Shown here in pieces: positions 1 to 64,000 of a DNA stretch of 64,000 nucleotides (its first letter is position 1; each line of letters begins with the position of its first letter). The translations under genes and the position numbers were made by a program. The notes beneath the pieces were generated by a model. That model ran no database searches and had not been told where the DNA came from. It saw nothing but the letters and a program-made list of their open reading frames with translations. The stretch is from the IMG/VR virus record IMGVR_UViG_3300027672_001612, positions 1 through 64,000 of that record. The stretch is one strand, 5' to 3'. The DNA comes from a virus. Lineage: Duplodnaviria > Caudoviricetes.

Positions 1-314
1 TCTCTTTCTTAAATTATTTAATTCAGCTTCTTGTACTGATTCAAGCTCAGGTGCACCCATTTCAAATGCGGCATTGTCTAACTCAGCCATATATGTTGGG
101 ATTTCTTCTGCTGGTATATCTTCTATGTCACCCTCTGCTCTTTCAAGTGCGTCTGAGAACTTAGGGGCATATTCATTCATTTGCTCTAATGCTTCATCGC
201 CCATCTCATCTGTCATTTGATAGATTCTAAAATATGCTTGCTCTAAATCATAATGACTAGGCGCTTTTTCTTCAAGCCCTGATCTCTTTCTTAAATTATT
301 TAATTCAGCTTCTT
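1..314. repeat. Exact 32-bp direct repeat (1-32 and 283-314) encoding EAELNNLRKR
   Basis: tctctttcttaaattatttaattcagcttctt occurs at both positions. Confidence 0.9.
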
Positions 315-1119
315 CATGCCATGAAGCTTTGAGTTTATCTTTTCTAGGATAGCTGGGAGTAGATTTTTTCATTTGATTGTTCCTGATTCTCATTAGGTCT
401 TTGCCCAACTTAGTTGATTTGTCTGCTTCTTCACCGTCTAATGATTTAAACTTCTTAGAGGTTTTGTCAAACTTAAATTCTTTACCACGTTGGTCTTTAA
501 CTGTGTCTGCAACGCCAACATCTTTGTATGCTCTTTCGCCTAAATCTCTGTGAATGTAACCATCTTCTTCACCAGTACCACCACAAGCATCACAGCCTTC
601 GCCTTTGCAAAGTTCACATTTCGGAAGTACTTCGTCTTTGGTGTTTTCTGTTGTTTCTTTGTAGTTGAGTAAAAAGTCTGCTACATAACCACTAGCGTCT
701 CTTGGGGCAATTTCTGGATACAGTTGTTTAAGTATGTCACTTAATGCAAATGCATTGAATCTTCCTGTCTTTACAAATTCATCATGTAAACGTGGAAGTA
801 TTTTTTTAATTTGTTCTTCGCTTGGTACTGGTTGTTTGGGTGCTGATTGCTTTAATTCATCTGCCCAAGTATTGTCTCTGATCTCACCTTCGTCACATGC
901 ATAATTCTGCATGCCTGTGCAACTATCTTCACCGTTCTCGTCATCACCATCCATATATGAACTACCAGAACACTCAGGACAAGTACCATCTTTGATTGTG
1001 TCGTGTTGATGTTCATCATAGCCATCTAATGCGTCTTGTAAATCATCTTGCCAGGTCGGCCCTGTATCTACATCATCAGTAGCTTCTGTATACGATTCGA
1101 ATAAATGTTGTAATTTCAT
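1..1119 (-). CDS. Acidic virion/internal-head-like protein, 3' end outside the window
   Basis: Read manually because it is absent from the track: ATG at 1119 (MKLQHLFES...), open to the window edge, AGGA-type SD upstream, TAAATA at about 1146-1151; contains CxxC pairs and a duplicated EAELNNLRKR motif. Confidence 0.75.
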   Translation of the reverse strand, partial: MKLQHLFESYTEATDDVDTGPTWQDDLQDALDGYDEHQHDTIKDGTCPECSGSSYMDGDDENGEDSCTGMQNYACDEGEIRDNTWADELKQSAPKQPVPSEEQIKKILPRLHDEFVKTGRFNAFALSDILKQLYPEIAPRDASGYVADFLLNYKETTENTKDEVLPKCELCKGEGCDACGGTGEEDGYIHRDLGERAYKDVGVADTVKDQRGKEFKFDKTSKKFKSLDGEEADKSTKLGKDLMRIRNNQMKKSTPSYPRKDKLKASWHEEAELNNLRKRSGLEEKAPSHYDLEQAYFRIYQMTDEMGDEALEQMNEYAPKFSDALERAEGDIEDIPAEEIPTYMAELDNAAFEMGAPELESVQEAELNNLRKR

Positions 1120-1165
1120 AATAATACTTCCTAAACTTTAACAAGTATTTATCACTTTTATGAAA

Positions 1166-1372
1166 TTATTCGGATTCTTTTGCAGTCCATACTAAGTCTA
1201 CACCACGCCTAACAAGTTCGTTACGGCATTTCTGCTTAACTTTGTTCTTTTGCCCTTCGTTTATGTATTTAACTAGTTCTTCTTTAGACTGTTGCTTAAT
1301 ATAGTTGTGAGTTGTTACTTTACCTTTGCCTTTAACAAAAGTAGTTTGTGATGGTTTAAATTTTACTGGCAT
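1166..1372 (-). CDS. Small basic hypothetical protein
   Basis: 68 aa ORF with GGAG SD and an upstream TAAATA. Confidence 0.75.
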   Translation of the reverse strand: MPVKFKPSQTTFVKGKGKVTTHNYIKQQSKEELVKYINEGQKNKVKQKCRNELVRRGVDLVWTAKESE

Positions 1373-1426
1373 GTTGCTCCGTGTTGTTTTACAAGAAATA
1401 TTTATGCCTGGATAAAGTTACAGATA

Positions 1427-2008
1427 CTATTTAATGAGTGCATTAATGCCAATCACTTGATAACCTATTAATCTAGAGTCAGATTGATCTACACTGAAGT
1501 CTATGTCGTGCCTAGTATTCCAACTATTTAACATAAACACACCTGTCCCGGCTTTGGTAGGACTAGAGTACCATGGATCTTTATCGTCCCAATTATGTGA
1601 CCAGAAATTTGTACTACTGTTTTCGGGGTTGTCTTGTAAATTTATAATTAACACTCCAACAACCGTTCGGTTATCTAAATGCCGAGACATTTTAAAACCT
1701 GGAAAATCATTTATTACAGTTAAGTCTTTAACTCCAACTTGTATACCCTCCATTCTTCCCATCCATAGCGGTTTAACTGTTGGAATTTCTTCAGCCTCTT
1801 CACTTAAAAATGTTTCTAATTGTTGGGTATGATTTTTCCATGCTTCTAGAAAACTGTCATTATCTATTTTACATAAACGCCTTAGGTCTTTAACAGGATT
1901 GTTATTACCTTGATCCAGTATACCGTCATGTTGCCAATCTACAGTAGGCAAATCAAAATCTGTAATTTCCCAAACGGGTACGTCAGTGTTTATATGTGTC
2001 ATCTTCAT
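1427..2008 (-). CDS. 2OG-Fe(II) oxygenase-like protein
   Basis: HLD...H...R facial-triad pattern (RHLDN, TRHD, SRLI). Confidence 0.6.
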   Translation of the reverse strand: MKMTHINTDVPVWEITDFDLPTVDWQHDGILDQGNNNPVKDLRRLCKIDNDSFLEAWKNHTQQLETFLSEEAEEIPTVKPLWMGRMEGIQVGVKDLTVINDFPGFKMSRHLDNRTVVGVLIINLQDNPENSSTNFWSHNWDDKDPWYSSPTKAGTGVFMLNSWNTRHDIDFSVDQSDSRLIGYQVIGINALIK

Positions 2009-2020
2009 ATTGTTATTTAG

Positions 2021-2215
2021 TTAGTCTATCCCGTTGGGATATTGTTTGTTGAATTCTTCGTTGGTCCACATGTGTAGTTCTTTATATTTGCGGAAGTGTG
2101 GTATCTTAGCGTATGTAACATAATCTCTATCACAGTTACTACACCATTTTTCTATAGAGTGATGACATTCAGGTAGTTCAAACCCTTTGGGCAGTACTAT
2201 CCCATTTAAATCCAT
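2021..2215 (-). CDS. Hypothetical protein
   Basis: 64 aa ORF tiling the minus-strand operon. Confidence 0.55.
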   Translation of the reverse strand: MDLNGIVLPKGFELPECHHSIEKWCSNCDRDYVTYAKIPHFRKYKELHMWTNEEFNKQYPNGID

Positions 2216-2218
2216 ACA

Positions 2219-2506
2219 TTACTCTTTTTGTTTTTTCTTTTTGAGGTTAGCTACTGTGTTATGTAATACTTTTGTTTCAAGTTCTAAATCTACAATTCTC
2301 TTTGCTAGTAATGGGTATTGTGATAACCATTTATCTTCTTTGGATAAAATTTCTAAATGATATCTGTGAGCTACCCAAGCCATTAATCTATCAACATGCT
2401 TTTGGAACCAAACACCTACTTTAGTGTTCTTAAACCATGCATAGAAACTACTGCCTATAATGCTTGATAAGATTGCTTTTAATGTTAGTATGAATAACCA
2501 ATGCAT
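2219..2506 (-). CDS. Small membrane protein
   Basis: N-terminal hydrophobic helix, C-terminal coiled coil and basic tail. Confidence 0.7.
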   Translation of the reverse strand: MHWLFILTLKAILSSIIGSSFYAWFKNTKVGVWFQKHVDRLMAWVAHRYHLEILSKEDKWLSQYPLLAKRIVDLELETKVLHNTVANLKKKKQKE

Positions 2507-2508
2507 AA

Positions 2509-2991
2509 CTACTCCTTAGGTACGCATTTATTTACACGTTTGCCTTTGTTCTTTCCAGTACCTTTTTGAGTACCATCTTTCTTATAACCGTCCCAGCAAT
2601 CTTGTTCTTCAATTTCTTCTTCTTGTATAGGATCTAGTTGCCATTGGGATCTAAACTCGCCACCGTTTCTAGGTTGAGCTTTCATATTAATTAAAGAAGC
2701 TAACTGTCTAACTAAATCGTCATCATCGAATGCTTTATCACGTATTTTATCTACAATGTTTTTTATGATATCTGCTCTGGCGGCAACGTAAGTACCCTCA
2801 TCCATATCACGACTATTATAATCATGCTTGTTGAACTCGGGTCCTTTCTTTTTAAGTTCTTTCTTCTTATCCCTATGTGTTACTGGTCTATTGAATTTTT
2901 CAATATTCTTTGCAACAGGATTACTGCCACCGTAAGGTTTTGGTCTCTGTGGGACGCCTCTACCTTCAGTTATAATATCACTTAGTTTCAT
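2509..2991 (-). CDS. Putative internal head protein
   Basis: MKLSDIITE leader; C-terminal CWDGYKKDG...VNKCVP motif of the kind seen in T4-like phage proteins. Confidence 0.6.
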   Translation of the reverse strand: MKLSDIITEGRGVPQRPKPYGGSNPVAKNIEKFNRPVTHRDKKKELKKKGPEFNKHDYNSRDMDEGTYVAARADIIKNIVDKIRDKAFDDDDLVRQLASLINMKAQPRNGGEFRSQWQLDPIQEEEIEEQDCWDGYKKDGTQKGTGKNKGKRVNKCVPKE

Positions 2992-2992
2992 T

Positions 2993-3463
2993 TTATACGC
3001 TCTCTAATCTAACCATTAGTCTTTCAGCACGGTTAGTTACTTGTTTGTGCCATCTACTATCTCTACCTTCGATGCCAGCTTGTTTCCAATCCTGTGCTTC
3101 TAAGGCTTTGCGAAAGTTATTAAACTTTCCTAATCTTGTTCTACCCATATTGAACATCATGTTTACTAGTACTTCTTGCACGACCCCAGGCCAATCTGTG
3201 AAGCCATCTCCATATAATGCAACGCATTCTGAGATGCTGGTGTCAAGATCTTTTTCAAAACATGCCTTTGTTCGTTCGTCGCTGACCGGTGTTCCGACAT
3301 CTTGTCCAAATTCCGGATCAGATTCAAGGACCAAGTGTCCAACTCCGAAAGTTGGGTAGCCCAAATGGTCTTTATAAATCTCATTTACGACTCCTTCGTC
3401 GATTTTCAACTGTTCGAATACTGATTCTCTATCTAACTCAGTATCTTTTCCTATACCAAACAT
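2993..3463 (-). CDS. T4-type lysozyme (GH24) endolysin
   Basis: E-x8-D-x5-T catalytic triad (DEGVVNEIYKDHLGYPTFGVGHL), NMMFNMG, and SRWHKQVTNRAERL. Confidence 0.9.
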   Translation of the reverse strand: MFGIGKDTELDRESVFEQLKIDEGVVNEIYKDHLGYPTFGVGHLVLESDPEFGQDVGTPVSDERTKACFEKDLDTSISECVALYGDGFTDWPGVVQEVLVNMMFNMGRTRLGKFNNFRKALEAQDWKQAGIEGRDSRWHKQVTNRAERLMVRLESV

Positions 3464-3519
3464 ATTAGCTCCTATGTGTGTTTATTATTTGTATTTATCT
3501 GATTAAAGGAATTTAATCC

Positions 3520-3546
3520 AAAAAAAAGCACACCGTAGTGTGCTTC
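3520..3546 (-). terminator. Rho-independent terminator
   Basis: Minus strand AAGCACAC-TACG-GTGTGCTTTTTTTT. Confidence 0.85.
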
Positions 3547-3572
3547 TTAATTTAAGTGATTAAAATTTCTAT

Positions 3573-4160
3573 TTACACACTTCCGTTATCAGCTACTGAA
3601 CCAAAGTCTTTAATGGTTAAGCTATCTGTTACAACTAGTACTGTTACAGTACATACTCCACTAGAAGCGGAACCTGTTGTTACTGAAGCAACAATATCTG
3701 TTGCTGAACTGTACCTAGCCATGTAGTTGCTTTGGAACTGAAAAGTTTCAGTCATATCTGCATCTCCGGCTGTGAATAACCTATCCGTGTCACCTGAATC
3801 TCCAACTATAAGTGCTGTACTATCTGTTGCACTTACCCATGGACTACCGATATCAACTGTTACACCATATACCATTGCTCCTGCCGGTATTTCGAATAAA
3901 GTAGTTGATCCGCTGTTAAATTGCACTTCTGTACTAACATACTGTGCAACAGCTTGGGTAGACGCATCAAATTGTCCTTTAGTAAGGAAAGCGGAAGCAA
4001 CAGTGGCGTTGGCGCCTCGCACTTCAACTAATGTTGATCCATTGTTATCTGTGAACTTGAAATAGTCTTCTGTAGTGTCTGTGAGAATTTTTAATCCGCG
4101 TTTTCCAAATTGGACAAGATTGCCCAGTCCTTTTAACGAGAAATTATTTGTATCTGCCAT
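3573..4160 (-). CDS. Virion structural protein (shares modules with 54846-58537)
   Basis: Thr/Ser/Gly-rich beta composition; N-terminal QFGKRG motif and C-terminal VGDxGDxDRL domain also present in the two large structural genes. Confidence 0.7.
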   Translation of the reverse strand: MADTNNFSLKGLGNLVQFGKRGLKILTDTTEDYFKFTDNNGSTLVEVRGANATVASAFLTKGQFDASTQAVAQYVSTEVQFNSGSTTLFEIPAGAMVYGVTVDIGSPWVSATDSTALIVGDSGDTDRLFTAGDADMTETFQFQSNYMARYSSATDIVASVTTGSASSGVCTVTVLVVTDSLTIKDFGSVADNGSV

Positions 4161-4245
4161 TTCGTTACTCCAACGTATTTACATAATCGATTATGTAGAA
4201 GTCTGTAAACTTTCTACAATTGTATTTATGCTAGATGTCCGCTTT

Positions 4246-4992
4246 TCAAGAGATACTAGCAATAAATTTTTGTATTGTTTCGGCGTACAGTTTACACCCA
4301 TCTTTGTTAGGATGACTGTCAGTACTTGATATTTGGAAGCCGTGATCGTCTGTAGTACTTAATACTTGTAATGGTAACCAATTATTGGCACTATTAAAAC
4401 AACGTGACATAGTTTTATTAGAAAATTGCTTTTTTAGAGCTAGACTTCTATGCTCATTAAATACCGATTCACTATGTATGTCACCCCATATTACGGTAGC
4501 ATTAGGATTAATTTTTTCGTAGCTCATTGCTCTCTTTACAGACTCAACAAATAAGTTGTCCATGCCAGTGTAACCATTCGCTTTAGTAGGTAATAAAAAT
4601 CGTTGCATGAAATCCTTAGCAAGTGTAGATTGATTTTCCCTTAGGGAGTCTTCTAGTTCAAAGTCACTATCTAGCATACCGTTTAGACTAGTTATTTGTC
4701 CATCCTTACCAAAATATGGATAGCGAATATCAATAGTGAATCCAAATATTATTAACGGCTTTTTAAATGTACTTGTAGTTTGTAACGGTTGCAACGATAT
4801 TTCTGTATTACTTGCGGCACCTCTAGATACATTAACAACTGGCACATTAAGTTCTTCTGCTAGAAAGACGGGCCAAGCATTCTGTGGCTCACGTTCAGTT
4901 GTAGTGCCATCGAAATTTGTGAAAAATTCACCCTTTCGTACAGGTCCGATAGTAAAACTATCACCACATGCAATTATTCCATCAAAATCCAT
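4246..4992 (-). CDS. SGNH/GDSL hydrolase-like protein
   Basis: GDSFT block I, NVSRGAASN block II, DSHP block V. Confidence 0.7.
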   Translation of the reverse strand: MDFDGIIACGDSFTIGPVRKGEFFTNFDGTTTEREPQNAWPVFLAEELNVPVVNVSRGAASNTEISLQPLQTTSTFKKPLIIFGFTIDIRYPYFGKDGQITSLNGMLDSDFELEDSLRENQSTLAKDFMQRFLLPTKANGYTGMDNLFVESVKRAMSYEKINPNATVIWGDIHSESVFNEHRSLALKKQFSNKTMSRCFNSANNWLPLQVLSTTDDHGFQISSTDSHPNKDGCKLYAETIQKFIASIS

Positions 4993-5006
4993 TATTGTTC
5001 TTCCAT
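4992..5006 (-). other. Leaderless mini-ORF MEEQ* coupled (TAATG) to the SGNH gene
   Basis: TAAATA(5017-5012)-N5-ATG GAA GAA CAA TAA; the stop overlaps the ATG at 4992. Confidence 0.5.
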
Positions 5007-5018
5007 AGCATTATTTAG

Positions 5019-5047
5019 TTGACAACCGGCATATAGTAGTGTATAAT
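5019..5047 (+). promoter_or_regulatory. sigma70-type promoter
   Basis: TTGACA-N17-TATAAT. Confidence 0.85.
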
Positions 5048-5079
5048 TAGAGCTTAATTAATTGATATGGTATTACTAT

Positions 5080-6132
5080 ATGTTTGACACATCTCAGAAG
5101 CGTATTGGATTTTGCTGTAAGTATATGGATCCTGATCAGGACCAGAAGCCTAAAGTACTTAAAGAAATACAATCTAACTTCACAGAACGCCAAACTACTA
5201 TAACATGGCTCAACAGACAGACTAAGGCTGTTGCTGAAGAGCGTATGTTAGACATAGTTGAACATAATATGCAAAGTGCATATAATTTAGTAGACTATGT
5301 TAGCACACTTCCTGCAGAGCGTAGGATGGTGCGTTTAGGTAGTAACCAACTACCCGGAGCAACACAAGATGATTGGAAATATATGTGGAAAGATCCTACT
5401 AACGTTAAAATGTTGGAAGAAGGATTTGCTAAAGTTGGACAGTTGGCTAAAAGTCGTGACGTTCGTCTTTCTTTTCATCCCGGGCAGTTTTGTGTCCTTG
5501 CTAGTGATCGTCCAGATGTTGTTGAACGTTCTGTAGAAGAGTTCGAGTATCATGCAAACATGGCACGTTGGATGGGTTATGGACAAGAGTTCCAAGACTT
5601 TAAAATTAATGTGCATATCTCAGGTAGGAAAGGTTATCAAGGAATTATCGATATATTGCCTAGATTATCTGATGTTGCAAGAAACACTATAACTATCGAG
5701 AATGACGAAATGTGTCACGGACTTGATCAGTCATTGAAGTTAGAGAAGCATGTTGCATTAGTACTAGATGTGCATCATCACTGGATTAGAGATGAAGAAT
5801 ACATACAGCCTAACGATGATAGAGTTAAGCGAGTTATTGATAGTTGGCGTGGTGTACGTCCTGCTATGCATTATAGTTATAGTAGAGATCATGGATTAGC
5901 AATGGCGTTGGAAGAAGGTGAAGAAATTAATCACAATGGATTACAAAACTTACCCGCATTATTAGAAGCTGGTGCTAAGAAACAAAAACTTCGAGCACAC
6001 AGTGACTATTACCCTAACGAAGAGGCTAATGCATGGGCGTTATCCTTTTGGGACAACTTCGACATACAATGCGAAGCTAAGGCTAAGAATTTAGCATCTG
6101 AGCAACTATACTTGCAAAGTATTAATGTATAA
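5080..6132 (+). CDS. uvsE: UV-damage endonuclease UvsE
   Basis: RIGFCC, RLSFHPGQF, TIENDE, LDVHHH, HYS and RAHSDY motifs; start moved to ATG 5080. Confidence 0.92.
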   Translation: MFDTSQKRIGFCCKYMDPDQDQKPKVLKEIQSNFTERQTTITWLNRQTKAVAEERMLDIVEHNMQSAYNLVDYVSTLPAERRMVRLGSNQLPGATQDDWKYMWKDPTNVKMLEEGFAKVGQLAKSRDVRLSFHPGQFCVLASDRPDVVERSVEEFEYHANMARWMGYGQEFQDFKINVHISGRKGYQGIIDILPRLSDVARNTITIENDEMCHGLDQSLKLEKHVALVLDVHHHWIRDEEYIQPNDDRVKRVIDSWRGVRPAMHYSYSRDHGLAMALEEGEEINHNGLQNLPALLEAGAKKQKLRAHSDYYPNEEANAWALSFWDNFDIQCEAKAKNLASEQLYLQSINV

Positions 6133-6255
6133 CAAACATCGAGTCCGGACTCTGTTGTTGTTGACTGTTTGTGGAACAACTAGTTCCTTATCTATCTAGC
6201 ACATCTTAATGAGAGGTGCAATATTGTACTTGTCAACTGGTTCATACAAACAGTT
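6130..6255 (-). ncRNA. Candidate structured small RNA (rod with central bubble)
   Basis: TAAATA at 6266-6261; ACTGTTTGT..GAAC / GTTC..ACAAACAGT closing stem, inner GCAC/GTGC stem, then a GAGTC-CG-GACTC palindrome. Confidence 0.45.
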
Positions 6256-6341
6256 AATAATATTTACAATATTACCAATGAATAGACGAGTTATGGTGTG
6301 ATTTGGTTAAATAATGGTAGTTAAACCATAGGAGTAATGAA

Positions 6342-6692
6342 TTGACATACGTTGTAAAAGGTGAGTGCGTAGATTGTAAGCATACCGCCTGTGTCGCTGT
6401 TTGTCCAGTAGATTGTTTTTTTGAATTAGAGAACACTCTGGTAATAGACCCTGATATTTGTATTGATTGTGCTATTTGTGAACCAGAGTGCCCAGTTGAT
6501 GCAATAGTAAGTGACAGAAAGCTAAAACCTGAAGATAGCCAATGGCTTCAATTTAATGAAGATATGAGCCGAGTTGGCGCTCCTGTAATCGTAAAAGTTA
6601 AAGATCCTATGCCCGGGCATGAAGATGTAAAAATGACTGGAGATGAAGCATTTGCAAAAGCCTCAAGAATACCATTTGTTGATATTTCTTGA
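6342..6692 (+). CDS. fdxA: 7Fe/8Fe ferredoxin (FdxA-like)
   Basis: CxxCxxxxCxxxCP and CxxCxxCxxxCP motifs; AGGAG SD. Confidence 0.9.
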   Translation: MTYVVKGECVDCKHTACVAVCPVDCFFELENTLVIDPDICIDCAICEPECPVDAIVSDRKLKPEDSQWLQFNEDMSRVGAPVIVKVKDPMPGHEDVKMTGDEAFAKASRIPFVDIS

Positions 6693-6725
6693 TAAGTAAT
6701 TACTTAAACTAATCAGTTTAAGTTC

Positions 6726-6754
6726 TTGACATACACCACATAATCTAGTATAAT
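6726..6754 (+). promoter_or_regulatory. sigma70-type promoter
   Basis: TTGACA-N17-TATAAT. Confidence 0.85.
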
Positions 6755-6781
6755 ATGCATATAATAAGGTAAGGTACAATT

Positions 6782-7318
6782 ATGTTTGAAACAAGTATAT
6801 TAACAGCCAAAGCAATAATGTTGACTATGATGGTCGGCACTGCTCCCATGGACGTAAAGAATGTAGAAGAAACATATTGCATGTCGCTTAACATTTACTA
6901 CGAAGCAAGAGGCGAAGGTTGGAAAGGCAAAACAGCAGTAGCCCATGTAGTACAAAATAGGGTAGTACACGACAAATACCCTAACACCGTTTGCGGTGTT
7001 GTGTTACAAGCAAAAACATGGAATGACCGTGTGGTAAGAGACATGTGTCAATTTAGTTGGTATTGCGACGGTAGACCAGACGTTGTGCAAATACGTTACA
7101 AACAGAACCCGAGACGCGGCAAAGTTATCGAAGCCAACATGCGTGATTGGAGACGTTCAGTTGAAACTGCTCTGCAAGTTCAAGCTGGTTGGAGCAGAGA
7201 TGTGTCCGGCGGAGCAACACATTATTATAATCATCATATTTCAACACCTAGTTGGAGTACGGTTTATCCTACAACAACTGTTATAGAAAATCATACATTC
7301 CTTGTTAGGAACGATTAA
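6782..7318 (+). CDS. SleB-like cell wall hydrolase (Hydrolase_2)
   Basis: NIYYEARGE, VQNRV, YPNTVCGVV, CQFSW, GATHY motifs. Confidence 0.9.
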   Translation: MFETSILTAKAIMLTMMVGTAPMDVKNVEETYCMSLNIYYEARGEGWKGKTAVAHVVQNRVVHDKYPNTVCGVVLQAKTWNDRVVRDMCQFSWYCDGRPDVVQIRYKQNPRRGKVIEANMRDWRRSVETALQVQAGWSRDVSGGATHYYNHHISTPSWSTVYPTTTVIENHTFLVRND

Positions 7319-7391
7319 AACTATAGTTAAACGATAAATACTTCTTATACAATTTCCAGTAGGATGGAGGTTGAAATCACAAGGAGTAACA

Positions 7392-7865
7392 ATGTACGAG
7401 TATAATTGCACGGTCGTAAAAATTGTTGACGGAGACACAGTAGACGTAGATATAGATTTAGGTTTTGGTGTTCAGTTAACTGATGAAAGAGTAAGAATTA
7501 TGGGCATCGACACCCCAGAGTCAAGAACATCAGATGAAGTTGAAAAAGTATTCGGTAAAGCCGCAAAGGCGAGACTACAATCATTGATGGGCGAGACATG
7601 TGTTCTAAAAACACAAATTAATAAAGACGGCGAAGACATGAAAGGTAAGTTTGGTAGGATACTAGGCGACTTTGATGTATATGATGTTAAAACAGATTCG
7701 TGGAGACCTGCAACATCCATGCTAATCGAAGAAGGTCATGCTGTAGCATACTTCGGCGGTAGTAAGGAAGAAGTTCAAGCAAAGCATATGGTGAACAGAG
7801 CAAAATTAATCCGTGAAGGAATAGTTGACATGACACCTGAAGAAGCTGGCATTATAAACGAATAA
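7392..7865 (+). CDS. Thermonuclease (SNase)-like nuclease
   Basis: VDGDTVD, RVRIMGIDTPE, KFGRILG; AAGGAG SD before ATG 7392. Confidence 0.88.
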   Translation: MYEYNCTVVKIVDGDTVDVDIDLGFGVQLTDERVRIMGIDTPESRTSDEVEKVFGKAAKARLQSLMGETCVLKTQINKDGEDMKGKFGRILGDFDVYDVKTDSWRPATSMLIEEGHAVAYFGGSKEEVQAKHMVNRAKLIREGIVDMTPEEAGIINE

Positions 7866-7896
7866 TAACATTTACCAAAATAACTAAGGAATTTCC

Positions 7897-7925
7897 TTGA
7901 CATTGTCTAAATATTGCGTTATAAT
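7897..7925 (+). promoter_or_regulatory. sigma70-type promoter
   Basis: TTGACA-N17-TATAAT. Confidence 0.85.
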
Positions 7926-7952
7926 AATATTTAAATTTAAAAGGGATTCCTT

Positions 7953-8240
7953 ATGTTAGTAAATATAGTAAAGAAAGGCGAGATTGTTTCACTAAGACTC
8001 AGCACTGGCGAAGAGCTAGTTGGCACTCTCAGAGATGAAGATACAAAAGAAATAACTATCGAACAGCCATTAATTGTTGGACGTAGTGAAAAAGGTTTCG
8101 GACTAATGCCGTACTTGATGACCGTAGAACAAGAGTCGTCAGTAAAAATTTCCACACGCCACATTATGTCTATTGGGGCGACAATGGAAGAAGTTGCCAA
8201 AGGATATAAAAAACAAACATCTAAAATAGTAAGTCTATAA
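7953..8240 (+). CDS. Sm-like fold phage protein
   Basis: LRLSTGEELVG..ITIEQP pattern. Confidence 0.55.
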   Translation: MLVNIVKKGEIVSLRLSTGEELVGTLRDEDTKEITIEQPLIVGRSEKGFGLMPYLMTVEQESSVKISTRHIMSIGATMEEVAKGYKKQTSKIVSL

Positions 8241-8737
8241 TGAATAAGAGATTTTATAGCGGAAAAACGTATAGTCATTCTACTGGACATAGTTGTGCAT
8301 TTAGACAATGGAAAGCAGATAGCCATTGTAACTTAATACACGGATATGCATTACAGTTTGAATTTATCTTTGGTGGTAACGAATTAGATTCCAGTAACTG
8401 GATAGTAGACTTTGGTGGATTGAAGCCACTTAAAGAATGGTTGAAATATATGTTCGATCATACTTACTTAGTAGCAGAGAATGATCCAGAAATGGCAACT
8501 ATTCAAATGTTACAAGACAAAGGTCTTATTGACATGAGAGTTGTTTCACACACTGGTTGTGAAAGATTTGCTGAAATGGCTTTTGACAAAGCAAATGAAA
8601 TTGTTAAGGAATTAACAGATGGAAGATGTTGGGTACAGAAGACCACAGTAAGAGAGCATGAGCATAATAGTGCTACTGTAGAACTTAATGACCATCAAAA
8701 GGTACATTTTGTAGATATAGACGGTACATTAGTATAA
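8240..8737 (+). CDS. queD: 6-carboxytetrahydropterin synthase QueD
   Basis: HCNLIHGY, VDFGGLK, FDHT, VREHEHNSA. Confidence 0.88.
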   Translation: MNKRFYSGKTYSHSTGHSCAFRQWKADSHCNLIHGYALQFEFIFGGNELDSSNWIVDFGGLKPLKEWLKYMFDHTYLVAENDPEMATIQMLQDKGLIDMRVVSHTGCERFAEMAFDKANEIVKELTDGRCWVQKTTVREHEHNSATVELNDHQKVHFVDIDGTLV

Positions 8738-8744
8738 TTTCTAT

Positions 8745-8970
8745 AGTCTGATTTTTCCACGTTGCGTGGGGGTTTGTACAGACTTTAAACAACAAAACCA
8801 AATTGGTGTCACCTTTTAGATCCAGATTCTCCTTGATTAAGTTCAAGTCGTAGAAAGGTAGTTTTGCTGACGTTAAATCAAAACTTAGTGTAGAAACAGG
8901 TGTGGTAATACTTGAGGGGCAAACAATCCTAGAGAGTTAAGACACACAAAAAAGGCGAAAGCCTTGTGTA
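8745..8970 (+). ncRNA. Candidate multi-hairpin ncRNA
   Basis: About 230 nt with no long ORF, holding six consecutive stem-loops including GGC-GAAA-GCC; TATAAT lies 6 nt upstream. Confidence 0.5.
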
Positions 8971-8995
8971 GATAGCCAGTTAGTAATAGTAAGTC

Positions 8996-9571
8996 CTATG
9001 AACGCTGGCGCATTATTTCATCACGCTCTTCAGCAGTAATCTTTGTTAGTCCGGGATTGTCCGGGAATACACAACAAGGTTGCAAGTTATAAAAATCATC
9101 AACATAGTCACACCACTCACGTTTGAATGATTGATCAGTGCCAACTTTATGTACTATCGCAACTCTATTCTCTCTGTCATATACTAACGTAGTATAATCA
9201 CCGAATGATTGAAATTTGCCTAAACGTTGCAATCTGTCTAAATAATCAGTTCCATCATGACTTATGCCAAATGCTGGAAATGTGCCAGACGTCCAATCCC
9301 TATCAATCATCCATTGCTCTTGCAGATCGTCATCGATATCGATAGGTTCGAAAGGTCCAAGTTCTGGGTATTGTTCAGCAAGCCAAAACTTTTCATTGTG
9401 CCAGGGATCGTTATCTGGATCGTGTTCTAATGTTGTTTGATTACAAATAACACCTTCACAGTATGTTTTAATTATAGTAGTACCACCGTTAGCAGTTGTA
9501 TACCAAAGTTGGTCGTTTATAAAACATTTTAGTTCAGATGCTTCTGTATTGTGAGTCCAATTAAGTTCCAT
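8996..9571 (-). CDS. Hypothetical protein (true start likely ATG 9571, leaderless)
   Basis: TAAATA-N5-ATG; the longer track ORF overlaps the divergent gene. Confidence 0.7.
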   Translation of the reverse strand: MELNWTHNTEASELKCFINDQLWYTTANGGTTIIKTYCEGVICNQTTLEHDPDNDPWHNEKFWLAEQYPELGPFEPIDIDDDLQEQWMIDRDWTSGTFPAFGISHDGTDYLDRLQRLGKFQSFGDYTTLVYDRENRVAIVHKVGTDQSFKREWCDYVDDFYNLQPCCVFPDNPGLTKITAEERDEIMRQRS

Positions 9572-9602
9572 ATAAGTATTTAGCTTTGGATAAATATATG
9601 TT

Positions 9603-10988
9603 ATGCTATTCGGGATATTAACATTAATTACAGCCTTGGCGATTGCCGGGGTAGCCGCTTGGTTCTCTATCATAGGGCTCATGAGCATTTTCTCCGCCGC
9701 CGCAATGCCGATAGCAGTAATGGCTGGCGTACTAGAAGTAGGCAAATTACTTACAGCAAGTTGGCTGTACAGGTATTGGGACGAGACCGGCATACTATTA
9801 AAAAGTTATCTAAGTGTTGCTGTAGCAGTACTAATGTTGATAACATCAATGGGTATCTTTGGATATCTTTCAAAAGCACATTTGGATCAAGCAGGCGAAA
9901 GCGGAGATGCATTCGCTATTGTAGAACGACTAGAAAGCAAAGTTGCTAGAGAAGAAAACAAAATTACAATACTTGAAGACCGTATTGCCAGCCTACAAAC
10001 AGGTGGCGGCATGGATACTACTTCAAGCATAGAACAACAAGCAACAATTAGAGACGGTGCTTGGGAAAGAGTACAAGGTGACATTGACTATGCCCAAGGA
10101 CAAATCCAAAGTGTAAGAGATCAACTAGTTATTGACCTCAAAGCACAAGATGATAAACTAATACCGTTAGACAGCATTGTAGACAGTTATGCGGACCAGG
10201 GTACAGTTACAACAGGAACCTTTCTTAATAGAAACACTACAGACAATGTTGCTAAAGCAAACGAAGTAAGACAAGAACAGAAAGCAGAACGTGATGCTAT
10301 AGCAGATGAAAAAGATAATCTGCGTACAAGAGCTCAAACAGATATAAACATACAACAAGCAAACATAGACAAGTATAGAACACAGGCACAGAAAACAATA
10401 GAAAATGCAAATGCAGAAATTAACAAACTGCGAAATAGTAGTAGTGCTGACCAAGACCAAGCATTGGTTAAGGTGGATGAATACAACGAACAAATTGATA
10501 CAATATACGATGGCTTAATAGTAATTAAAGATGAAAAGTTTGAAGCCGAAAGTACAGTAAGAGAATTAGAGAAGGAAGTTGGGCCTATTAAATATGTGGC
10601 TCAATTAGTTTACGGTGACGATAGTGCAGACGTATTAGATAAAGCAGTACGGTTGTTTATATTATTACTGGTGTTTGTGTTCGACCCATTAGCAGTTATA
10701 TTAATTATTGCGGCTAACCAAACATTACTTAGGCATGGTATTAACCTAGAGTCCAAAGGACCTCCAATACCGCCTACACCAACCGAACCTCCTCCACAAA
10801 ACGAATTAGAACAAGTATGGGATAATAAAGATTTGGGGAAAGTTACTGATGATGACGAACGAGCACTTATGGAAGGGCAACTTAATCATCTAAAAGAACA
10901 ACTAGTTGCAGATAGGTTGACACAACAAAATGCATCAGACGATGCCGCTACAGCAATGGCTGAAAGCGCCTCCAAAAAAAAAGACTAG
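9603..10988 (+). CDS. Multi-pass membrane protein with long coiled coil (short isoform)
   Basis: About three N-terminal TM helices, about 250 aa heptad-rich region, a further TM near residue 350; ends right after an A9 run. Confidence 0.85.
   Translation: MLFGILTLITALAIAGVAAWFSIIGLMSIFSAAAMPIAVMAGVLEVGKLLTASWLYRYWDETGILLKSYLSVAVAVLMLITSMGIFGYLSKAHLDQAGESGDAFAIVERLESKVAREENKITILEDRIASLQTGGGMDTTSSIEQQATIRDGAWERVQGDIDYAQGQIQSVRDQLVIDLKAQDDKLIPLDSIVDSYADQGTVTTGTFLNRNTTDNVAKANEVRQEQKAERDAIADEKDNLRTRAQTDINIQQANIDKYRTQAQKTIENANAEINKLRNSSSADQDQALVKVDEYNEQIDTIYDGLIVIKDEKFEAESTVRELEKEVGPIKYVAQLVYGDDSADVLDKAVRLFILLLVFVFDPLAVILIIAANQTLLRHGINLESKGPPIPPTPTEPPPQNELEQVWDNKDLGKVTDDDERALMEGQLNHLKEQLVADRLTQQNASDDAATAMAESASKKKD
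10974..10982 (+). other. A9 slippery site (candidate -1 frameshift or transcriptional slippage)
   Basis: TCC AAA AAA AAA GAC TAG; the -1 frame is open from 10964 to 11650. Confidence 0.6.
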
Positions 10989-11650
10989 AAGAAGCTCTTA
11001 AATCCTTAAATAAAAAATATGAAAAGACATTAAAACTCTTGAGTGATAAGCCGAAAGAAGTTATAATAGAGAAACAAGTTGAAAAGATAGTAGAAAAGAT
11101 AGTAGAAGTAGAAGTACCAGTTGAAGTCCCAGTTGAAGTTATTAAAGAAATAATAGTTACTAAGGAGATTGAAGTTGAAAAATTCATCGAGATTGAAAAA
11201 CCAGTCGAGGTTGAGGTCATCAAGGAGACAGTTCGAATTGTTGAAAAGGAAGTGCAAGGGCCAGAACGTATTGTTGAAGTCCCAGGACCAGAACGAATTG
11301 TTGAAGTCCCAGGACCAGAACGAATTGTCGAACGTGTTGTTGAAGTCCCAGGACGAGAACGAGTCGTAGTTAGGACAGATAACAGCAAGATAGAAGAGTT
11401 AGAACAACGTTTAGCAGTTAAGCCTTCAGTAGTTGAGAAGGCTAATGCTAACAACTTAATTGAAGCCGCAAGGATCATGTCTGAGAGCGAGTTCAATAAA
11501 GAAGGGTATACTGAGGAAGAAATATTAAATATGCTTACAAAGACAAGTGAAGAAGAAGTTAATCGTACTTTAGGGTTCTGGGCTATACCATTACCAAAAG
11601 ACGATAATGATAAACCAGATCCAGACAACTTGAGGTATACCACAAAATAA
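10982..11650 (+). CDS. VE(V/K)P charged-repeat domain; probable frameshifted C-terminal extension of 9603-10988
   Basis: Frame open upstream of the weak TTG at 11039 (RLEEALKSLNKKYEKTLKLLSDKP...); EKIVEVP/VEVPGPERI repeats. Confidence 0.7.
   Translation, partial: RLEEALKSLNKKYEKTLKLLSDKPKEVIIEKQVEKIVEKIVEVEVPVEVPVEVIKEIIVTKEIEVEKFIEIEKPVEVEVIKETVRIVEKEVQGPERIVEVPGPERIVEVPGPERIVERVVEVPGRERVVVRTDNSKIEELEQRLAVKPSVVEKANANNLIEAARIMSESEFNKEGYTEEEILNMLTKTSEEEVNRTLGFWAIPLPKDDNDKPDPDNLRYTTK
11271..11362 (+). repeat. 27-bp tandem coding repeat (VEVPGPERI), two exact copies plus one degenerate copy
   Basis: ttgttgaagtcccaggaccagaacgaa at 11271 and 11298; variant at 11337. Confidence 0.9.
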
Positions 11651-12921
11651 TGTCCGATAATAAAGATAGTAACCTAGAATGTAGTTTCTGTGGCAAGAAA
11701 CGACATGATGTGCGTAAACTAATCGCTGGACCTAACTCGTATATTTGTAATGAATGTGTGAGTATAAGTCATAAAATTATTAACGAGGACTACGATACTT
11801 CTCCAGACATGGAACTGGAAGATATCCCTACCCCACAAGAAATTAAAGACTACTTAGATGAATATGTAATCAGCCAAGAATATGCAAAAGAGATTCTAAG
11901 TGTATGTGCATACAACCATTATAAGAAAACTTACTACAGCGATGATAAAGACAGTATCGAAAAGAGTAATGTACTATTAATAGGTAGCACTGGTACAGGT
12001 AAAACACTTATAGTACAAACACTTGCTAGGAAACTTGGTGTGCCATTTGCTATAGCAGATGCAACTACACTTACTGAAGCAGGGTACGTTGGTGAAGATG
12101 TAGAGAGTGTAATCGAACGACTACTTAATACATGTGACTGGAACGTAGAAAAAGCACAGAAGGGTATAGTATTCATAGACGAGATTGATAAAAAGGCTCG
12201 TAGCAGTGAGTCTAACACCGGCACAAAGGATATTAGTGGAGAAGGTGTACAACAAGCACTCTTAAGACTAATAGAAGGAACTACTGTAAAGATTTCCACT
12301 AACGGCTCAAAGCGTATGGATGACTTTATTGAATTTGATACTAAAGACGTATTGTTTATAGTAGGCGGAGCATTTGTAGGGTTAGACAAGATTGTTAACA
12401 AAAAATTAAAGAAAGGATCGATAGGATTCAATCAGAAAGTTCACAGTAAGAAAACAGATGTAAATTGGCTAGACCATGTTGAACATGATGACATTATCAG
12501 CTATGGATTAATTCCAGAGTTTGCTGGTAGGTTACCTAATATTGTAGGATTAGAAGATTTAGACCAAGATGATATGTTTAGCATATTAACTAATGCTAAA
12601 TCTAGTTGTATTACACAGGTAACAAAATTATTAGAATTAGATGAAATAGAATTACAGTTTGAGGAGCAATATCTTAAAGACGTTGCCGAGATTGCTGTAA
12701 AGAAAAAAGTTGGAGCAAGAGGATTAAAAAGCATTGTAGAAAACAGTTTACACAATATAATGTTTAGGGCGCCAATATTAAGACAGGAACAAGTGCAACA
12801 AGTGATATTTAATAAGTATCCTAAAACGGTTGACTTGCATCCTGTATTTGTGTATACTAACGGCAATAGTGAAATTGATAGACACTATAAAATTAAACTT
12901 AGAGGTAAAAGTGAGTTATAA
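11650..12921 (+). CDS. clpX: Clp protease ATPase ClpX
   Basis: C4 zinc finger (CSFCGK..ICNEC), GSTGTGKT, TEAGYVGEDVE, FIDEIDK, GEGVQQALL, IGF loop, GARGL. Confidence 0.96.
   Translation: MSDNKDSNLECSFCGKKRHDVRKLIAGPNSYICNECVSISHKIINEDYDTSPDMELEDIPTPQEIKDYLDEYVISQEYAKEILSVCAYNHYKKTYYSDDKDSIEKSNVLLIGSTGTGKTLIVQTLARKLGVPFAIADATTLTEAGYVGEDVESVIERLLNTCDWNVEKAQKGIVFIDEIDKKARSSESNTGTKDISGEGVQQALLRLIEGTTVKISTNGSKRMDDFIEFDTKDVLFIVGGAFVGLDKIVNKKLKKGSIGFNQKVHSKKTDVNWLDHVEHDDIISYGLIPEFAGRLPNIVGLEDLDQDDMFSILTNAKSSCITQVTKLLELDEIELQFEEQYLKDVAEIAVKKKVGARGLKSIVENSLHNIMFRAPILRQEQVQQVIFNKYPKTVDLHPVFVYTNGNSEIDRHYKIKLRGKSEL
12830..12858 (+). promoter_or_regulatory. sigma70-type promoter inside the clpX 3' end, driving bS21
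   Basis: AAAACGG-TTGACT-N17-TATACT. Confidence 0.65.
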
Positions 12922-13342
12922 TCGAGATAACAATAATAACAAATCGTTCACTAGAGATTTTAATTCTAGAAAACGTGATGACAAGCCAAGAGTAGAGCCA
13001 CACTATCTTGACGCCTATAAACCAGGTGTTGAAGTTAGAAATGGTGATGTTGGTAAAGCATTGAGGATATTGAAGAAGCGTTTAGAAAAAGCAGAGTTCC
13101 AAAAGACTATGTCTAAACTACAATATTTTGAGAAACCGAGTCAGAAAAGAAAGCGTATGAAAGACCAAGCGAAGAAGCGTTGGAGCAAACAAGTACGTGA
13201 TATGGAAGCCTCCGGAGCTCAACGACAGTACGAACCTACTGGAACTAAATGGATGAAAGATAAAAGAAAAACTAGGAAACATGCACTTGTGAAGGCGAAA
13301 CTACAAATTCAACTTCGTAAGAAAGGTCCTTTTCATTCGTGA
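12911..13342 (+). CDS. rpsU: Ribosomal protein bS21 homologue with N- and C-terminal extensions
   Basis: VEVRNGDVGKALRILKK...QYFEKPSQKRKR core; GAGGT SD before GTG 12911. Confidence 0.85.
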   Translation: MSYNRDNNNNKSFTRDFNSRKRDDKPRVEPHYLDAYKPGVEVRNGDVGKALRILKKRLEKAEFQKTMSKLQYFEKPSQKRKRMKDQAKKRWSKQVRDMEASGAQRQYEPTGTKWMKDKRKTRKHALVKAKLQIQLRKKGPFHS

Positions 13343-14115
13343 AAGTAGTAATCGTTAGTGGAGGATTTGATCCTTTGCATAGCGGTCATATCGCCTACTT
13401 GTCAGACGCGGGCCATCTAGGCGACAAGTTAATTGTAGCACTTAATAGTGATGCATGGTTAACTCGTAAGAAAGGTAGACCGTTTATGTCTTTTGAAGAA
13501 AGGGCATGTATTATCGACAGATTAGATATGGTAGATAGTGTATGGGGTTTTGATGACTCCGACGGAAGTGTATGTAAAGCATTGGAACAAGCCAAGAAAG
13601 CATACCCTTCACATGAGATTATATTTTGTAATGGCGGAGACCGTACAAAAAACAACATTCCAGAAATGGCTGTTGAAGGTATTGAATTTATATTTGGTGT
13701 TGGCAGTGAGAATAAGTCCAACAGCAGTAGTTGGATATTAAAGGAATGGAAGTATCCAACTGAACGCAGAGTATGGGGCGAGTTTAGTGACTTGTTTCAA
13801 GACGAAGCAGTTCGTGTTAAAGAACTTATAATTGAGCCTGGTAAAGGCATCAGTTACCAAAGACACTTTAAACGTGATGAGATTTGGTTTGTTAGTAAAG
13901 GTGAATGCGAAATAAAGCATGGCATCTACCCTAAGTATCCAGAACAATTTACAATACGAGCATTACACACAGATGAATCGTTTACAGTTAGACGTAACGA
14001 ATGGCATCAAATTGTTAATAGGACCACAGAGAATTGTCATATTATAGAAATACAATACGGTGGTGACACACATGAAGACGATATTGAAAGACTATCGTAC
14101 TATGATGGAGAATAA
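13339..14115 (+). CDS. Cytidylyltransferase (RfaE-like) fused to a cupin (MPI type II-like)
   Basis: GGFDPLHSGH, NGGDR, NSSSWIL; C-terminal RVWG..SYQRHFKRDEIW..WHQI. Confidence 0.85.
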   Translation: MKVVIVSGGFDPLHSGHIAYLSDAGHLGDKLIVALNSDAWLTRKKGRPFMSFEERACIIDRLDMVDSVWGFDDSDGSVCKALEQAKKAYPSHEIIFCNGGDRTKNNIPEMAVEGIEFIFGVGSENKSNSSSWILKEWKYPTERRVWGEFSDLFQDEAVRVKELIIEPGKGISYQRHFKRDEIWFVSKGECEIKHGIYPKYPEQFTIRALHTDESFTVRRNEWHQIVNRTTENCHIIEIQYGGDTHEDDIERLSYYDGE

Positions 14116-14556
14116 ATGGAAATGAGAGACATAGATACGAACAAAGTATGTGATATACTTAACGAGATTGTGGAATATGAAATGGCAGGAGTAGTTAGAT
14201 ACTCGCATAGTTCATTAATGATAACAGGTCCTAACAGGATTCCTATTGTTACATTTCTACAAGAACAAGCAAATGAAAGTTTAGCTCACGCCTTACAGGC
14301 TGGCGAACTTATCACAGGCTTAGACGGACACCCTAGTCAACGAATAGCAAATATTGAAGAGTCGCATAATCATTCTGTACAACAGGTACTTGAAGAAAGT
14401 TTAGCACACGAACTACACGCTGTCGGCTTGTATAAATCATTGCTACAAGAAGTTTCAGATGCAAGTATTTACTTAGAAGAATATGCACGTGGACAGATAG
14501 GTGCGGAAGAACAACATGCATTGGAACTTAAGAAGATGTTAAAAGATTACGCATAA
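14116..14556 (+). CDS. Bacterioferritin/ferritin-like protein
   Basis: Four-helix pattern: YEMAG, ESLAHA, HELHA, EEQHA. Confidence 0.8.
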   Translation: MEMRDIDTNKVCDILNEIVEYEMAGVVRYSHSSLMITGPNRIPIVTFLQEQANESLAHALQAGELITGLDGHPSQRIANIEESHNHSVQQVLEESLAHELHAVGLYKSLLQEVSDASIYLEEYARGQIGAEEQHALELKKMLKDYA

Positions 14557-14744
14557 TGTCAGTACCTAGAGGAAAACCAATACCTAAAGGCATGATACGA
14601 ATGACTGTGCAAATAGAAGTACCCTATGAACATGATATTATGAATTACGGTTATGTTGCAAGGGAAAAAATTAAAGAGTACATAGACAACGACCATTACG
14701 GATTCCAATTAGAAAACGGAGCATCGACTACAAATGAAACTTGA
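14556..14744 (+). CDS. Hypothetical protein
   Basis: 62 aa ORF coupled to its neighbours. Confidence 0.6.
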   Translation: MSVPRGKPIPKGMIRMTVQIEVPYEHDIMNYGYVAREKIKEYIDNDHYGFQLENGASTTNET

Positions 14745-15171
14745 TTATAAAGGTTCTGGCACTATAGGATTTACTTGTAGTACATTTGATTTACTACACG
14801 CAGGACATATTGTTATGCTCGAAGAAGCCAAACATCACTGCGATTACTTAATAGTAGGTTTACAAAATGACCCTACTGAAGATAGACCAACAAAGAACAA
14901 GCCGGTACAAAGTATTGTTGAAAGACAAATACAATTGGCGGCTGTGAAGTATGTAGATGAAATTGTTATTTACAATACTGAACAAGACCTAACCGACCTA
15001 CTACTAACGTTACCTATTAATGTTAGAGTTCTAGGAGATGAATACAAAACTAAAGACTTTACAGGTAAAGATATAGCCAAGCAACGTGGTTGCAAAATTA
15101 TATATAACCCTAGAGACCATAGTTTTAGTAGCACTTCGTTACGCAAACGTGTAGTTAGCAACGAATCTTAA
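14734..15171 (+). CDS. Glycerol-3-phosphate cytidylyltransferase (TagD-like)
   Basis: STFDLLHAGH, KYVDEI, RDHSFSSTSLR. Confidence 0.85.
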   Translation: MKLDYKGSGTIGFTCSTFDLLHAGHIVMLEEAKHHCDYLIVGLQNDPTEDRPTKNKPVQSIVERQIQLAAVKYVDEIVIYNTEQDLTDLLLTLPINVRVLGDEYKTKDFTGKDIAKQRGCKIIYNPRDHSFSSTSLRKRVVSNES

Positions 15172-15178
15172 AAAAAGG

Positions 15179-15206
15179 TTGACTTTGAATCTAATACCTG
15201 TATAAT
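15179..15206 (+). promoter_or_regulatory. sigma70-type promoter
   Basis: AAAAAGG-TTGACT-N16-TATAAT. Confidence 0.75.
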
Positions 15207-15258
15207 ATACACTATGTTAAGGAATGTTCCTTAGCAGTTAATTGATCTAGGAGGTCAT

Positions 15259-15525
15259 ATGACTACATCAACAGTAACTCTAACTAAAGAGCAAAAAGTT
15301 CTATCAGCTTTACAAGAAGGCAGAACTCTATCCTCAGCACAAATCAAATCATTTTTTGGTGCTGGTAACCCACAAGCAGTAATTCAATCACTAAGATTCA
15401 AAGGATTTCCAATCTATTTGAATGTTGTGACTGATACAAAAAATCGTTCAAGAAACGTGTACAGATTAGGTACGCCTTCAAGAGCTATTATTGCCGCTGG
15501 TTATAAAGCAATGGCTAATTCGTAA
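15259..15525 (+). CDS. Winged-helix DNA-binding protein
   Basis: KVLSALQEGRTLSSAQI..NPQAVIQSLRFKG..YRLG; GGAGG SD. Confidence 0.7.
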   Translation: MTTSTVTLTKEQKVLSALQEGRTLSSAQIKSFFGAGNPQAVIQSLRFKGFPIYLNVVTDTKNRSRNVYRLGTPSRAIIAAGYKAMANS

Positions 15526-15541
15526 GTAATTACGATATATT

Positions 15542-15566
15542 AAAAGGACCTTCGGGTCCTTTTTTT
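15542..15566 (+). terminator. Rho-independent terminator
   Basis: AAAAGGACC-TTCG-GGTCCTTTTTTT. Confidence 0.9.
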
Positions 15567-15597
15567 ATGGCTAACAACTTAATAAGGAAGAACAGAT

Positions 15598-15765
15598 ATG
15601 GATATCGCATTAGTAGTAAGTTTTCTTTTAGTCTTGTTTGTATTTGAACCAGGCAATGAGAAGATTAATAAGTATTGTAAACAAGCAGTTATTGATAAAG
15701 AATTTGAAAGTCGTAAATCGTGTTGGGATTATTACACTGATTATCGAGACACAATTCCCGAATAG
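15598..15765 (+). CDS. Small membrane-anchored protein (55 aa, not in the track)
   Basis: MDIALVVSFLLVLFVF...CKQ...CWDYY; AAGGA SD. Confidence 0.6.
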   Translation: MDIALVVSFLLVLFVFEPGNEKINKYCKQAVIDKEFESRKSCWDYYTDYRDTIPE

Positions 15766-15821
15766 AAAAGGTAAATACTATTACCAATCAACTCTATCCT
15801 CCCAATAGTTATATAAAAGAC

Positions 15822-15849
15822 TTGACATATTTGAAAAAATGTGTATAAT
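15822..15849 (+). promoter_or_regulatory. sigma70-type promoter
   Basis: TTGACA-N16-TATAAT. Confidence 0.75.
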
Positions 15850-15926
15850 ATAATAATGCTTGGGACAATTGGCAGGGTGATTCTATTCTGTCTAAGAAGC
15901 CAAAGTATACAAAAAGGAGGAATAAA

Positions 15927-16571
15927 ATGAAAAATTTATTCAACATTGATAACGCATTTAAGATACTAGTTGTATTACTATTGTCTGTAATGGCGTTTGG
16001 TGCCAATGCGGCATCTCTAGGCGGAAGTATTGGTTATGGAAATGACTATACCTTCAGAGGACAGACTCAGACACAAGGCAGTGGCTTTGCTTTCGGATCT
16101 ATTGATTTAGATCTTGAAAACGGTGCTTATGTTGGTGTATGGGTTGGTGAAGTCGACTTTGCAGGCGGTGACGCTGATGCAGAGATTGATATGTATGCAG
16201 GATATCAGCACGAATTTAGTGATATGATTTCTGTAGGCGTACAATACACAGACTACTCATACAGCGGAGATTCATCTTTAGATGGTTCCGAGTATACAGT
16301 ATCTGGTTCGTTCGGCGATCTTACGCTTTCACACACAATTGGACAGGAAGATTATAACGACTATTCATTAGTCACTTATAATTTAATGGACTTTGTGGAT
16401 GTCTCGTATGGTACACTGGATACTGTCGGTGAACACTACACTATTAGCAAAAGTTTCGAATTGCCTTTGGGCTTAGACGCTGATGTTAGCTATGTAGATT
16501 TCACAGCAGATAGTGGATCCAATGCAGTTGATGAAGACGCTTTTGTCGTCAGAGTTAGCAAATCCTTCTAA
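15927..16571 (+). CDS. TorF/Gcw_chp-family outer membrane beta-barrel (putative porin)
   Basis: Signal peptide (ANA), DYTFRGQTQT, GAYVGVW, EIDMYAGY, C-terminal Phe. Confidence 0.82.
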   Translation: MKNLFNIDNAFKILVVLLLSVMAFGANAASLGGSIGYGNDYTFRGQTQTQGSGFAFGSIDLDLENGAYVGVWVGEVDFAGGDADAEIDMYAGYQHEFSDMISVGVQYTDYSYSGDSSLDGSEYTVSGSFGDLTLSHTIGQEDYNDYSLVTYNLMDFVDVSYGTLDTVGEHYTISKSFELPLGLDADVSYVDFTADSGSNAVDEDAFVVRVSKSF

Positions 16572-16583
16572 GGTAGCTTAGAT

Positions 16584-16619
16584 AAATGCCCCAAACAGCA
16601 ATGTGCGGGGTATTTTTTT
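16584..16619 (+). terminator. Terminator
   Basis: AATGCCCC...GGGGTATTTTTTT. Confidence 0.7.
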
Positions 16620-16661
16620 GGCTGAAATACCAAAAGATTACCAGAATTCGTGGTAAAAAGG

Positions 16662-16690
16662 TTGACTTGGACCCTGTTTTCTAGTATAAT
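16662..16690 (+). promoter_or_regulatory. sigma70-type early promoter
   Basis: AAAAAGG-TTGACT-N17-TATAAT. Confidence 0.85.
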
Positions 16691-16723
16691 ATATGTATAT
16701 TAAGCAAAAAGGGAAAGGATAAT

Positions 16724-17011
16724 ATGCAAACAAGATTCAATAAAGAGCTATTTCAATGGGACGGAATGTACCTAATGTATACAGGAGAGCATTCTCAGTC
16801 TAAGTATTTTGAGCTACCGTGTCATCCTACTAGAGTAGGAACACCTAAGTCAGAGTTTATTGCTAGATTTAAATATGGCAATTACAAGCCTTGGAAAGCG
16901 TGGGTTAACTTTATCGTAAAGAACTTTACGGTTGAGGAGTGGTTAGACTTATCAAAGCAAACTCATCCAGTCGGCGCTATGCAAGTTAAAGGCTACACGG
17001 GTAAGTTATAA
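16724..17011 (+). CDS. Hypothetical early protein
   Basis: ORF with SD directly after the promoter. Confidence 0.75.
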   Translation: MQTRFNKELFQWDGMYLMYTGEHSQSKYFELPCHPTRVGTPKSEFIARFKYGNYKPWKAWVNFIVKNFTVEEWLDLSKQTHPVGAMQVKGYTGKL

Positions 17012-17367
17012 TGATTACTCAAAGAAACACAACAGTCCTTGCATCAGAGTATCAACACACAGACGATATGAAGAAGTTCATTAAGGCTACAACAGGTGCT
17101 ATAATGACTCCTGTTCAAGGCAAAGATGATACTTTTTGGATACACGGTGACAAGAGAGGAACTTACCATCAAAAGAAATACTATAAAATCGAATTTGGTT
17201 TTGTAGAGCAAGTTTCTTATAACCCTAACAGACAAGTTAAAGAAGGTTACGGATTTGATATCCAATCAACAGGTGACTTGAACGGTTGGCAGTTAATGGG
17301 AGAGTATCGCACAATGATTAAAGAAGCGATGGCTAACTATAAAAATAAGACAGAAGAGGTCGCATAA
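17011..17367 (+). CDS. Hypothetical early protein
   Basis: TAATG-coupled ORF. Confidence 0.75.
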   Translation: MITQRNTTVLASEYQHTDDMKKFIKATTGAIMTPVQGKDDTFWIHGDKRGTYHQKKYYKIEFGFVEQVSYNPNRQVKEGYGFDIQSTGDLNGWQLMGEYRTMIKEAMANYKNKTEEVA

Positions 17368-17621
17368 TGCAACGTAATTACAAAAAGGCTTTCACTGCCT
17401 TAAAAAAAATAGGTGCACCAGTTATCGTTGGAGATGACTATGGTGATGATCGTTACTTTAAAATAAGTGCAGAAGACAACGACACAGTTGTTTGGGCAGA
17501 CTACTATAATATGGGCATGGGCCTGTTTGGTGTTAACCAAGATATAGTTGATATACTCGATGCTAACGGCTTGTTTGCAGAGTGGATTAACCCTGGCATT
17601 ATAGGTGTACACGAAGCCTAA
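17367..17621 (+). CDS. Hypothetical early protein
   Basis: TAATG-coupled ORF. Confidence 0.75.
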   Translation: MQRNYKKAFTALKKIGAPVIVGDDYGDDRYFKISAEDNDTVVWADYYNMGMGLFGVNQDIVDILDANGLFAEWINPGIIGVHEA

Positions 17622-17626
17622 AAAGG

Positions 17627-17655
17627 TTGACTTCTACCACGAAATGTGGTATAAT
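17627..17655 (+). promoter_or_regulatory. sigma70-type early promoter
   Basis: AAAAAGG-TTGACT-N17-TATAAT. Confidence 0.85.
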
Positions 17656-17690
17656 AGTTATATAACAAAGTAAGATGTAGGAGTCGATAA

Positions 17691-18074
17691 ATGTATACCA
17701 AAAATCAAAACACAACAAACCAAAGCAAAGACAAAATTGTATCCATAGACGGTTACAGTATTGGTTCTTTTACTTGCTATAACGCAGACAACGATGATAG
17801 TGCTATTATCCAACTTACTGCATTAGAAGAAATGTGGTATGGTCATGAAGAGAACATAGACCACCCAGAAGGTTCTGAATATCCTGTAAGTATAAATGTT
17901 CCTCATATGAAAGTTATGAGAGACAGAGTTGCTGATAGTGTTCTTAACAGAACTGGTATTAACATAAAAGATTTTGATAGCATTATACATGCGACAACTC
18001 ACCCTGGTAGAGACAAGCAGGGTAATATTATCAATAATGATTTTGGTAATGCAAATGTAGTGAGAAACGTTTAA
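17691..18074 (+). CDS. Hypothetical protein
   Basis: AGGAG SD. Confidence 0.75.
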   Translation: MYTKNQNTTNQSKDKIVSIDGYSIGSFTCYNADNDDSAIIQLTALEEMWYGHEENIDHPEGSEYPVSINVPHMKVMRDRVADSVLNRTGINIKDFDSIIHATTHPGRDKQGNIINNDFGNANVVRNV

Positions 18075-18505
18075 TGACGATGCATTTAGCACAAGGTCTT
18101 TCGACTATCCAGAATAAGAAGTATAAGCCTAAAATGACAAAGGCTAATATTGCCAAATGGCAGGCTGGACTAATTGTTAAAAACAAGCATAACAAACGTT
18201 TGGGTATGCCTAAATTAACGTTTGAACAGTATGTAGACTACTGTCATGGTATACAACCTAAGGTAGATCCACGTAGCAGACAAGCATTCAAACCCAACAG
18301 GAAGCCCGTACAAGACACTACGGTATCAGAGTATGATAAGTACCCAAGTATGACAATGTCAAAGGGCATAAGAACTGATGGTATTGATGAGAAGTGGGAA
18401 CAAGAAAAGAAAAATATTAGCAGTCAATACACTATAGCACCAGCATATAATAAAGGTGCATATCAAGTTATTGGTAAAGCAGACATAAAACATATAGGTA
18501 AATGA
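18074..18505 (+). CDS. Conserved T4-like phage hypothetical protein
   Basis: C-terminal IAPAYNKGAYQVI motif. Confidence 0.7.
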   Translation: MTMHLAQGLSTIQNKKYKPKMTKANIAKWQAGLIVKNKHNKRLGMPKLTFEQYVDYCHGIQPKVDPRSRQAFKPNRKPVQDTTVSEYDKYPSMTMSKGIRTDGIDEKWEQEKKNISSQYTIAPAYNKGAYQVIGKADIKHIGK

Positions 18506-18744
18506 CAAAAGAAGAATTAATATTCCTAATAGATAACTTAGGATCGGAAGATAAGAACGGTAAAATCGAAGGCATATTTATAGGTAGGCACGGCGAAAGA
18601 ATTGTAACAGACAGTATTCGAGTTGACATGGACGGCGGCAGAATTATTATAGCTCAGTCAGGCTCAGATCAATATAACATAAATAAGAGCAATTGGCAAA
18701 CAGAGCTAACATTTATTCACCCAGGAGATAATAATGGATTATAG
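18502..18744 (+). CDS. Hypothetical protein
   Basis: ATGA-coupled ORF. Confidence 0.7.
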   Translation: MTKEELIFLIDNLGSEDKNGKIEGIFIGRHGERIVTDSIRVDMDGGRIIIAQSGSDQYNINKSNWQTELTFIHPGDNNGL

Positions 18745-19012
18745 TGACCATAGACTATTAAAATTTGAAGACATCAATTTTGCTGATGGCATGCACAAAG
18801 GCGGCAGGCAAAAACTATTCCATTTTAAAAATGGTTATGGTGCTAGTGTTGTTAAGCATGATAATTCTTACGGTGGCAAAAGTGGCTTATGGGAATTAGC
18901 AGTTCTTCAAGGTGAAGAATTGTGTTATGAGACTGAAATTACATCTGATGTAATAGGTCATCTTAACGATCCAGAAGTTGATCAACTGTTAGGGAGAATA
19001 GCAGACCTATGA
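18734..19012 (+). CDS. Conserved phage hypothetical protein
   Basis: FKNGYGASVV..SYGG..GLWELAV motif. Confidence 0.75.
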   Translation: MDYSDHRLLKFEDINFADGMHKGGRQKLFHFKNGYGASVVKHDNSYGGKSGLWELAVLQGEELCYETEITSDVIGHLNDPEVDQLLGRIADL

Positions 19013-19209
19013 GTAAACCATGGGAAGGCGGCAAAGGCGACACTAGTAGAAGTGGCGGCAACCAATACAAAGACAATTGGGAAAAGATATTCGGCAACAA
19101 GAAGAAAACGCCAGAAGAAGAATTAGAACCAGTTAAGAACGATGGACCTATATTACCAAACGGTTTGGCGAGACATTGGAAAAAAAAGGTTGACAAAGAC
19201 GTCAAATAG
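19009..19209 (+). CDS. Small phage protein
   Basis: GGKGD..R...YKDNWEKIF motif. Confidence 0.7.
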   Translation: MSKPWEGGKGDTSRSGGNQYKDNWEKIFGNKKKTPEEELEPVKNDGPILPNGLARHWKKKVDKDVK

Positions 19210-19217
19210 TATATAAT
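19190..19217 (+). promoter_or_regulatory. sigma70-type promoter for the ParB/HNH unit
   Basis: AAAAAAGG-TTGACA-N16-TATAAT. Confidence 0.8.
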
Positions 19218-19273
19218 ACACACTTAATGCAATAAAGCATTATATCACATAAAGACCCGGAGGGTCGCTCACT

Positions 19274-20434
19274 ATGTCAAAACTAACACATGCAAATAAA
19301 ATCAATGCCTTATTCAATGAAGCAGGCAGTAACTTTGTATCACTCGATGCAAGATTAACTCACGCACTAGCAAACAGTCCGGTATTTTCAAAAATGCTTG
19401 ACGGCGCAGTAGATGAATTTAAACGTAGAAACAACAAATGGAAGAAGTGGGACGATATTATTTTGTGCCAAGGTGTTCCAACAACAATGGCACTGGTACA
19501 AATTGATACCACTATGCAACGTCCAGTTGACTTGCGACACGTTATTGAAATAATAAACGAGTTTAGCCAAAGTATGGTAATGCCAATACAAACTTATGTA
19601 CCAGAAGGAGACAGTCCTTATATTGCTTGGGACGGGCAACACACGATATTAGCACTATATATTATTGCTACTAGAGTGTTTGGTATGCGTCCACAACAAT
19701 GTGTAATTCCAGTTAATGTATATGCAGTTACCGACAAGTTAGAAATTAGACGTAACTTTATCATGCTCAATGGCGATGCTAAAAAGCCGTTAGACTTTAT
19801 TGATATTTTTAAGCAAATGGTATTTGGTGTTAGGATCGACGGTGCTGATGACCAAGAATGGTTAGACGCAGAACTTAAACAGCAGTACTTTGAACAAGCT
19901 GGATTGTTTGCAACCAACAGTAAGTTTGGTGACGAAGATGAGCCAGGTGCGTTTACTTTGTTAGCGGATACGTTAATGACCAAACATGCAAAAAGTCGTA
20001 AGCACCCAGCAGTAACTAAAATGTTTTGTGATTATTGGGGTTATTTAGGACAAGAACGTCCAGTTGCTCCAAAAGAAGCTAGGGTATTATACGAATACTT
20101 TGATGCTTGTTACACACAAGGTATCACAGTTGACGAAGATTATTGCAGAGCATTAGCAGGCTTCACTAAGGAATTCTTTGAAGGTAACTTTAGTGAGACA
20201 GGTGCATTTTGGGATAAGGTAAAACAAAGTTACTCTAATTGGTATCGAGGTGCTAACAAGCACAGCACAGATGTCAATACAGACGGTGAGGTTATTGTTA
20301 GAGGGTTTACTACAGAATGGAGAGTTGGCGGTCCGTTCATAATTGCCCAAATTAACAAAAGTACAGAATTACAAACACCAACATACACACCAAACAATGG
20401 TTATAGTGTTAAGGAGTTTGAATTATGGAGTTAA
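19274..20434 (+). CDS. ParB/Srx-superfamily (DGQH-type) protein
   Basis: IDTTMQRP ... YIAWDGQHT ... FIMLN pattern. Confidence 0.65.
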   Translation: MSKLTHANKINALFNEAGSNFVSLDARLTHALANSPVFSKMLDGAVDEFKRRNNKWKKWDDIILCQGVPTTMALVQIDTTMQRPVDLRHVIEIINEFSQSMVMPIQTYVPEGDSPYIAWDGQHTILALYIIATRVFGMRPQQCVIPVNVYAVTDKLEIRRNFIMLNGDAKKPLDFIDIFKQMVFGVRIDGADDQEWLDAELKQQYFEQAGLFATNSKFGDEDEPGAFTLLADTLMTKHAKSRKHPAVTKMFCDYWGYLGQERPVAPKEARVLYEYFDACYTQGITVDEDYCRALAGFTKEFFEGNFSETGAFWDKVKQSYSNWYRGANKHSTDVNTDGEVIVRGFTTEWRVGGPFIIAQINKSTELQTPTYTPNNGYSVKEFELWS

Positions 20435-20868
20435 GAAACCCGGACAACGATAAAGGTAAATCCCTTAAGATTATTAAAGAGCAACAAGATGTTAAATGTA
20501 TGCTCGAGGATTGTACTGAAACATTAAGTACTTTCGAAGGACCAGGTAGTAACATACTATGCAGAAAACATCAACGAGAATGTAGTGAATATGGCGGAAT
20601 GGGTAAACCTAGCCGCCCACATACATTCTATAGAGGTTGGGTATGTACCACTTGCAACTATGACCCACGTGAGGACGAACTACGGTTTGGACATGTAACA
20701 GATCCGTTCATACGGAATAGAGCAATGCGTGGTGTCATGCATGGCGACCACATACAACTAAAGAGTAAAGGTGGTAGCAACACAGCAGACAACATAGATA
20801 CATCATGTTGTTTGTGTCATATGGCTAAAACATATATAGAAGGCGACTTCTTAGGAGCAAAACAATGA
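20425..20868 (+). CDS. HNH endonuclease with zinc-binding cysteines
   Basis: CTTC...GDHIQLKSKGGSNTADNIDTSCCLCHMAKT. Confidence 0.8.
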   Translation: MELRNPDNDKGKSLKIIKEQQDVKCMLEDCTETLSTFEGPGSNILCRKHQRECSEYGGMGKPSRPHTFYRGWVCTTCNYDPREDELRFGHVTDPFIRNRAMRGVMHGDHIQLKSKGGSNTADNIDTSCCLCHMAKTYIEGDFLGAKQ

Positions 20869-21197
20869 TACAAGAACTAAACATAAATAATTTTGATACA
20901 CCATGGGCAGACACAGAGTGGAAGAACTTTAGAAATAGTTTATCCGAAGTGTTAAATTCTAATACTTGTACTGTTACATTCGATAAGAAGAACGGAGACG
21001 AGCGTGTAATGACTTGCACACTCCAACGTGATCTTATGCCTGTTAAGGAAGTTGTCGAAGGCGAAGCGAAGAAGCCCAGGGTACTTAAAAATCCTGATAA
21101 CACATTGTCGGTATACGACCTCAATGCTAAAGGCTATCGTAGTTTTGTTGTTCGAAACGTTAAAGCAGTAACATTTGAAGTAGCGGATGAACAATAA
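20865..21197 (+). CDS. WYL_2/DUF2693-like SH3-fold protein
   Basis: VTFDKKNGDERVMTCTL...VYDLNAKGYRSF. Confidence 0.75.
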   Translation: MIQELNINNFDTPWADTEWKNFRNSLSEVLNSNTCTVTFDKKNGDERVMTCTLQRDLMPVKEVVEGEAKKPRVLKNPDNTLSVYDLNAKGYRSFVVRNVKAVTFEVADEQ

Positions 21198-21591
21198 GAA
21201 AAACTTTCTTAGTAAAAGTATTCACCATAATTCGGATCCCACACAGTCGCATTTGATTGTGTGTGCTCCGGCAAATGATGATGCTGACTATGAGTGGGTA
21301 ACTGAAGTAGGCATCAGTGAAGCAATTGCTAAGGTTGAAGGTTGGTTTGTTGATAACGATATACCTCATGTAGTTGAAATGAATTATGGAGATCCGTGGA
21401 GTATAAAGTCTTCACACCAGTTCTCAGTTAATGTGGTCATTCGAGCAGATAAAAGACCTATGACAAAAGACGAGAGAATTATATTCGAATTAAAATTTTT
21501 AAACAAATTCCCAATAACTAATTTGGGTCCATACATAGAAGAAGGTATGCGTAAAATAGGAGACGCAGAAAGTGAGCAAGAAAATGACTAA
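21187..21591 (+). CDS. Hypothetical protein
   Basis: Overlap-coupled ORF. Confidence 0.65.
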   Translation: MNNKKNFLSKSIHHNSDPTQSHLIVCAPANDDADYEWVTEVGISEAIAKVEGWFVDNDIPHVVEMNYGDPWSIKSSHQFSVNVVIRADKRPMTKDERIIFELKFLNKFPITNLGPYIEEGMRKIGDAESEQEND

Positions 21592-21934
21592 AAAGATATT
21601 TAGTGATTATACATATAGACCACTCCCGGAAGGGCTAACTATCAAAGATAGTAGCACACACGGACTAGGATTACATGCAACTACAAGGTTAGAAGCTGGT
21701 GTTGTTCTAGGAGAAACGCATGTACTAGTACACAATAGAGATAGACACGAATGGGTTAGAACTCCACTAGGTGGATTTATTAATCACTCGGAGCATCCTA
21801 ACTGTTACATAAGTACAGACAAGGGCGACAGAAATTTACACACTGTCATTCCAGTTCTCGGTGGAGAAGAACTTACAGTTTACTATCGTTTTAAAGGATA
21901 CGATGGTATAATAGGAGATGCAGAGATTGACTAA
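21572..21934 (+). CDS. SET-domain protein (lysine methyltransferase-like)
   Basis: SSTHGLGLHAT, GGFINHSEHPNC, GEELTVYY. Confidence 0.85.
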   Translation: MSKKMTKKIFSDYTYRPLPEGLTIKDSSTHGLGLHATTRLEAGVVLGETHVLVHNRDRHEWVRTPLGGFINHSEHPNCYISTDKGDRNLHTVIPVLGGEELTVYYRFKGYDGIIGDAEID

Positions 21935-22190
21935 TACTGAAAAGAAAGAGAGTAGAGCTAGAGCATTTAAAGAATCAATACAAGATACTGGTTTAGCATT
22001 AATTATAAACTTTCCATTGAACATGTTATTGCTGTACATAGCAAATAGAACATTTTTATTGGCATTGTCTGATGAGGGCAGTCGGATCTTTTGGACATCA
22101 GTGTTCTTAACGTTCTTCTTTACCATATTTGCTATTGTAAGAAAAACGTATGTAAGAATGTACTTTGAACGCAAAAACGCAAAGATTTAA
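21918..22190 (+). CDS. Two-TM membrane protein
   Basis: KESIQDTGLALIINFPLN..IVRKTYVR. Confidence 0.7.
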   Translation: MQRLTNTEKKESRARAFKESIQDTGLALIINFPLNMLLLYIANRTFLLALSDEGSRIFWTSVFLTFFFTIFAIVRKTYVRMYFERKNAKI

Positions 22191-22209
22191 CAAAAGATGT
22201 CTTTTTTGA

Positions 22210-22237
22210 CTTGAAATTTACCAAAAAAGCACTATAT
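22210..22237 (+). promoter_or_regulatory. sigma32-like heat-shock promoter (a TAAATA follows at 22253)
   Basis: CTTGAAA-N13-CACTATAT upstream of the hsp20 region. Confidence 0.55.
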
Positions 22238-22259
22238 ATTATACTAGTTACATAAATAA

Positions 22260-22590
22260 CTTTGCAATTTAAACTACAAGTGCAATTGAATCGTAAGAGA
22301 CAAAAGCATACTGTAAAATAAGTTGCCGTTTTATAGGAAAGGACTCCTACACAAGGTAAGTGAATCGTAAGTGAAACAAACCGAATGGTAAGAAGATTAG
22401 AAACTAAAACGCCCAACTGCAAATTTAAGTAGCAGTTTAGTTAATAGGATACTTTTTCGGAAGACACGAAAAATTAACGTTGGGATTGTCCACTAAAAGA
22501 ATTTGAGATGGTAACACCTCAAATAACTTACAAGAACAGTCAAGTAGAATAGAGGAACAGGACACACACTATCGAATGTACCTCTAATCT
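22260..22590 (+). ncRNA. Candidate structured RNA or very long hsp20 leader
   Basis: No plus-strand ORF; many hairpins (TAGGA/TCCTA, AACTGC/GCAGTT, TTTGAGATG-GTAA-CACCTCAAA); TGAATCGTAAG occurs twice. Confidence 0.5.
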
Positions 22591-22593
22591 GCG

Positions 22594-22667
22594 ATCTTTT
22601 TATTCGCCATACGGGTTTAAAAAGAAGAGATAGAAATTAACTTGCTTTTTAAAAGGAGAAAATTATG
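22594..22667 (+). promoter_or_regulatory. ROSE-like RNA thermometer
   Basis: CTTGCT(22641) pairs with AAGGAG SD(22653) leaving a bulged G; an upstream TCTTTTTA/TAAAAAGA hairpin; precedes a small HSP. Confidence 0.65.
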
Positions 22668-23120
22668 AATAAGCAGATCCGAATCACAACCGATTCACTA
22701 TCCCCACTATATAAAATGAGCGTCGGCTTCGACAGAATGGCAGAGCAGTTTTTCAACGACCCTTCATTTTCGCAAAACGGTACAGGCTATCCGCCTTACA
22801 ACATCACTAAGAACAAAGACGACATCTATGAAATTACTCTTGCTATTGCAGGATTCAAAAAATCAGATATCGATATTGAACTTGAAGATGGCACCCTCAA
22901 AATTACTGGTACTTCAAATGTACTAGATGCTGAAGAAGGTGATACAGTTGCGACTGAGTACTTACACAAAGGTATTGCAGAAAGAAATTTCCTTAGAACT
23001 TTCAAACTTGCAGAATACGTTGAAGTAAAAGATGCTAAACTAGAAGATGGTTTACTAAGAGTCCAACTAGAACGCAATGTCCCTGATGCAATGAAACCGC
23101 AAAAAATTAAAATATCTTAA
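22665..23120 (+). CDS. ibpA: Small heat shock protein Hsp20 (IbpA-like)
   Basis: VGFDR, YPPYNI, LAIAGF, YLHKGIAERNF, LEDGLL. Confidence 0.95.
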   Translation: MNKQIRITTDSLSPLYKMSVGFDRMAEQFFNDPSFSQNGTGYPPYNITKNKDDIYEITLAIAGFKKSDIDIELEDGTLKITGTSNVLDAEEGDTVATEYLHKGIAERNFLRTFKLAEYVEVKDAKLEDGLLRVQLERNVPDAMKPQKIKIS

Positions 23121-23184
23121 GTTTTGTGGTAAATATGTGGGTAGTAGTAATTTAACTGCTACCTGCTATTACAGTCATAAAAGG

Positions 23185-23213
23185 TTGCTTAATAGTTTAA
23201 ACTAGTGTATAAT
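23185..23213 (+). promoter_or_regulatory. sigma70-type promoter for clpS-sufB
   Basis: AAAAGG-TTGCTT-N17-TATAAT. Confidence 0.7.
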
Positions 23214-23248
23214 ACTATTCAAACACACATATAGTAAAAAGGTAACAA

Positions 23249-23548
23249 ATGGCTAAAGAGGCAGTAAAAACAAGAACGTCAACGGAACTTCGATATCCTT
23301 CCAGATTTAATGTTGTTATATATAACGATGACTTTACTCCTGTAGAGTTTGTTATAACTTTGTTAATAGAGATATTTAATAAAAATATTTCTTCAGCAAA
23401 AACATTAACGCAAACCGTACATTCAGACGGACAAGCAGTAGCCGGAACATATAACTCAGAGATTGCTGAACAGAAATGTTTAGAGGCAGTTGCAGTATCC
23501 AGATCAGCCGGGCATCCTCTACAACTTAAAGTTGAAAAAATAGGATGA
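23249..23548 (+). CDS. clpS: N-degron adaptor ClpS
   Basis: [30 protein letters not shown]. Confidence 0.93.
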
Positions 23549-25002
23549 GCATTGATAACCTCAATACTAGCAAATACGAACAAGGCTTCGATACTAAAGT
23601 AGAAGCGGACAGTTTGCCGCCTGGATTAGATGAAGAAACTGTAAGAAAGATTAGTGCTATTAAAGAAGAGCCAGAATGGTTACTGGACTTCAGATTAAAA
23701 GCATTTAAGAGATGGCTTACTATGGACGAGCCTAATTGGAGTGAGCTAACTTATGTGCCTATTGATTACCAAGCACTTAGTTATTACTCCGCACCTAAGT
23801 TTTTTGAAGAAGGTGATATTCCACAAGAGATTTTAGATACGTTTGAAAAGTTAGGTGTCCCATTACACGAACGTGATGCATTACTTGGTTTAGATACAAC
23901 TAAAACTGTAGACGAAAGCAAGATCCCATTAGTAGCCATTGATGCAGTATTTGATAGTGTTAGCATCGCTACTACATTCCAGAAAGAATTAAAGAAACAC
24001 GGTATTATATTCAGTAGTATCAGTGAAGCAGTAAAAGAACATCCAGAACTAGTTAAGCAGTATTTAGGCACAGTTGTACCATACACTGACAACTACTTTG
24101 CTACACTGAACTCTGCGGTGTTCACAGACGGTACATTTGTATACATTCCACCTGGCGTTAGATGTCCTATGGAGTTAAATACATACTTCCGTATTAATGC
24201 TCGTAACACAGGACAGTTTGAACGCACACTTATTGTAGCAGATGCAGACAGCTTTGTTAGTTACTTAGAAGGTTGTACAGCGCCAGCATATGATGAGAAC
24301 ACCCTACATGCGGCGGTTGTGGAGCTCGTAACACACGATAGAGCAGAGATCAAGTATAGCACAGTACAAAATTGGTATGCTGGAGATGAGAATGGTGTGG
24401 GAGGAGTTTATAACTTCGTGACCAAACGAGCCATGTGTAAAGGTGTAGACAGTAAAGTAAGTTGGACTCAAGTTGAAACAGGTAGTGCTATCACATGGAA
24501 GTATCCTAGTTGCATACTTAAAGGCGATGGTAGTATCGGCGAGTTCTTCAGTGTTGCAGTTACCCAAGGTAAGCAACAAGCAGATACTGGCACCAAAATG
24601 ATACACTTAGGAAAGAACACAAAGAGTACTATTATATCCAAAGGCATTAGTTTTGGAGATAGTACAAACACATATAGAGGATCAGTCAAAGTAAATCCTG
24701 GTGCTCACAATGCTCAGAACTTTACCAAGTGCGATAGTTTAATGTTGCAAGACAGTAGAGCATTAACCATCCCTTACATCACATGCCAAAATGATAGTGC
24801 TAAGATAGAGCATGAAGCAAGTGCTGGAAAGATTAGTGAAGAGCAATTATATTATTTACAAAGTAGAGGTCTCAGCGAAGACGATGCTATGAATCTAGTT
24901 GTTAATGGATTCTGCAAAGATGTATTCCAAAAGTTACCATTAGAATTTGCCGCAGAAGCAAATAAACTATTAAGTGTAACACTGGAAGGCGCAGTAGGAT
25001 AA
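23545..25002 (+). CDS. sufB: Fe-S assembly scaffold SufB
   Basis: [54 protein letters not shown]. Confidence 0.97.
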
Positions 25003-25005
25003 ACA

Positions 25006-25034
25006 TTGACAACAAATAACAAAGGTAGTACAAT
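25006..25034 (+). promoter_or_regulatory. Leaderless sigma70 promoter of sufC
   Basis: TTGACA-N17-TACAAT-N6-ATG. Confidence 0.75.
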
Positions 25035-25040
25035 ACACAC

Positions 25041-25739
25041 ATGCTAAAATTAAAAAATTATACAGTTGAAGGAATATTCGAAGATGTTAGTTTAACATTT
25101 GAAGCTGGCAAAACTTATGTCATAATGGGCAGTAACGGTGTAGGCAAAAGCACACTGATACACAGTCTAATGGGTAAGCCAGGACTACCAGAAGCAACTG
25201 GTTGTGCAAGTTTTCAAGGTAGCGATATTAACGCACTAGAAACAGACGAACGTGCTAGACTAGGCATGTTTGTAGGATTCCAAGCACCAACAAGTATTCC
25301 AGGTCTAAGTAACTTTCAATTTATTAAACAAGCAACTGGTCTTAAAGTAACAGACATCAAAGAGTCTTTAGGCAAGTTTAAAGAATTCGCTAACACATTA
25401 GGTTTACCAAATGATTGGGATAAACGTAATCTTAACACAGATGCAAGTGGCGGCGAAAAGAAAAAGAACGAACTAATCCAAATGCTAATGATGAATACAA
25501 AGTTAGCAATGTTAGATGAACCTGATAGTGGACTAGACGTAGACGGAATTAAAGCATTAACATCAGAACTAAATGCATGGCGTACAGAAGACAATACTTT
25601 GATTGTAGTAACACATTACGACAAACTAATTACAGGATTGAATCCTGACGCTGTTATTGTTTTACAAAAAGACGGCGCTATTAAAGGTGACCAAACTTTA
25701 GCAGACAAGATTTTTGCTGATGGGTTCGAAGGTGTATAA
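25041..25739 (+). CDS. sufC: Fe-S assembly ATPase SufC
   Basis: GSNGVGKST, ERARLG, SGGEKKKNE, LDEPDSGLDVD, VTHY. Confidence 0.93.
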   Translation: MLKLKNYTVEGIFEDVSLTFEAGKTYVIMGSNGVGKSTLIHSLMGKPGLPEATGCASFQGSDINALETDERARLGMFVGFQAPTSIPGLSNFQFIKQATGLKVTDIKESLGKFKEFANTLGLPNDWDKRNLNTDASGGEKKKNELIQMLMMNTKLAMLDEPDSGLDVDGIKALTSELNAWRTEDNTLIVVTHYDKLITGLNPDAVIVLQKDGAIKGDQTLADKIFADGFEGV

Positions 25740-27006
25740 AACTTTATTCGGGCAATCACTGTTAAGCCAGCAAACCAATGCAGAAGAGTTCCATAAATTA
25801 GAAGACTATGTTGATTACGTTACCTCTAATAATTTTATAGATGAACTACCACACTCTTACTGGGCCAATATACTCCCACAGTTAAAAAAGACGTATGAGA
25901 CTAACATACTATCTTTAAAGGATACTGGACTACCTACTAAACGTAGTGAGCAGTTTAACTTTGCAAACATACATAAACTGTATGATATTGATATCCTAAG
26001 TGCTGAATCAGATAAAGATAGTTATGACGTTATAGAACGTTTTAGTTATTTGAACGGTAAGACTAAGTCTATTGTATTAAACGACAGCAGAGTATTTACA
26101 TCAAATGATTTAGGTAAACGTAGTCCGTTTAACATACAGATATTAGATAGTGTTAATACTAATAAGAACAGACAAAGCGAATATGTAAAACTACTAAAGC
26201 AACAAGATAACTTTAGTAAAGTAACATACGCTCTTTCACCTTTCCCTAACATAATTATATTCCCTAATGGTAGTAACGATACGTTTAATAAAAATCCTGT
26301 TACAGTCCAGTATAGGAACAGCAGTGATGAACCTAGACTAGAGTGCAACACAACTATTTTTGATGTACAATACAATGCTAAAGTACATTTAAAAGAAGAT
26401 GTTAAAACTACAGCAGGACAAATGAATTACAGCATGTATGTTCTTAGAGAAAACTCAGAACTAACAATAGAGCGAACAACAAACGATTACGGTGGATGGA
26501 ATATATTTGATAGTGTATTCATTTGCCACCCTGGAAGTAAACTAACAGTTAAGTTTACAAACACAGGAAGCCAGTACACACAAGAAAACTTTTACATTGA
26601 TAGTAGCAGTAAAACCTCAGTTGAAATTATTGGCAGAAACGAAATTTATAAAGGCAATCAGTATCACCAATATGTGTATCAGAAAAGCAATGATCCTGAT
26701 AACTATAGTTGTATTGATATTCGTAATGTTGGTAAAGAATATGCATCAACTAGTTTTATAGGCAGGTATGATGTTGGACCACTAAGCACAGACTTTGATG
26801 GTACAATGAACAACCAGAATTTAATGCTAGATAAAAATGTTACTATGCATACTAGACCAGTATTAGATATCCATACAAAAGAAATCAAGTGTCAGCATGG
26901 TTGCACCGTTAGTAATGTTAACGAAGACCATATGTATTATTTACAAAGTAAAGGTGTTGATAGAGTAACCGCATCAGAGATGCTAATAGAGAGTTTTTTA
27001 TGTTAA
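25714..27006 (+). CDS. sufD: Divergent SufD
   Basis: GLPTKRSEQF, NQNLML, TRPVLDIHTKEIKCQHGCTV, YYLQSKG; lies between sufC and sufS; start uncertain. Confidence 0.82.
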   Translation: MLMGSKVYKTLFGQSLLSQQTNAEEFHKLEDYVDYVTSNNFIDELPHSYWANILPQLKKTYETNILSLKDTGLPTKRSEQFNFANIHKLYDIDILSAESDKDSYDVIERFSYLNGKTKSIVLNDSRVFTSNDLGKRSPFNIQILDSVNTNKNRQSEYVKLLKQQDNFSKVTYALSPFPNIIIFPNGSNDTFNKNPVTVQYRNSSDEPRLECNTTIFDVQYNAKVHLKEDVKTTAGQMNYSMYVLRENSELTIERTTNDYGGWNIFDSVFICHPGSKLTVKFTNTGSQYTQENFYIDSSSKTSVEIIGRNEIYKGNQYHQYVYQKSNDPDNYSCIDIRNVGKEYASTSFIGRYDVGPLSTDFDGTMNNQNLMLDKNVTMHTRPVLDIHTKEIKCQHGCTVSNVNEDHMYYLQSKGVDRVTASEMLIESFLC

Positions 27007-28232
27007 GAGTATATCCCAAAGCGAAACAGATTAATGAAATTAGGAATTGTTTTCCTAGTTTAGCATATACTGAATTAGCATATTTAGATAACGCCGCCAG
27101 TTCACAAACTGTAGACAGTGCAATTAAGGCTGTGAGTGATTATCATTATAACTACAGAGCCAATGTGCATAGAGGTGATTTTTATACTAGCGGAATTGCT
27201 AGTGAGAAGTTTGACCAAGCAAGAGAAGAAGTTGCTAAACTAATTAACTGCGACATATCTGAGATTGCATTTACGGCAGGCACAACAGATGGCTTAAATA
27301 TTATAGCAGATTTTTTAAATGACGACAGAACAGTAATACTCACAGAGCTAGAACATCACAGCAATATCCTTCCTTGGATGAAGCATGACAAAACTGCAAA
27401 AAACGGTAAGTTAGTTATAGTGCCAGCAAGTGATCACGGTGATGTAAGTATAGCAGATTTCCAAAGAGCAGTCGAAAATAATCCTGGGAGTGTTGTATCG
27501 TTTCTAACACAAAGTAATTTAACTGGAATGAACACACCATGGCAAGAAATGGTACGCATTGCTAAAGCAAATGATTGTGAAGTTGTTATAGATGCTTGTC
27601 AAAGTATTGCACACAAACAAATTGACTTACAAGCAAACAACATTGACTGGCTGGTATTTAGTGGACATAAGATGTATGCTAGTACAGGATCAGGTGTGTT
27701 GTTTCATAGAGGCGGATTTAGTGAAGTACATGGACACGGCTTAGGTGGTGGAACTGCTGAGTTTGTTAGTTTCGACGAATACAATTTGCATGGAGACTTT
27801 GAACGTATTGAAGCAGGTACTCCAAACGTAGCAGGCGTACACAGTATTGGCGCCGCGGCAAAATGGATTAATGAAATTGGATACAAAACTATACAAGAGA
27901 ATGAAGCAGAGTTTTTTAATATGCTTAGAGACAAAGGATTGTTTGAGATTGAAGGATTAAAACTTATTGGACCGTTGGGACCTAGAAGCGTTTATAGTTT
28001 TGTAACAGAAATGTGTAACCCTAGCGACTTAGCAGGATTTTTAAGTTTCGATAAAGTATGTGTAAGGACGGGCCATATGTGTGCCCAGCCTGCCAGTAGG
28101 CGTTACAACAACAAAGAAACTGGTGTATTCAGAGTTAGCTCTGGCCCATACAATAATGAATTAGACTGTGTTAAATTAGTGGAGGGAATATGGAAAGCGG
28201 TAGACAAGATGACAGCCTCGAAGACCAAATAG
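27000..28232 (+). CDS. sufS: Cysteine desulfurase SufS
   Basis: YLDNAASSQ, ANVHRG, EHHSN, SGHKMY, EAGTP, RTGHMCA. Confidence 0.95.
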   Translation: MLRVYPKAKQINEIRNCFPSLAYTELAYLDNAASSQTVDSAIKAVSDYHYNYRANVHRGDFYTSGIASEKFDQAREEVAKLINCDISEIAFTAGTTDGLNIIADFLNDDRTVILTELEHHSNILPWMKHDKTAKNGKLVIVPASDHGDVSIADFQRAVENNPGSVVSFLTQSNLTGMNTPWQEMVRIAKANDCEVVIDACQSIAHKQIDLQANNIDWLVFSGHKMYASTGSGVLFHRGGFSEVHGHGLGGGTAEFVSFDEYNLHGDFERIEAGTPNVAGVHSIGAAAKWINEIGYKTIQENEAEFFNMLRDKGLFEIEGLKLIGPLGPRSVYSFVTEMCNPSDLAGFLSFDKVCVRTGHMCAQPASRRYNNKETGVFRVSSGPYNNELDCVKLVEGIWKAVDKMTASKTK

Positions 28233-28528
28233 TTGACCAAGTAGTCGCTAACTTAAAAAGAGTATTCGACCCTGAGTTACCACTCAACATATACGACCTA
28301 GGACTAATTTATGCAGTTAAGTTAAACCAAGAGTTTGATTGTACTGTAGACATGACACTAACCTCCCCTAACTGCCCGGCGGCTGAGATATTGCCTATGG
28401 AAGTAGAGTTTGCAACACGAAGTGTAGAAGGTATTAATAAAGTGCATGTACATTTAACTTTTGATCCACCATGGAATCCTGATACAATGGTAAGCGATGA
28501 GGGTAAATACGCTCTAGGAATTTTGTAA
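28190..28528 (+). CDS. sufT: SufT/DUF59 Fe-S maturation factor
   Basis: VFDPELPLNIYDLGLIY, MTLTSPNCP, FDPPW. Confidence 0.92.
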   Translation: MESGRQDDSLEDQIVDQVVANLKRVFDPELPLNIYDLGLIYAVKLNQEFDCTVDMTLTSPNCPAAEILPMEVEFATRSVEGINKVHVHLTFDPPWNPDTMVSDEGKYALGIL

Positions 28529-28824
28529 TGAGTAAGTTCTCCAAAGAAGAATTAGAAAACAGTAAACGAATATTTAAAAGCGCCACACCTAAACAAGACC
28601 TTAGCTGGTATGTTAAGTGGATAGCTAGTTGTTTCATATTAAGCAGTATGAGTATTAGAGGTATCGAAGGCTTACAAATATATGACTTGGTCCTAAGTTT
28701 AATAGGTGTAACAGGTTGGATGATCGTAGGTATACTTTGGAAAGACAGAGCATTAATGTTGCTCAATGGAGTAGGTATTATTTTATTTTTAAACACTTTA
28801 GTTAGATATTTGGTGGGTGCATGA
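28528..28824 (+). CDS. Small three-TM membrane protein
   Basis: WYVKWIAS..GW..VGILWKDRAL. Confidence 0.75.
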   Translation: MSKFSKEELENSKRIFKSATPKQDLSWYVKWIASCFILSSMSIRGIEGLQIYDLVLSLIGVTGWMIVGILWKDRALMLLNGVGIILFLNTLVRYLVGA

Positions 28825-30320
28825 GCATTGACGTTCGAGCATTAGAAACAGACACCGGCAAAATAATAGATCTAGCAATTCCTCAATACGGCGAACGAGG
28901 TGAACACCAGCAATGGCTTATACCTAGTAATATTCCTGGTCATGCACACCCGTTAATAATGAGCAACGATCCATACTATAGAAGAAATATAGGTGCCAAA
29001 GACCAAATTAAGATGGAGCACCAAATAATAGCAGTAGACTTGTTCATACCCACTAGTGGATACAGTAATTGGAGTGCAATTGGTAACTTGTACATAGACC
29101 ATTCTCTAAGACCACAACAACTAGATTTCCTAATGAGCTTCTTTGAAAATTGGGAAGATTTAAATTGTGTATTACTTATAAGTTTTTGTGATGAAAGTCC
29201 AGAGCTATCATTAGTATTAGAAACAGTTTATAGTCTAATGGCAATTTACGAAATACCCCATGAAAGAGTAAAGTTTACAGGACACAATTTTGCTGGGCAA
29301 GAAGTACTTACTACTTTTGCTAAAGAGAATGGCGAAAAGCCACTTACTTACATTGTAAATTGGTGGATGATAGGTCACCTTGACACAACTCATGTAGAAG
29401 CTCTAGTAGAACGTAGTTACCTACCCAAAGAAACCGGACGACTTGATCAAACATATATGTTGAATCCTGTAGATATGACACCCAAAAACAATACGTTTGT
29501 TTTCCTTAACAGACGAGAAACAGACAACAGACTAGCATTGCTATACCTATTATGGCAAAAGGGTGTTAAGCATGTAGAAAGTATAATAAGTGCATTTCCA
29601 CCGTTAAGACTATTTGCTATAAAACCAGGTGAAGACACCGGTGAACGTAATCACTACACTACTATATTCTTTAAAAGTATGTTAAGGGATCTTGTGCCGT
29701 CGACAGCCACAGAACATACTGATGTAGACACACTAAACTTCAAAACCGAAATGAAGTTAGGCAAATCAATACCAGGCGATCATCCATTTATTGGAGATAC
29801 TGAATCAAGGTCCGCTCCCAATATGGATGATGCATACATTTGGCTAACTTGTGAAAGCACTAGCGACTTAAAAGAGAAAAACTTTTTCTTTACTGAAAAA
29901 GTATTAAAGCCTATGGTGTACGGACAAGCATTAGTAGTGTTTGCACAGCCTGGATTTGTTAAAGCATTTAAGTCGTTGGGATTCCACACACTATGCGAGG
30001 AGTATGGCATAAGTGAGGAGTACGATAATGTTGAAGATGATGCTCAACGCATAGATATGATTGCAGAAGAAATAATTAAAGTAGGATCTATTCCTTTACT
30101 AAAAATGCATGAAATACATGCAACACTAGAAGACAAAATTAAAGAGAATAAAAAGCGTATGTGGTTAATGTTAAGTAACATACCAAACCCAGAAGCTTTT
30201 GTGTGGCAAGCCCACAACTCTATGATATCACAAATACACGAACACATACCATACAACACCGAAGAATCGTTAAAACTATACAAAGATTATTGGGACTTGG
30301 ATATGGTAGAAACTAAATAG
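28821..30320 (+). CDS. GT-B/GT10-like phage protein
   Basis: FVFLNRR, CES..FFTEKVLKPM, SLGF, EYDNVEDDAQR. Confidence 0.55.
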   Translation: MSIDVRALETDTGKIIDLAIPQYGERGEHQQWLIPSNIPGHAHPLIMSNDPYYRRNIGAKDQIKMEHQIIAVDLFIPTSGYSNWSAIGNLYIDHSLRPQQLDFLMSFFENWEDLNCVLLISFCDESPELSLVLETVYSLMAIYEIPHERVKFTGHNFAGQEVLTTFAKENGEKPLTYIVNWWMIGHLDTTHVEALVERSYLPKETGRLDQTYMLNPVDMTPKNNTFVFLNRRETDNRLALLYLLWQKGVKHVESIISAFPPLRLFAIKPGEDTGERNHYTTIFFKSMLRDLVPSTATEHTDVDTLNFKTEMKLGKSIPGDHPFIGDTESRSAPNMDDAYIWLTCESTSDLKEKNFFFTEKVLKPMVYGQALVVFAQPGFVKAFKSLGFHTLCEEYGISEEYDNVEDDAQRIDMIAEEIIKVGSIPLLKMHEIHATLEDKIKENKKRMWLMLSNIPNPEAFVWQAHNSMISQIHEHIPYNTEESLKLYKDYWDLDMVETK

Positions 30321-30352
30321 TACTACGAATTACACACACGGAGAAGAAGTAA

Positions 30353-30937
30353 ATGGCAGTAGAGATGACAATACCAGAAGTTAGCTGGTTACGAAGAAAA
30401 ATCCCAGAAGGACAAACTGATTACGATTGGGTAGGACAAACATCCACCGATATCTTTAAAGACAAACGAGTTGTAGTGTTCGCACTACCAGGTGCATTTA
30501 CACCAACTTGTTCAAGTACACATTTACCAGGATACGAAGCAAAATACGAAAACATCTTAGAACAAGATGTAGACGAAGTATATTGTCTTAGTGTAAACGA
30601 TTCATTTGTAATGAATGCATGGTTTAGCTCAATGGGAATTGAGAATGTGCAACCTATTGCAGATGGCAATGGAAATTTTACTCGCCAAATGGGTATGCTA
30701 GTTAAGAAAGAAGCAGTAGACTTTGGAATGAGAAGCCAGCGTTATAGTATGGTAGTAGACAATGGCAGAGTTGAAATGATTTTTTGTGAAGAAGGCAAGG
30801 AAGATAACTTTGCTGGCGATCCTTTTGAAATTAGTGATGCAACTTCTATGCTTAATTATCTAGAAGCAGTTAAAGATATCCGCAGAGAAGAAATTGCAAA
30901 GGCTGAGGCTGATGAAGAAGATACAGCTAATACTTGA
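30353..30937 (+). CDS. Peroxiredoxin (Prx5/redoxin type)
   Basis: PGAFTPTCS, SVNDSFVMNAW, RSQRYSMVV. Confidence 0.93.
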   Translation: MAVEMTIPEVSWLRRKIPEGQTDYDWVGQTSTDIFKDKRVVVFALPGAFTPTCSSTHLPGYEAKYENILEQDVDEVYCLSVNDSFVMNAWFSSMGIENVQPIADGNGNFTRQMGMLVKKEAVDFGMRSQRYSMVVDNGRVEMIFCEEGKEDNFAGDPFEISDATSMLNYLEAVKDIRREEIAKAEADEEDTANT

Positions 30938-31817
30938 AAACGAATCTAGAACTAAAGTAGAAAAAATAGAGTGGGATCTTTATGATACTTACTCTGCTTT
31001 AAAAGTTTTTAATGTATTGCAAGATACTAAATCCAGAAGTACAATGCATCCACGCATTGACCTTCGCCAAAAGAACACAGCAGAAACTACTTTTACATTA
31101 GCAACGGAAATGAATGAGATCATTGCCCAAATTAATGTGTTAGGTGAAGATTGTACTATAGATGAAGCACTTAAACTAGACGTATCAGTTCCACCGCATG
31201 AACAAGTTAAAAAGTTAAATGCATTACACGAAATATTTCAACTGTACACAGAGAAATCTGGCAGAGCGGCAACCCAATTACTATTAGAGCGTGTAAACAT
31301 ATTAGTACACATGCTAGAAGCAGGCCCAGTAGAAATAGACCAAGTGTTTATTGTTGCAAAGCAAGAAAGCCTTAACACCGTAGCATCGAGTTTATTAGAC
31401 ATGACCGATGAAGACCACATGGAACGTATGCCAAATGCATTGTGGGGAATATTGGAGATGGATTATCATACTGTGGGTAAGGATTTAAATGCATGTTACT
31501 ACACCGATGACATTGAATTAGTTAAAGCCGGTGAACTACGACAGCAGACACAATTAACTCCATGTATTGCCGCTAATTTTATGACTAGTAGCAAATGGGC
31601 ACCAACACCAGAGAGCGATGCACAAACTCAACAAAAGTTTTACACATGGTGCGAGATAAATAAGTTGGACGAATACATCGATTACACTGAATCACAGTAC
31701 AGACCCGGCAGATTACGGTTAGGCGAAATAAACAAAACATACAATATTCAGGATATTCAAGAGCTTGTAATAGAATTTCCGAGTATCAAAGAAATTATGC
31801 TAATAAATGATAAATAA
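30912..31817 (+). CDS. Hypothetical protein
   Basis: Long ORF; GAGG SD before ATG 30912. Confidence 0.75.
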   Translation: MKKIQLILENESRTKVEKIEWDLYDTYSALKVFNVLQDTKSRSTMHPRIDLRQKNTAETTFTLATEMNEIIAQINVLGEDCTIDEALKLDVSVPPHEQVKKLNALHEIFQLYTEKSGRAATQLLLERVNILVHMLEAGPVEIDQVFIVAKQESLNTVASSLLDMTDEDHMERMPNALWGILEMDYHTVGKDLNACYYTDDIELVKAGELRQQTQLTPCIAANFMTSSKWAPTPESDAQTQQKFYTWCEINKLDEYIDYTESQYRPGRLRLGEINKTYNIQDIQELVIEFPSIKEIMLINDK

Positions 31818-31850
31818 TAGCATCGAATACCCATAGTAGGAGTTTTAACA

Positions 31851-32678
31851 ATGACAGATTTTGTATTACCAACCCAAAGTAGTTTTGACGGCTTGACTAC
31901 AAGCGGATACACACTAACAGATGCAGACGAAGGCTTTTTAACTAAAGAAGTAGGTGGCATCATTAAATTACTTGCGGATCAAATGACTTCTAGCGAACTA
32001 ATTCATGTAAGAGCTACAAGAACAAGTACCGGAAAAACAGAAAAATTTATTATAGACAATATAGCGGATTGGTCAGCAGGCCCTAAAATATTAACTAGTG
32101 ATCACTTTGGCGATACGTTCTTAGATTGCACAGGATTTCTTACATACACTGGCAATGATGCAAAAGTGTTTCAAAACACATTACCTACGCCAACAATAGT
32201 TAATGATTCAGACGGTGTTCCAACTTCACTTACTATTGCAGTAGTTGGCGGAACAGATATTGTGTTAGATTTAACAGCAAATCCAGATGCCAGAAGCAGT
32301 TCACAGATTGCAGGCTTCACTGGAAACATAGGCACAATGGCTGAATTTAAAAATTCATCTGATACAGCATTAGGAGCCGAGGCAGATACATTATCGCCAG
32401 AACTTGCTATTGTTATGCCTTTGCCAGTTCCAACAGCCAAACCAGCATGGGATTCCTTTGGACATTCAACATTGTTTAGTTCAGTATTTAATAGACTTCC
32501 AGTTAACGGTGTAATGGTTGTTAACCATGTAGAGTTTGCTACAATTAACGATGCTCTTTGGGCCGTACTAGACGCACATTCTACGCAAGGTCACACATAC
32601 GAAGCGACTTGGCTAGTGTCAGGTGCTGGTGAAGATACATCAGCAACAGACGTTGCTTGTATTAAACGACTTTCTTAA
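31851..32678 (+). CDS. Hypothetical protein, paralogue of 32742-33581
   Basis: Shared IIKLLxDQM, TGKTxKFIIDN, VFQN, LPVxG blocks; TAAATA and AGGAG upstream. Confidence 0.8.
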   Translation: MTDFVLPTQSSFDGLTTSGYTLTDADEGFLTKEVGGIIKLLADQMTSSELIHVRATRTSTGKTEKFIIDNIADWSAGPKILTSDHFGDTFLDCTGFLTYTGNDAKVFQNTLPTPTIVNDSDGVPTSLTIAVVGGTDIVLDLTANPDARSSSQIAGFTGNIGTMAEFKNSSDTALGAEADTLSPELAIVMPLPVPTAKPAWDSFGHSTLFSSVFNRLPVNGVMVVNHVEFATINDALWAVLDAHSTQGHTYEATWLVSGAGEDTSATDVACIKRLS

Positions 32679-32691
32679 AAAACAATAAAAT

Positions 32692-32724
32692 AAAAAGCCA
32701 GTTCAAAGTGACTGGCTTTTTTTT
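32692..32724 (+). terminator. Terminator
   Basis: AAGCCAGT..ACTGGCTTTTTTTT. Confidence 0.85.
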
Positions 32725-32741
32725 GACTGATAAATACAACT

Positions 32742-33581
32742 ATGACTACTAACTTAACCTTACATAATGATGCAAGACATAGCGAAGAAGATATCTACGA
32801 ATATGAGTGGGAAGACTTAGCAGACGGTCTAATAACTAATGAACATGGTAGTATAATTAAATTACTATGCGATCAAATGAATAAAAACGATATCGTATTG
32901 CTAATAGAGCCTATGAGTGGTACTGGCAAAACAGCTAAGTTTATTATTGACAACGCCGTCGATCCTGAAAATATTCCTAAAATTGTTTCACAAGATGTAT
33001 TTCAAAATACATTTTTATACTGTGGAGAATTTTTTGAAATTGTAGAAGACGATCCTCGAGTGTTTCAAAATTCTATAACACCTGACACCATTGCATACAA
33101 TATGGCAGGCGAAATAGAAGGCGTAACAAAGCATTATGAAAATGCAGATGACTTATACATAGATTTAAGTATCGAACCTGCAGTTAGAACTAAAGATCAA
33201 TTATCCGTAATCACAGACTTTACGCCTAAAAATATGGCAAACATGCTAAACTTTAATGGTGATGCATTGGGAGAAGCACATGAAGTGTTTGAACCTACTT
33301 TAATAGTAATGTTTCCCTTCCCAATTAGTTTAGGCTATCCTTTACATGAAGCTGAAGGCTTAGTTGGTCAATGTTTAGCATCACTCCACGCCTTACCAGT
33401 TGGTGGCGTACTAGTATTAATGGATATTCATTACGAACGTGTTAATTTACAAATGTGGCGAGCAATAGATTGTATGAAAGATCGACATAATCACGAATTT
33501 CAATTGGAGTGGTTACTTGGTTTAGCCGCTGACGGATCAAAGCAAGTATTCAAAGCCGCCGCAATTAAACGCACAGCATAA
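32742..33581 (+). CDS. Hypothetical protein, paralogue of 31851-32678 (leaderless)
   Basis: Shared blocks as above; TAAATA-N5-ATG. Confidence 0.8.
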   Translation: MTTNLTLHNDARHSEEDIYEYEWEDLADGLITNEHGSIIKLLCDQMNKNDIVLLIEPMSGTGKTAKFIIDNAVDPENIPKIVSQDVFQNTFLYCGEFFEIVEDDPRVFQNSITPDTIAYNMAGEIEGVTKHYENADDLYIDLSIEPAVRTKDQLSVITDFTPKNMANMLNFNGDALGEAHEVFEPTLIVMFPFPISLGYPLHEAEGLVGQCLASLHALPVGGVLVLMDIHYERVNLQMWRAIDCMKDRHNHEFQLEWLLGLAADGSKQVFKAAAIKRTA

Positions 33582-33602
33582 CTTAGGAAAATAAATACTA
33601 CT

Positions 33603-34814
33603 ATGAAACTAGCTATTACTGGTGTTGGTATAGTCTCGCCTTTAGGCAATACACTCTCCGAAAATATAGATAATTTAAAGGCTAAAAAGGTTCCTATAAC
33701 TGATTATAGACCACAAGGTCATTTCAGTGATTGGATTTTAGAAGTAGAGAAAGCATTCCATTGCAACTACGATGATGTAAATGCGGAACATCTTATTAAA
33801 ACTAAAGACAGACGTTGGATAGATCCAACTGTAGTTAGCAGTATGATAGCAGTAGATGAAGCAGTTACAATGAGTGGTCTAGACTTGCCACATGACACAC
33901 CTGTAGTAGTGGGAACTATTAGAGGAGGTGCTCCAAACTTAGCAAGATATGGTCAAACACTACATCAACACAAACGCAAAGTACACCCTCAAATACTGTT
34001 AAGTAGCTCACTAGAGTACGTTAGCAATCATATAAGCAGTCATTACAAATTACATGGCCCAAGCCTAGCAACTAGCGGAACGTGTGTCAGCGGCTTACAA
34101 GCACTAGACATTGCTAAAAAGTACATGCAAACTGAAGGATACACTAGTTGTATCGTGGGTGGCACAGACTTTATGACCAGTTCGATGAGTACAATATACT
34201 TCCAGTTACTAGGTGCAATTAGCCCAACAGGCAAAAGTGTCCCATGGGACGAAAGTAGAGACGGTTTTGTAATGGGAGAAGGCAGTGTGTATCTAGTAGT
34301 AGAACCATTAGAACTTGCACAAGAGCGTGGAGCAGATATACGTTGGGTAGTTGATGGGTTAGGTATAGCAAATGACGGAGCCCATGCAACCCAGCCAGAT
34401 TTAGAAGGCACTGGAGCCAGAATTGCAATAGATAAAGTATTTAAGCAAGCCGGTACAACAGCAGAAGATTACACAGTTTTAAATGCACATGCCACAAGCA
34501 CACCATTTGGTGATCCTGTAGAGTATAACGTGTTGAAAGATTACTTTCCAGAAGGAAGTCACTTGTACGGTAACAAAGGACAAGTGGGCCATATGATGGG
34601 TGCTAGTGGACTTGCAGAAATAGTGTTAGGTGCAGAGGCAATGATAGATGGATTTGTGCCAGCAAATGCAGGATTAGAAAATCCGTTTACAGATGATGGA
34701 CATTTTGATTTATTAACAGAAGTTAAAGAAAAAACATATACTAGAATGTTTAAAACTAGTTTTGGATTCGGCGGACGTAGTGCGGCGGTGAGTATAACTA
34801 GTGACTCCGAATAG
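33603..34814 (+). CDS. fabF: Beta-ketoacyl-ACP synthase (FabF/FabB-like)
   Basis: ITGVGIVSPLG, GTCVSG, RDGFVMGEG, NAHATST, GHMMGASG, SFGFGG. Confidence 0.9.
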   Translation: MKLAITGVGIVSPLGNTLSENIDNLKAKKVPITDYRPQGHFSDWILEVEKAFHCNYDDVNAEHLIKTKDRRWIDPTVVSSMIAVDEAVTMSGLDLPHDTPVVVGTIRGGAPNLARYGQTLHQHKRKVHPQILLSSSLEYVSNHISSHYKLHGPSLATSGTCVSGLQALDIAKKYMQTEGYTSCIVGGTDFMTSSMSTIYFQLLGAISPTGKSVPWDESRDGFVMGEGSVYLVVEPLELAQERGADIRWVVDGLGIANDGAHATQPDLEGTGARIAIDKVFKQAGTTAEDYTVLNAHATSTPFGDPVEYNVLKDYFPEGSHLYGNKGQVGHMMGASGLAEIVLGAEAMIDGFVPANAGLENPFTDDGHFDLLTEVKEKTYTRMFKTSFGFGGRSAAVSITSDSE

Positions 34815-35967
34815 TTTCGAATACAAGCAAATACAAATAACTACAATTGAAACAATTATTCCGAATGACGACAGTACGTTCAGCCAGTTATATCCATATG
34901 CTAATATAGGCACAAGAAAGTTTCCTAAGTGTTGTATCAGTTTTGAAGATTTTAGACGACTTGATAGTGACCAGATAGAAGACAACCACTTTTTTGAAAT
35001 ATCATACACCGATTGGGTTAACATCGATGATAAAAGTGTATTCAAAGATTATAACCTTATGATTTCCAAAAGCATGGAAGCATTTATACATACTGGGCTC
35101 GATAGTGTCTATCCTGACATTCCCAAGTACTGGTTTGCTGACGATGGTACTTTAGATCAAATTGATCCTAATGCCCCTGACGATAGCAATCGATATATTG
35201 GATTAGACATACCTAAACGCACAGTAGTAGTTACTGATAACATTATGCCTAATGGGCATCCTGTGGAAGGTGTACACTTTATTCCTTCTAATGTATGGCT
35301 TCAAGAGCACGATATTCAAACTCTTCTAGCTGAACAGTTTGATGAAGAAACTATAAGAGAAAATATATTTCATCCTAAAGATAAAAAGTTTATTGCATTA
35401 ATGGGTTACCCTAAACAACACCGTTGGGACTTCTTTAATAAAGTTATCGGTGATAGTGTGTTAGAAAAACAATGCTTAATAGGATCTTATCACCCTAATT
35501 TTAAACGTTCAGTGCGTAACGATACACAACTATCTCCAAGAAGTGACGGACCTAAGTATAGAAACATGGAAGTAGACTGGGTACAGAATTGTCATTTTTG
35601 GATATCAATGGAATCTTGGTATATAGGAGATTTTGATCCTATGAGTCAACTAACAGAAAAAACATACAAGCCCATAGCGGCAGGAATGCCTTTCTTAATA
35701 TCAGGCGGTGGCGCTGAACTTGATCATCTAACTAATCTAGGATTTGAAAACTTTTTAGATGTGTTCGGAGATTATAGAGGAAGTACATTCCAAGAAACTA
35801 ACGACAACATCATAAACATTATCAGTCATCCAGAAAAGTATGACAAGGAAGAACTTGCAACACGATGTATACATAACAATAAAATACTGCAACAATGGAA
35901 TACTGTAGCAGTTTGGGAACATTATTTAGAACAGGTTAATAATGTTTACATTGACAGCAATATATAA
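34801..35967 (+). CDS. GT-B/GT10-like phage protein
   Basis: MES..QLTEKTYKPIAAGMPF..LTNLGFENF. Confidence 0.55.
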   Translation: MTPNSFEYKQIQITTIETIIPNDDSTFSQLYPYANIGTRKFPKCCISFEDFRRLDSDQIEDNHFFEISYTDWVNIDDKSVFKDYNLMISKSMEAFIHTGLDSVYPDIPKYWFADDGTLDQIDPNAPDDSNRYIGLDIPKRTVVVTDNIMPNGHPVEGVHFIPSNVWLQEHDIQTLLAEQFDEETIRENIFHPKDKKFIALMGYPKQHRWDFFNKVIGDSVLEKQCLIGSYHPNFKRSVRNDTQLSPRSDGPKYRNMEVDWVQNCHFWISMESWYIGDFDPMSQLTEKTYKPIAAGMPFLISGGGAELDHLTNLGFENFLDVFGDYRGSTFQETNDNIINIISHPEKYDKEELATRCIHNNKILQQWNTVAVWEHYLEQVNNVYIDSNI

Positions 35968-35979
35968 AGGTGCTACAAT
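35951..35979 (+). promoter_or_regulatory. Leaderless sigma70 promoter
   Basis: TTGACA-N17-TACAAT-N6-ATG. Confidence 0.75.
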
Positions 35980-35985
35980 ATTATC

Positions 35986-36405
35986 ATGAAAACAAAATTT
36001 AAATCAGCATTTATGGATACAGCAGAAAGATTTGCTGAACTAAGCAGTGCCAAACGTGCCCAAGTAGGGGCAATTATTGTTAAAGACAACAGAATTATCA
36101 GTATAGGCTACAATGGTATGCCTAGTGGTTGGGATAATGTATGCGAAATACCCGGTGAAGATAAAACAAAACCAGAAGTGTTACATGCAGAAGCAAATGC
36201 TATTACTAAGGTAGCACAAAGTTCTGACAGTAGCAAAGGTGCTACAATATTTTGCACACATGAGCCTTGCATAGATTGTGCTAAACTAATATACCAATCA
36301 GGCATTACTAAACTTATATACAAACATAAATATAATGCCGCTAAAGGGTACGGCGGAGACTTCCTAGCAAAAAGCGGAGTGGACGTTGAGCAATTAAAAA
36401 TATGA
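35986..36405 (+). CDS. dCMP deaminase
   Basis: GYNG, HAEANA, PCIDC. Confidence 0.93.
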   Translation: MKTKFKSAFMDTAERFAELSSAKRAQVGAIIVKDNRIISIGYNGMPSGWDNVCEIPGEDKTKPEVLHAEANAITKVAQSSDSSKGATIFCTHEPCIDCAKLIYQSGITKLIYKHKYNAAKGYGGDFLAKSGVDVEQLKI

Positions 36406-37352
36406 AAGTTATAAAAACAGAAAACGCAGGTATACAAATAGATTGCGACATATCCAAACTAACTGAACAAGAATATAAAGACATCAACGAGTTATATTTA
36501 GATAACTTACTAATTACTTTTATTAATCAGCCATTTGAAACATTGCCGTTTGCTAAACTAATTACTAAGATGGGAACGTTTGCCAATTGGGATCAAATGC
36601 TTTGGGGACAAGACGGAGAGAATCTTAAGAAACATGCTTTTATAGATCCGTTTATATTTGAAACAGATTCTCTTAGAGAAGAGCCAGACAACTTCTATCC
36701 TGTACAACGAGTAACAGGTAAAAAAACTGAGAAAGGATTACCAACTGGTATCTTTGGTAACGGAGAACTAGATTGGCACAGTAACATGAATGGCGAAATG
36801 GATAGAGCTAGAGGTGTCGCACTACAAGGTGCATGGCATTGTGAAGGAACACATACAGCATTTATGGACACAGTTAAAGCATACGATGATATGTCTGATG
36901 AACTTAAAGCAAGATGTGAAGGTGTTATAGGCAACTACGAATACGCTCCAGAGAACTGGGCAAAAGGTGTGCCAACTCCACAGTTACATATGATGAAGGG
37001 CTTTGGACTAACTGACAGCAAATACACAATGCCATTAGTTCATGAAGGCTTTAATGGCAAGAAAGGTTTATACTTTCACTATCACAACAACTGCAAATTT
37101 GAAGATAAAGAATTAAAGCAGATACTTATGGAACATTGTTTCCAATCAAAATACATCTACGAACATGAATGGCATCCTGGAGATATTGTTATATCTGACC
37201 AAGTGCTAACCTTACATAAGCGAGTAGAGTGGGATCCGGAGATTATAGCAAAAAGAGTGCTACACAGGATAACATTCCATTACGACAACATGATTGACGA
37301 TTACTTTAACAAATACACTAAAATTAAAGAAACTAATACGCTAGAATACTAG
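36402..37352 (+). CDS. TauD/TfdA-family dioxygenase-like protein
   Basis: LDWHSN, T.FMDTVKAY, HEWHPGDIVISDQ..TLHKR, LHRIT. Confidence 0.8.
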   Translation: MKVIKTENAGIQIDCDISKLTEQEYKDINELYLDNLLITFINQPFETLPFAKLITKMGTFANWDQMLWGQDGENLKKHAFIDPFIFETDSLREEPDNFYPVQRVTGKKTEKGLPTGIFGNGELDWHSNMNGEMDRARGVALQGAWHCEGTHTAFMDTVKAYDDMSDELKARCEGVIGNYEYAPENWAKGVPTPQLHMMKGFGLTDSKYTMPLVHEGFNGKKGLYFHYHNNCKFEDKELKQILMEHCFQSKYIYEHEWHPGDIVISDQVLTLHKRVEWDPEIIAKRVLHRITFHYDNMIDDYFNKYTKIKETNTLEY

Positions 37353-37359
37353 AAAACGG

Positions 37360-37388
37360 TTGACATTAGTGTGTTAAGGCGGTATAAT
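37360..37388 (+). promoter_or_regulatory. Leaderless sigma70 promoter
   Basis: AAAACGG-TTGACA-N17-TATAAT-N6-ATG. Confidence 0.8.
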
Positions 37389-37394
37389 ACATAG

Positions 37395-37616
37395 ATGAAT
37401 AAGAAATCCAAGACACAAATGACTAAAGCTGAACTCATAGAGCTATGCTACGAGCTAGAGAAAGAACTAGTTACCAAGCAAAAGACTGTAGATTCATTGC
37501 AAAATGACAGAGTAGCATTAGATACAATTGTTGCTGACACAGACGTCAGTGCAATTATCACCGGCATGAATGCTAGAATTAAAAAATTAGAAGAGAGACT
37601 AGAAAATAATGGATAA
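37395..37616 (+). CDS. Small coiled-coil protein
   Basis: Heptad pattern. Confidence 0.7.
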   Translation: MNKKSKTQMTKAELIELCYELEKELVTKQKTVDSLQNDRVALDTIVADTDVSAIITGMNARIKKLEERLENNG

Positions 37617-37995
37617 TTTAGTATTTGTTTACGGCTCGCTAAAGACAGGCGGAAACATAAGAGGCTTGGACGGAAGACCAGGAGCAGAGATTGTTGGCAG
37701 AGCAACTACAACATATCCTGATTACAACATGCTAGACTTAGGAGCCTTTCCCGGCGTAACAATGAAGGGAGAGTATAAGATCCAAGGCGAAGTATGGAAA
37801 TGCAATGCAGAGGTAATGGAAGATTTAGATGCTATAGAAGGCTATCCAGATTTTTACAACCGTGTTAGAACTGAAACAACACAAGGCAGAGCATGGATGT
37901 ATTACCTAGAAGCAGACGCCTATCAATCAGCAACATACCCAGAAAGCCCTAGTATTGAATTAATAGATGATGTACTACACTGGAAACTATTTTAA
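37609..37995 (+). CDS. Gamma-glutamylcyclotransferase (AIG2-like)
   Basis: VFVYGSLK, IQGEV, LDAIEGYP, AWMY. Confidence 0.9.
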   Translation: MDNLVFVYGSLKTGGNIRGLDGRPGAEIVGRATTTYPDYNMLDLGAFPGVTMKGEYKIQGEVWKCNAEVMEDLDAIEGYPDFYNRVRTETTQGRAWMYYLEADAYQSATYPESPSIELIDDVLHWKLF

Positions 37996-38328
37996 ATGTA
38001 CGGAGTAATTGAAATGAAAGACCTATCGCTAGATAGTTTAATTATGCTAACAGAAGGCTGGCATGAAGACAGGAACTTAATTAACGGTGCAACGGATAAG
38101 GATCAAGTATGTAAATTGATTCAGGAAGTTGGCGAACTATCAGATAACGTATGCAAAGGCAAAGATGTTAAAGATGACATTGGCGACTGTATGGTTGTAC
38201 TGATTAATATCGCAAAACGTAACGGAGTAACTATGCAAGAATGCTTACAAGTTGCTTACGAAGATATCAAACATCGTAGAGGTAGAATGGTCGATGGGAT
38301 TTTTGTTAAAGAGGCAGACGAGGTATAA
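37996..38328 (+). CDS. MazG-like nucleotide pyrophosphohydrolase
   Basis: KLIQEVGEL..KDDIGD..AYEDIKHRRG..GIFVKE. Confidence 0.85.
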   Translation: MYGVIEMKDLSLDSLIMLTEGWHEDRNLINGATDKDQVCKLIQEVGELSDNVCKGKDVKDDIGDCMVVLINIAKRNGVTMQECLQVAYEDIKHRRGRMVDGIFVKEADEV

Positions 38329-38330
38329 TC

Positions 38331-38522
38331 ATGAGAAACATAATTGATGGTTTCTGGAACACTTGGGACAAAACAAGTGAATTACTTTTAGATATTAATG
38401 ACTGGTATAAAGAGAAAGTCGAAGATTGGGCTTGGAAGTATAACTTCAGTACATACAACATGACATGGTTAGGATTTGCTGAAGGAGTACTATTAGTATT
38501 ACTCCTACAGTGGTTATTTTAA
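38331..38522 (+). CDS. Small membrane protein
   Basis: C-terminal TM helix. Confidence 0.65.
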   Translation: MRNIIDGFWNTWDKTSELLLDINDWYKEKVEDWAWKYNFSTYNMTWLGFAEGVLLVLLLQWLF

Positions 38523-38884
38523 TGGAACTTACTCTATTGTTAGGCTTAATGATTAAGCACACAATAGCAGATTACTTTACCCAATACAATTGGATGATTA
38601 AGGATAAGGCAACTTATGGAGCCTTTGGTGGATTAGCCCACGCAGGTTGGCATGGTATATTAACATTTTGTGTGCTACTGTTGATCACACCATTAGCATT
38701 TTGGGTAATGGCTTTATTAGGATTGTTAGATGCAGTTTTACATTATCATATAGATTATGTTAAAAGTAATGTGTGGGTAAATTACGGCTATACACCAGCA
38801 CATCAGATGTATTGGGTTACACATGGCGTTGATCAATTTGCACACTTTTTAACATATATAGGAATTGTATACTTATGCGTATAG
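38522..38884 (+). CDS. DUF3307-like membrane protein
   Basis: H..ADY..Q, H...H, HYHIDYVK, DQFAH. Confidence 0.8.
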   Translation: MELTLLLGLMIKHTIADYFTQYNWMIKDKATYGAFGGLAHAGWHGILTFCVLLLITPLAFWVMALLGLLDAVLHYHIDYVKSNVWVNYGYTPAHQMYWVTHGVDQFAHFLTYIGIVYLCV

Positions 38885-39927
38885 AACAAGATATTAAATT
38901 AGATTTCAATGACGTTTTACTTAGACCTAAACGTAGTACAATGGGCAGTCGTAAAGAAGTAAATCTAAGACGAGAATTTGTATTTAGGAACAGTAAACAA
39001 CGATTTAACGGCATTCCAATCATTGCTAGTAATATGCATGGCGTTGGCACATTTGCAATGGCAGAGGAACTAATTAAGATTCCTATGTTTACTGCATTAT
39101 GTAAAGACTACCAACCTGCAGAGATTTGGGATTGGTTAGGAAGCCATGTACATAAACCAGACCTATCAGACTTAGTAGCAGTTAGCACAGGTATTACTGA
39201 TATAGATGACGAAAGGATTGAAGCAACCCTTAAACTAGTTCGTAGTATTAGATATGTATGTATCGATGTTGCTAACGGATATAGTGAACGCTTCTTAGAC
39301 TATGTTGCTCGTTTTAGAGACAAGCATCCAGAAATTACAATCATTGCAGGCAATGTAGTAACGCCTGATATAACAGAGGAGTTATTATTACGTGGAGCAG
39401 ATATTGTTAAAGTGGGGATTGGTCCTGGTAGTGTTTGCACTACTCGTGTTAAGACAGGTATTGGGTACCCGCAATTATCCGCCGTTATTGAGTGTGCCGA
39501 TGCCGCTCATGGTCTTGGCGGACACATTATTGCTGATGGCGGGTGTAGTAGTCCTGGAGATGTAGTTAAGGCATTTGCCGGCGGAGCAGACTTTGTTATG
39601 CTAGGTGGTATGATGGCTGGCACGGATCAAGGTGGAGGCGAAGTAGTAGATGGGCATGTAGAATTTTACGGTAATAGCACAACAAAAGCACAGGAGGATT
39701 TCGGTGGAGTACAAAATCATAGAACAAGCGAGGGTCGTATCGTACGTTTGCCTTACAAAGGTGACGTCAATAACCCCATTACAGATATACTTGGAGGCTT
39801 GCGTAGTGGTTGCACTTATGTTGGCGCCGGGGAATTAAAACATCTTAGTAAATGTGCAACATTTGTACAAACTAAGAATGGTGCTACACATAACACAGTG
39901 TACAAGCATTTACAAGTAGGCGAATGA
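38875..39927 (+). CDS. guaC: GMP reductase
   Basis: DVLLRPKRS, IDVANGYSE, GIGPGSVCTTR, ADGGC, SEG. Confidence 0.95.
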   Translation: MRIEQDIKLDFNDVLLRPKRSTMGSRKEVNLRREFVFRNSKQRFNGIPIIASNMHGVGTFAMAEELIKIPMFTALCKDYQPAEIWDWLGSHVHKPDLSDLVAVSTGITDIDDERIEATLKLVRSIRYVCIDVANGYSERFLDYVARFRDKHPEITIIAGNVVTPDITEELLLRGADIVKVGIGPGSVCTTRVKTGIGYPQLSAVIECADAAHGLGGHIIADGGCSSPGDVVKAFAGGADFVMLGGMMAGTDQGGGEVVDGHVEFYGNSTTKAQEDFGGVQNHRTSEGRIVRLPYKGDVNNPITDILGGLRSGCTYVGAGELKHLSKCATFVQTKNGATHNTVYKHLQVGE

Positions 39928-39954
39928 ATATTTAATAAATAACCAGGAACAAAA

Positions 39955-40164
39955 ATGAATTATAGTATTACAGTACCAATGGAAAAGGGCGATTCGCTTA
40001 AAGCAATTAAATCTAACTCAGCACTAACTGATATGACTTTAATTATTAACGATGGATGGGCAACGTTTATCGGCTCAGCAAATACCCCAGAAGAGTTTGA
40101 AGCTGATTTAATAGACAGTATAGAAGATTTACCAGCACCAGTTACAGCAGTGGAAGTATGGTAG
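39955..40164 (+). CDS. Hypothetical protein
   Basis: AGGA SD, TAAATA upstream. Confidence 0.6.
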   Translation: MNYSITVPMEKGDSLKAIKSNSALTDMTLIINDGWATFIGSANTPEEFEADLIDSIEDLPAPVTAVEVW

Positions 40165-40165
40165 C

Positions 40166-40387
40166 ATGATTATTCCAGCCTCACACGAAGCAATTCATAT
40201 TATATGGGAATTAGAACATGAGATGCTTAATCCTAGAAACTGTGGTTATACAGGAATGGATATGAAGAAGAGGTTATGGGATATTAAGATGCGAGTTGAC
40301 GAGGCATTACTAAAAGCGCCGCCATACTACGGTGAACCAGAGTATGAAGATATTTACTTGCTGGAAAGGATAAAAGGTAATATATGA
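40166..40387 (+). CDS. Hypothetical protein
   Basis: Tiling ORF. Confidence 0.65.
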   Translation: MIIPASHEAIHIIWELEHEMLNPRNCGYTGMDMKKRLWDIKMRVDEALLKAPPYYGEPEYEDIYLLERIKGNI

Positions 40388-41175
40388 AACTAGGTATAAT
40401 TGGTAAAGGATTTGTAGGATCAGCAGTTAGCAACGGCTTTAATGATGACGTTGAACAGATAATTGTGGATCCAGAATTTACTAACAATATAATTTATGAC
40501 CTTGTGGTATTTGATCCTATTATAACGTTTGTGTGCGTTCCTACGCCTGTTTCTGAGGATGGTAGTTGCGATGTAAGTATTGCTAGAAGTGTGTTACAAG
40601 AGCTCAATGAGCTTCAGTACAAGGGTGTAGTAGTTATTAAGAGTACTATTGTGCCTGATTACTTACATGAGTTTAAAAAGGCGTATGGACTAAGGATAGT
40701 ATATAACCCAGAGTTCCTTACAGAAGCGAATGCAAATCAAGACTTTATTAATCCTAAAATGCAAGTGTTAGGTGGCAGATGGAAAGATTGTGAAGTAGTA
40801 GAAAAAGCATACTTAAGAAACAGTAAAGTTAAAGTAGTACCAACGTTTAAAACAGATTTAACCACAGCAAGTTTACTAAAATACACTATCAATAGTTACC
40901 TTGCTACCAAAGTAATGTTTATGAATGACATATACAAACTACACCAAGCAGGCAGTAGTATGGTAAGTTGGGATCAGTTTACAGACATGCTAACCAGAGA
41001 CCCTCGTATGGGAGATAGTCATATGCAAGTGCCTGGCCCAGATGGAGAGTTTGGATTTGGTGGGCATTGTTTCCCTAAAGATACAGAAGCATTATTAAAA
41101 TATGCACACGACAAAAAGATAAAACTTAGTACACTGAAAAACGCAGTGGAACACAATAAGAAAATAAGAGACTAA
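40384..41175 (+). CDS. UDP-glucose/GDP-mannose dehydrogenase family protein (lacks C-terminal domain)
   Basis: GKGFVG, CVPTP, IKST, YNPEFL, KY..N, GFGGHCFPKD. Confidence 0.88.
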   Translation: MKLGIIGKGFVGSAVSNGFNDDVEQIIVDPEFTNNIIYDLVVFDPIITFVCVPTPVSEDGSCDVSIARSVLQELNELQYKGVVVIKSTIVPDYLHEFKKAYGLRIVYNPEFLTEANANQDFINPKMQVLGGRWKDCEVVEKAYLRNSKVKVVPTFKTDLTTASLLKYTINSYLATKVMFMNDIYKLHQAGSSMVSWDQFTDMLTRDPRMGDSHMQVPGPDGEFGFGGHCFPKDTEALLKYAHDKKIKLSTLKNAVEHNKKIRD

Positions 41176-41176
41176 C

Positions 41177-41530
41177 ATGACATCCAGAAGTAAGATACAC
41201 TTATCGATATTAACATTAACCGTAATACTATTACTAGCATTTTTTACCAGCGATGTAAAGGCAACTCCTTATATTGCATACTTCCATGAACTACCATTTG
41301 AAGGCACTACATCAATGCCAGAGACACACAGTTTACGATTAGGCTACATAGCTAACGGCATGTACATAGAAGCAGGTCCTTTAACTGGCGGACATAGTAT
41401 GGAAATGGGCTACAAGAAGACTAAAGGAAACTGGACTTTTAAGACCAAGTACGAAGGCGAAGAAACTAGGTATAATGACATGTTTAAAAGCAAGATTGAA
41501 ACTGAAGTCATTTACAAGTTCGGAAAATAA
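41177..41530 (+). CDS. Small secreted beta-strand protein (outer-membrane-like)
   Basis: Signal peptide, alternating strands, YKF near the C-terminus. Confidence 0.6.
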   Translation: MTSRSKIHLSILTLTVILLLAFFTSDVKATPYIAYFHELPFEGTTSMPETHSLRLGYIANGMYIEAGPLTGGHSMEMGYKKTKGNWTFKTKYEGEETRYNDMFKSKIETEVIYKFGK

Positions 41531-41552
41531 GCATACATTTAGATAAATACTA

Positions 41553-41618
41553 CTGTCTATACGCAAGACGAAACTAGATACAATGCGTACTAACTGGGTT
41601 TAGACACCCTAGACGGAG
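41553..41618 (+). promoter_or_regulatory. Structured 5' leader that can occlude the SD
   Basis: CTGTCTA/TAGACGG, TACGCA/TGCGTA and GGGT/ACCC stems after TAAATA (41544). Confidence 0.45.
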
Positions 41619-41624
41619 ATAAAA

Positions 41625-42263
41625 ATGTTTAAAAATATGCTAAAAAAGGCAATTCATAAGAGCCAGCATGTTCAACGTAACTGGGACCTTTCCAGATCCA
41701 TACCTCAAGAAGATATGGACATTATTGCAGAAGCAGTAACTGGAGCACCAAGCAAACAGAACATCAAATTCTTTAAGCCTTATTTCATTACAGACAGAAA
41801 GAAAATAGAAGCCATTCATAGAAACACATTAGGATTTATGATCGAAGATGGCAAACAAGGTGGCAAAGCACTAAAAGGAAACAGGTTAACTACTAACCCG
41901 CAAGTTTTAGCACAATTGTTAATCGTGTTTGTTGAAGATTTTGATAAGAAAGACGCATTATCAAAAACAGATTATAATACTGCTAACGAAAAGTGGACTA
42001 TGGATCACGATAGAGATCAAGCATTAGGTGTAGCCGCTGGTTACGTTAACCTAACTTCAGCTCTACTTGGTTACGGTACTGGTTGTTGCAGTTGTTGTGA
42101 TAAGCAGGCTATTCAAAAGATTCTAGGAATAGATGAAAAACCATTATTATTAATGGGAGTTGGTATTGGCGACGGTGATAAGCCGAGACGTGAACACCAC
42201 CTGAATAGTAGCCTCACGTTTCCAACAAAACGCAAAAACATTGAAGTAGAATACGTTAAGTAG
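41625..42263 (+). CDS. Nitroreductase family protein
   Basis: QRNWDLSRSI, APSKQN, GVAAG..LLGYGTGCC. Confidence 0.8.
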   Translation: MFKNMLKKAIHKSQHVQRNWDLSRSIPQEDMDIIAEAVTGAPSKQNIKFFKPYFITDRKKIEAIHRNTLGFMIEDGKQGGKALKGNRLTTNPQVLAQLLIVFVEDFDKKDALSKTDYNTANEKWTMDHDRDQALGVAAGYVNLTSALLGYGTGCCSCCDKQAIQKILGIDEKPLLLMGVGIGDGDKPRREHHLNSSLTFPTKRKNIEVEYVK

Positions 42264-42293
42264 ACTTAATTCAAGTATAAGTGTTGAACGCTT

Positions 42294-42327
42294 AAAAAGC
42301 CAGTTTTTAATAGACTGGCTTTTTTTT
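42294..42327 (+). terminator. Terminator
   Basis: AAGCCAGT..ACTGGCTTTTTTTT. Confidence 0.85.
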
Positions 42328-42330
42328 GAC

Positions 42331-42358
42331 TTGACTTTCTAGATAATTGTGTTATACT
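42331..42358 (+). promoter_or_regulatory. sigma70-type promoter of amtB
   Basis: TTGACT-N16-TATACT. Confidence 0.65.
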
Positions 42359-42390
42359 ATGTATTCCAAAAACTAAAAAGGAGAGAAGAT

Positions 42391-43563
42391 ATGGAATTAG
42401 CATATTCGTTAAACACGTTTTACTTTCTGTTATCCGGCGTACTAGTTATGTGGATGGCGGCAGGATTTACTATGCTCGAAGCAGGTTCTGTGAGAAGTAA
42501 AAATGTAATAGAGATTTTACTAAAAAACGTAGCACTATATAGTGTTGCATCATTAACATTTTTAATCGTAGGCTATAGCATTATGTATGGTTGGGGAGAT
42601 ATATCTACACATTCTGTGTATGCTGATTTCTTTTTCCAAGTTGTATTTGTAGCCACAGCAATGTCTGTTGTATCAGGTGCAGTAGCAGAGCGTAAAAAAC
42701 TGTGGACATTCTTATTGTTCGCGGCAATCTTCACAGCAATCATTTACCCTATACAGGGTTCGTGGTCGTGGGGTGGAGGCTGGTTAAGTGAAAGAGGATT
42801 CTTTGACTTTGCTGGTGCAGGAATAGTACATATGGCAGGTGCCACTGCGGCATTGGCTGGTGTGTTAATACTAGGTCCTCGTAAAGGTAAGTATGCTAAA
42901 GACGGCACACCTAAACCAATACACGGTTCTAATGCGGCTCAGGTTGCTCTAGGAACACTTATCTTATGGATGGGGTGGTTTGGCTTTAATGGCGGTTCAC
43001 AACTTGCAATCTCTGGAATAGAGAATGCTGATGCAGTTGCAAAGATATTTGTTAATACAAATACTGCGGCGGCGGCTGGACTAATTACTGCAATGGCTGT
43101 ATGTAAACTATGGCTAGGTAAAACTGCCTTAAATGCTTCAATGAATGGTGCCTTAGCTGGCTTAGTAGTTATTACTGCTGATCCACTTACACCTTCACCA
43201 ATAATTGCTGTAATATACGGAGCAATTGGCGGACTAATAGTTCCGTTTGCAATGAGTTATATTGAGAAGAAAGGAATAGACGATCCTGTAGGTGCTATTA
43301 GTGTTCACGGTGTTGCTGGTATAGTAGGACTCATGTTAGTTCCTATACTAAATGTTGATGCAAGTTTCTTAGAACAAGCAATCGGCATTGGTGTAATCGG
43401 TGGATTCGTATTTAGTACTTCGTACCTTGTATGGCTCTTACTTGATAAGACCGTAGGTATTAGGGTAGGCGAGCAAGAAGAAGTCGGTGGTTCGGACATG
43501 TGGGAAGCTGGTGAAAAAGCATATCCATACTTTATGAAAGGACACGGCGAAGAAGAAAAATAG
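42391..43563 (+). CDS. amtB: Ammonium transporter
   Basis: SGAVAER, DFAGAGIVH, WFGFNGGS, NGALAG, DDPVGAISVHG; AAGGAG SD before ATG 42391. Confidence 0.96.
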   Translation: MELAYSLNTFYFLLSGVLVMWMAAGFTMLEAGSVRSKNVIEILLKNVALYSVASLTFLIVGYSIMYGWGDISTHSVYADFFFQVVFVATAMSVVSGAVAERKKLWTFLLFAAIFTAIIYPIQGSWSWGGGWLSERGFFDFAGAGIVHMAGATAALAGVLILGPRKGKYAKDGTPKPIHGSNAAQVALGTLILWMGWFGFNGGSQLAISGIENADAVAKIFVNTNTAAAAGLITAMAVCKLWLGKTALNASMNGALAGLVVITADPLTPSPIIAVIYGAIGGLIVPFAMSYIEKKGIDDPVGAISVHGVAGIVGLMLVPILNVDASFLEQAIGIGVIGGFVFSTSYLVWLLLDKTVGIRVGEQEEVGGSDMWEAGEKAYPYFMKGHGEEEK

Positions 43564-43578
43564 TTTTAGTATTTTATT

Positions 43579-43608
43579 AAGCCACTTTTAATCGAGTGGC
43601 TTTTTTTT
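43579..43608 (+). terminator. Terminator (followed by TATAAATA at 43612)
   Basis: AAGCCACT..AGTGGCTTTTTTTT. Confidence 0.85.
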
Positions 43609-43651
43609 GACTATAAATACTACTACACATACACATACACAGGAGAAATAT

Positions 43652-43876
43652 ATGTCAGCAAATAAATCAGGTTTTGAGATTAGAGCGAATCTACTCAATC
43701 AAGCACAAACAATTTTAGAAAATAACTTACAACGAACACAAGATAGAGTTGGATATAATAACTCGCTATCACCATCTCGCAAAGAGCCGTTAGAAGTTAA
43801 AGAAGTTTCACCCCAAGAAGTTATCGAATTAGCACAAAAATTATATGCATTTGTTGAATCAAAAGAGTCTGCATAG
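43652..43876 (+). CDS. Conserved small T4-like phage protein
   Basis: KSGFEIRANLL..A..LYAFV; AGGAG SD. Confidence 0.75.
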   Translation: MSANKSGFEIRANLLNQAQTILENNLQRTQDRVGYNNSLSPSRKEPLEVKEVSPQEVIELAQKLYAFVESKESA

Positions 43877-43878
43877 TA

Positions 43879-44394
43879 ATGTGGGAGAAACTATTTTGGT
43901 GGTTAGCCAAACGTAGAGGTACAGAAACACTAACCAACATATACACAGACAGTGAATATATGCACAGAGTATTCCTAGGACGCCAAATCCATAAGGACGG
44001 AATAGCTGGAGCATATGGTGGTGGAAGAGTCTGTCTAAATTTAATAACAGGTAGCGACTTACCTGTAGAGCATAATCACCCTTGGGGTTACTTTACTCTC
44101 ATACTGTCGGGAGGATACTATGAGGTTAGAGGAGAGGAACGTAAGTGGCGCAGACCTGGATGGTGTGCTATAAGGTCACATAACGATTTCCATAGAGTTG
44201 AAATCCCTGAAGGTAAATTTGCTATAACATTCTTTGTAAAAAGTCGACATGGGAAAATGGGTTCATACTTTATGGACAATGGCAAACCCGTTAAAGATTT
44301 AAAATTCTGGTTACGCAGAGGCATAGCTAGAGAAAAAATTGGAGCAATGATTAAACTTAAGACTCCAGAGGAAATAATAAATGACAACGATTGA
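43879..44394 (+). CDS. Cupin-fold protein
   Basis: HNHPW..TLILSGGYYE..FHRVE. Confidence 0.75.
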   Translation: MWEKLFWWLAKRRGTETLTNIYTDSEYMHRVFLGRQIHKDGIAGAYGGGRVCLNLITGSDLPVEHNHPWGYFTLILSGGYYEVRGEERKWRRPGWCAIRSHNDFHRVEIPEGKFAITFFVKSRHGKMGSYFMDNGKPVKDLKFWLRRGIAREKIGAMIKLKTPEEIINDND

Positions 44395-45325
44395 TAATAT
44401 TCTAGCAATCACACCAGGCGAAGGAGAAATCTCAGATTGGTTTATTGAACGACTAGAGGTTTTAGTAGAGCAAGGACTGTTCCTAGATGCTAACCATGTT
44501 CTAGGCGTTAGAGAATCTATAGTGGATAGTTTAAAAGAATATAGTAACAAACACAATATAAATTCTGTTGTAGTAGGCATGAGCGGAGGCATAGATAGTG
44601 CCTTAACTGCCGCACTATTCAAACAAGCCGGATGGCAAGTACATGGCTTAACTATGCCTATACATCAAATCGAAGATGAAACTAATAGAGCAATAGAGAA
44701 CATCGATGCATTAAGATTAGAACGACACCACATAGACTTATCAGATCAGTTTGATAATATGCAAGAAAAACTAGGTGCATTCGATAGTACATACAGAGGA
44801 CTACAGCGTCAAGGTAATATTAAAGCAAGACTACGAATGATTGCATTGTATAATCTTGCACACGAAGTACAAGGTCTTGTAGCAAGTACAGATAACTTTA
44901 GCGAATTAGCCGCAGGTTTTTGGACACTACATGGTGACGTAGGCGACCTTGCACCTATACAAAGTTTAAGCAAAAGTTGGGAAGTTCCTGCCTTGGCAAT
45001 GGACCTCGGAGTACCCGAAAACACTATACATGCATTGCCTACAGACGGTTTAGGCATAAGTACTAGCGATGCAGACCAATTGGGAATGAACTACTTAGAG
45101 TTTGATGTGTTGTTAACAGACATGCTTAACCTACCAAAAATAGACGATAAGAGCATATACGAATACATAAATACTATAGATGATGAAGATGCCAAAGAAA
45201 AAGCTATGCTTGTTTTTGGTAGAGTTAAGATGACCGCATTTAAACGTGCTAATCCTTTTAATATTTTTCATCCTGTATACAGCGACAGATTCGCTAAACT
45301 AGACAAACTAGATAGGAGTTTATAA
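44381..45325 (+). CDS. nadE: NH3-dependent NAD+ synthetase
   Basis: GMSGGIDS, GNIKARLRM, TDNFSE..GFWTLHGD, PTDGL. Confidence 0.92.
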   Translation: MTTIDNILAITPGEGEISDWFIERLEVLVEQGLFLDANHVLGVRESIVDSLKEYSNKHNINSVVVGMSGGIDSALTAALFKQAGWQVHGLTMPIHQIEDETNRAIENIDALRLERHHIDLSDQFDNMQEKLGAFDSTYRGLQRQGNIKARLRMIALYNLAHEVQGLVASTDNFSELAAGFWTLHGDVGDLAPIQSLSKSWEVPALAMDLGVPENTIHALPTDGLGISTSDADQLGMNYLEFDVLLTDMLNLPKIDDKSIYEYINTIDDEDAKEKAMLVFGRVKMTAFKRANPFNIFHPVYSDRFAKLDKLDRSL

Positions 45326-45326
45326 A

Positions 45327-45626
45327 ATGGGAATATTTAAATGGATCGCTTCATTTTTTACATCACCATCACCAGCCGAAGTTGTTACAACTAAATCTGC
45401 TCCTGCACCAGCCCCAAAGGTTGTTAAGGCAGTAGCACCGGTAAAAGCAGTTAAGAAAACTGTTGCACCGAAGAAAGACGTTAGCGTAACTAAGGCAAGT
45501 TTGAGCAAACTTACTAAAGCACAGATAGAAGCTGAAGGTAAGAAGTTCGGACTCGATGTTGACAGAAGAAAAACTAAAGCAGATATTATTACAGAAGTAT
45601 TAGCCGCATCTAAAAAAGCAAAGTAA
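45327..45626 (+). CDS. Membrane-tethered basic protein with a Rho-N/HeH-like C-terminus
   Basis: Amphipathic N-terminus, Ala/Pro/Lys linker, LSKLTKAQIE..DRRKTKADII. Confidence 0.65.
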   Translation: MGIFKWIASFFTSPSPAEVVTTKSAPAPAPKVVKAVAPVKAVKKTVAPKKDVSVTKASLSKLTKAQIEAEGKKFGLDVDRRKTKADIITEVLAASKKAK

Positions 45627-45656
45627 CATTAGTTAGCTTAACTTAGAAGAGGTTTA

Positions 45657-47543
45657 ATGAAAAAGAAAATTGTTTTAGTTCAACCTAATTTTAAGATAGG
45701 TGGCGGTAGTTTTACCGGTTATTGGTTACCGTACTCTGTAGGTTGTCTTTGGAGTTATGCAAGTCAGCACTCTTGGGTAACAGACGAATTTGAAGTACAA
45801 GACATAATATATAAGAGAGAAGCGCCTGAACAACTAGTTGATAGATTACTAGATTGTACAGTAGCGTTTTTCTCTTGTTATATGTGGAATTGGGAATACA
45901 ACAAATACATAGCCAAAGAACTAAAAAGACGTAACCCAGCGATTGCGATTGTATTCGGTGGACCACAAGTTACAACACGCCCTAAACAGGAAAAATTCTT
46001 CCTAAATCATCCATATGTAGACAGCATTAGCCTTACCGAAGGGGAAGAATCCTTTGTGGCTATACTTGATGCATTAAGGAACGACAATGCTTTACAAGAC
46101 GTCTACGAGGGTCTAAGGCTAGATGATTTAGAGGTACCTAGCCCTTACTTAACTGGCGTATTCGACAAGATTATGGCAGAGTCAGACCCTAACGAACAAT
46201 GGAACGGCACACTAGAAACTAATAGAGGCTGTCCGTTTGCATGTACTTTTTGCGATTGGGGTAGTTTAACGTATGCTAAAATTAAGAAGTTTCCTATGCC
46301 TAAAGTGTTACAAGAGTTAACATGGATGGCAGAGAACAAGATAGACTATGTTACTATTGCTGACGCAAACTTTGGTGTGTTCACAGACAGAGACTTAGAA
46401 GTAACTAACACACTTGTTGACTTACAAAACACATACGGTTATCCAAAAGTTGTAGATGCTACATGGTATAAGAACAGTAGCGATGAAATATTAGAGATTG
46501 TTAAGAAGTTTATTAGCAGTGGATTTAATAGAGGACTAACATTAAGTGTGCAAAGCATGGACATGGATGTTCTAGAAGAGATTAAAAGACGTAACATGGA
46601 AATGTCAGACTTAACTATGATTTTTGACAAGTGTAATAGAGAAGGCATACCAAGTTATACAGAACTTATTTTAGGCTTACCACTAGAAACATTTGAATCT
46701 TGGAAGTCAGGACTATGTGAAGTTATTAAAGCAGGACAACATAATGCTATTGAAAGTTGGTTAGCACAGATGTTAGAAAATGCACACATGAACTTACCAG
46801 AAGAAATTGAGAAGCATGGTATAACTACAGTTGTTGTGGAAAACTATGTTAGTGGATTCGAAGAAGAAGACAACATACCTGAAAAAGTATCATTAGTTAC
46901 CGGCACAAAATATATGCCTAAACCAAAGTTTATTGACAGTTGGTTATATGCATGGGTAGTTAACAACTTCCATAATTATGGTTGGAGTCAAGCACTAGCA
47001 AGAGTTATATATAAATTGAATGGTACTGAGTATGAAGAAACATACGATAAAATGTATCAAGCATGTATAGACGACACTGGCTTAGTTGGTGACCTATTCC
47101 GTACAGCTAAAGAACAACTTACATATTACTTAGAGACAGGTAGAAGTGATGGCGAAGGAAGAGAAAGCTTCAGTGGGCACACATTAATGTGGGAAGCTCA
47201 AAAAGACTTTCACTTGAATAGCAACGCAGTTAAGTCGTTTGTAAAAGAACACATGACTCCAGAGTATTGTAACATGGATCCTGTTATGTACCAATACCTA
47301 TTAGAATTTCAATCCAACTATACAACTGAAGAAAGCACAGACTATCCATTCCAATCAGCACCCGGTTTTAATTTTTATGAATACATAAACAACATAGAGC
47401 CAGAGCTAGTAATGACACTAGAGCCTTACCAATTTAACATAGCAGAAGATGTTAAAGGTGATGAATATTACAATCGACTTTACTTTAGACGTAGACAAGG
47501 TTGGGGCAAAACAATCATTGGCAAAAAACTCACTATAAGTTAA
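45657..47543 (+). CDS. B12-binding-domain radical SAM enzyme
   Basis: GGPQ, EGE, ETNRGCPFACTFCDWG, DANFG, ELILGLP.ET. Confidence 0.92.
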   Translation: MKKKIVLVQPNFKIGGGSFTGYWLPYSVGCLWSYASQHSWVTDEFEVQDIIYKREAPEQLVDRLLDCTVAFFSCYMWNWEYNKYIAKELKRRNPAIAIVFGGPQVTTRPKQEKFFLNHPYVDSISLTEGEESFVAILDALRNDNALQDVYEGLRLDDLEVPSPYLTGVFDKIMAESDPNEQWNGTLETNRGCPFACTFCDWGSLTYAKIKKFPMPKVLQELTWMAENKIDYVTIADANFGVFTDRDLEVTNTLVDLQNTYGYPKVVDATWYKNSSDEILEIVKKFISSGFNRGLTLSVQSMDMDVLEEIKRRNMEMSDLTMIFDKCNREGIPSYTELILGLPLETFESWKSGLCEVIKAGQHNAIESWLAQMLENAHMNLPEEIEKHGITTVVVENYVSGFEEEDNIPEKVSLVTGTKYMPKPKFIDSWLYAWVVNNFHNYGWSQALARVIYKLNGTEYEETYDKMYQACIDDTGLVGDLFRTAKEQLTYYLETGRSDGEGRESFSGHTLMWEAQKDFHLNSNAVKSFVKEHMTPEYCNMDPVMYQYLLEFQSNYTTEESTDYPFQSAPGFNFYEYINNIEPELVMTLEPYQFNIAEDVKGDEYYNRLYFRRRQGWGKTIIGKKLTIS

Positions 47544-47560
47544 CACATCTTTTAATATTG

Positions 47561-47568
47561 TATAAATA
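47561..47568 (+). promoter_or_regulatory. T4-late-type promoter
   Basis: TATAAATA. Confidence 0.75.
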
Positions 47569-47572
47569 CAAC

Positions 47573-47752
47573 GGAAGTTAAGCAATCCCCCTTCCACAAG
47601 AGGACGGTTGATATAGGTGTCGGTTGTTCCGGTGAGTATCCGGTGTAGTTTCGCAATATGACAGACAGCATTACGAGCCTATGAGTACTATAAAAGTTAA
47701 GGAACTTTAACCCCTCAGCATTGTCCGTAAGGAGATGTGAATTTGGGTGCTA
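47573..47752 (+). ncRNA. Candidate large structured leader RNA
   Basis: Nested stems GGAAG/CTTCC, GAGG/CCTC, ATAGG/CCTAT, TGTC/GACA, CCGG/CCGG, GTTAAGG/CTTTAAC, TCC-GTAA-GGA. Confidence 0.55.
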
Positions 47753-47781
47753 ATTAAAATATTAGACTCAAGGAGAGTAAA

Positions 47782-47958
47782 ATGACAAGTATTATTTTAA
47801 ATACGAAGTCATTCTTTCAAAATATTGCAAACAGTTGGACCGGATTCAAAGACAATTATTGTCCTGAAGGTCAAACTTGCAATGACATTGCTACTATAGG
47901 TGGACTTATTTTCACTGTATGGTTTATGTACATTGCTATGGAACCAATACTGAGATAG
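47782..47958 (+). CDS. 58-aa membrane peptide (not in the track)
   Basis: AAGGAG SD; MTSIILNTKS..YCPEGQTC..GGLIFTVWFMYIAMEPILR*. Confidence 0.75.
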   Translation: MTSIILNTKSFFQNIANSWTGFKDNYCPEGQTCNDIATIGGLIFTVWFMYIAMEPILR

Positions 47959-48021
47959 AATTAGACTGAATATACTATAACTATAAAACATGAATATCTT
48001 TAGGATATTCTCCCAAGTTTT

Positions 48022-48050
48022 AGGGTTCGCGGTTGCGGACCCTTTTTTTT
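48022..48050 (+). terminator. Terminator
   Basis: AGGGTTCGC-GGTT-GCGGACCCTTTTTTTT. Confidence 0.85.
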
Positions 48051-48140
48051 GGCTAAAATTTGTATAAATACTTACTCTATAAGGACTCGGAGTCTTTTTG
48101 GGAAAACAAACACAGTAGGATGTGTACACAGGAGTAAAGT

Positions 48141-48932
48141 ATGGGATGGTTAGCAAATTGTTCTGAGTCAGAACGTGCCAGCATTTTGGCAAAACTGGCA
48201 GGTAGAGCTTATCTAAATGAAGCGGAATTAAAAGCCACAGAAAAAACATTAAAGATGCAAAGGTCGAAAGCAAAATTTATTAAAGACGGAGACGCAGAAG
48301 CGTGGGTATTTATTACTCGTGACGATGCTATTATTGTAAGTTGTAGAGGAACAGAGCCAACTAAGTTCAGCGATATACTAGCAGACTTAAAAACAATACC
48401 AGTTAGGCACCCTAGGGCCGGAAGAGTGCATCAAGGATTCAAAGAGTATTCAGATTTAGTATTCGACGAAATTGTAACACATGTTAAGAAAATGCGTAAG
48501 AAAGACGAAAACGTATTTGTGGTAGGGCATAGTTTAGGTGGAGCGATGGCAGTACTAGTAGCAGAAGGATTATCTGATGCTGGCGTACCTGTTAAAGAGC
48601 TAAGAACATTTGGTCAGCCTAGAGTAGGAAATAGAGCATTCAGAAGACATTTAGAAGGTTGTGATATAGGACGTTATATACGTTATGTTAATAATAACGA
48701 TATAGTACCTAGTGTTCCACCTTCAGCATTTGGCTTTGTACACGGCGGTAACTTGCATTACATAAACAGTTGGGGTCTTATTAGAGACATGACTGTATGG
48801 CAAAGAATGAAAGATGGTTGGAGAGGATTTTGGGCGGCTTGTAAGCAGTTTAAATTCTTTGATTTTGTAGCAGATCATGGCATGCCTAATTATGTAGAGA
48901 AGTCCGGTAACATTGCTAAGTTGGATAAATAG
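48141..48932 (+). CDS. Class 3 lipase
   Basis: CRGTE, VHQGF, GHSLGGA, TFGQPRVGN, DIVP, DH; TATAAATA at 48063. Confidence 0.92.
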   Translation: MGWLANCSESERASILAKLAGRAYLNEAELKATEKTLKMQRSKAKFIKDGDAEAWVFITRDDAIIVSCRGTEPTKFSDILADLKTIPVRHPRAGRVHQGFKEYSDLVFDEIVTHVKKMRKKDENVFVVGHSLGGAMAVLVAEGLSDAGVPVKELRTFGQPRVGNRAFRRHLEGCDIGRYIRYVNNNDIVPSVPPSAFGFVHGGNLHYINSWGLIRDMTVWQRMKDGWRGFWAACKQFKFFDFVADHGMPNYVEKSGNIAKLDK

Positions 48933-48960
48933 TATAGTAATATATTACGGAGATATCAAG

Positions 48961-49125
48961 ATGGTAGAGTATATCAAAAATAGAATTAAAGAAAGAACTA
49001 GTTGGGATGGTGGTGTTATAATCGCTATGTCTCTAGCAATAATCTTGTTCGGTGGTCTTGTTAAAATAGCGGCGTGGGCCGGTTTAGCATATGGCATCTG
49101 GGCAATAGTACAAAAAGAGGATTAA
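48961..49125 (+). CDS. Small two-TM protein (holin-like)
   Basis: RIKERTSWDG plus two hydrophobic segments; GGAG SD. Confidence 0.6.
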   Translation: MVEYIKNRIKERTSWDGGVIIAMSLAIILFGGLVKIAAWAGLAYGIWAIVQKED

Positions 49126-49129
49126 TTAA

Positions 49130-49552
49130 ATGGCAAGTTTTGCACAAGAAAAAGAAATGAAGGCACACTTACTATTAATAGCAGAAGCAGGAACTTATGC
49201 TGGTTACTTCAGTCAAGGAACAAACGCGGACGGAGACGTAAGCACATTTTACCTTACTACTGATAGTGATAAAGCGGCGGCTGACACATTGTTAGATGCC
49301 AAAGTTGCAGAGCTTACAGCTAATGATATAGGTGGAGAAACAGCAGGCGGCGAAGGTCCTAGTGAATTCGACGGTTTCACTCCTATTCATTATGACGATG
49401 ATGTGGCTGGCAGTGATTATAGAACATGGTTTGTTAAAGATGCAGACGGTGAATACTATAAAACAGATAACGGAAACAGCGACAACCTTGCTCAAATTTC
49501 CGATGCTGATGAGATCACAACACTAATTACAGACAGCGGCTATATAGCTTAA
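49130..49552 (+). CDS. Acidic hypothetical protein
   Basis: GAGG SD, 140 aa. Confidence 0.7.
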   Translation: MASFAQEKEMKAHLLLIAEAGTYAGYFSQGTNADGDVSTFYLTTDSDKAAADTLLDAKVAELTANDIGGETAGGEGPSEFDGFTPIHYDDDVAGSDYRTWFVKDADGEYYKTDNGNSDNLAQISDADEITTLITDSGYIA

Positions 49553-49657
49553 ATTTTTTCGTAATGGGCAAAAGACTCTGCAGGTCCTAGCCCTTTACAC
49601 CCTTCACTACATACCAGTAATACTACACGATTAGCCTAGTCCTAGGTTAAATACATA

Positions 49658-49686
49658 TTGACAACAGACAATAAAGGTAGTACAAT
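49658..49686 (+). promoter_or_regulatory. Leaderless sigma70 promoter of sufE (26/29 nt identical to the sufC promoter)
   Basis: TTGACA-N17-TACAAT-N6-ATG. Confidence 0.75.
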
Positions 49687-49692
49687 AACACC

Positions 49693-50079
49693 ATGCACAA
49701 AGAAGAAGACTTACAGTTTCTAAACGAGTTAGAACCTAGCGAACTTTACGATTATATCGTAGAGCGTGGGGACAACATAGTTGAGTCCAAAGAGGACCTT
49801 ACAGCACTATGCACAAACGAACATAGAGTGTATGGCTGTCAAAGCCTTGTGTGGGTTGCAAGAAACGATAACGACTGGCAATGGGAAAGTAATGCATATT
49901 TTGTGCAAGGCTTAATTAACATTGTTATGACTCATGTAGTTAACATGACAGATGAAGAGATTGCTGAACTAGAGTTAAGCAAATTTGAATTTATTTGTGG
50001 TGAGAAAGTAACATGGGGAAGGGTAAGAGGCATTGAAAGTTTCTTGCAAAAATTAAAAACAATAGTAACGGAGAAATAA
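49693..50079 (+). CDS. sufE: Sulfur acceptor SufE
   Basis: RVYGCQSLVWV, ESNAYFVQGL, R.RG. Confidence 0.85.
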   Translation: MHKEEDLQFLNELEPSELYDYIVERGDNIVESKEDLTALCTNEHRVYGCQSLVWVARNDNDWQWESNAYFVQGLINIVMTHVVNMTDEEIAELELSKFEFICGEKVTWGRVRGIESFLQKLKTIVTEK

Positions 50080-50667
50080 ATGAATTTTGTACCATATGTA
50101 ATAGAGAAGACATCACAAGGCGAACGTAGTTACGACATCTACAGTAGATTGCTCAAAGAAAGAATAGTATTTTTAAATGGTGAGGTGAACGATGCAGTAT
50201 CAAATAGTATTTGTGCTCAGTTCCTATTCCTAGAAGCAGACGATCCTGACGCTGATATTAATTTTTACATTAACTCTCCTGGTGGAGCAGTAACTAGTGG
50301 CATGGCTATATACGATACTATGCAATACATTAAACCCGCTGTAAGCACTATTGTAATGGGACAAGCGGCTAGTATGGGTTCATTCCTTGCTAATGCTGGC
50401 GCTCCTGGTAAACGTTTTATGTTACCTAATGCTAGGCACATGATACATCAGCCATTAGGCGGTGCAAGTGGACAAGCAAGTGACATTGAAATCCGTGCTA
50501 AAGAGATTGTTCGTATTAAGAAAGAACTTACTGATATATACGTTAAGCATAACAACAAGGGCAAAACTTACGAAATATTTGAGAAAGCTATGGATAGAGA
50601 CAACTTTTTGTCCAGTTCAGAAGCACTCGAAATGGGCCTTGTTGACGAAATTATTGAACAAAGATAG
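50080..50667 (+). CDS. clpP: Clp protease proteolytic subunit
   Basis: [32 protein letters not shown]. Confidence 0.97.
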
Positions 50668-50679
50668 ATAAGTAATAGT

Positions 50680-51042
50680 ATGGAATTATTAAAAACATTC
50701 AATCCAGACAACGTTATTACATTTACAGAATCTGCAACAGAACATCTAGTATCACAGGTAAAAGCCAGTGAAGGCGCAATTGGTGTAAGTCTTGGGCTAA
50801 TGCCTAATGGCTGTGCAGGGTTTGAATACAAATGGGATATAGTTACTGAAGTAGAAGACGGTTATAAAGAACACATGATAGGTCCTTACTTGTTTCTGTT
50901 AGATGAGAAAAGTGAAGACTTCCTTGCAGGCAGTGAAGTAGACTTAGTTAATGAAGGATTAAAAGGGAAGACACTAGTAGTTAAGTCTCCAAAAGCATCC
51001 GGAGAGTGTGGGTGCGGGGAGTCGGTAACATTTGATGTCTGA
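50680..51042 (+). CDS. sufA: A-type Fe-S carrier (SufA/IscA)
   Basis: GCAGFEY ... CGCGES; TAAGTA-N5-ATG. Confidence 0.9.
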   Translation: MELLKTFNPDNVITFTESATEHLVSQVKASEGAIGVSLGLMPNGCAGFEYKWDIVTEVEDGYKEHMIGPYLFLLDEKSEDFLAGSEVDLVNEGLKGKTLVVKSPKASGECGCGESVTFDV

Positions 51043-51913
51043 ACTTAATTTTATTGAATACAATGTCAACAAAGAAGAGTTTAGCCCATCAGATATAGTT
51101 ATAGCACTTCGTGGATTAGGCTTTCAACAAATTAGCGAAGCAAACAATGCCTTAGCAACAATGTGGGCTTGTAATAGTTGTATCATATTATTAAGTTTAA
51201 AAGACGATTTGCCTACAGGGTTAAGTGGATTTGGATTGAACATGCCAAATGCTCCAGACGGTAGTAAGCATTGTGAAACAACCGGCTTAAACTTATGGAA
51301 AGATCCTAACGGCTTAAACGTTTACTCATACCCAGTAGAAGATTTTAGAACAGTATTTGACCAAAAGTTTACTATGCGTGGTACTGCTGGAACAGACGAT
51401 GCTTTGCAATACTTTGCAGGATTTGTTTACAAGTGCAATCAAATAGAAACTAGAAACATTTACATAGATCAATTAAAACTAAAACCAGTTAAATCTACAG
51501 AGAACTATATTACTACAGTTTGCAGTAAGAATAGATTTAATGTGGTATGGGATTTAAACAGTCATGATAACGTAGTAAGTCAACTTACTATTGTTACTGA
51601 AGACATTGCTGATGTAACTGCTAAAATGATTGGCAGAGGCTTTGATAGTAACGGAATTACAACAGAGCGTAAAGAAGAAATACGAAGCAAATACCAAACA
51701 CAAGAGCAGGCAGGATTCCCACCAACACATTTTGTTGAAGCATGGGACTTAAATTTAGGCGGCAAAGAAAAGAGTTTTGTACTCGAGAAAATGTTTGAAA
51801 ATGCATTGCCTAACTTAAATATAGTAATGCAACAAAGAAACAACCATAACGGGTTTAGTGAAGAAACTTTACTATACTATTCAGAACAGGCATTACCAGA
51901 GCTAACAGCATGA
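51032..51913 (+). CDS. Degenerate HPPD/VOC-fold protein
   Basis: FIEY..LGF, DPNG, TEDI..K..RG, QQR...GF echo HPPD blocks. Confidence 0.5.
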   Translation: MMSELNFIEYNVNKEEFSPSDIVIALRGLGFQQISEANNALATMWACNSCIILLSLKDDLPTGLSGFGLNMPNAPDGSKHCETTGLNLWKDPNGLNVYSYPVEDFRTVFDQKFTMRGTAGTDDALQYFAGFVYKCNQIETRNIYIDQLKLKPVKSTENYITTVCSKNRFNVVWDLNSHDNVVSQLTIVTEDIADVTAKMIGRGFDSNGITTERKEEIRSKYQTQEQAGFPPTHFVEAWDLNLGGKEKSFVLEKMFENALPNLNIVMQQRNNHNGFSEETLLYYSEQALPELTA

Positions 51914-52245
51914 ACAGTATAATCGAAAAAGCGTTAAATACCAGCCGGTGTGTAGCAGAGTTTGGCAAAGAGTTTGGCGAAACTAAAGTAGGTGAACGTA
52001 GTGAATTGTTTTTAAAGTTATGGGACAAGTGGGGCAACAATGCAGTTATTTTCCCTAAAAACATATTACAACCAGTTACTATGCCGTACAATAGAGCATC
52101 CTGGCATATGATAAAATCTGAGATGGGTGTTAAAGCATTTGCAGAAAAACATAACATAGCAGAATTTTACGAATATCAAGTTCGAGGCAGTGAAGTTAGA
52201 TTTAAATGTGAAGACACAGCATTGTTATACAGGTTACAATTATGA
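51910..52245 (+). CDS. Hypothetical protein
   Basis: ATGA-coupled ORF. Confidence 0.7.
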   Translation: MNSIIEKALNTSRCVAEFGKEFGETKVGERSELFLKLWDKWGNNAVIFPKNILQPVTMPYNRASWHMIKSEMGVKAFAEKHNIAEFYEYQVRGSEVRFKCEDTALLYRLQL

Positions 52246-52580
52246 ATCCATTAATAGATTACACAACAAAGACTACAGACGAGTTATCAGAACTTAATAA
52301 AAAGTACACTAAACAATTATATAGTCTTAGTGGAGACCACCCTTTATACAATCATGTTTTAAGTCTTAGAGAAGATGTACAATTTGAATACGGCGAACGT
52401 ATGCAAATGGCTATGCATAAAGAAACACTAAAGAAAGAACCAGCACAAGTTATAAATATAGGCGAGATAGAATCAACCACCTATGGTTATCAACCAGATG
52501 ATGACTCATTGTTTATCAAAGCAGTCGCCGACACCTACACAAAGAGAAAACCTAATGAAGACGATACATCTAAAATCTGA
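52242..52580 (+). CDS. Hypothetical protein
   Basis: ATGA-coupled ORF. Confidence 0.7.
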   Translation: MNPLIDYTTKTTDELSELNKKYTKQLYSLSGDHPLYNHVLSLREDVQFEYGERMQMAMHKETLKKEPAQVINIGEIESTTYGYQPDDDSLFIKAVADTYTKRKPNEDDTSKI

Positions 52581-53304
52581 TAAAGATATAAACTTAATAG
52601 CGATAACAGAACAACCAGGCACAGACGAGATAGATGCCTTAGATCATTTTAAGTTTACAATAACATACACTATGTTTGTTTCACAGCACAACGAAGCTAG
52701 TATCGAAGAATTAAGTGTTGCACAAAATATCAGCTATCAAAAAATTAATTACTTCTTAGGAAACTATGTAGACAACAGCATATGGTATGATAAAATAGGG
52801 CAGGATATGATTGATAATCATTTTTCAACTACTAAGAATTTACTATTAGTAACACCTACTATAAATGTTACTTACTTAGGCAATTGCTTGTTTAGAAAGT
52901 TAAATGCACTATGTAAGGAAAATGTATATGTTGATGGCATAAGTGTTAAGGATTGGGGTACTAACCTAACATACTCTTACAGAACAGATGAGCCAGAAGA
53001 AGGCATACACATACTACCAACCAACGACGAATGGATGGGAGAATTTAGTATTTACGATACTCCATGGTGGGATCGTGACAGCATTAGTGCATACGATTAT
53101 GCATGTAGAAGTTCTGAAGACCTAGCAGAAGTTAAAGAAGTACTAAAAGAAGAGGGGCAGATTATGGGTAACGATTTTCAATTAATTGAAGACGAAGTTA
53201 TCAAGCAAATGCGAACAAATGACCCCGCAATGTTTAGTGAGAAGAAAGGCGAAATAATTGAAGTTGACTTTAAATCGAGATCCGCACCTAAAAAGGTTGA
53301 CTAA
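52555..53304 (+). CDS. Hypothetical protein preceding the DnaE fragment
   Basis: Long ORF; start probably ATG 52555. Confidence 0.7.
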   Translation: MKTIHLKSDKDINLIAITEQPGTDEIDALDHFKFTITYTMFVSQHNEASIEELSVAQNISYQKINYFLGNYVDNSIWYDKIGQDMIDNHFSTTKNLLLVTPTINVTYLGNCLFRKLNALCKENVYVDGISVKDWGTNLTYSYRTDEPEEGIHILPTNDEWMGEFSIYDTPWWDRDSISAYDYACRSSEDLAEVKEVLKEEGQIMGNDFQLIEDEVIKQMRTNDPAMFSEKKGEIIEVDFKSRSAPKKVD

Positions 53305-53325
53305 TCCACACAACTACTATATACT
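53297..53325 (+). promoter_or_regulatory. Leaderless sigma70 promoter
   Basis: AAAAAGG-TTGACT-N17-TATACT-N6-ATG. Confidence 0.7.
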
Positions 53326-53331
53326 ACTTAA

Positions 53332-53841
53332 ATGTTAGACAAACATCAAAGATATCTAAGCGATGAGACTACCGGCATGGAAATGCTGTATCACAATGCT
53401 GATATTAACAAAGTAGAGTTCCTGCATACCGATGATATTACTAAGTTTAACAAGTTTGCTGAAGAACTTGGCATAAAGAAACTGGAAATTTTAGGTGATG
53501 ACGACTTCGACAGGATAAATACATACATAATTCCACAACACTATAAAGAGTTAGATGTTGAGAGTTATGTAAGACAGCTAATTCCAAACGGAGTGGACCG
53601 CACTGATAACGCGGAGACCAGTCAAAGAGTTGAAATGGAACTAGCACTATATAAAGAAAGAGGATTACTTCCTATACTACAAGTGTTAATATATATTGTT
53701 GACACATTGCGTAAATTTAATTTAGTATGGGGTGTTGGAAGAGGCAGTAGTGTAGCAAGTTATATACTCTACTTAATTGGGATTCATAAAGTTGATTCTC
53801 TGAAATATAATTTAGATATAAAGGAATTCCTTAAGAGGTAA
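53332..53841 (+). CDS. Stand-alone fragment of DNA polymerase III alpha (split DnaE)
   Basis: RVEMEL..GVGRGSSVASYILYLIGIHKVDSLKYNL.F; ends before the catalytic PDID motif. Confidence 0.85.
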   Translation: MLDKHQRYLSDETTGMEMLYHNADINKVEFLHTDDITKFNKFAEELGIKKLEILGDDDFDRINTYIIPQHYKELDVESYVRQLIPNGVDRTDNAETSQRVEMELALYKERGLLPILQVLIYIVDTLRKFNLVWGVGRGSSVASYILYLIGIHKVDSLKYNLDIKEFLKR

Positions 53842-53843
53842 TA

Positions 53844-54272
53844 ATGGTACAACGAAAAACAAACAATGGACAAATAATTGACTTCGATTCTATGATCGGA
53901 CAGGGTGATGAGATTGCTATTGGCAATATGAACGTAAATGCTAGAGGCGATGTGCTAGGCAAAGATGGCGAAGTAGTCACTAAAGCTGAAGACAGAGTAA
54001 GAGCATATTACGAAGATAATCCAATGAGCAGTACGGCATCAGTAAGTCCTAAGGGTGCTATGCCAGATGTAGAACCTCAAGCAAAGTCAGAAATGGACCC
54101 TACACCAAAAACTGCTAAAGCACAGAAAACTGAAGCAGACCAAAGTGTTATGGGACAAACAGCAGAGCCTGTAGAACAAGAAAGAGTTATTGCTAGTTAC
54201 AAAGAAGTAGAACAAGAAAATGGCGATATCGAAATGGTTCCAGTTTACGAAGACGATTGGGAAGACGAATAA
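53844..54272 (+). CDS. Conserved jumbo-phage hypothetical protein
   Basis: AIGNMNVNARGDVLG motif. Confidence 0.7.
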   Translation: MVQRKTNNGQIIDFDSMIGQGDEIAIGNMNVNARGDVLGKDGEVVTKAEDRVRAYYEDNPMSSTASVSPKGAMPDVEPQAKSEMDPTPKTAKAQKTEADQSVMGQTAEPVEQERVIASYKEVEQENGDIEMVPVYEDDWEDE

Positions 54273-54275
54273 ATA

Positions 54276-54677
54276 ATGCCTAAAATTACAGCATACAAAG
54301 ATAACATTCTATGCATTGACGGAGACTTTGGTAATAAAACTACAGAGTCAGGGATCATTGTAAAATCAACTATTGGATCAGACGAAGGGATTGCACCTCG
54401 TTGGTTTCAAGCATTTGACATAGGTCCAGAGATTGATTGGATTAAACCAGGTCAATGGTTATATGTTTCTTATGGTAGATGGACAGAAGGATTTAGTGTG
54501 CCAGACGATAGATTAGAAGAAGGCGCAAAAATTTGGAAAGTTGATCCTGAAGCATGTATGATGATATCAGATACAAATCCAACATCCGGTGTTCTAAACA
54601 TTGGTAAAGTAGAAACATTCAAGCCAGACCAAATGAGTACTGGCTATGTAGATGCAGAGTCAGGACAATTACAATAA
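54276..54677 (+). CDS. GroES-like co-chaperonin
   Basis: DNILC...TTESGII...IGPE...KPGQW. Confidence 0.75.
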   Translation: MPKITAYKDNILCIDGDFGNKTTESGIIVKSTIGSDEGIAPRWFQAFDIGPEIDWIKPGQWLYVSYGRWTEGFSVPDDRLEEGAKIWKVDPEACMMISDTNPTSGVLNIGKVETFKPDQMSTGYVDAESGQLQ

Positions 54678-54678
54678 A

Positions 54679-54849
54679 ATGAAATTCACAGAACACAAAG
54701 AACGCACAGGATTATCCACAGCCGGACTTGCTGGTGTAACAATATTAGCAGGTGTTATTTTTGGTGGCTTAAATCCGTGGTGGCTAATTGCTAGTATATT
54801 ACTATTGTTAATGGGTACGGGTTTAGAATCCGGACAGCGTAAAGATTAA
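54679..54849 (+). CDS. Small two-TM protein
   Basis: Hydrophobic hairpin. Confidence 0.6.
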   Translation: MKFTEHKERTGLSTAGLAGVTILAGVIFGGLNPWWLIASILLLLMGTGLESGQRKD

Positions 54850-55919
54850 CTATACGTTACAGTAACAGTGACTTCACCTTGTGAGGCACTATTAACAGTT
54901 AAGTAAGCAAGTATATTAGTATCAGCTTCAGCAGTGTACACATAGTTAGGTGTACTTTCATATGGTACTGAAACATCTTCTAAATCACTCTCATCAGCAG
55001 TCATTAACCTATCAGCATCTCCACCGTCACCAACAGTAACTATTGGAGTTGTACCATCAAATGCAGTTGTGGCATTTACTGTAACACTAGTAATTTTACT
55101 ACCCTTACTAATATTACCTAATACAACACTGCCAGTACCCATTGAATAGTTAAACGTTGCTGTGTATGTACCAGCATCAGTAGTGGCACTATCGGCTGTT
55201 CCAATTAGTGTAAGATGACTTGCTATACTTGGATCTGCTTGACCGGCTATGTATAATCTATACTCACCGTCACCGCCATCATCAACTTTAACAAAGTCGC
55301 CTGTTTCAATATCACTAGCGGCGTATAAGGCTGTTAGGTTAGCATAGTTTCTATAAACCATACTTGAACCAGTTGAAGTAACACCAGTGTTACCAACGTA
55401 CCTTGCGCCTGAAACATAAATTACGTTACCGCTTGAAGTGCCTATAGCACTAGGAAGGTTATCACCAATAAAGTTTAATATTCCTGATTGGTAATCAAAG
55501 AACCATTCATCACTTGAACCTGATCCAGTTTCAAATAATTGTGTTCCGTTTGTTTGGACATCCGCTGTGCTTGTAGGAGCCGCATATACTTTTAACTGAT
55601 ATGTTGCACCAAACCCAGGTGGTATCCAATTTGTTGTGTTTGTTTTCCAAGTTCTGTTATCACTTGAACTACCATCTTCTACTATCTCTAATGCGTCACT
55701 AACAGCATCAGTATAAACTACTGCTATGCTACTGTTCGCCGCTGGTATAACTGACGTTATACTTGTACTTTGATTCCAAATATCGGAATCTTTAATAATT
55801 AAACTTGATGCTACTGGTTCGTTAGGTGCCTTTTTACTTGCATTGGTATCAGTCTTTGCTTTACCAAATCCTATCTTTTTCCAAAGTAAATCAATTTTTT
55901 GACTGTCTGAAATTGCCAT
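54846..55919 (-). CDS. Virion structural protein
   Basis: QKIDLLWKK, WFFDYQSGILNF, ARYVG; C-terminal domain shared with 3573-4160. Confidence 0.75.
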   Translation of the reverse strand: MAISDSQKIDLLWKKIGFGKAKTDTNASKKAPNEPVASSLIIKDSDIWNQSTSITSVIPAANSSIAVVYTDAVSDALEIVEDGSSSDNRTWKTNTTNWIPPGFGATYQLKVYAAPTSTADVQTNGTQLFETGSGSSDEWFFDYQSGILNFIGDNLPSAIGTSSGNVIYVSGARYVGNTGVTSTGSSMVYRNYANLTALYAASDIETGDFVKVDDGGDGEYRLYIAGQADPSIASHLTLIGTADSATTDAGTYTATFNYSMGTGSVVLGNISKGSKITSVTVNATTAFDGTTPIVTVGDGGDADRLMTADESDLEDVSVPYESTPNYVYTAEADTNILAYLTVNSASQGEVTVTVTYS

Positions 55920-58537
55920 TATGCTATACTCAACGAAGTTAGGGAGTCACCAGACTCCAGTTTTATACGCACTAGTATGTTATTACCAAAACTGTTCGTA
56001 GCGTTTTGGTCACCTAGCGTTAGAGTGAATGTATCACTGTTGTAAGTTGTATTGTCTATAATTCTGTCTCCAGAAGTAAATGCACAACCATCTGATCCGT
56101 TACCACCTGCTCCTGTGTTTCCACCTGGAGTACCAGCACCACCATAAGTAGTACCAGCTGATAACCAACCGTTTAAATTACTTGCGGCATCAATGCTTGT
56201 TGCCGGAGCCGCTACAAAGAACCCACTGACCTTACCAGTAAGTGTTACAACAAAGTTAGCCATTGTAGTTCTTCTGAATGCAAAAGTAAAGTATTGTGCT
56301 CCACTTCTACCTGCGTTTAAGTCTGGTCCTGCGGGCAAATATGCTGTGCCACTAAGGTCAGTAACAAAATGCTTAATTGTTCCCCACCTATTTACTGCTT
56401 CTAGTGTGCCAGCGATTGTTTGTGTTCCTGTCCATGCACTACCTGTGTAATAGTTAGTACTAGAACTAAATGTTGGATTGTCTGTAGTTGGGAAACCTGT
56501 AATACGTTTTCCATCATCATTAAAGCCTGCACCTAAACTGTCTGCAACTGCAATAGCTTCTTCATTAATTCCTGTATTGCCGTTCCATGCTTGGATGTAT
56601 TTTGCATTAAGTTCTGCATAATTTCCGTTACCGTTAACATTAAACATTCTTGTTTTAAGTTGTTCAATACCAATTCCGCCACCGTTAACATTAATTGTTA
56701 AGTTGCCTAATGAATATGCAGTACCAGCCGTTTTACCAGTGTTTACATCTGGAATACCACCTGTTAAGTATGATGCTCCGCCTTGTATTTGTGCGTATGT
56801 TTTATATTGTGTTCCAATTACTGTGCCAGTAGTACCTTCTTGGTTAGTACCGTTTGTAATTTGTAATGGAGTACTTGATTGAGCGTATGTTTGACCAATC
56901 CAATCGTATGCTGTAAGTCCAGCTAATGTTAGTGTAGCATCGTTAGTGTAGTAAGGAACGCCTGATACATATCTTAATGTGCCGGGAGTTGCTTGAACTA
57001 ACGTAGCGGCAGATGTATTAACAACTGCTAATGATTCAACATCATCTTTTACAAACTCTAGTGTATTGGTTGATCCCAATGTATGCTGTAGTTTGTAAGC
57101 ATGTGATCCTGCTACAATGCCAACTGTACTTTTTGTAATTCTAGCTTTATAACCTTTGTTTAGTCCTGGGCTATATATTGAACTATTAAAACTTGTACTA
57201 GTTCCGTCTTGTCCAAAAAATTGAAAATCGTCTTCTTCAGTAAGTTGTAATGAAGCATTGGTTCCACTGTCATCACTTCCTGTTAGTGTAATAGCTCCGT
57301 CTGCCGAACCATCAACTATTGCAGTTAATGTGCCTGCATCACCGTTGTATGTTAATTCTGATAATGTATTTGAATTAGTAACAGACCCTGCACTTGCGTT
57401 TGTGATTCTTGTTACGCTGTCTCCAGCTGTCAATGTTCCTGATCCAAAGTTATTAGTAAAGCCAGCAGTTAGTCTAGGTGAACTACCTGAACTGCTCTCA
57501 CCAAATGATATTGACTTATTACCTAAGTGTTCTGGAGCCGTTGGTGCTGTTGCGTAAACTTTAATTTGGTCTGAACTTGTATCTCCAACTTCGCCTGGAT
57601 CTGCTGTACTATGTGCAGTCTGCGTTAATGTAATTGTATTTCTGCTTGAACCTGTGTCACTACCGTATGTGTGACTTGCTCTTGCTTGACCAACATCTCC
57701 TGCGGCGCCACTGGCTACTGAATCAGTAGTTCCATCGCCCCAGTTAATTGTGTAAGTACATGTTGCACTAGCTGAGTTGGTTGTTGTGTTATCTAAGTAT
57801 AATGTTTCTCCTGCACTAATCTCTCTATTGTTACCACTTAATGCACTACCGCCAGCACTAGTTGTAAATATGTTAAAGTTTGCATTTGGAGTTGCAGTAT
57901 ATAATGTTATTAAATCTGTTTTAGTTACAGTTGCAAAACTACCTTCGCCTGAACCACTTGTATTTCTTGCTGTGATTACTAGGTCATATGGTGAGTTTGA
58001 ATTATCTGTATAAGTATGACTTGGAGTACTATCTGATGTTGCAGTTGTTGTGTTTCCATCTCCCCAAACTATGTCATACTGGTTAGCATTACCAACTACT
58101 GAGAGTGTTAGTGTTACTGTTAGTGGATCACCACCTGAACTTACACTAGATGTAGCATCTACACTTTTAACGTAAGTATTGTTTCTAATGTTTTCCATTG
58201 TTTCATTCAATCTATCAATGGATTCTGTAACTGATGTGGAACTAGTTAACGTAGTAACTGCGCCTGGACTAGCCAAGTCTCCGTCACCGCCTGTTCCTAA
58301 TGTAATATTATATGCGTTTGTAGTACTAACTGCTAATGCAGTTTCCATCTGTTGTTTACTAACAGCGTCTGTGCCTATTACACCATCTGCTATTCTAACA
58401 TTTGCTAGTGTTGTACCATCGTTCGCCATCACCTGCATTGAGCTTGTTGATGCGTTGGCAACCAGTTTAGGTCCTCTCTTTCCGAATTGTAAGTCTGTGC
58501 TTACACCTTTCTGTCCAAATCTATTTTCGTTAGCCAA
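55919..58537 (-). CDS. Large tail/appendage protein with two PKD domains
   Basis: WGDG..PSHTY and WGDG..SHTY PKD motifs; very Thr/Gly/Ser-rich; TAAATA upstream. Confidence 0.8.
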   Translation of the reverse strand: MANENRFGQKGVSTDLQFGKRGPKLVANASTSSMQVMANDGTTLANVRIADGVIGTDAVSKQQMETALAVSTTNAYNITLGTGGDGDLASPGAVTTLTSSTSVTESIDRLNETMENIRNNTYVKSVDATSSVSSGGDPLTVTLTLSVVGNANQYDIVWGDGNTTTATSDSTPSHTYTDNSNSPYDLVITARNTSGSGEGSFATVTKTDLITLYTATPNANFNIFTTSAGGSALSGNNREISAGETLYLDNTTTNSASATCTYTINWGDGTTDSVASGAAGDVGQARASHTYGSDTGSSRNTITLTQTAHSTADPGEVGDTSSDQIKVYATAPTAPEHLGNKSISFGESSSGSSPRLTAGFTNNFGSGTLTAGDSVTRITNASAGSVTNSNTLSELTYNGDAGTLTAIVDGSADGAITLTGSDDSGTNASLQLTEEDDFQFFGQDGTSTSFNSSIYSPGLNKGYKARITKSTVGIVAGSHAYKLQHTLGSTNTLEFVKDDVESLAVVNTSAATLVQATPGTLRYVSGVPYYTNDATLTLAGLTAYDWIGQTYAQSSTPLQITNGTNQEGTTGTVIGTQYKTYAQIQGGASYLTGGIPDVNTGKTAGTAYSLGNLTINVNGGGIGIEQLKTRMFNVNGNGNYAELNAKYIQAWNGNTGINEEAIAVADSLGAGFNDDGKRITGFPTTDNPTFSSSTNYYTGSAWTGTQTIAGTLEAVNRWGTIKHFVTDLSGTAYLPAGPDLNAGRSGAQYFTFAFRRTTMANFVVTLTGKVSGFFVAAPATSIDAASNLNGWLSAGTTYGGAGTPGGNTGAGGNGSDGCAFTSGDRIIDNTTYNSDTFTLTLGDQNATNSFGNNILVRIKLESGDSLTSLSIA

Positions 58538-58595
58538 TTTAAATAACTCCTACAAGTACGATTTCATATGAATGTTCGTTAATGTTATTTATCAC

Positions 58596-58623
58596 TTGAC
58601 ATTCAAAATCTATGTGCTATAAT
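58596..58623 (+). promoter_or_regulatory. sigma70-type promoter
   Basis: TTGACA-N16-TATAAT. Confidence 0.75.
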
Positions 58624-58652
58624 AACAATAAATTGTATTAAAGGAGAACTAT

Positions 58653-58886
58653 ATGCATAACGAGTACAAAACAGCAGGCACGTTTACAAAGAGTGCTAGA
58701 ATCATTAGCGACTACGAAAATGATTTGATTTTTGAACAGCCTAGATTAGGTCTAATGAGTCAAGAATTAGTATCATATGAGAATATTGAAAGTGGTGTGA
58801 AAAGAACTACAGTAACTAGAGTGTTTACCGTTTCTGGCGACTACAACGATCATTCTACAATAACTATATTACCTAAGAGTATTTAA
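58653..58886 (+). CDS. Hypothetical protein
   Basis: AAGGAG SD. Confidence 0.7.
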   Translation: MHNEYKTAGTFTKSARIISDYENDLIFEQPRLGLMSQELVSYENIESGVKRTTVTRVFTVSGDYNDHSTITILPKSI

Positions 58887-58900
58887 GAGGCAAAAAGTAC

Positions 58901-59824
58901 ATGAGAGATTTATGGGTAGAAAAGTATCGACCGGATAACATAGCAGACTATGTGTTCAGAGATGCTAATCAGCAAGGACAAGTTACAGGTTGGATTAAAG
59001 ACGGAGCATTACCACACTTACTATTCAGCGGAGCACCTGGTACTGGAAAAACTACACTTGCAAAAGTGTTGTTGAAGGAACTAGATGTGAATAGTATGGA
59101 CATATTGGAGATAAATGCAAGTAACGAAAACAGCGTAGATACCATTCGAAGCAAGATAACAAACTTTAGTAGCACCATGCCGTTTGGTGATATGAAGTAT
59201 GTATTGCTCGATGAGGCTGATTATATTACCCCTAATGGACAAGCCGCTCTGCGTGGAGTTATGGAAACATACCACACGTCTTGTCGCTTTATCCTAACCT
59301 GTAACTATCCACAACGGATAATTCCGGCACTTCATTCGAGGTGCCAGGGTTTCCACATTAACAAACTAGACATAACAGAGTTCACAGCCAGGATTGCAAC
59401 TATTTGCATTACTGAAGGTGTTGAATGCGATTTAGATACTTTAGACACTTATGTCCAAGCAACATATCCAGATTTGCGTAAAGCTATTAACCTTACACAA
59501 CAAAACGTAGTAGACGGACATTTACAACGTCCACAAGAAGGCGACAGTGGATCAAGCGATTGGATGATTAGTGCTATTGAATTGTTTAAAGCAGGCAATT
59601 ACAAAGAAGCAAGGAACATGATTGTTAGTCAGGCACGACCAGAAGAGTACGAAGACATTTATAGATTCATGTATCGTAACTTAGAACTTTGGGGCGATAC
59701 TGACGGTAAACAAGACCAAGCAATTATTATTATTCGTAATGGTATTGCAAAGTCTATAGCAGTAGCTGACCCAGAAATCAACTTGTCGGCTACTTTAATT
59801 GAATTACAGATAAATAGTATGTGA
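58901..59824 (+). CDS. Clamp loader small subunit (RFC / T4 gp44-like)
   Basis: LWVEKYRP, GAPGTGKTT, INAS, LDEAD, SRC, DLR. Confidence 0.95.
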   Translation: MRDLWVEKYRPDNIADYVFRDANQQGQVTGWIKDGALPHLLFSGAPGTGKTTLAKVLLKELDVNSMDILEINASNENSVDTIRSKITNFSSTMPFGDMKYVLLDEADYITPNGQAALRGVMETYHTSCRFILTCNYPQRIIPALHSRCQGFHINKLDITEFTARIATICITEGVECDLDTLDTYVQATYPDLRKAINLTQQNVVDGHLQRPQEGDSGSSDWMISAIELFKAGNYKEARNMIVSQARPEEYEDIYRFMYRNLELWGDTDGKQDQAIIIIRNGIAKSIAVADPEINLSATLIELQINSM

Positions 59825-60069
59825 TGATAAAGAGAATAATACAGTGGTGGAAAAAGTTAATATACGAAGAGTATGAAGTTACCATATGGTTCAAAAACGG
59901 TAATACGTTTAACATCGGACCTGGTAATGATAAAACTCGTAAGAAGTTTAAACTGAAGTCACTTAAAAAAGTCAGCAACACTCATATTAAGGGCAAAGAC
60001 CTTAACTATAACGAGTGGGAGATTAAAACTGTAGAACCTTTTGATTACAATATTGTTAAGATTTATTAA
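59821..60069 (+). CDS. Hypothetical protein
   Basis: Coupled ORF. Confidence 0.65.
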   Translation: MMIKRIIQWWKKLIYEEYEVTIWFKNGNTFNIGPGNDKTRKKFKLKSLKKVSNTHIKGKDLNYNEWEIKTVEPFDYNIVKIY

Positions 60070-60071
60070 CA

Positions 60072-60668
60072 ATGCTTCTACTCAAAGAACACGAGCTCGA
60101 CAAAAGTCTGAGTGAAGACCATTTTAGCGTACTATTTAATTATGCACAGCATTCCACTACACAGATTCTATTAAACGAATTCATGCAAACAAAGTTTGCA
60201 ACAATCAATGGAGTAAGAAAGCACACGGAAGTGCCTATTCATTTACATGATGTGTTCGATTTACACCCAAGTGGCATGTTACATAAAGCTGGACTAGAAA
60301 TGCAAACTACGGACTTGAGTGATATACATTATCATAGCACAACTCCGTTAGAAGTTGACCAACCAAAAATAGTAGCAGACGGCCCATACGATTTAGTGTA
60401 TGTAAATTTACCATACAAGTTACCACAAAGTCCTAATAGTGTAGACCTAGTTGTCGGAGAGACAATTAAGTTATGGTGGTCAGCAATGGAAGTCGGTGCA
60501 GTAATGATTGTCCCAGATTACAACAAACTTGTTATAAGACGTCAAGTAGATTTATTTTTGCGGACTAGAATGTATAGCAAACATGAAAAATACTTTGATA
60601 CTAATTGGGACCAACCAGATTTAGGCGAAGACCATTTTATGATAGCCATACAGAAAAATGAGATTTAA
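60072..60668 (+). CDS. Methyltransferase-fold-like protein
   Basis: YDLVYVN...GAVMIVPDY. Confidence 0.45.
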   Translation: MLLLKEHELDKSLSEDHFSVLFNYAQHSTTQILLNEFMQTKFATINGVRKHTEVPIHLHDVFDLHPSGMLHKAGLEMQTTDLSDIHYHSTTPLEVDQPKIVADGPYDLVYVNLPYKLPQSPNSVDLVVGETIKLWWSAMEVGAVMIVPDYNKLVIRRQVDLFLRTRMYSKHEKYFDTNWDQPDLGEDHFMIAIQKNEI

Positions 60669-61686
60669 AGAACAAGCAGTAGACATTATTATTGAAGAGC
60701 ATAGTTTTGGCCCATGGCTAAAAGAACTAAAGCCTGAACTTCATATGCAGAAAGTAATGGTTATTGCAAGTAGTAGTATCAATATTGATTTAGTTAAGCA
60801 AGAACTTGCAAAGTGTAGGTTTGAGAACGTAGCATATTTAATAGATAGTTTTGTAGATCCTACTACACAAAGTATTCAACACGCAAACACCATGTTCAAT
60901 CAATCACAATGCGATACTATTATTGCTATAGGCGGAGGCAGTGTAATTGATTTAGCAAAAGGTATAATGTACGAACAAATAGGAAACCATGTTATTTTTA
61001 TAGCATGTCCTACAACGTATGCTGGTACAGAACTTACTAAAGGCTTTATGGTTGTTAGAGATGACTTAACCAAAAAAAGTGTATATGATATAGCAGTACA
61101 GCCAGATGTTATTCTAATTGATCCTATATTGGCACATACTTTACCACACAAAGTTAGTGAAGTAGTAGCACTCGACGCCTTAACGCATTGCTTAGAAGGA
61201 GCGACAAGCAGTCTAGCGAACCCTGTAGCTGATGGTAGTGCATTGTATGGAATACAACTAGCATTGCAACACTTACCCGGAACCATAGACGCTGACTGGC
61301 GTAAAGATATGGCTATAGTTGGGCTACTGGGCAGTAAAGCAATGGACTGTGGCTTAGGGCATATTCATACTATAACGTATGCTATTGCTAATAACACAAA
61401 CTTATCACACGGAGAGCTTAATTGCTTATTTGCTCCGTTTGTTATTGCTAAGACTATTGAGAAAGGCATAGACGAGGGCAAGGATGTTTATAAATTTGTG
61501 GACTTGGATAAAGTGTTAGCAGTTTATAAACATTACATTATAGAATGGGATCTAATAAAACGTTACACTAAAGACCATGAGCCTCGATTTATTGACCAAG
61601 CAGTTAGAGACAGCGGATACATTAGTCACCCTGTTACATTCAGACCACAAGACTTCCAAGATATATTCGACAGCATAATCGGATAG
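60658..61686 (+). CDS. Iron-containing alcohol dehydrogenase family protein
   Basis: IGGGSVIDLAK, PTTYAGTE, DALTHCLE, H..HG. Confidence 0.9.
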   Translation: MRFKEQAVDIIIEEHSFGPWLKELKPELHMQKVMVIASSSINIDLVKQELAKCRFENVAYLIDSFVDPTTQSIQHANTMFNQSQCDTIIAIGGGSVIDLAKGIMYEQIGNHVIFIACPTTYAGTELTKGFMVVRDDLTKKSVYDIAVQPDVILIDPILAHTLPHKVSEVVALDALTHCLEGATSSLANPVADGSALYGIQLALQHLPGTIDADWRKDMAIVGLLGSKAMDCGLGHIHTITYAIANNTNLSHGELNCLFAPFVIAKTIEKGIDEGKDVYKFVDLDKVLAVYKHYIIEWDLIKRYTKDHEPRFIDQAVRDSGYISHPVTFRPQDFQDIFDSIIG

Positions 61687-61707
61687 CCAACTAGAAAGGA
61701 AACATAG

Positions 61708-62520
61708 ATGAGAGTTTTAATATTTGGGTTACCGGGGAGTGGTAAAACATACATAGCAGAACGATTAGCCAAATGCTTTGGCGATAAAGTAGCCTGGTTC
61801 AACGCAGATAAAGTAAGAGAAGAAGCAGACGATTGGGACTTTTCGGACGAAGGTAGACATAGACAAAATCGACGAATGATTGATTTATGTAGTAATGCTG
61901 AACTAGAAGGTAAAGTTGCTATAGCAGACTTTGTAGCACCGTTTGGAAATGCTAGGAATAGATTCCAGGCAGACTACGAAATATTTGTAGACACTATTGA
62001 CGAAGGTAGATTTGAAGATACTAACAATGTTTTTGAAAGACCTACTCCAAGAAACATTACTAACTGGATTTCCTATATTGTAACCGAACAACGTGGCGAG
62101 ACTGATGTTAACATTATTGCTTATGAAATTGGACAAAGATTTATTTGGAACAATCAAGCACCCACAACTCAGATGCTAGGAAGATTTCAACCATGGCATC
62201 CAGGACACCAAGCACTATTTGATAGAGCAATGGCAAAACATGAACAAGTAGTATTGATGGTTAGGGATATGCCAACCGACGAATCTAATCCTTATCCAGC
62301 ACACGAAGTTGTAGAAAACTTACAACAAAATTTATGCAAATATGCTGGCAAAGTTAAAATTGAAGTTGTACCAAATATTTTAAATATTACATATGGTAGA
62401 GCAGTAGGATACAAGATTGAACAAGAAGTGTTCGACGATGCTACACACGATATTAGTGCTACTAAAATTCGTAAGAACAGCACCATCTGGGAATACAAGC
62501 CAAAAAGAAAGGAGACCTAA
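61708..62520 (+). CDS. APS kinase-like domain fused to an HxGH nucleotidylyltransferase
   Basis: GLPGSGKT, NADKVR, DFVAP, FERP; GRFQPWHPGH, ISATKIR. Confidence 0.8.
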   Translation: MRVLIFGLPGSGKTYIAERLAKCFGDKVAWFNADKVREEADDWDFSDEGRHRQNRRMIDLCSNAELEGKVAIADFVAPFGNARNRFQADYEIFVDTIDEGRFEDTNNVFERPTPRNITNWISYIVTEQRGETDVNIIAYEIGQRFIWNNQAPTTQMLGRFQPWHPGHQALFDRAMAKHEQVVLMVRDMPTDESNPYPAHEVVENLQQNLCKYAGKVKIEVVPNILNITYGRAVGYKIEQEVFDDATHDISATKIRKNSTIWEYKPKRKET

Positions 62521-62557
62521 GTCTCCCTTCTCGGTTTACATTTGTAAAAGCAATCCG

Positions 62558-62788
62558 TTACTTTTTAAACAAATGGTATAACACAAAAGCACCTACGAGA
62601 CCTAGCAATCCTTCCGCTGATAGTCCTTTCAGTATACCCATAACATTATCTACTACACTTATCTCGGGCCAGAATGGAATTCCCACTCCGCCGAATAATA
62701 CTTCTAGTATAATGCCTAGTGCTAAAACAGATAAACCTGTCTGTGTCAAACTGTGAGCCCAATCACCCACCTTTTTAATTATATCCAT
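62558..62788 (-). CDS. Small membrane protein
   Basis: Two hydrophobic segments; GGAG SD. Confidence 0.7.
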   Translation of the reverse strand: MDIIKKVGDWAHSLTQTGLSVLALGIILEVLFGGVGIPFWPEISVVDNVMGILKGLSAEGLLGLVGAFVLYHLFKK

Positions 62789-62911
62789 ATAATATTCTCC
62801 CAATGGCTATTATATAAGCCACTAATATTTACGCCAGTAAGATAAGGATTAACTACTGCTTTAAGTTAAATAAGTACTTTAACCCACAAAGCACTAGGAT
62901 AACTACAAAAA

Positions 62912-63469
62912 ATGTTAATAGATGAAACAGAAATCCCGGATCCAGAGAATATCGCCCTTGAAGGGTACGATGAAGCTGTTTTGAAAATATTGCATCATTT
63001 TGCTTATGACCGAGAAAATATTGCATGTGTGGAATTCGGGAGAGGCAACGGAAAATTAATTGCATGGTTCGACAGACATTGTCTAGAAACCGGTGGTAAA
63101 ACTGTTGCATTAGAAGATTGGAATCAGACTATATTTCAGGCTGATAAACAACTATATGATGATGTAGATGTGCTAGAGTGGAACGCATTTGGCGGCAATA
63201 TTCTAGAAAAACAGTTTGATTTTATATACTGTTCTCTACCTAATCAAATTCCTGGACTCAGTAATGAGATGTTCCAAGACAGACTTAACGAAGCATTTGT
63301 GAAGTTAAAAAATATGCTGAGTGAAGGTGGCATATTAGTTACTACAGACTACAATGTAATAACTATTAAAAAAGCAGTGGCACATATAGACATGCCAAGG
63401 TGGCCATACATAAACACATCCACATTAGAAGATCCAGAATACTATTTGTGTGTAATGCATAATGGATAA
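62912..63469 (+). CDS. Class I SAM methyltransferase-like protein
   Basis: VEFGRGNG, FDFIY, LSEGGILVTTDY. Confidence 0.6.
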   Translation: MLIDETEIPDPENIALEGYDEAVLKILHHFAYDRENIACVEFGRGNGKLIAWFDRHCLETGGKTVALEDWNQTIFQADKQLYDDVDVLEWNAFGGNILEKQFDFIYCSLPNQIPGLSNEMFQDRLNEAFVKLKNMLSEGGILVTTDYNVITIKKAVAHIDMPRWPYINTSTLEDPEYYLCVMHNG

Positions 63470-63674
63470 CTTGGTAAGTGATTTATTAAGAGAGCCTGAG
63501 TTTAAGCCTAGTGGGTTTGTTTATAAACATATTGCTGGAGGAAATCCAGATCCTATAAGAGCAGTACAAAGTGCAGTAGACCGAATGAGGGAACTTCACG
63601 ATATAGAAGATCATCAATTCGGCCCACTGTGTGAAAAATTACTAGTTGAGCTTAATAGGCTTTGTAAATCTTAA
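63462..63674 (+). CDS. Hypothetical protein
   Basis: Coupled ORF. Confidence 0.5.
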   Translation: MDNLVSDLLREPEFKPSGFVYKHIAGGNPDPIRAVQSAVDRMRELHDIEDHQFGPLCEKLLVELNRLCKS

Positions 63675-64000
63675 GAACTTCTGCCACGGCAGGATGTCTC
63701 TCAATTTGTGTATGGTCAAATTCTACTAAACTAATTCTTTCAGACTTAATATCTTTAATCCTTTCTAAAAAGTCTTTCAATCCATTGTCAGCATAACCTC
63801 TATCATATTGATTAAGGTCACCGGTAACAATTAGTTTACTGTTATCACCGATCCTGGTCAATAGCATTTTCATTTGTTCTTGTGTAGCATTTTGCATCTC
63901 GTCTGCAAGTATAATGGCATCTTTAAACGTTCGTCCTCTCATGTATGCCAACGGTGCTACTTCTATTTTATTGTTCTCTACCAAGTACTCCATCTCCTTA
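63652..64000 (-). CDS. phoH: PhoH family ATPase (5' end outside the window)
   Basis: PLAYMRGRTF, ADEMQN, LTRIG, GDLNQ.D, ERHPAV. Confidence 0.93.
   Translation of the reverse strand, partial: KEMEYLVENNKIEVAPLAYMRGRTFKDAIILADEMQNATQEQMKMLLTRIGDNSKLIVTGDLNQYDRGYADNGLKDFLERIKDIKSERISLVEFDHTQIERHPAVAEVLKIYKAY

Follow-up and report, generated by a model that had tools for sequence, protein, structure and literature searches.

A viral gene that stops one codon beyond a run of nine adenines (A9), with a second open frame running on in the −1 phase, raises the question of whether the two frames are separate genes, one gene interrupted by mutation or miscalling, or one gene decoded in two ways. We present here a computational analysis of such a locus in the window, a 64,000-nt stretch of DNA comprising positions 1 to 64,000 of the tailed-phage record IMGVR_UViG_3300027672_001612. 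Comparison with related sequences makes it probable that A9 is a site of programmed recoding in one gene (9603-11650), which would yield a 461-aa anchor and a 682-aa long form.

Reading frames at the A9 run

The ORF at 9603-10988 ends with a Ser codon, A9 (10974-10982), GAC, and TAG (10986-10988). A TGA occupies 10961-10963 in the −1 frame, which is open thereafter from 10964 to a stop at 11648-11650; because this TGA closes the −1 frame upstream, any shift is confined to 10964-10985. Codon-by-codon reading places the earliest ATG, GTG, or TTG of the −1 frame at 11039 (a TTG), with no near-cognate start between 10964 and 11039 and no purine-rich Shine-Dalgarno sequence before the TTG. The end of the ORF, the open −1 frame, and the TTG without a good Shine-Dalgarno sequence had been listed in the original prediction, made from the letters of the window, and were confirmed. 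The junction is composed of the following features.

9603..10988, plus strand: ORF1, the short product of the zero frame (461 aa), predicted to be a membrane anchor that bears a coiled-coil hairpin (>8000 homologues, every one an unnamed protein from a virus or metagenome)
10946..10968, plus strand: GC-rich hairpin of 3 + 4 base pairs around a 4-nt loop, separated from the A-run by 5 nt (minimum-energy fold)
10961..10963, plus strand: TGA closing the −1 frame upstream (sequence)
10974..10982, plus strand: A9 run, the proposed slippage site (sequence, relatives)
10982..11650, plus strand: −1 frame coding part, 222 aa that would be added after a slip, with its stop at 11648-11650 (dN/dS, 0.11 to 0.12)
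10986..10988, plus strand: zero-frame TAG, one codon past A9, kept throughout the out-of-frame clade
11039..11041, plus strand: TTG, the start of ORF2 for gene callers but internal, as a Leu codon, if the frames are read as one (conserved in the clade, without Shine-Dalgarno sequence)
11650..12921, plus strand: phage clpX, whose ATG shares one base with the −1 frame stop (same neighbour in relatives)

The predicted products are 461 and 682 aa long, the latter joining 460 and 222 residues by a slip at the A-run. Ordinary decoding would give the 461-aa inner-membrane protein, predicted to end in a short helix on the cytoplasmic side, and a one-base slip at the run would give the 682-aa form. The slip could consist of an extra A added by RNA polymerase or of a −1 ribosome shift on the all-A heptamer, and the same protein would result either way. 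In the long form, the helix that leads into the junction would carry on into a disordered, acidic repeat linker, followed by a small, conserved helical end domain.

A9 is the sole homopolymer of ≥9 nt in the 109,775-bp contig to which the window belongs, and runs of eight are nearly all intergenic. The decay of run lengths by itself allows about one run of ≥9 nt per 64 kb, so the presence of such a run is not beyond chance, and the weight falls on its position and conservation. The Lys codons of the genome are 62% AAA, and 14 of 100 Lys-Lys pairs are spelled as six A; the A9 site is the genome's only all-A Lys-Lys-Lys.

Conservation of the run and of the downstream frame

A test of A9 versus A10 had been proposed for this locus; at the level of contigs, A9 was found throughout and A10 never. 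A 1541-nt contig from an independent 2019 marine metagenome run (depth, 41) spans 10500-11290 without a gap, and three IMG/VR contigs (L002, L003, and L010) have identical nine A and an identical stop. IMG/VR and the JGI metagenome collection were scanned with a pattern permitting 7 to 11 A. Each related contig that was recovered (L099-L101, L106, L107, L114, L115, and L117-L119) carries nine A, with no eight- or ten-A version among them, and a ten-A version is absent from three collections. The eight-A pattern matches (L094, L104, L120, and L121) proved to be unrelated DNA, as did the L093 match. Protein look-ups returned short ORF1 variants in which Lys-Lys-Lys and one last residue (Asp, Val, or Gly) precede the stop; two of these variants occur in 49 and 59 of the collection's blocks, and the loci of short variants (L082-L089 and L133-L136) have exactly nine A each. 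Where the residue after the run has changed from Arg to Ser, the leading A is retained.

Among 5.8 billion proteins, none that reads in frame exceeds 58% identity to ORF2, whereas clade members are 84 to 95% identical to it; the break is therefore fixed in the clade. Assembly error is excluded as far as contigs can show. Contigs drop minority variants and leave minor run-length forms invisible; within that limit, the DNA contig over A9 is uniform in run length. One clade member, L010, is a mosaic (63% identical in ORF1 and 87% in ORF2), so that the evidence of clade members on the junction is less than fully independent. The RNA contigs of three metatranscriptome runs lie on parts of ORF1 and ORF2 outside 10916-11005.

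Within the clade, ORF2 has dN/dS values of 0.11 (dS, 0.27) and 0.12 (dS, 0.62), with third-position changes predominating, and by this measure, the downstream frame is evidently under purifying selection. The −1 join aligns gap-free and colinearly across the junction with single-ORF relatives of 630 to 650 aa (L007, L008, and L036-L042). The 22 codons between the A-run and the TTG contain no indels in 13 clade sequences. Compared with L007, 14 of 20 residues encoded just past the run are identical, 8 of them by codons with synonymous differences only. A hand count of the first 20 codons past the run gave a dN/dS of roughly 0.5 within the clade, ORF2 overall being more constrained. Having no start of its own, the stretch from the run to the TTG would be translatable only by ribosomes arriving from ORF1 after a frame change. 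In AlphaFold2 models, a predicted helix at residues 418-460 of ORF1 abuts a predicted helix at residues 2-27 of the −1 product at the A-run, and a single helix would cross the junction. These comparisons back the earlier proposals that the two ORFs are one gene with a recoding site at A9, here found to be conserved, and that isoforms of 461 and 682 aa are its likely output.

Three layouts of the gene exist (in-frame, out-of-frame, and split), the first two of which share the conserved run. All in-frame relatives examined have exactly nine A at the same place, made up of the AA end of a Gln or Glu codon, two AAA Lys codons, and the first base of an Arg codon. This count took in 10 distinct fused sequences and 2 split-gene forms (L009 and L035); four of the fused sequences (L129-L132) were fetched afterwards as a test and have nine A too. 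The synonymous sites that flank the in-frame A9 vary freely. Since the run is kept amid varying neighbours, and since the window's genome shuns A-runs in Lys-Lys pairs, its length itself seems to be under selection. Relative to L036, the window clade lacks one base immediately before the run; the offset may have arisen either by loss of the first base of the Gln or Glu codon or by contraction of a ten-A intermediate.

The third layout is the commonest. It has no A-run, its ORF1 has a short repeat tail of its own, and the tail protein comes from a second gene, which lies in the +1 frame and whose ATG overlaps the ORF1 stop. More distant family members, with forms of 390 to 400 aa (L054-L080), have no tail. 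Homologues consisting of two genes had been named in advance as evidence against recoding. Some do exist, with their own ATG and no A-run, but their architecture is another one (an extra ORF1 tail and the +1 frame), and the nearest single-ORF relatives have the A9 in frame.

Proposed mode of recoding and alternative explanations

Within programmed recoding, we favour slippage of the polymerase over −1 ribosomal frameshifting, as the likelier of two credible modes, because the family keeps nine A, a slip length of bacterial polymerase and not the ribosomal seven, and because a GC-rich nascent-RNA hairpin lies 5 nt upstream. Slippage in vivo is efficient on runs of 9 A or T (PMC5009743, PMC1088944), and in many bacteria selection against slippage becomes apparent at that length (PMC1088944). 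Known cases include Thermus dnaX, Shigella spa13, and a hairpin-stimulated Roseiflexus insertion sequence, a hairpin 5′ of the slippery motif being a known stimulator of polymerase slippage (PMC5009743). The sequence-level marks of 9A/9T slippage sites are found at A9, namely a homopolymer within coding sequence, a colinear join, conservation of run and frames, and selection downstream. The all-A heptamer also fits X XXY YYZ in the zero frame.

The hairpin at 10946-10968 can pair at 100% in 9 distinct out-of-frame sequences and at about 73% in in-frame forms. One of its pairs occurs as UA, AU, GC, and GU, and the observed score was reached by none of 500 shuffles; as this covariation concerns a single base pair in related sequences, it is no more than suggestive. 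The hairpin might equally modulate ribosomal frameshifting, or it might simply follow from the conserved Ala-x-Ala-Met-Ala-Glu-Ser-Ala codons. Other candidate signals were sought. No stimulatory stem-loop or pseudoknot was found 5 to 9 nt downstream of A9; the only hairpin to recur downstream was rejected as a frameshift stimulator, because its spacing is wrong (it begins within the final two A of the run), because it scores weakly in the window (z-score, 0.17), and because none of its pairs covary. Direct reading of 10950-10973 found no purine-rich, anti-Shine-Dalgarno-pairing element about 10 nt upstream of the run, and Rfam gave no match over 9300-11900. A promoter-like site at 11039-11067 was also set aside, since such sites are no commoner here than in shuffled sequences and it overlaps conserved codons.

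It is unlikely that the locus encodes two separate proteins, with a soluble 203-aa ORF2 product started at the TTG or by re-initiation after the TAG and with A9 incidental. TTG 11039, which could serve as such a start, is invariant in all clade members and is used by gene callers, the host group probably makes little use of Shine-Dalgarno sequences, and the separate tail gene with its own overlapping ATG in many relatives implies that a free tail is functional in the family. Set against this are the 22 codons that precede the TTG, which are open and indel-free in 13 sequences and match in-frame relatives with synonymous differences, the missing Shine-Dalgarno sequence, and a predicted helix that is continuous over the junction; two independent proteins would also leave the exact nine A of in-frame and out-of-frame relatives unexplained. 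A tolerated frameshift mutation, by which the tail would be dispensable in the clade and the downstream frame decaying or unused, is very unlikely given an ORF2 dN/dS of 0.11 to 0.12 at dS up to 0.62, with no frame-breaking stops or indels. The break moreover persists in at least seven sequence variants and a mosaic recombinant, and the overlap with the clpX start is retained; the tail-less distant members (390 to 400 aa) speak for dispensability.

Variation could also lie in the DNA. Homopolymers of this length are prone to replication slippage too, so a phage population might be a mix of nine- and ten-A genomes, with the long form made from the ten-A genomes only, and a ten-A minority would be invisible in contigs. 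Frequent switching should leave some assemblies in the other state, however, and neither an eight- nor a ten-A majority occurs among the related contigs of many samples, while in-frame lineages always have nine; we regard phase variation as highly improbable. Homopolymer miscounts are a common source of apparent frameshifts, and a true sequence of ten A would give one 682-aa ORF. The probability of such an assembly or base-calling error is close to negligible, as the window shares its nine A with many contigs, among them the one of depth 41, that differ in study, assembler, and year, and three collections hold no ten-A version, nor do 5.8 billion proteins hold a matching in-frame protein. Programmed recoding, more likely by polymerase slippage than by a ribosomal shift, is our best reading of the locus.

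Protein architecture and comparison with known systems

The AlphaFold2 model of ORF1 has a mean pLDDT of 80. Together with the −1 product, it predicts the following parts.

9606..9872, plus strand: three N-terminal transmembrane helices, residues 2-29, 34-57, and 64 to about 90 (AlphaFold2)
9873..10613, plus strand: antiparallel coiled-coil hairpin with a small beta tip, residues about 91-337, about 16 nm long, with about 110 residues in each direction (AlphaFold2; pLDDT mostly 85 to 97)
10626..10733, plus strand: fourth transmembrane helix, residues 342-377 (AlphaFold2), with a Phe-Asp-Pro-Leu-Ala motif that is invariant in alignment A1
10752..10850, plus strand: Pro-rich disordered linker, residues 384-416 (pLDDT <50), variable in length among relatives
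10854..10982, plus strand: helix, residues 418-460, leading into the recoding site and continued in the −1 frame (AlphaFold2)
11075..11365, plus strand: acidic Val/Glu/Pro/Lys repeats, about 100 residues, with three Gly-Pro-Glu-Arg-Ile-Val-Glu-Val-Pro units, predicted to be disordered (pLDDT <50)
11384..11596, plus strand: small C-terminal helical domain ending in an invariant Gly-Phe-Trp-Ala-x-x-Leu-Pro (pLDDT 80 to 90)

No named family was matched in Pfam, PHROGs, NCBIfam, a PDB sequence profile, or the ESM Atlas, the matches being unnamed viral relatives or generic coiled coils; Foldseek searches of the PDB and BFVD likewise returned generic long coiled coils and unnamed phage proteins and nothing else. 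The N-terminal helices gave a weak Tetraspanin match, below the Pfam gathering cut-off (16.7 bits, against 32.1). The nearest isolate is Pelagibacter phage Mosig, whose shorter homologue is annotated as hypothetical.

The fourth helix is preceded by acidic and followed by basic residues, and the tail protein of split relatives has no signal or membrane segment, from which the tail is probably cytoplasmic and the coiled-coil hairpin periplasmic. Together with the split relatives that lack the tail, this topology suggests an anchor that spans the envelope and has its tail in the cytoplasm. The original prediction had considered a phage-built membrane scaffold, an idea for which we found no supporting evidence. 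clpX lies directly 3′, overlapping the stop by one base, and is the neighbour common to the out-of-frame, in-frame, and split layouts; a role of the tail as a ClpX tether is a guess from this gene order. More speculatively, A9 might be an old ratio-setting device that persists in every layout of the family. By default, in-frame lineages would then make the long form, with slippage supplying a truncated anchor; in the window clade, the default would have been reversed and the upstream nascent-RNA hairpin tightened so as to raise slippage; and split lineages would have exchanged the run for a pair of coupled genes. Short and long forms together would assemble into a structure that spans the envelope, its cytoplasmic tail acting together with phage ClpX, with which it is co-translated. 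We hold this whole scenario to be possible but doubtful.

A literature search found no published paper on this phage gene. Slippage is already a known trick, and what is new here is its place in a gene family without a reported case. If confirmed, the locus would be a clear example of programmed slippage beyond the usual phage examples, which are tail chaperones and capsid extensions; the phages that carry it are marine, T4-like, and abundant, and their nearest isolate has Pelagibacter as its host. With A9 in frame, A9 out of frame, and two coupled genes, the family also provides three natural states in which to compare how recoding sites originate and are replaced. Annotation is affected as well, since in dozens of public contigs gene callers report two proteins here, one of 461 aa and one that lacks a proper start and is begun at the TTG. 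The protein, so far unstudied, is predicted to be a four-pass membrane anchor with a hairpin about 16 nm long and a tail on the cytoplasmic side, and its gene always lies beside phage clpX.

Membership of the alveolins or articulins, which had been suggested for the tail, was not supported. Short strings resembling Glu-Lys-Ile-Val-Glu-Val-Pro are present, and the tail is like those protist membrane-skeleton proteins, by eye, in its short repeat strings rich in Glu, Lys, Ile, Val, and Pro. Unlike them, it gave no match to the Pfam IMCp profile at E values up to 10 (ORF2 of the window, ORF2 of L010, and the fused protein of L007), its repeats are predicted to be disordered, with unit length and number varying freely between relatives, and it comes from a phage and is attached to a membrane anchor. 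The likeness is one of composition only.

Among tailed phages, the tail assembly chaperone G/GT is made by −1 frameshifting on classical ribosomal heptamers. The present locus resembles G/GT as a conserved tailed-phage recoding event by which a single locus would encode both a short protein and one extended at its C-terminus; it is unrelated to G/GT in gene, protein, and role, and its site is a nine-base homopolymer. The tau and gamma products of dnaX are made by transcriptional slippage on a nine-base run in Thermus thermophilus and by −1 ribosomal frameshifting in Escherichia coli (PMC5009743). As in dnaX, two products would share an N-terminus, a nine-base homopolymer lies near stops in the other frames, and related lineages reach a two-product outcome through different gene layouts. 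The long form of dnaX is always the zero-frame product, whereas the default would be short in the window clade and long in its in-frame relatives, and neither a downstream stimulator at frameshift spacing nor an upstream Shine-Dalgarno-like element was found here. In an IS630-family element of Roseiflexus, a hairpin abuts a T5C5 motif and a specific one-base deletion results (Penno et al. 2015, via PMC5009743). A GC-rich nascent-RNA hairpin just 5′ of the slippery motif is common to both loci; the hairpin described here is weaker (7 bp, interrupted) and set off by a 5-nt spacer, an insertion is needed in place of a deletion, and the A9 run is able to slip unaided.

The closest precedent is tssM1 of Citrobacter rodentium, which, like its Yersinia pseudotuberculosis counterpart, is expressed by transcriptional frameshifting (Gueguen et al. 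2014, PMC4256274). That site, 11 A in a gene of a bacterial secretion system, is established by experiment, as heterogeneity of the mRNA and a need for both forms have been proven (PMC4256274); ours has nine A in a phage gene and is known from sequence alone. In both, the gene of an inner-membrane protein stops just past a poly-A run at which a slip restores the frame, giving a short anchor and a full-length form that includes the C-terminal domain, which for the phage gene are the predicted products.

Gene order and overlaps around clpX

Gene order around the frame junction is kept in relatives: SNase, PTPS, a minus-strand gene, the gene with the frame junction (ORF1, the 461-aa membrane protein, with the tail frame), clpX, S21, and cytidylyltransferase-cupin. 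In the window, clpX overlaps both of its neighbors, and the start of ORF1 is overlapped from the opposite strand by a mechanically called ORF.

11648-11652, overlap of the clpX start codon and the tail-frame stop codon, with one base common to both
12830-13342, S21-like gene, overlapping the end of clpX
8996-9793, - strand, mechanical ORF of 265 aa, overlapping the ORF1 start by 190 nt

At the place of the 265-aa ORF, a 195-aa gene is called in relatives; this shorter version would remove the overlap with ORF1 and leave ~19 nt between the divergent start codons. A family search with the protein of the minus-strand ORF matched no family.

Promoter-like sites and an antisense frame

A sigma-70-like match starts at the TTG that gene callers take as the ORF2 start, and the repeat region carries an open antisense frame. 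Three runs of eight T lie further along the window.

11039-11067, sigma-70-like match (10/12), the best in the region, beginning exactly at the TTG
10948-11643, - strand, open frame of 231 aa, antisense to the repeat region
32717-32724, 42320-42327, and 43601-43608, runs of eight T, each with GGC before, GAC after, and a TAAATA-like box close downstream

The sigma-70-like match lies over the conserved Lys-Pro-Lys-Glu-Val-Ile-Ile codons and could have arisen by chance. The antisense frame is most probably a by-product of the repetitive Glu/Val codons rather than a gene. The three eight-T sites have these flanks in common and resemble a recurring unit made up of a terminator plus a late promoter.

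The nine-A run across layouts and a mosaic relative

Two split-gene relatives, in which the tail is a separate gene, carry the nine-A run in frame inside ORF1, at the Gln-Lys-Lys-Arg position, and the run is therefore present in all three layouts (out-of-frame, fused, and split).

L009:4286-4294, in-frame nine-A run
L035:4505-4513, in-frame nine-A run

In L020-L024 and L032-L035, ORF1 is followed first by an ORF of only 74-85 aa that lacks the Gly-Phe-Trp motif of the tail, yet the clpX zinc-finger motif comes 400-700 nt later; in these loci, the tail may have been divided further or replaced.

On sequence comparison, the out-of-frame relative L010 is a mosaic. It shares only 63-64% identity with the window in ORF1 (dS about 1.1) versus 87% across the junction and ORF2 (dS 0.62), and some split-gene relatives exceed it in ORF1, with 74% identity to the window. 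This uneven pattern, together with the closer split-gene ORF1 sequences, suggests recombination within the gene.

Follow-up and report, generated by a model that had tools for sequence, protein, structure and literature searches.

The window, the whole 64,000-nucleotide stretch analysed here (positions 1 to 64,000 of IMG/VR virus record IMGVR_UViG_3300027672_001612), carries two groups of SUF iron-sulfur (Fe-S) genes, and every feature given with coordinates below lies on its plus strand. Directly upstream of the larger group is a gene for an Hsp20 small heat-shock protein (22665..23120; PF00011, 60.9 bits), a position kept in independent assemblies. The group opens with a gene for a predicted ClpS adaptor (23249..23548; PF02617, 83.5 bits, cut-off 23), an ORF left unnamed in a preliminary description of this DNA; its product scores below cut-off with all NCBIfam ClpS equivalogs. 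The clpS stop codon overlaps the start of sufB (ATGA), and clpS is directly upstream of sufB in 20 of 20 related viral contigs. The SufB scaffold subunit (23545..25002; NF008773, 814 bits, cut-off 717) is followed by a short-form SufC ATPase of 232 aa (25041..25739; TIGR01978, 217.3 bits, cut-off 212.8), a form represented by at least 100 clusters in metagenomes. SufD, the second scaffold subunit (25714..27006; SUFBD_core, 112 bits), is full length at 430 aa and strongly diverged, scoring 110 bits with the sufD model TIGR01981 (below its cut-off of 222) versus 48 bits with the sufB model. Gene callers place the sufD start at 25720. Next come SufS, a type II cysteine desulfurase (27000..28232; Aminotran_5, 292 bits) whose best NCBIfam match, TIGR01979, yields 302 bits, yet below the cut-off of 475, and whose PDB sequence matches are SufS/CsdB, and a SufT-like DUF59 protein (28190..28528; PF01883, 57 bits; TIGR02945, 121.5 bits, below its cut-off of 143) with DUF59 matches in the PDB. 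Two further genes are coupled to the cluster. The first encodes a small hydrophobic DUF6552 protein (28528..28824; PF20189, 72.5 bits), which 11 related contigs have in the same place; the second encodes a conserved, virus-only protein of 499 aa (28821..30320) with homologues 34-54% identical at the same position in relatives, no match in Pfam and PHROG searches, and exclusively viral Atlas neighbours. A peroxiredoxin of the Redoxin/AhpC-TSA type (30353..30937; PF08534, 94 bits), syntenic in 17 relatives, is the last gene of the conserved block.

The remaining SUF components lie around a ClpP protease subunit gene (50080..50667; PF00574, 267 bits; NF001368, 307 bits, above cut-off). Upstream of clpP, here and in 10 related contigs, is the gene for the sulfur-transfer protein SufE (49693..50079; PF02657, 53.9 bits, cut-off 27), which has SufE matches in the PDB and scores 45 bits with NF006792, below the cut-off of 160. 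Downstream is an A-type Fe-S carrier of the SufA/IscA-like kind (50680..51042; PF01521, 34.1 bits, cut-off 26.3) that falls below cut-off with the SufA and IscA equivalog models (TIGR01997, 71.5 bits). The carrier gene is found at 9 of 17 related clpP loci and is absent from a 340-kb relative described below; it is dispensable in the lineage. The SUF genes are thus arranged as two loci, 23249-28528 and 49693-51042, set 21 kb apart and interleaved with clpS and clpP, rather than as a single, stress-regulated sufABCDSE operon of the E. coli kind. SUF systems in general are not defined by how their operons are laid out.

Residues were compared with those of the E. coli K-12 SUF proteins, in E. 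coli numbering. Roles of SUF residues, among them the SufB acceptor Cys254, the tunnel and Cys405/Glu434, have been mapped experimentally (PMC5571166). Window SufB, 62% identical to E. coli SufB, keeps R226, N228, C254, Q285, W287, K303, C405, E432, H433 and E434, and no change at these ten acceptor, tunnel and cluster-site positions occurs in the window or in any of the 21 viral copies. SufC retains K40 (Walker A), Q85 (Q-loop), D170/E171 (Walker B) and H203 (H-loop) in 20/20 copies, SufD retains C358 and H360 in 12/12, and SufS retains H123, K226, R359, C364 and R379 in 18/18 viral copies. Also kept are SufE Cys49, which lies in a GCQS motif and is equivalent to E. coli C51, and the equivalents of the SufA ligands C50, C114 and C116 in the A-type carrier. 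Consistent with the preliminary description, all the SUF genes it had listed are present, and its account of intact catalytic motifs holds for all catalytic and ligand residues compared with E. coli, in the window as well as in the rest of the clade. An AlphaFold (AF2) model of SufD (pLDDT 85) has E. coli SufD structures (5awf_B, 2zu0) as its top Foldseek matches (TM 0.68-0.73, 412 columns); as modelled, the protein has a full-length SufD fold.

Likely users of Fe-S clusters, together with iron-handling and stress genes, are encoded in the same window, and those that had been proposed earlier are all real. A ferredoxin with a 4Fe-4S motif and a DUF3470 domain (6342..6692; Fer4, 27.6 bits; DUF3470, 21.6 bits; CX2CX2CX3CP) is a likely client, and a B12-binding radical SAM enzyme (45657..47543; PF04055, 40.5 bits; PF02310, 37.2 bits) with CX3CX2C at residue 192 is a predicted [4Fe-4S] client. 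The 110-kb record gives only two radical-SAM matches, one of them weak; the 340-kb relative gives 11, 8 of which are above cut-off. A ferritin-like protein (14116..14556; PF00210, 56.9 bits), 77% identical in the 340-kb relative, is a possible iron store. The phage further encodes a ClpX unfoldase (11650..12921; zf-C4_ClpX, 62.5 bits; AAA_2, 95.8 bits), DnaJ and a ClpA-like protein in which a Clp_N domain was not detected.

Three candidate promoters accompany the SUF genes. A sigma-70-like site read from the sequence, TTGCTT-N17-TATAAT (23185..23213), lies 35 nt before the clpS ATG, its -35 hexamer being too weak for listing by the promoter scan. An internal sigma-70-like promoter, TTGACA-N17-TACAAT (25006..25034), matches 11 of 12 consensus positions and ends 6 nt before the sufC ATG, a leaderless arrangement; in 12/12 contigs of the window's subclade with a recovered sufC start, hexamers and position are conserved and the spacer is variable. 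The same hexamers and spacing, again with 11/12 consensus positions and a leaderless start, recur 6 nt before the sufE ATG (49658..49686). Over the region as a whole, promoter-like sites are no more numerous than expected by chance, and TATAAATA shows no enrichment in the window (5 occurrences versus 9 expected). The predicted promoters are of the sigma-70 type with leaderless starts, not of the T4-late type, and the "phage-style promoters" of the preliminary description are accordingly not borne out.

The order ClpS-SufBCDST(-Prx) is common to the window and 20 other viral contigs, whose proteins are 72-93% (SufB) and 27-79% (SufD) identical to those of the window. SufB of these 21 contigs is monophyletic (SH-aLRT 100), and among 591 bacterial SufB matches the highest identity to window SufB is only 65%. 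Ratios of dN/dS between 0.08 and 0.17 for clpS, sufB, sufC, sufD and sufS show that the genes are under purifying selection. Collectively, a virus-only SufB clade, its distance from bacteria and this selection support the earlier proposal that the SUF pathway is a long-term resident of the phage lineage, inherited vertically, and not a fresh capture. That proposal had also leaned on SufD being far more diverged than SufB. SufD is indeed strongly diverged, but it is always the least conserved SUF protein (30-46% identity between bacterial phyla; window SufD gives only a local match to bacteria), and viral SufB, at 58-64%, is at bacterial-level conservation, no more diverged than bacterial phyla are from each other. 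The unusual divergence is that of SufC (36-39% to bacteria, versus 57-70% between bacterial phyla) and SufS (30-33% versus 39-66%). SufC, SufS and SufD all lie much farther from their bacterial homologues than bacterial phyla lie from one another. None of SufD, SufS, SufT, SufE and the carrier reaches the cut-off of an NCBIfam equivalog model.

The record from which the window was taken is a 110-kb IMG/VR fragment, about 30% complete, that itself carries neither a capsid nor a terminase gene. A T4-type DNA polymerase, a clamp loader and a tail-fibre-like protein are encoded on it, and 108 of its 149 ORFs are collinear with a 339,794-bp, 91%-complete viral contig (the 340-kb relative) bearing T4-type genes for a gp23-type capsid, portal, large terminase and tail sheath. 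Phage genes flank the SUF block on both sides, GC is uniform at about 37%, and gene order is identical in four independent assemblies of ENA and JGI samples. The exact window SufC protein occurs on 31 contigs, one of 340,740 bp, and is listed in 105 collection blocks. The SUF block thus consists of phage auxiliary genes inside a bona fide phage genome.

[quoted passage not shown] An essentially complete pathway of its own, as first proposed, is supported to that extent; complex formation, activity, timing and clients are what we infer from it. In the proposed scheme, PLP-dependent SufS would take sulfur from cysteine as a persulfide on Cys361, and SufE Cys49 would hand it on to SufB Cys244. 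Clusters would be built on a SufB-SufC2-SufD scaffold, at the interface of SufB Cys396/Glu424 and SufD His395, driven by the SufC ATPase; their delivery to apo-proteins of phage and host would fall to the A-type carrier and the SufT/DUF59 protein. Candidate recipients are the ferredoxin and radical-SAM enzymes, including a probable QueE for 7-deazaguanine DNA modification. Host sigma-70 RNA polymerase appears to transcribe the genes from the consensus-like promoters, in part as leaderless mRNAs, which would keep up Fe-S supply when the host's own gene expression breaks down. The module shows conserved linkage with genes for ClpS, ClpP, Hsp20, peroxiredoxin and a ferritin-like protein, and this suggests that it is embedded in a phage-run programme of proteostasis and oxidative-stress response. 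Since the set is intact, maintained by selection, of bacterial type and linked to the phage's own Clp protease genes, what the virus brings with it appears to be an entire pathway for cofactor assembly instead of isolated helper genes.

Three other explanations were weighed against this one. That the block is cellular DNA, either a host fragment misassembled onto a phage contig or a misclassified bacterial or organellar contig, is very improbable. SUF genes in deposited "phage" records do mostly belong to host flanks (Staphylococcus, Listeria, Enterococcus) or lie in the contested record MaAM05/PhiMa05, and the present record is incomplete and has no capsid or terminase gene of its own. Against it stand the even GC, the viral flanks, the collinear genome with its full morphogenesis module, recurrence of the gene order in the 20 other viral contigs, and bacterial homologues that for SufB are never more than 65% and for the adjacent SufC only 36-39% identical. 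The locus is not a host chimera because it was assembled independently in several samples; viral collinearity, repeat assemblies and distant bacterial homologues largely refute that idea, which the preliminary description had itself raised for checking. An unlikely alternative concedes that the SUF proteins are real and expressed but denies a self-contained pathway: SufB would plug into the host SUF or ISC system, and SufC, SufD and SufS would be repurposed, for example to supply sulfur for thio-modification of tRNA or DNA, or to regulate or titrate host SUF components. SufB near bacterial-level identity alongside strongly diverged SufC, SufD and SufS is compatible with this, and that divergence may reflect altered partners or altered function. 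Other viral contigs, many with SufB alone and some with a miniature SufD, and the host-like solo SufB of amoC phages (preprint 10.64898/2026.06.18.733297) point the same way. Nonetheless, all catalytic and ligand residues of SufC, SufD, SufS and SufE are kept in every clade copy examined, SufD is modelled with a full-length fold, and the genes keep their synteny, are coupled at the level of translation or transcription, and are jointly under purifying selection. Synteny, coupling, shared selection and kept residues are the pattern expected of a working complex.

A possible but doubtful third explanation makes the module mainly an iron-salvage and stress circuit. ClpS, the ClpA-like unfoldase, ClpX and ClpP would degrade host iron-storage and Fe-S proteins, the stress- and low-iron-tolerant SUF system would re-use the freed iron and sulfur, and turnover of the SufBC2D scaffold would also be under ClpS control. 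In E. coli, the Dps protein is an N-degron substrate that depends on ClpS. In keeping with such a circuit, clpS overlaps sufB and keeps its upstream place in all related contigs, sufE-clpP-(sufA) forms a second conserved block, and ClpX, the ClpA-like protein, DnaJ, Hsp20, a ferritin-like protein and peroxiredoxin are also encoded. A further 8 viral loci have ClpS close to SUF genes, in varied arrangements (for example ClpS-SufS-Prx in L286), and 0 of 80 bacterial sufB neighbourhoods contain it. CLPS1 of chloroplasts binds SUFB, SUFC and SUFD, all three of them Clp substrates (bioRxiv 10.1101/2024.11.01.621566). The case is one of gene neighbourhood, however, the ClpA-like protein shows no detected Clp_N domain, and the linkage may merely mirror a shared early-expression block. 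It is equally doubtful, if conceivable, that the viral SUF system includes ClpS and the phage Clp protease as functional components: ClpS, acting with the ClpA-like unfoldase and ClpP (and with ClpXP), would strip host Fe-S and iron-storage proteins of iron and sulfur and control the phage's own SufBC2D, and clusters would be rebuilt on a large set of phage radical-SAM enzymes; if so, this would be a virus-run circuit of iron salvage and cofactor assembly with no counterpart among bacterial operons.

Relative to the E. coli SUF system (SufABCDSE; PDB 5AWF, 2ZU0), the favoured pathway of the phage has the same six components, mapped residues, sufB-C-D-S core order and, as modelled, full-length SufD fold. 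It differs in being phage-encoded and split between two loci separated by 21 kb, and in having clpP between sufE and sufA, clpS fused to the operon head, a SufT/DUF59 gene after sufS, and predicted sigma-70 consensus-like promoters with leaderless starts. Window SufC is 16 residues shorter than, and 38% identical to, its E. coli counterpart, and SufS and SufD are 31% and 25% identical. The chloroplast SUFBC2D system resembles the phage system in a link of the SUF scaffold to ClpS (CLPS1) and Clp protease, but the chloroplast link is post-translational between unlinked genes, whereas that of the window is a fusion-like synteny of viral genes.

Marine phages carry single Fe-S auxiliary genes, namely those for A-type carrier, IscU, SufE, NifU, PaaD/DUF59 and ClpP (PMC5332604; PMC8940887), with sufE in the absence of sufS explicit in the latter. 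The window shares with these phages, often radical-SAM-rich and T4-like, a presumed boost of Fe-S supply for phage and host enzymes (PMC5332604; PMC8940887). Unlike their one or two carrier or scaffold genes, which rely on host SufS and SufBCD, it encodes desulfurase, transfer protein, ATP-driven scaffold and carriers. The searchable literature on phage Fe-S gene sets reports single genes only, in agreement with the earlier remark that phages usually carry single components. The present contig is not alone in having a full SUF set: at least 20 related viral contigs have one, and in other SufB lineages at least 15 more viral contigs carry contiguous SUF operons with a shortened SufD. These miniature-SufD operons, SufB-SufC-SufD-SufS-SufE(-SufT-SufA) on IMG/VR contigs of up to 235 kb, have SufB in the same virus-dominated part of the tree as the window. 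Most of their SufD ORFs span 143-195 aa and none exceeds about 285 aa, compared with a full-length 430 aa in the window clade, their SufE, SufT and SufA share one operon, and ClpS is not fused to it. Jumbo phages of 155-338 kb that encode amoC have a solo SufB (bioRxiv 10.64898/2026.06.18.733297) that is recent, host-like and single, whereas window SufB belongs to a deep virus-only clade and is accompanied by SufC, D, S, T, E and A. A 289-kb T4-like contig (L028) whose solo SufB is nested among Burkholderiales and Nitrosomonadaceae sequences may be a member of this amoC-phage group.

Every gene named in the preliminary description of a phage SUF system was recovered by ORF listing and profile searches of the window. 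A co-oriented, tightly packed block runs from ClpS (23249-23548) through SufB (23545-25002), SufC (25041-25739), SufD (25714-27006), SufS (27000-28232), SufT/DUF59 (28190-28528), a small hydrophobic DUF6552 protein (28528-28824) and orf499, a virus-only 499-aa protein gene (28821-30320), to a peroxiredoxin (30353-30937). A second locus, 21 kb downstream of the first, encodes SufE (49693-50079), ClpP (50080-50667) and an A-type carrier (50680-51042). Scores for SufB and SufC exceeded the NCBIfam equivalog cut-offs. The remaining SUF components (SufD, SufS, SufT, SufE and the carrier) are considered diverged because they scored above Pfam gathering thresholds but fell short of their equivalog cut-offs. 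The orf499 product had no Pfam or PHROG match, and Atlas placed it with viral hypothetical clusters only, plus a weak glycosyltransferase-10 lead (0.79).

Alignment of each viral protein with its counterpart from the annotated E. coli K-12 genome showed that all residues known to matter are kept. By E. coli numbering, these are R226, N228, C254, Q285, W287, K303, C405, E432, H433 and E434 of SufB, C358 and H360 of SufD (roles of SufB and SufD residues from Yuda et al. 2017, PMC5571166), K40, Q85, D170, E171 and H203 of SufC, H123, K226, R359, C364 and R379 of SufS, C51 of SufE, and C50, C114 and C116 of SufA. The AlphaFold model of SufD, the most diverged protein, was confident (pLDDT 85, pTM 0.86), with E. 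coli SufD chains as its top structural matches over the full length (TM ~0.7). We read these genes as a self-contained phage-encoded SUF pathway that would provide clusters for Fe-S enzymes of both phage and host in the course of infection, within a phage proteostasis and stress module, and place the probability of this reading at roughly 0.7. The original observation is thereby confirmed and its interpretation supported, with corrections concerning promoters, which proteins are unusually diverged, and uniqueness.

The alternative of a bacterial SUF locus joined to phage DNA during assembly was examined. The source record in IMG/VR is a fragment (109,775 bp, ~30% complete by CheckV, with the window as its first 64 kb) of uniform base composition. 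Its products include a T4-type family-B DNA polymerase, a gp44-like clamp loader and a tail-fibre-like protein, as well as ClpX, a ClpA-like unfoldase and DnaJ. A 339,794-bp viral contig rated 91% complete (hereafter the 340-kb relative) contains homologues of 108 of the record's 149 ORFs, with gene order conserved. PHROGs clearly identified a gp23-type major head protein, portal, large terminase and tail sheath in this relative, in which the Pfam models for tail sheath and Terminase_6C had yielded no match or a sub-threshold one. The exact SufC protein of the window was present on 31 contigs, the longest of 340,740 bp, and the order Hsp20-ClpS-SufBCDST-DUF6552-orf499-Prx was identical in four independent assemblies (three ENA, one JGI), which excludes a host-phage chimera as far as sequence data allow. 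By DNA polymerase, the nearest cultured phages are jumbo myoviruses at 40-46% identity (Sinorhizobium phage Phosso, Vibrio phage 2.275.O, Atu_ph07, SCTP-2 and Rak2-like Klebsiella phages), none of which was among the SufB matches in 50,697 deposited phage records. A possible split or relic dnaE is the 169-aa ORF at window positions 53332-53841, whose only match (PF07733, 41 bits) covers part of the DNA polymerase III alpha NTPase domain.

Long residence of the gene set in phages, also proposed at the outset, was borne out. An IMG/VR scan with SufB returned 27 contigs, 20 with the order ClpS-SufB-C-D-S-T(-Prx) as far as each reaches. Relative to the window, their proteins were 72-93% (SufB), 33-87% (SufC), 27-79% (SufD) and 28-75% (SufS) identical. 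SufB of the window and these 20 contigs formed one clade in a maximum-likelihood tree (SH-aLRT 100), throughout which key Suf residues are invariant. Pairwise dN/dS between the window and two relatives was 0.08-0.09 for sufB, 0.14-0.17 for sufC, 0.10 for sufD, 0.13 for sufS and 0.11-0.16 for clpS. Monophyly, dN/dS and residue invariance indicate a SUF gene set that is old, vertically inherited and functionally constrained, and that is kept under selection across a diverse clade in many metagenomes, including Tara Oceans samples. When one genome per prokaryotic species was scanned, 591 SufB relatives were recovered, the best 65% identical. The top 80 bacterial sequences (61-65% for the closest) were scattered among Cyanobacteriota, Burkholderiales/Nitrosomonadaceae and Acidobacteriota, and no bacterial donor was found in this sample, which was picked by likeness to viral SufB.

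Divergence differed among the Suf proteins. Identity was 63-79% between bacterial phyla versus 58-64% between viral and bacterial proteins for SufB, 57-70% versus 36-39% for SufC, and 39-66% versus 30-33% for SufS. For SufD, bacterial phyla shared 30-46%, whereas viral and bacterial proteins gave only a local match of ~80 residues. SufD, singled out in the preliminary description, is strongly diverged, but it is always the least conserved SUF protein. These values suggest that viral SufB stays near the bacterial form and that its partners either drifted or came from an unsampled source.

Linkage to Clp genes is a further feature of the viral loci. In the window clpS overlaps the start of sufB, and it lies directly 5' of sufB in all 20 related contigs; eight further viral loci of differing layout also have ClpS close to SUF genes, and none of 80 bacterial sufB neighbourhoods contains it. 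The genes sufE-clpP-(sufA) form a second conserved block in 17 contigs, of which 10 gave a SufE match and 9 a carrier match. In chloroplasts, CLPS1 is reported to bind SUFB, SUFC and SUFD, which are also reported as Clp substrates (bioRxiv 10.1101/2024.11.01.621566), making a functional ClpS-SUF link in the phage plausible. The virus-specific linkage parallels this newly reported control of the chloroplast scaffold by Clp and offers a simpler system in which to test it. SufE, including its Cys, is kept in the 340-kb relative, where the carrier slot (107950-108304, minus strand, within L042) is occupied by an unrelated 118-aa protein with the Cys-rich C-terminus CGTPECCGEC. L286, a viral contig of 47% GC, shows a second ClpS-SUF linkage with another layout: ClpS is directly followed by SufS and peroxiredoxin (1241-3548), and a SufA-like gene and SufB lie farther along.

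The phage-style promoters initially ascribed to the SUF genes did not hold up. The T4 late-promoter box TATAAATA was not enriched in the window, and T4 late promoters were rejected as SUF promoters on this ground. Two of the window's five boxes lie in a gap (47561-48070) with no plus-strand ORF of at least 60 aa, which also contains a strong hairpin resembling a terminator (48022-48043; its 9-bp stem includes six GC pairs and is followed by a T run). Taken together, promoter-like sites were no more frequent in SUF regions than expected by chance. A TTGACA-N17-TACAAT site, matching 11 of 12 sigma-70 consensus positions, ends exactly 6 nt 5' of the ATG of both sufC and sufE, and clpS is preceded by a TTGCTT-N17-TATAAT site. 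In 12 of 12 contigs of the window's subclade with a recovered sufC start, the hexamers and their distance from the sufC ATG are constant and the spacer is variable, a pattern that supports a real internal leaderless promoter before sufC, predicted to be read by host RNA polymerase. The sister subclade differs: there the two genes sufB and sufC overlap (TAATG), with a Shine-Dalgarno sequence ahead of the overlap.

Fe-S genes of marine viruses have been reported singly (A-type carrier, IscU, SufE, NifU, PaaD and ClpP; PMC5332604, PMC8940887), and amoC phages are reported to carry a solo, host-like SufB (10.64898/2026.06.18.733297). Fe-S assembly goes unmentioned in a marine jumbo-phage survey, a 2026 jumbo-phage review and a paper on a new aquatic jumbo-phage lineage, and a search of open-access literature and bioRxiv preprints found no account of a virus with the complete SUF pathway. 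Deposited phage genomes were rejected as comparators, as SufB/SufS matches in the 50,697 records gave no usable precedent: they fell in host flanks of Staphylococcus, Listeria and Enterococcus prophage records, in unannotated gut contigs or in Microcystis phage MaAM05/PhiMa05, the one deposited 'phage' with sufBCDS. In MaAM05 (L003, MW495066.1, 255792-273876), sufB-sufC-sufD-sufS-iscU adjoins panB, panC, pxpA and a gluconeogenesis factor, a neighbourhood that looks cellular, in agreement with the published dispute over its viral status. The set is not unique to this contig, being shared with the 20 related contigs, and at least 15 others carry contiguous SUF operons with a shortened SufD.

These others emerged from an alignment-based scan that found SufB on 115 viral contigs, 62 of which, outside the window's clade, were sorted into three groups by local profile searches. 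At least 15 of the 62, on contigs up to 235 kb, carry a contiguous SufB-SufC-SufD-SufS-SufE(-SufT-SufA) operon with a SufD ORF shortened mostly to 143-195 aa (maximum ~285 aa), which implies a different scaffold architecture (L241, L246, L247, L251, L254, L260, L279-L284, L287-L289, L293 and L297). SufB occurs alone, with SufC, SufD and SufS not adjacent, in at least 22, and a few contigs have partial sets. Viral contigs with SufB alone include L025, L026, L028, L029, L032, L238-L239 and L242-L244. The solo SufB of L028, a 289-kb T4-like contig, looks recently captured because it nests among Burkholderiales and Nitrosomonadaceae. A FastTree phylogeny of 168 SufB placed 74 on one side of a branch (support 95), 73 of them viral. 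The only 'cellular' member, L091, is a 7.9-kb MAG contig with a solo SufB (JGI/NCBI NHCU01000066.1, 'Betaproteobacteria bacterium TMED41') and is probably a phage contig misbinned into a bacterial MAG, since it nests among SufB-alone viral contigs. A single ancient viral origin is no more than a lead from this tree, which was built by a fast method with a biased bacterial sample.

Phage auxiliary genes are usually seen as patches for individual bottleneck steps. The present virus carries a whole multi-subunit cofactor-assembly pathway comprising desulfurase, sulfur shuttle, ATP-driven scaffold and carriers, which suggests that replication of giant phages deploying many radical-SAM enzymes is limited by Fe-S supply. 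For Fe-S research, it provides a natural set of SufC, SufD, SufS and SufE variants that are highly diverged yet residue-intact and, together with miniature-SufD relatives, could probe minimal scaffold requirements. Also encoded in the window are a ferredoxin with a 4Fe-4S motif, a B12-binding radical-SAM enzyme, a ferritin-like protein, Hsp20 and ClpX, with FolE and QueD on the remainder of the record. A QueE candidate (record positions 108783-109703) has no more than a sub-threshold radical-SAM match. In the 340-kb relative, 11 radical-SAM matches were found, 8 of them exceeding the cut-off and 7 sitting in one cluster; [4Fe-4S] demand in the lineage is therefore high. The seven radical-SAM domain genes in a row (L037, bases 5000-14000 of the relative), whose matching region lies outside the window's record, may be a large modification or natural-product-like cluster.

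Other metabolic genes are densely packed at window positions 33603-41175 and 44381-45325 (beta-ketoacyl synthase, dCMP deaminase, TauD-family dioxygenase, gamma-glutamyl cyclotransferase-like protein, MazG, GMP reductase/IMPDH, UDP-glucose dehydrogenase fragment-like protein, nitroreductase and NAD synthase), the majority conserved in the 340-kb relative. A full-length ammonium transporter (42349-43563; PF00909, 302 bits), of which this collinear relative has no homologue, looks like a recent acquisition and might be a pointer to the host.

Follow-up and report, generated by a model that had tools for sequence, protein, structure and literature searches.

We find that the leader of a small phage gene, at 47573-47781 of the DNA analysed, is a real, conserved, structured RNA, and it is best explained as a cis-acting element of a previously uncatalogued family. 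The window, the whole stretch of 64,000 nt that was analysed, is part of a 109,775-bp IMG/VR virus contig with a CheckV completeness estimate of 30%. Within it, positions 47561-48050 make up a self-contained unit in which the box TATAAATA is followed by a leader of ~210 nt, an SD sequence and ATG, the gene of a 58-aa peptide, a 3′-UTR hairpin, and an intrinsic terminator (Table 1). A preliminary description, made from the sequence, had claimed promoter, leader, SD, peptide, hairpin, and terminator in this interval, and all of them are present. Its interpretation stands in part: the unit does hold a large conserved structured RNA linked in cis to a membrane-peptide gene, and the likenesses it drew to type I toxins and to Downstream-peptide RNAs are not supported, as discussed below. 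Large, complex-folded RNAs of bacteria and phages that show strong covariation but have no known function are rare, and time and again such orphan RNAs have brought to light new riboswitch ligands or new RNA biochemistry.

Table 1. Features of the unit and of the opposite strand (positions in the window)
Feature	Position	Strand	Details	Basis
Putative T4-type late promoter box	47561-47568	+	TATAAATA	sequence reading
P1 hairpin	47573-47595	+	GGAAG 47573-47577 / CTTCC 47591-47595, loop 47578-47590	covariation
P1-loop segment	within 47581-47589	+	AGCA 47581-47584 and CCC 47587-47589	complementary to TGCT 47748-47751 and GGG 47745-47747
Linker	47596-47599	+	ACAA, between P1 and P2	conserved
P2 5′ strand	47600-47609	+	GAGG, AC bulge, GGTT	covariation
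P3 variable domain	47614-47681	+		covariation in 19 long-form sequences
P3 outer stem	47614-47617 / 47678-47681; 47620-47622 / 47674-47676	+	TAGG / CCTA, conserved TG bulge, TCG / CGA	
P3c	47623-47627 / 47665-47669	+	GTTGT / ACAGC	
P3a	47629-47632 / 47640-47643	+	CCGG / CCGG	
P3b	about 47648-47650 / 47660-47662	+		
P4 hairpin	47693-47708	+	AAAGTT-AAGG-AACTTT, SD-like loop	invariant stem and loop
P2 3′ strand	47709-47716	+	AACC CCTC	pairs with 47600-47609
P5 hairpin	47718-47738	+	GNRA tetraloop GTAA 47727-47730	covariation
P6/P7 hairpin	47742-47772	+	P6 TTTGGG 47742-47747 / CTCAAG 47767-47772; P7 CTAAT 47750-47754 / ATTAG 47761-47765	
SD and start codon	47770-47775; 47782-47784	+	AAGGAG; ATG	sequence reading
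58-aa peptide gene	47782-47958	+		ORF, homologues, codon-position entropies
3′-UTR hairpin	47992-48010	+	GAATATC/GATATTC, then TTCTCC 48008-48013	
Intrinsic terminator	48022-48050	+	9-bp GC-rich stem 48022-48043, then T run	sequence reading
154-aa ORF	47809-48273	-		chance frame

By analogy with T4 biology, TATAAATA is a putative late promoter. Five copies occur in the window against 9.1 expected, which is not above chance, so that the box owes its significance to its fixed position in homologues: ATAAATA lies 3-6 nt 5′ of P1 in 97 of 110 unique homologous elements, and several of the other 13 are cut by a contig end. With P1 at the predicted 5′ end of the transcript, the box stands at the proper distance from the predicted start, and together with the unit's own terminator this gives the make-up of a T4-type late unit. 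The extended form TTGTATAAATAC is found again at 48063, ahead of the next gene, a class-3 lipase gene (48141-48932); because that gene has its own copy, the peptide unit is bracketed as a transcription unit of its own. No ORF occurs in the ~210-nt stretch 3′ of the box, and the leader, called relatively GC-rich in the preliminary description, has indeed a GC content of 41-44% against 28-36% in the flanks. Upstream lies the gene of a B12-binding radical SAM protein (628 aa, 45657-47543), and both flanking genes are on the + strand, as is the unit. At homologous loci a radical SAM gene (~620 aa) lies upstream of 45 of 80 units and a lipase gene beside 33 of 66, and the remaining units stand among other genes; the unit therefore moves as a module. 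The order of radical SAM, peptide, and lipase genes may be inherited, or the three may form a functional trio, for example in peptide modification.

Homologues of the leader are numerous and marine. Three IMG/VR loci reached via the peptide carry upstream sequence that aligns with the leader and is conserved above the coding part. A leader pattern with 19 specified bases matched 11 viral contigs, and a gapped pattern used for the collection of homologues (P4 hairpin, TGAA, TGCTA) matched at least 119 marine metagenome contigs and 22 IMG/VR contigs. The RNA is abundant in ocean viromes. De-duplicated, these are the 110 unique elements already mentioned, 97 of which have ATAAATA, the full leader, and SD-ATG within the contig, with 163-244 nt between promoter box and ATG. 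Nucleotide identity is 77% in the 3′ half of the leader and 63% in the coding sequence, and the peptides are 45% identical in amino acids, figures that are biased upward for the leader by collection with a pattern from its 3′ half, which also misses divergent members. A covariance model built from an alignment of 49 representatives (A4) scores the leader at 163 bits (E 1e-42), the single copy in the window and likewise in the entire 109,775-bp record, and it gives 60 matches in 66 loci (E 1e-18 to 1e-49). Matches of an earlier DNA pattern from the P1 loop (L015-L036) were discarded, being mostly unrelated coding sequence.

The family appears to be new to the catalogues. The preliminary description could match it to no named family, and Rfam 15 agrees: at gathering thresholds it has 0 matches in the whole window, at E <= 10 its only match to the leader in 47300-48300 is a 12.6-bit minus-strand chance hit, and at E <= 1 it has no match to the leader at 13 homologous loci. 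Neither the unit nor the peptide was matched by blastn and tblastn among 50,697 deposited phage genomes, in which the radical SAM neighbour had one distant match. Against one genome each of 185,579 prokaryotic species, the gapped pattern gave two matches, one in a Methanosarcina MAG and the other in a contig of a Cytophagia MAG; neither was confirmed by the covariance model, and both are treated as chance. A literature search returned no description of the unit, its peptide, or its competing folds.

The folding energy of the window leader alone is uninformative (z relative to shuffles: + strand 0.08, - strand -0.51), and the case for structure is made by covariation, not by stability. The helices P1, P2, P4, P5, P6, and P7 were written down from alignment A4 and then counted. 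Among the 49 representatives, standard pairs fill 95.5% of cells, and double changes are found at 22 of the 33 pairs. The covariation score of 0.416 compares with 0.133 ± 0.008 for shuffled alignments (0/500) and with at most 0.066 when the partners are slid by 1-3 columns. The pairing and covariation counts repeat on an alignment of 60 sequences made by the covariance model. The preliminary description had named conservation and covariation upstream of peptide homologues as the check on its reading, and both are found there; the nested multi-stem leader with a GTAA tetraloop that it had described is borne out by covariation in P1-P3 and P5-P7 and by GNRA loops in the homologues at the place of GTAA.

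The individual helices differ in how much they vary. In P1, 92.6-94.5% of cells pair, and compensatory changes such as GCAAG/CTTGC and GACG/CGTC are seen at all five pairs. The long-range helix P2 has double changes in all pairs and about ten versions of its sequence. The domain enclosed by it is variable in form: long forms, the window included, have a P3 with a three-way extension, in which, over 19 long-form sequences, 89% of cells pair and covariation is 0.431 versus 0.192 shuffled (0/500), and short-form homologues have a single bulged hairpin in its place, with helices read by eye. P4 (AAAGUU-NAGG-AACUUU) is identical in 49 of 49 and in 60 of 60 aligned sequences, partly by construction because it is in the search pattern, and it is also invariant in loci found via the peptide alone. 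P5 pairs in 98.7% of cells, with double changes in seven of eight pairs. P6/P7 pairs in 99.5% of cells of the 49 representatives, with double changes in four pairs; one leader copy (L143:3012-3255) has an insertion of ~35 nt in the P7 loop, which thus tolerates large insertions. The junctions CACAAC, GAGC, and GUGAA are invariant. The invariant G-U closing pair of P5 and the frequent G-U pairs of P6 place the RNA on the + strand.

Leader and peptide gene go together. All complete copies of the leader are followed at fixed spacing by an SD, an ATG, and a TM peptide of 43-67 aa, with one exception, and none of the complete copies is without a downstream ORF. The exception (L145:447-647, minus strand) precedes a 122-aa protein with a signal-peptide-like N-terminus, which hints that the RNA goes with membrane-targeted products generally. 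The reverse dependence is looser, as three groups of peptide homologues (L050/L051, L052/L059, and L055-L057) lie directly behind another gene and are leaderless, with the covariance model silent; at L052 and L055, no recognisable intergenic leader lies between the upstream ORF and the peptide gene. The peptide family therefore spans several phage types, and the RNA is dispensable for the peptide, an added expression device, which favours a cis-regulatory role over an RNA-protein partnership.

The downstream peptide gene is itself real, judging from its codon-position entropies (0.86, 0.61, and 1.40), a pattern that supports the + strand. The peptide has a polar N-terminal region, the motif CPEGQTC, and a C-terminal TM segment ending WFMYIAMEPILR. 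The membrane character and the cysteine motif singled out in the preliminary description recur in its homologues, 87 of 89 having a TM-like segment and 81 of 89 having CxxxxxC. Peptide matches fall into 112 protein clusters (90% identity), all named hypothetical, and Pfam, PHROGs, and the ESM Atlas offered no function and matched neither a toxin nor any other family. This family of phage membrane peptides of ~60 aa is thus widespread, and some phages evidently need tight late control of its expression. Features compatible with a holin are limited to the single TM segment and the predicted late expression; the peptide has no PHROG or Pfam match, and its commonest neighbours are the radical SAM protein and the class-3 lipase. 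That it is a RiPP precursor of the B12-radical SAM enzyme is not favoured, given that it occurs without that neighbour and that its conserved part is TM-like.

The P1 loop and the 5′ strand of P6/P7 are complementary (Table 1), and we propose from this that they form a pseudoknot. Mutual information computed over the model alignment singled out columns of the P1 loop together with the strand immediately 5′ of P6. When each P1 loop was folded as a duplex with its own TGAA-to-UGCUA segment, an interrupted helix of 7-9 bp formed in nearly all sequences, with a mean z of -1.9 relative to shuffled loops. Cognate loop duplexes average -7.86 kcal/mol compared with -6.09 ± 0.26 kcal/mol for permuted partners (0/5000), a significance inflated by relatedness; among 12 P6-arm sequence types, the cognate pair was the more stable in 11 (Wilcoxon p = 0.0017). 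The variable parts also change jointly, AUCC occurring with GGGU or GGAU, CUCU with AGAG, GGUC with GACU, and CGC with GCG. Counted in fixed columns, only 71% of the pseudoknot is paired, because P1 loops differ in length and register and their columns are not homologous; support for the pseudoknot comes from per-sequence duplex energies and permutations, not from column-wise covariation. Since the pseudoknot uses nucleotides of the P6/P7 5′ strand, the two pairings are mutually exclusive, and their energies are similar (mean -7.9 kcal/mol for the pseudoknot and -6.6 ± 1.7 kcal/mol for the P6/P7 hairpin).

This competition takes place next to the ribosome-binding site. The spacing between SD and ATG is conserved in homologues. 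In the window, the AAG of AAGGAG lies within the 3′ arm of P6/P7; in homologues the P6 3′ arm stops 0-2 nt short of GGAG or includes its first G. In partition-function modelling of the 3′ part, the probability that the SD segment is unpaired goes from 0.36 with the competing strand free to 0.56 with it blocked, as it would be in the pseudoknot (Wilcoxon p = 6e-8); for the leader in the window the values are 0.08 and 0.54. No U run lies 3′ of P6/P7, which makes transcription attenuation unlikely and suggests that any control would be translational. Sequestration of the SD by the CUUCC of P1 was also considered and was dropped, as P1 covaries to CUUGC and CGUC, which are unable to pair with GGAG.

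We think it somewhat probable that the leader is a riboswitch-like, switching cis-regulator of peptide translation. To judge by its sequence, it resembles a conserved, covarying, structured aptamer placed in a 5′ UTR and in cis to a gene. The peptide would be translated from a late phage transcript under control of the leader, whose aptamer-like core would consist of P1, of P2 as the long-range helix around P3 and the invariant P4, and of P5 with its GNRA cap. The core would close when the P1 loop pairs with GGGUGCU (47745-47751). This strand would otherwise lie in the P6/P7 hairpin, which would abut the SD and, in the window, partly cover it. A metabolite, ion, or protein that stabilised the closed, pseudoknotted core would free the 3′ arm and the SD, and translation would go up; without such a stabiliser, the P6/P7 hairpin would form and translation would be damped. 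What the data show is the conservation of the family, its covarying helices, the linkage in cis, and the complementarity of the competing strands; the switching itself, its direction, and the nature of the trigger we infer, and that the closed core corresponds to the ON state is a guess. Because the hairpin covers none of GGAG, or its first G only, in many homologues, the OFF state would be leaky.

The elaborate core, its GNRA loop, the invariant junctions, and the invariant P4 suggest a specific binding partner, which may be either a protein or a small molecule. There is no pointer to a metabolite, because the only associated gene is that of a peptide without an assigned function, and no association with a metabolic gene that might point to a ligand is seen around the unit. 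A true metabolite riboswitch seems to us rather doubtful. We are as hesitant about a more specific proposal, namely, a riboswitch class confined to marine phages whose aptamer would respond, late in infection, to a metabolite or ion of the host and would control translation of a tail-anchored membrane peptide, which might time lysis or membrane remodelling. If true, this would be among the few riboswitches whose regulatory logic is viral rather than taken over with a borrowed host gene. The clear consensus, the testable two-state model by the ribosome-binding site, and the single target gene make the leader tractable for probing and reporter assays.

Several other explanations have to be weighed against switching. 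A static structural leader might protect the late mRNA, place a stable hairpin just ahead of the ribosome-binding site, or provide a standby or SD-like site in the P4 loop (AAGGA), and so give the tiny ORF efficient or fixed-level translation. The start of P1 within 3-6 nt of the promoter box, an SD that is mostly unpaired in the conserved fold, the SD-like and invariant P4 loop, and the absence of a ligand clue would all fit such a leader, yet a multi-helix fold of 165-220 nt with a GNRA loop, invariant junctions, and exclusive complementarity greatly exceeds known stabiliser hairpins in complexity, and the peptide homologues of other phages manage without the RNA; we regard a static leader as unlikely. 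The RNA might also have a role of its own, for example in sequestering a protein as a sponge or decoy, in catalysis as a ribozyme, or in trans, with the ORF merely on the shared transcript. The higher identity of the leader 3′ half (77% of nucleotides) than of the peptide (45% of amino acids) would be expected of such a dual-function RNA, but this comparison is biased by how the copies were gathered. Peptides that diverge beyond recognition while the RNA stays, a P4 that resembles a specific binding site, and the anti-SD-like TTCTCC in the 3′ UTR of a subset point the same way; the downstream ORF, however, is never absent, the RNA-SD-ATG spacing is fixed, and neither a self-cleavage motif nor an Rfam ribozyme match was found, so that on balance we hold this possibility to be quite improbable.

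In the hok, tisB, and zor mRNAs, too, a long folded leader precedes the gene of a small hydrophobic peptide, and the compact, self-contained unit looked to the preliminary description like such a type I toxin locus, in which a toxic membrane peptide would be silenced by its structured 5′ UTR and an antisense partner. That partner is not evident: neither a minus-strand terminator nor a conserved minus-strand promoter was seen at the locus, and the weak sigma-70-like matches on that strand are consensus matches only. The unit is, moreover, predicted to be driven by a late phage promoter, the conserved fold does not sequester its SD, and searches of Pfam, PHROGs, and the protein Atlas placed its peptide in no family, all of which leaves a type I toxin-antitoxin-like system very improbable. 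Least credible of all, and refuted by the results given here, is that there is no functional RNA here and that the region is a spacer or belongs to the minus-strand ORF of 154 aa, which the preliminary description had raised as a possible real gene. The ORF is present in the window, where it crosses the terminator, the promoter, and the start of the lipase gene, but it is not conserved, the longest minus-strand ORF over the peptide gene having a median of 51 aa and reaching at least 100 aa in only 6 of 83 units. The codon-position pattern favours the + strand peptide, and covariation with G-U pairs supports a + strand RNA.

As a riboswitch-like regulator, the leader would by analogy work most like pseudoknot-closed riboswitches in which the 3′ strand of the pseudoknot is common to the expression platform. 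With orphan pseudoknot riboswitch candidates such as ZTP/pfl, it shares the site in a 5′ UTR, a multi-helix core, invariant junctions, and covarying stems, and it would also share a long-range pairing whose 3′ strand can join a hairpin proximal to the ribosome-binding site instead. It differs from these candidates in having no sequence or model similarity to any Rfam riboswitch, in being larger (165-220 nt), in being tied to one tiny gene family rather than a metabolic regulon and in occurring on phage contigs only. The preliminary description had likened the layout to that of marine Downstream-peptide riboswitch loci, and the Downstream-peptide and glutamine-II, glnA RNAs (RF01704 and RF01739) are indeed marine and phage-associated like the leader, the former also preceding short ORFs. 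A kinship is not supported by structure or by search results, as these RNAs are small three-stem pseudoknots, whereas the leader has seven or more helices, and RF01704 and RF01739 are absent on the leader in a scan that was able to detect a genuine glutamine riboswitch, with 59 bits, in locus L139. That riboswitch (RF01739; L139:1-85, minus strand) is a tandem one directly downstream of a copy of the unit, its second copy being cut by the contig end, so that this phage group also carries a known riboswitch.

The likeness to the type I toxin mRNAs hok, tisB, and zorO is confined to a long structured 5′ UTR and a hydrophobic peptide of roughly 50 aa; the unit is set apart by its putative late phage promoter, by an SD that the conserved fold leaves largely open, by its unrelated peptide family, and by the fact that no antisense RNA was seen. 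With the T4 gene 32 pseudoknot, the RegA sites, and the e/soc hairpins, the leader shares RNA structure near the ribosome-binding site and a T4-type transcription programme, but the T4 operators and late-mRNA hairpins are short and gene-specific, in contrast to the leader, a large domain that folds independently and has a consensus across the family. The IMG/VR csRNA catalogue (2023, PMC10690425) holds 8,495 unnamed structured-RNA motifs (DNAVirus_X) of 151 nt or less, a like kind of object from a common data source, and a fragment of the leader may be among them.

The 3′ end of the unit has features of its own. The TTCTCC that follows the 3′-UTR hairpin is complementary to the unit's own SD (GGAGAG), and 22 of 89 units carry it in the 3′ UTR; it may pair the 3′ end with the ribosome-binding site or act on other mRNAs. 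The hairpin and TTCTCC are also the reason for a weak match to the anti-SD sRNA mmgR/suhB (RF00519; 24.3 bits, E 0.015, 47989-48057), which spans the hairpin, a UCUCCC stretch, and the terminator, and which, below the gathering score of 41, does not make the segment a member. Of 89 homologous units, 65 have a terminator-like hairpin with a T run, whose median distance 3′ of the stop codon is 60 nt. The terminator in the window is one-directional.

The phage itself has an unusually rich set of host-like metabolic genes, encoding SufB, SufD-like and SufS-like proteins, ClpX, an ammonium transporter, and NAD synthase (window 23545-28232, 11650-12921, 42349-43563, and 44381-45325), and its record also encodes UvdE and a clamp-loader subunit. 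Near another copy of the unit (L129:1-139) lie two tRNA genes, of which one is complete and the other, truncated by the end of the contig, scores slightly below threshold.
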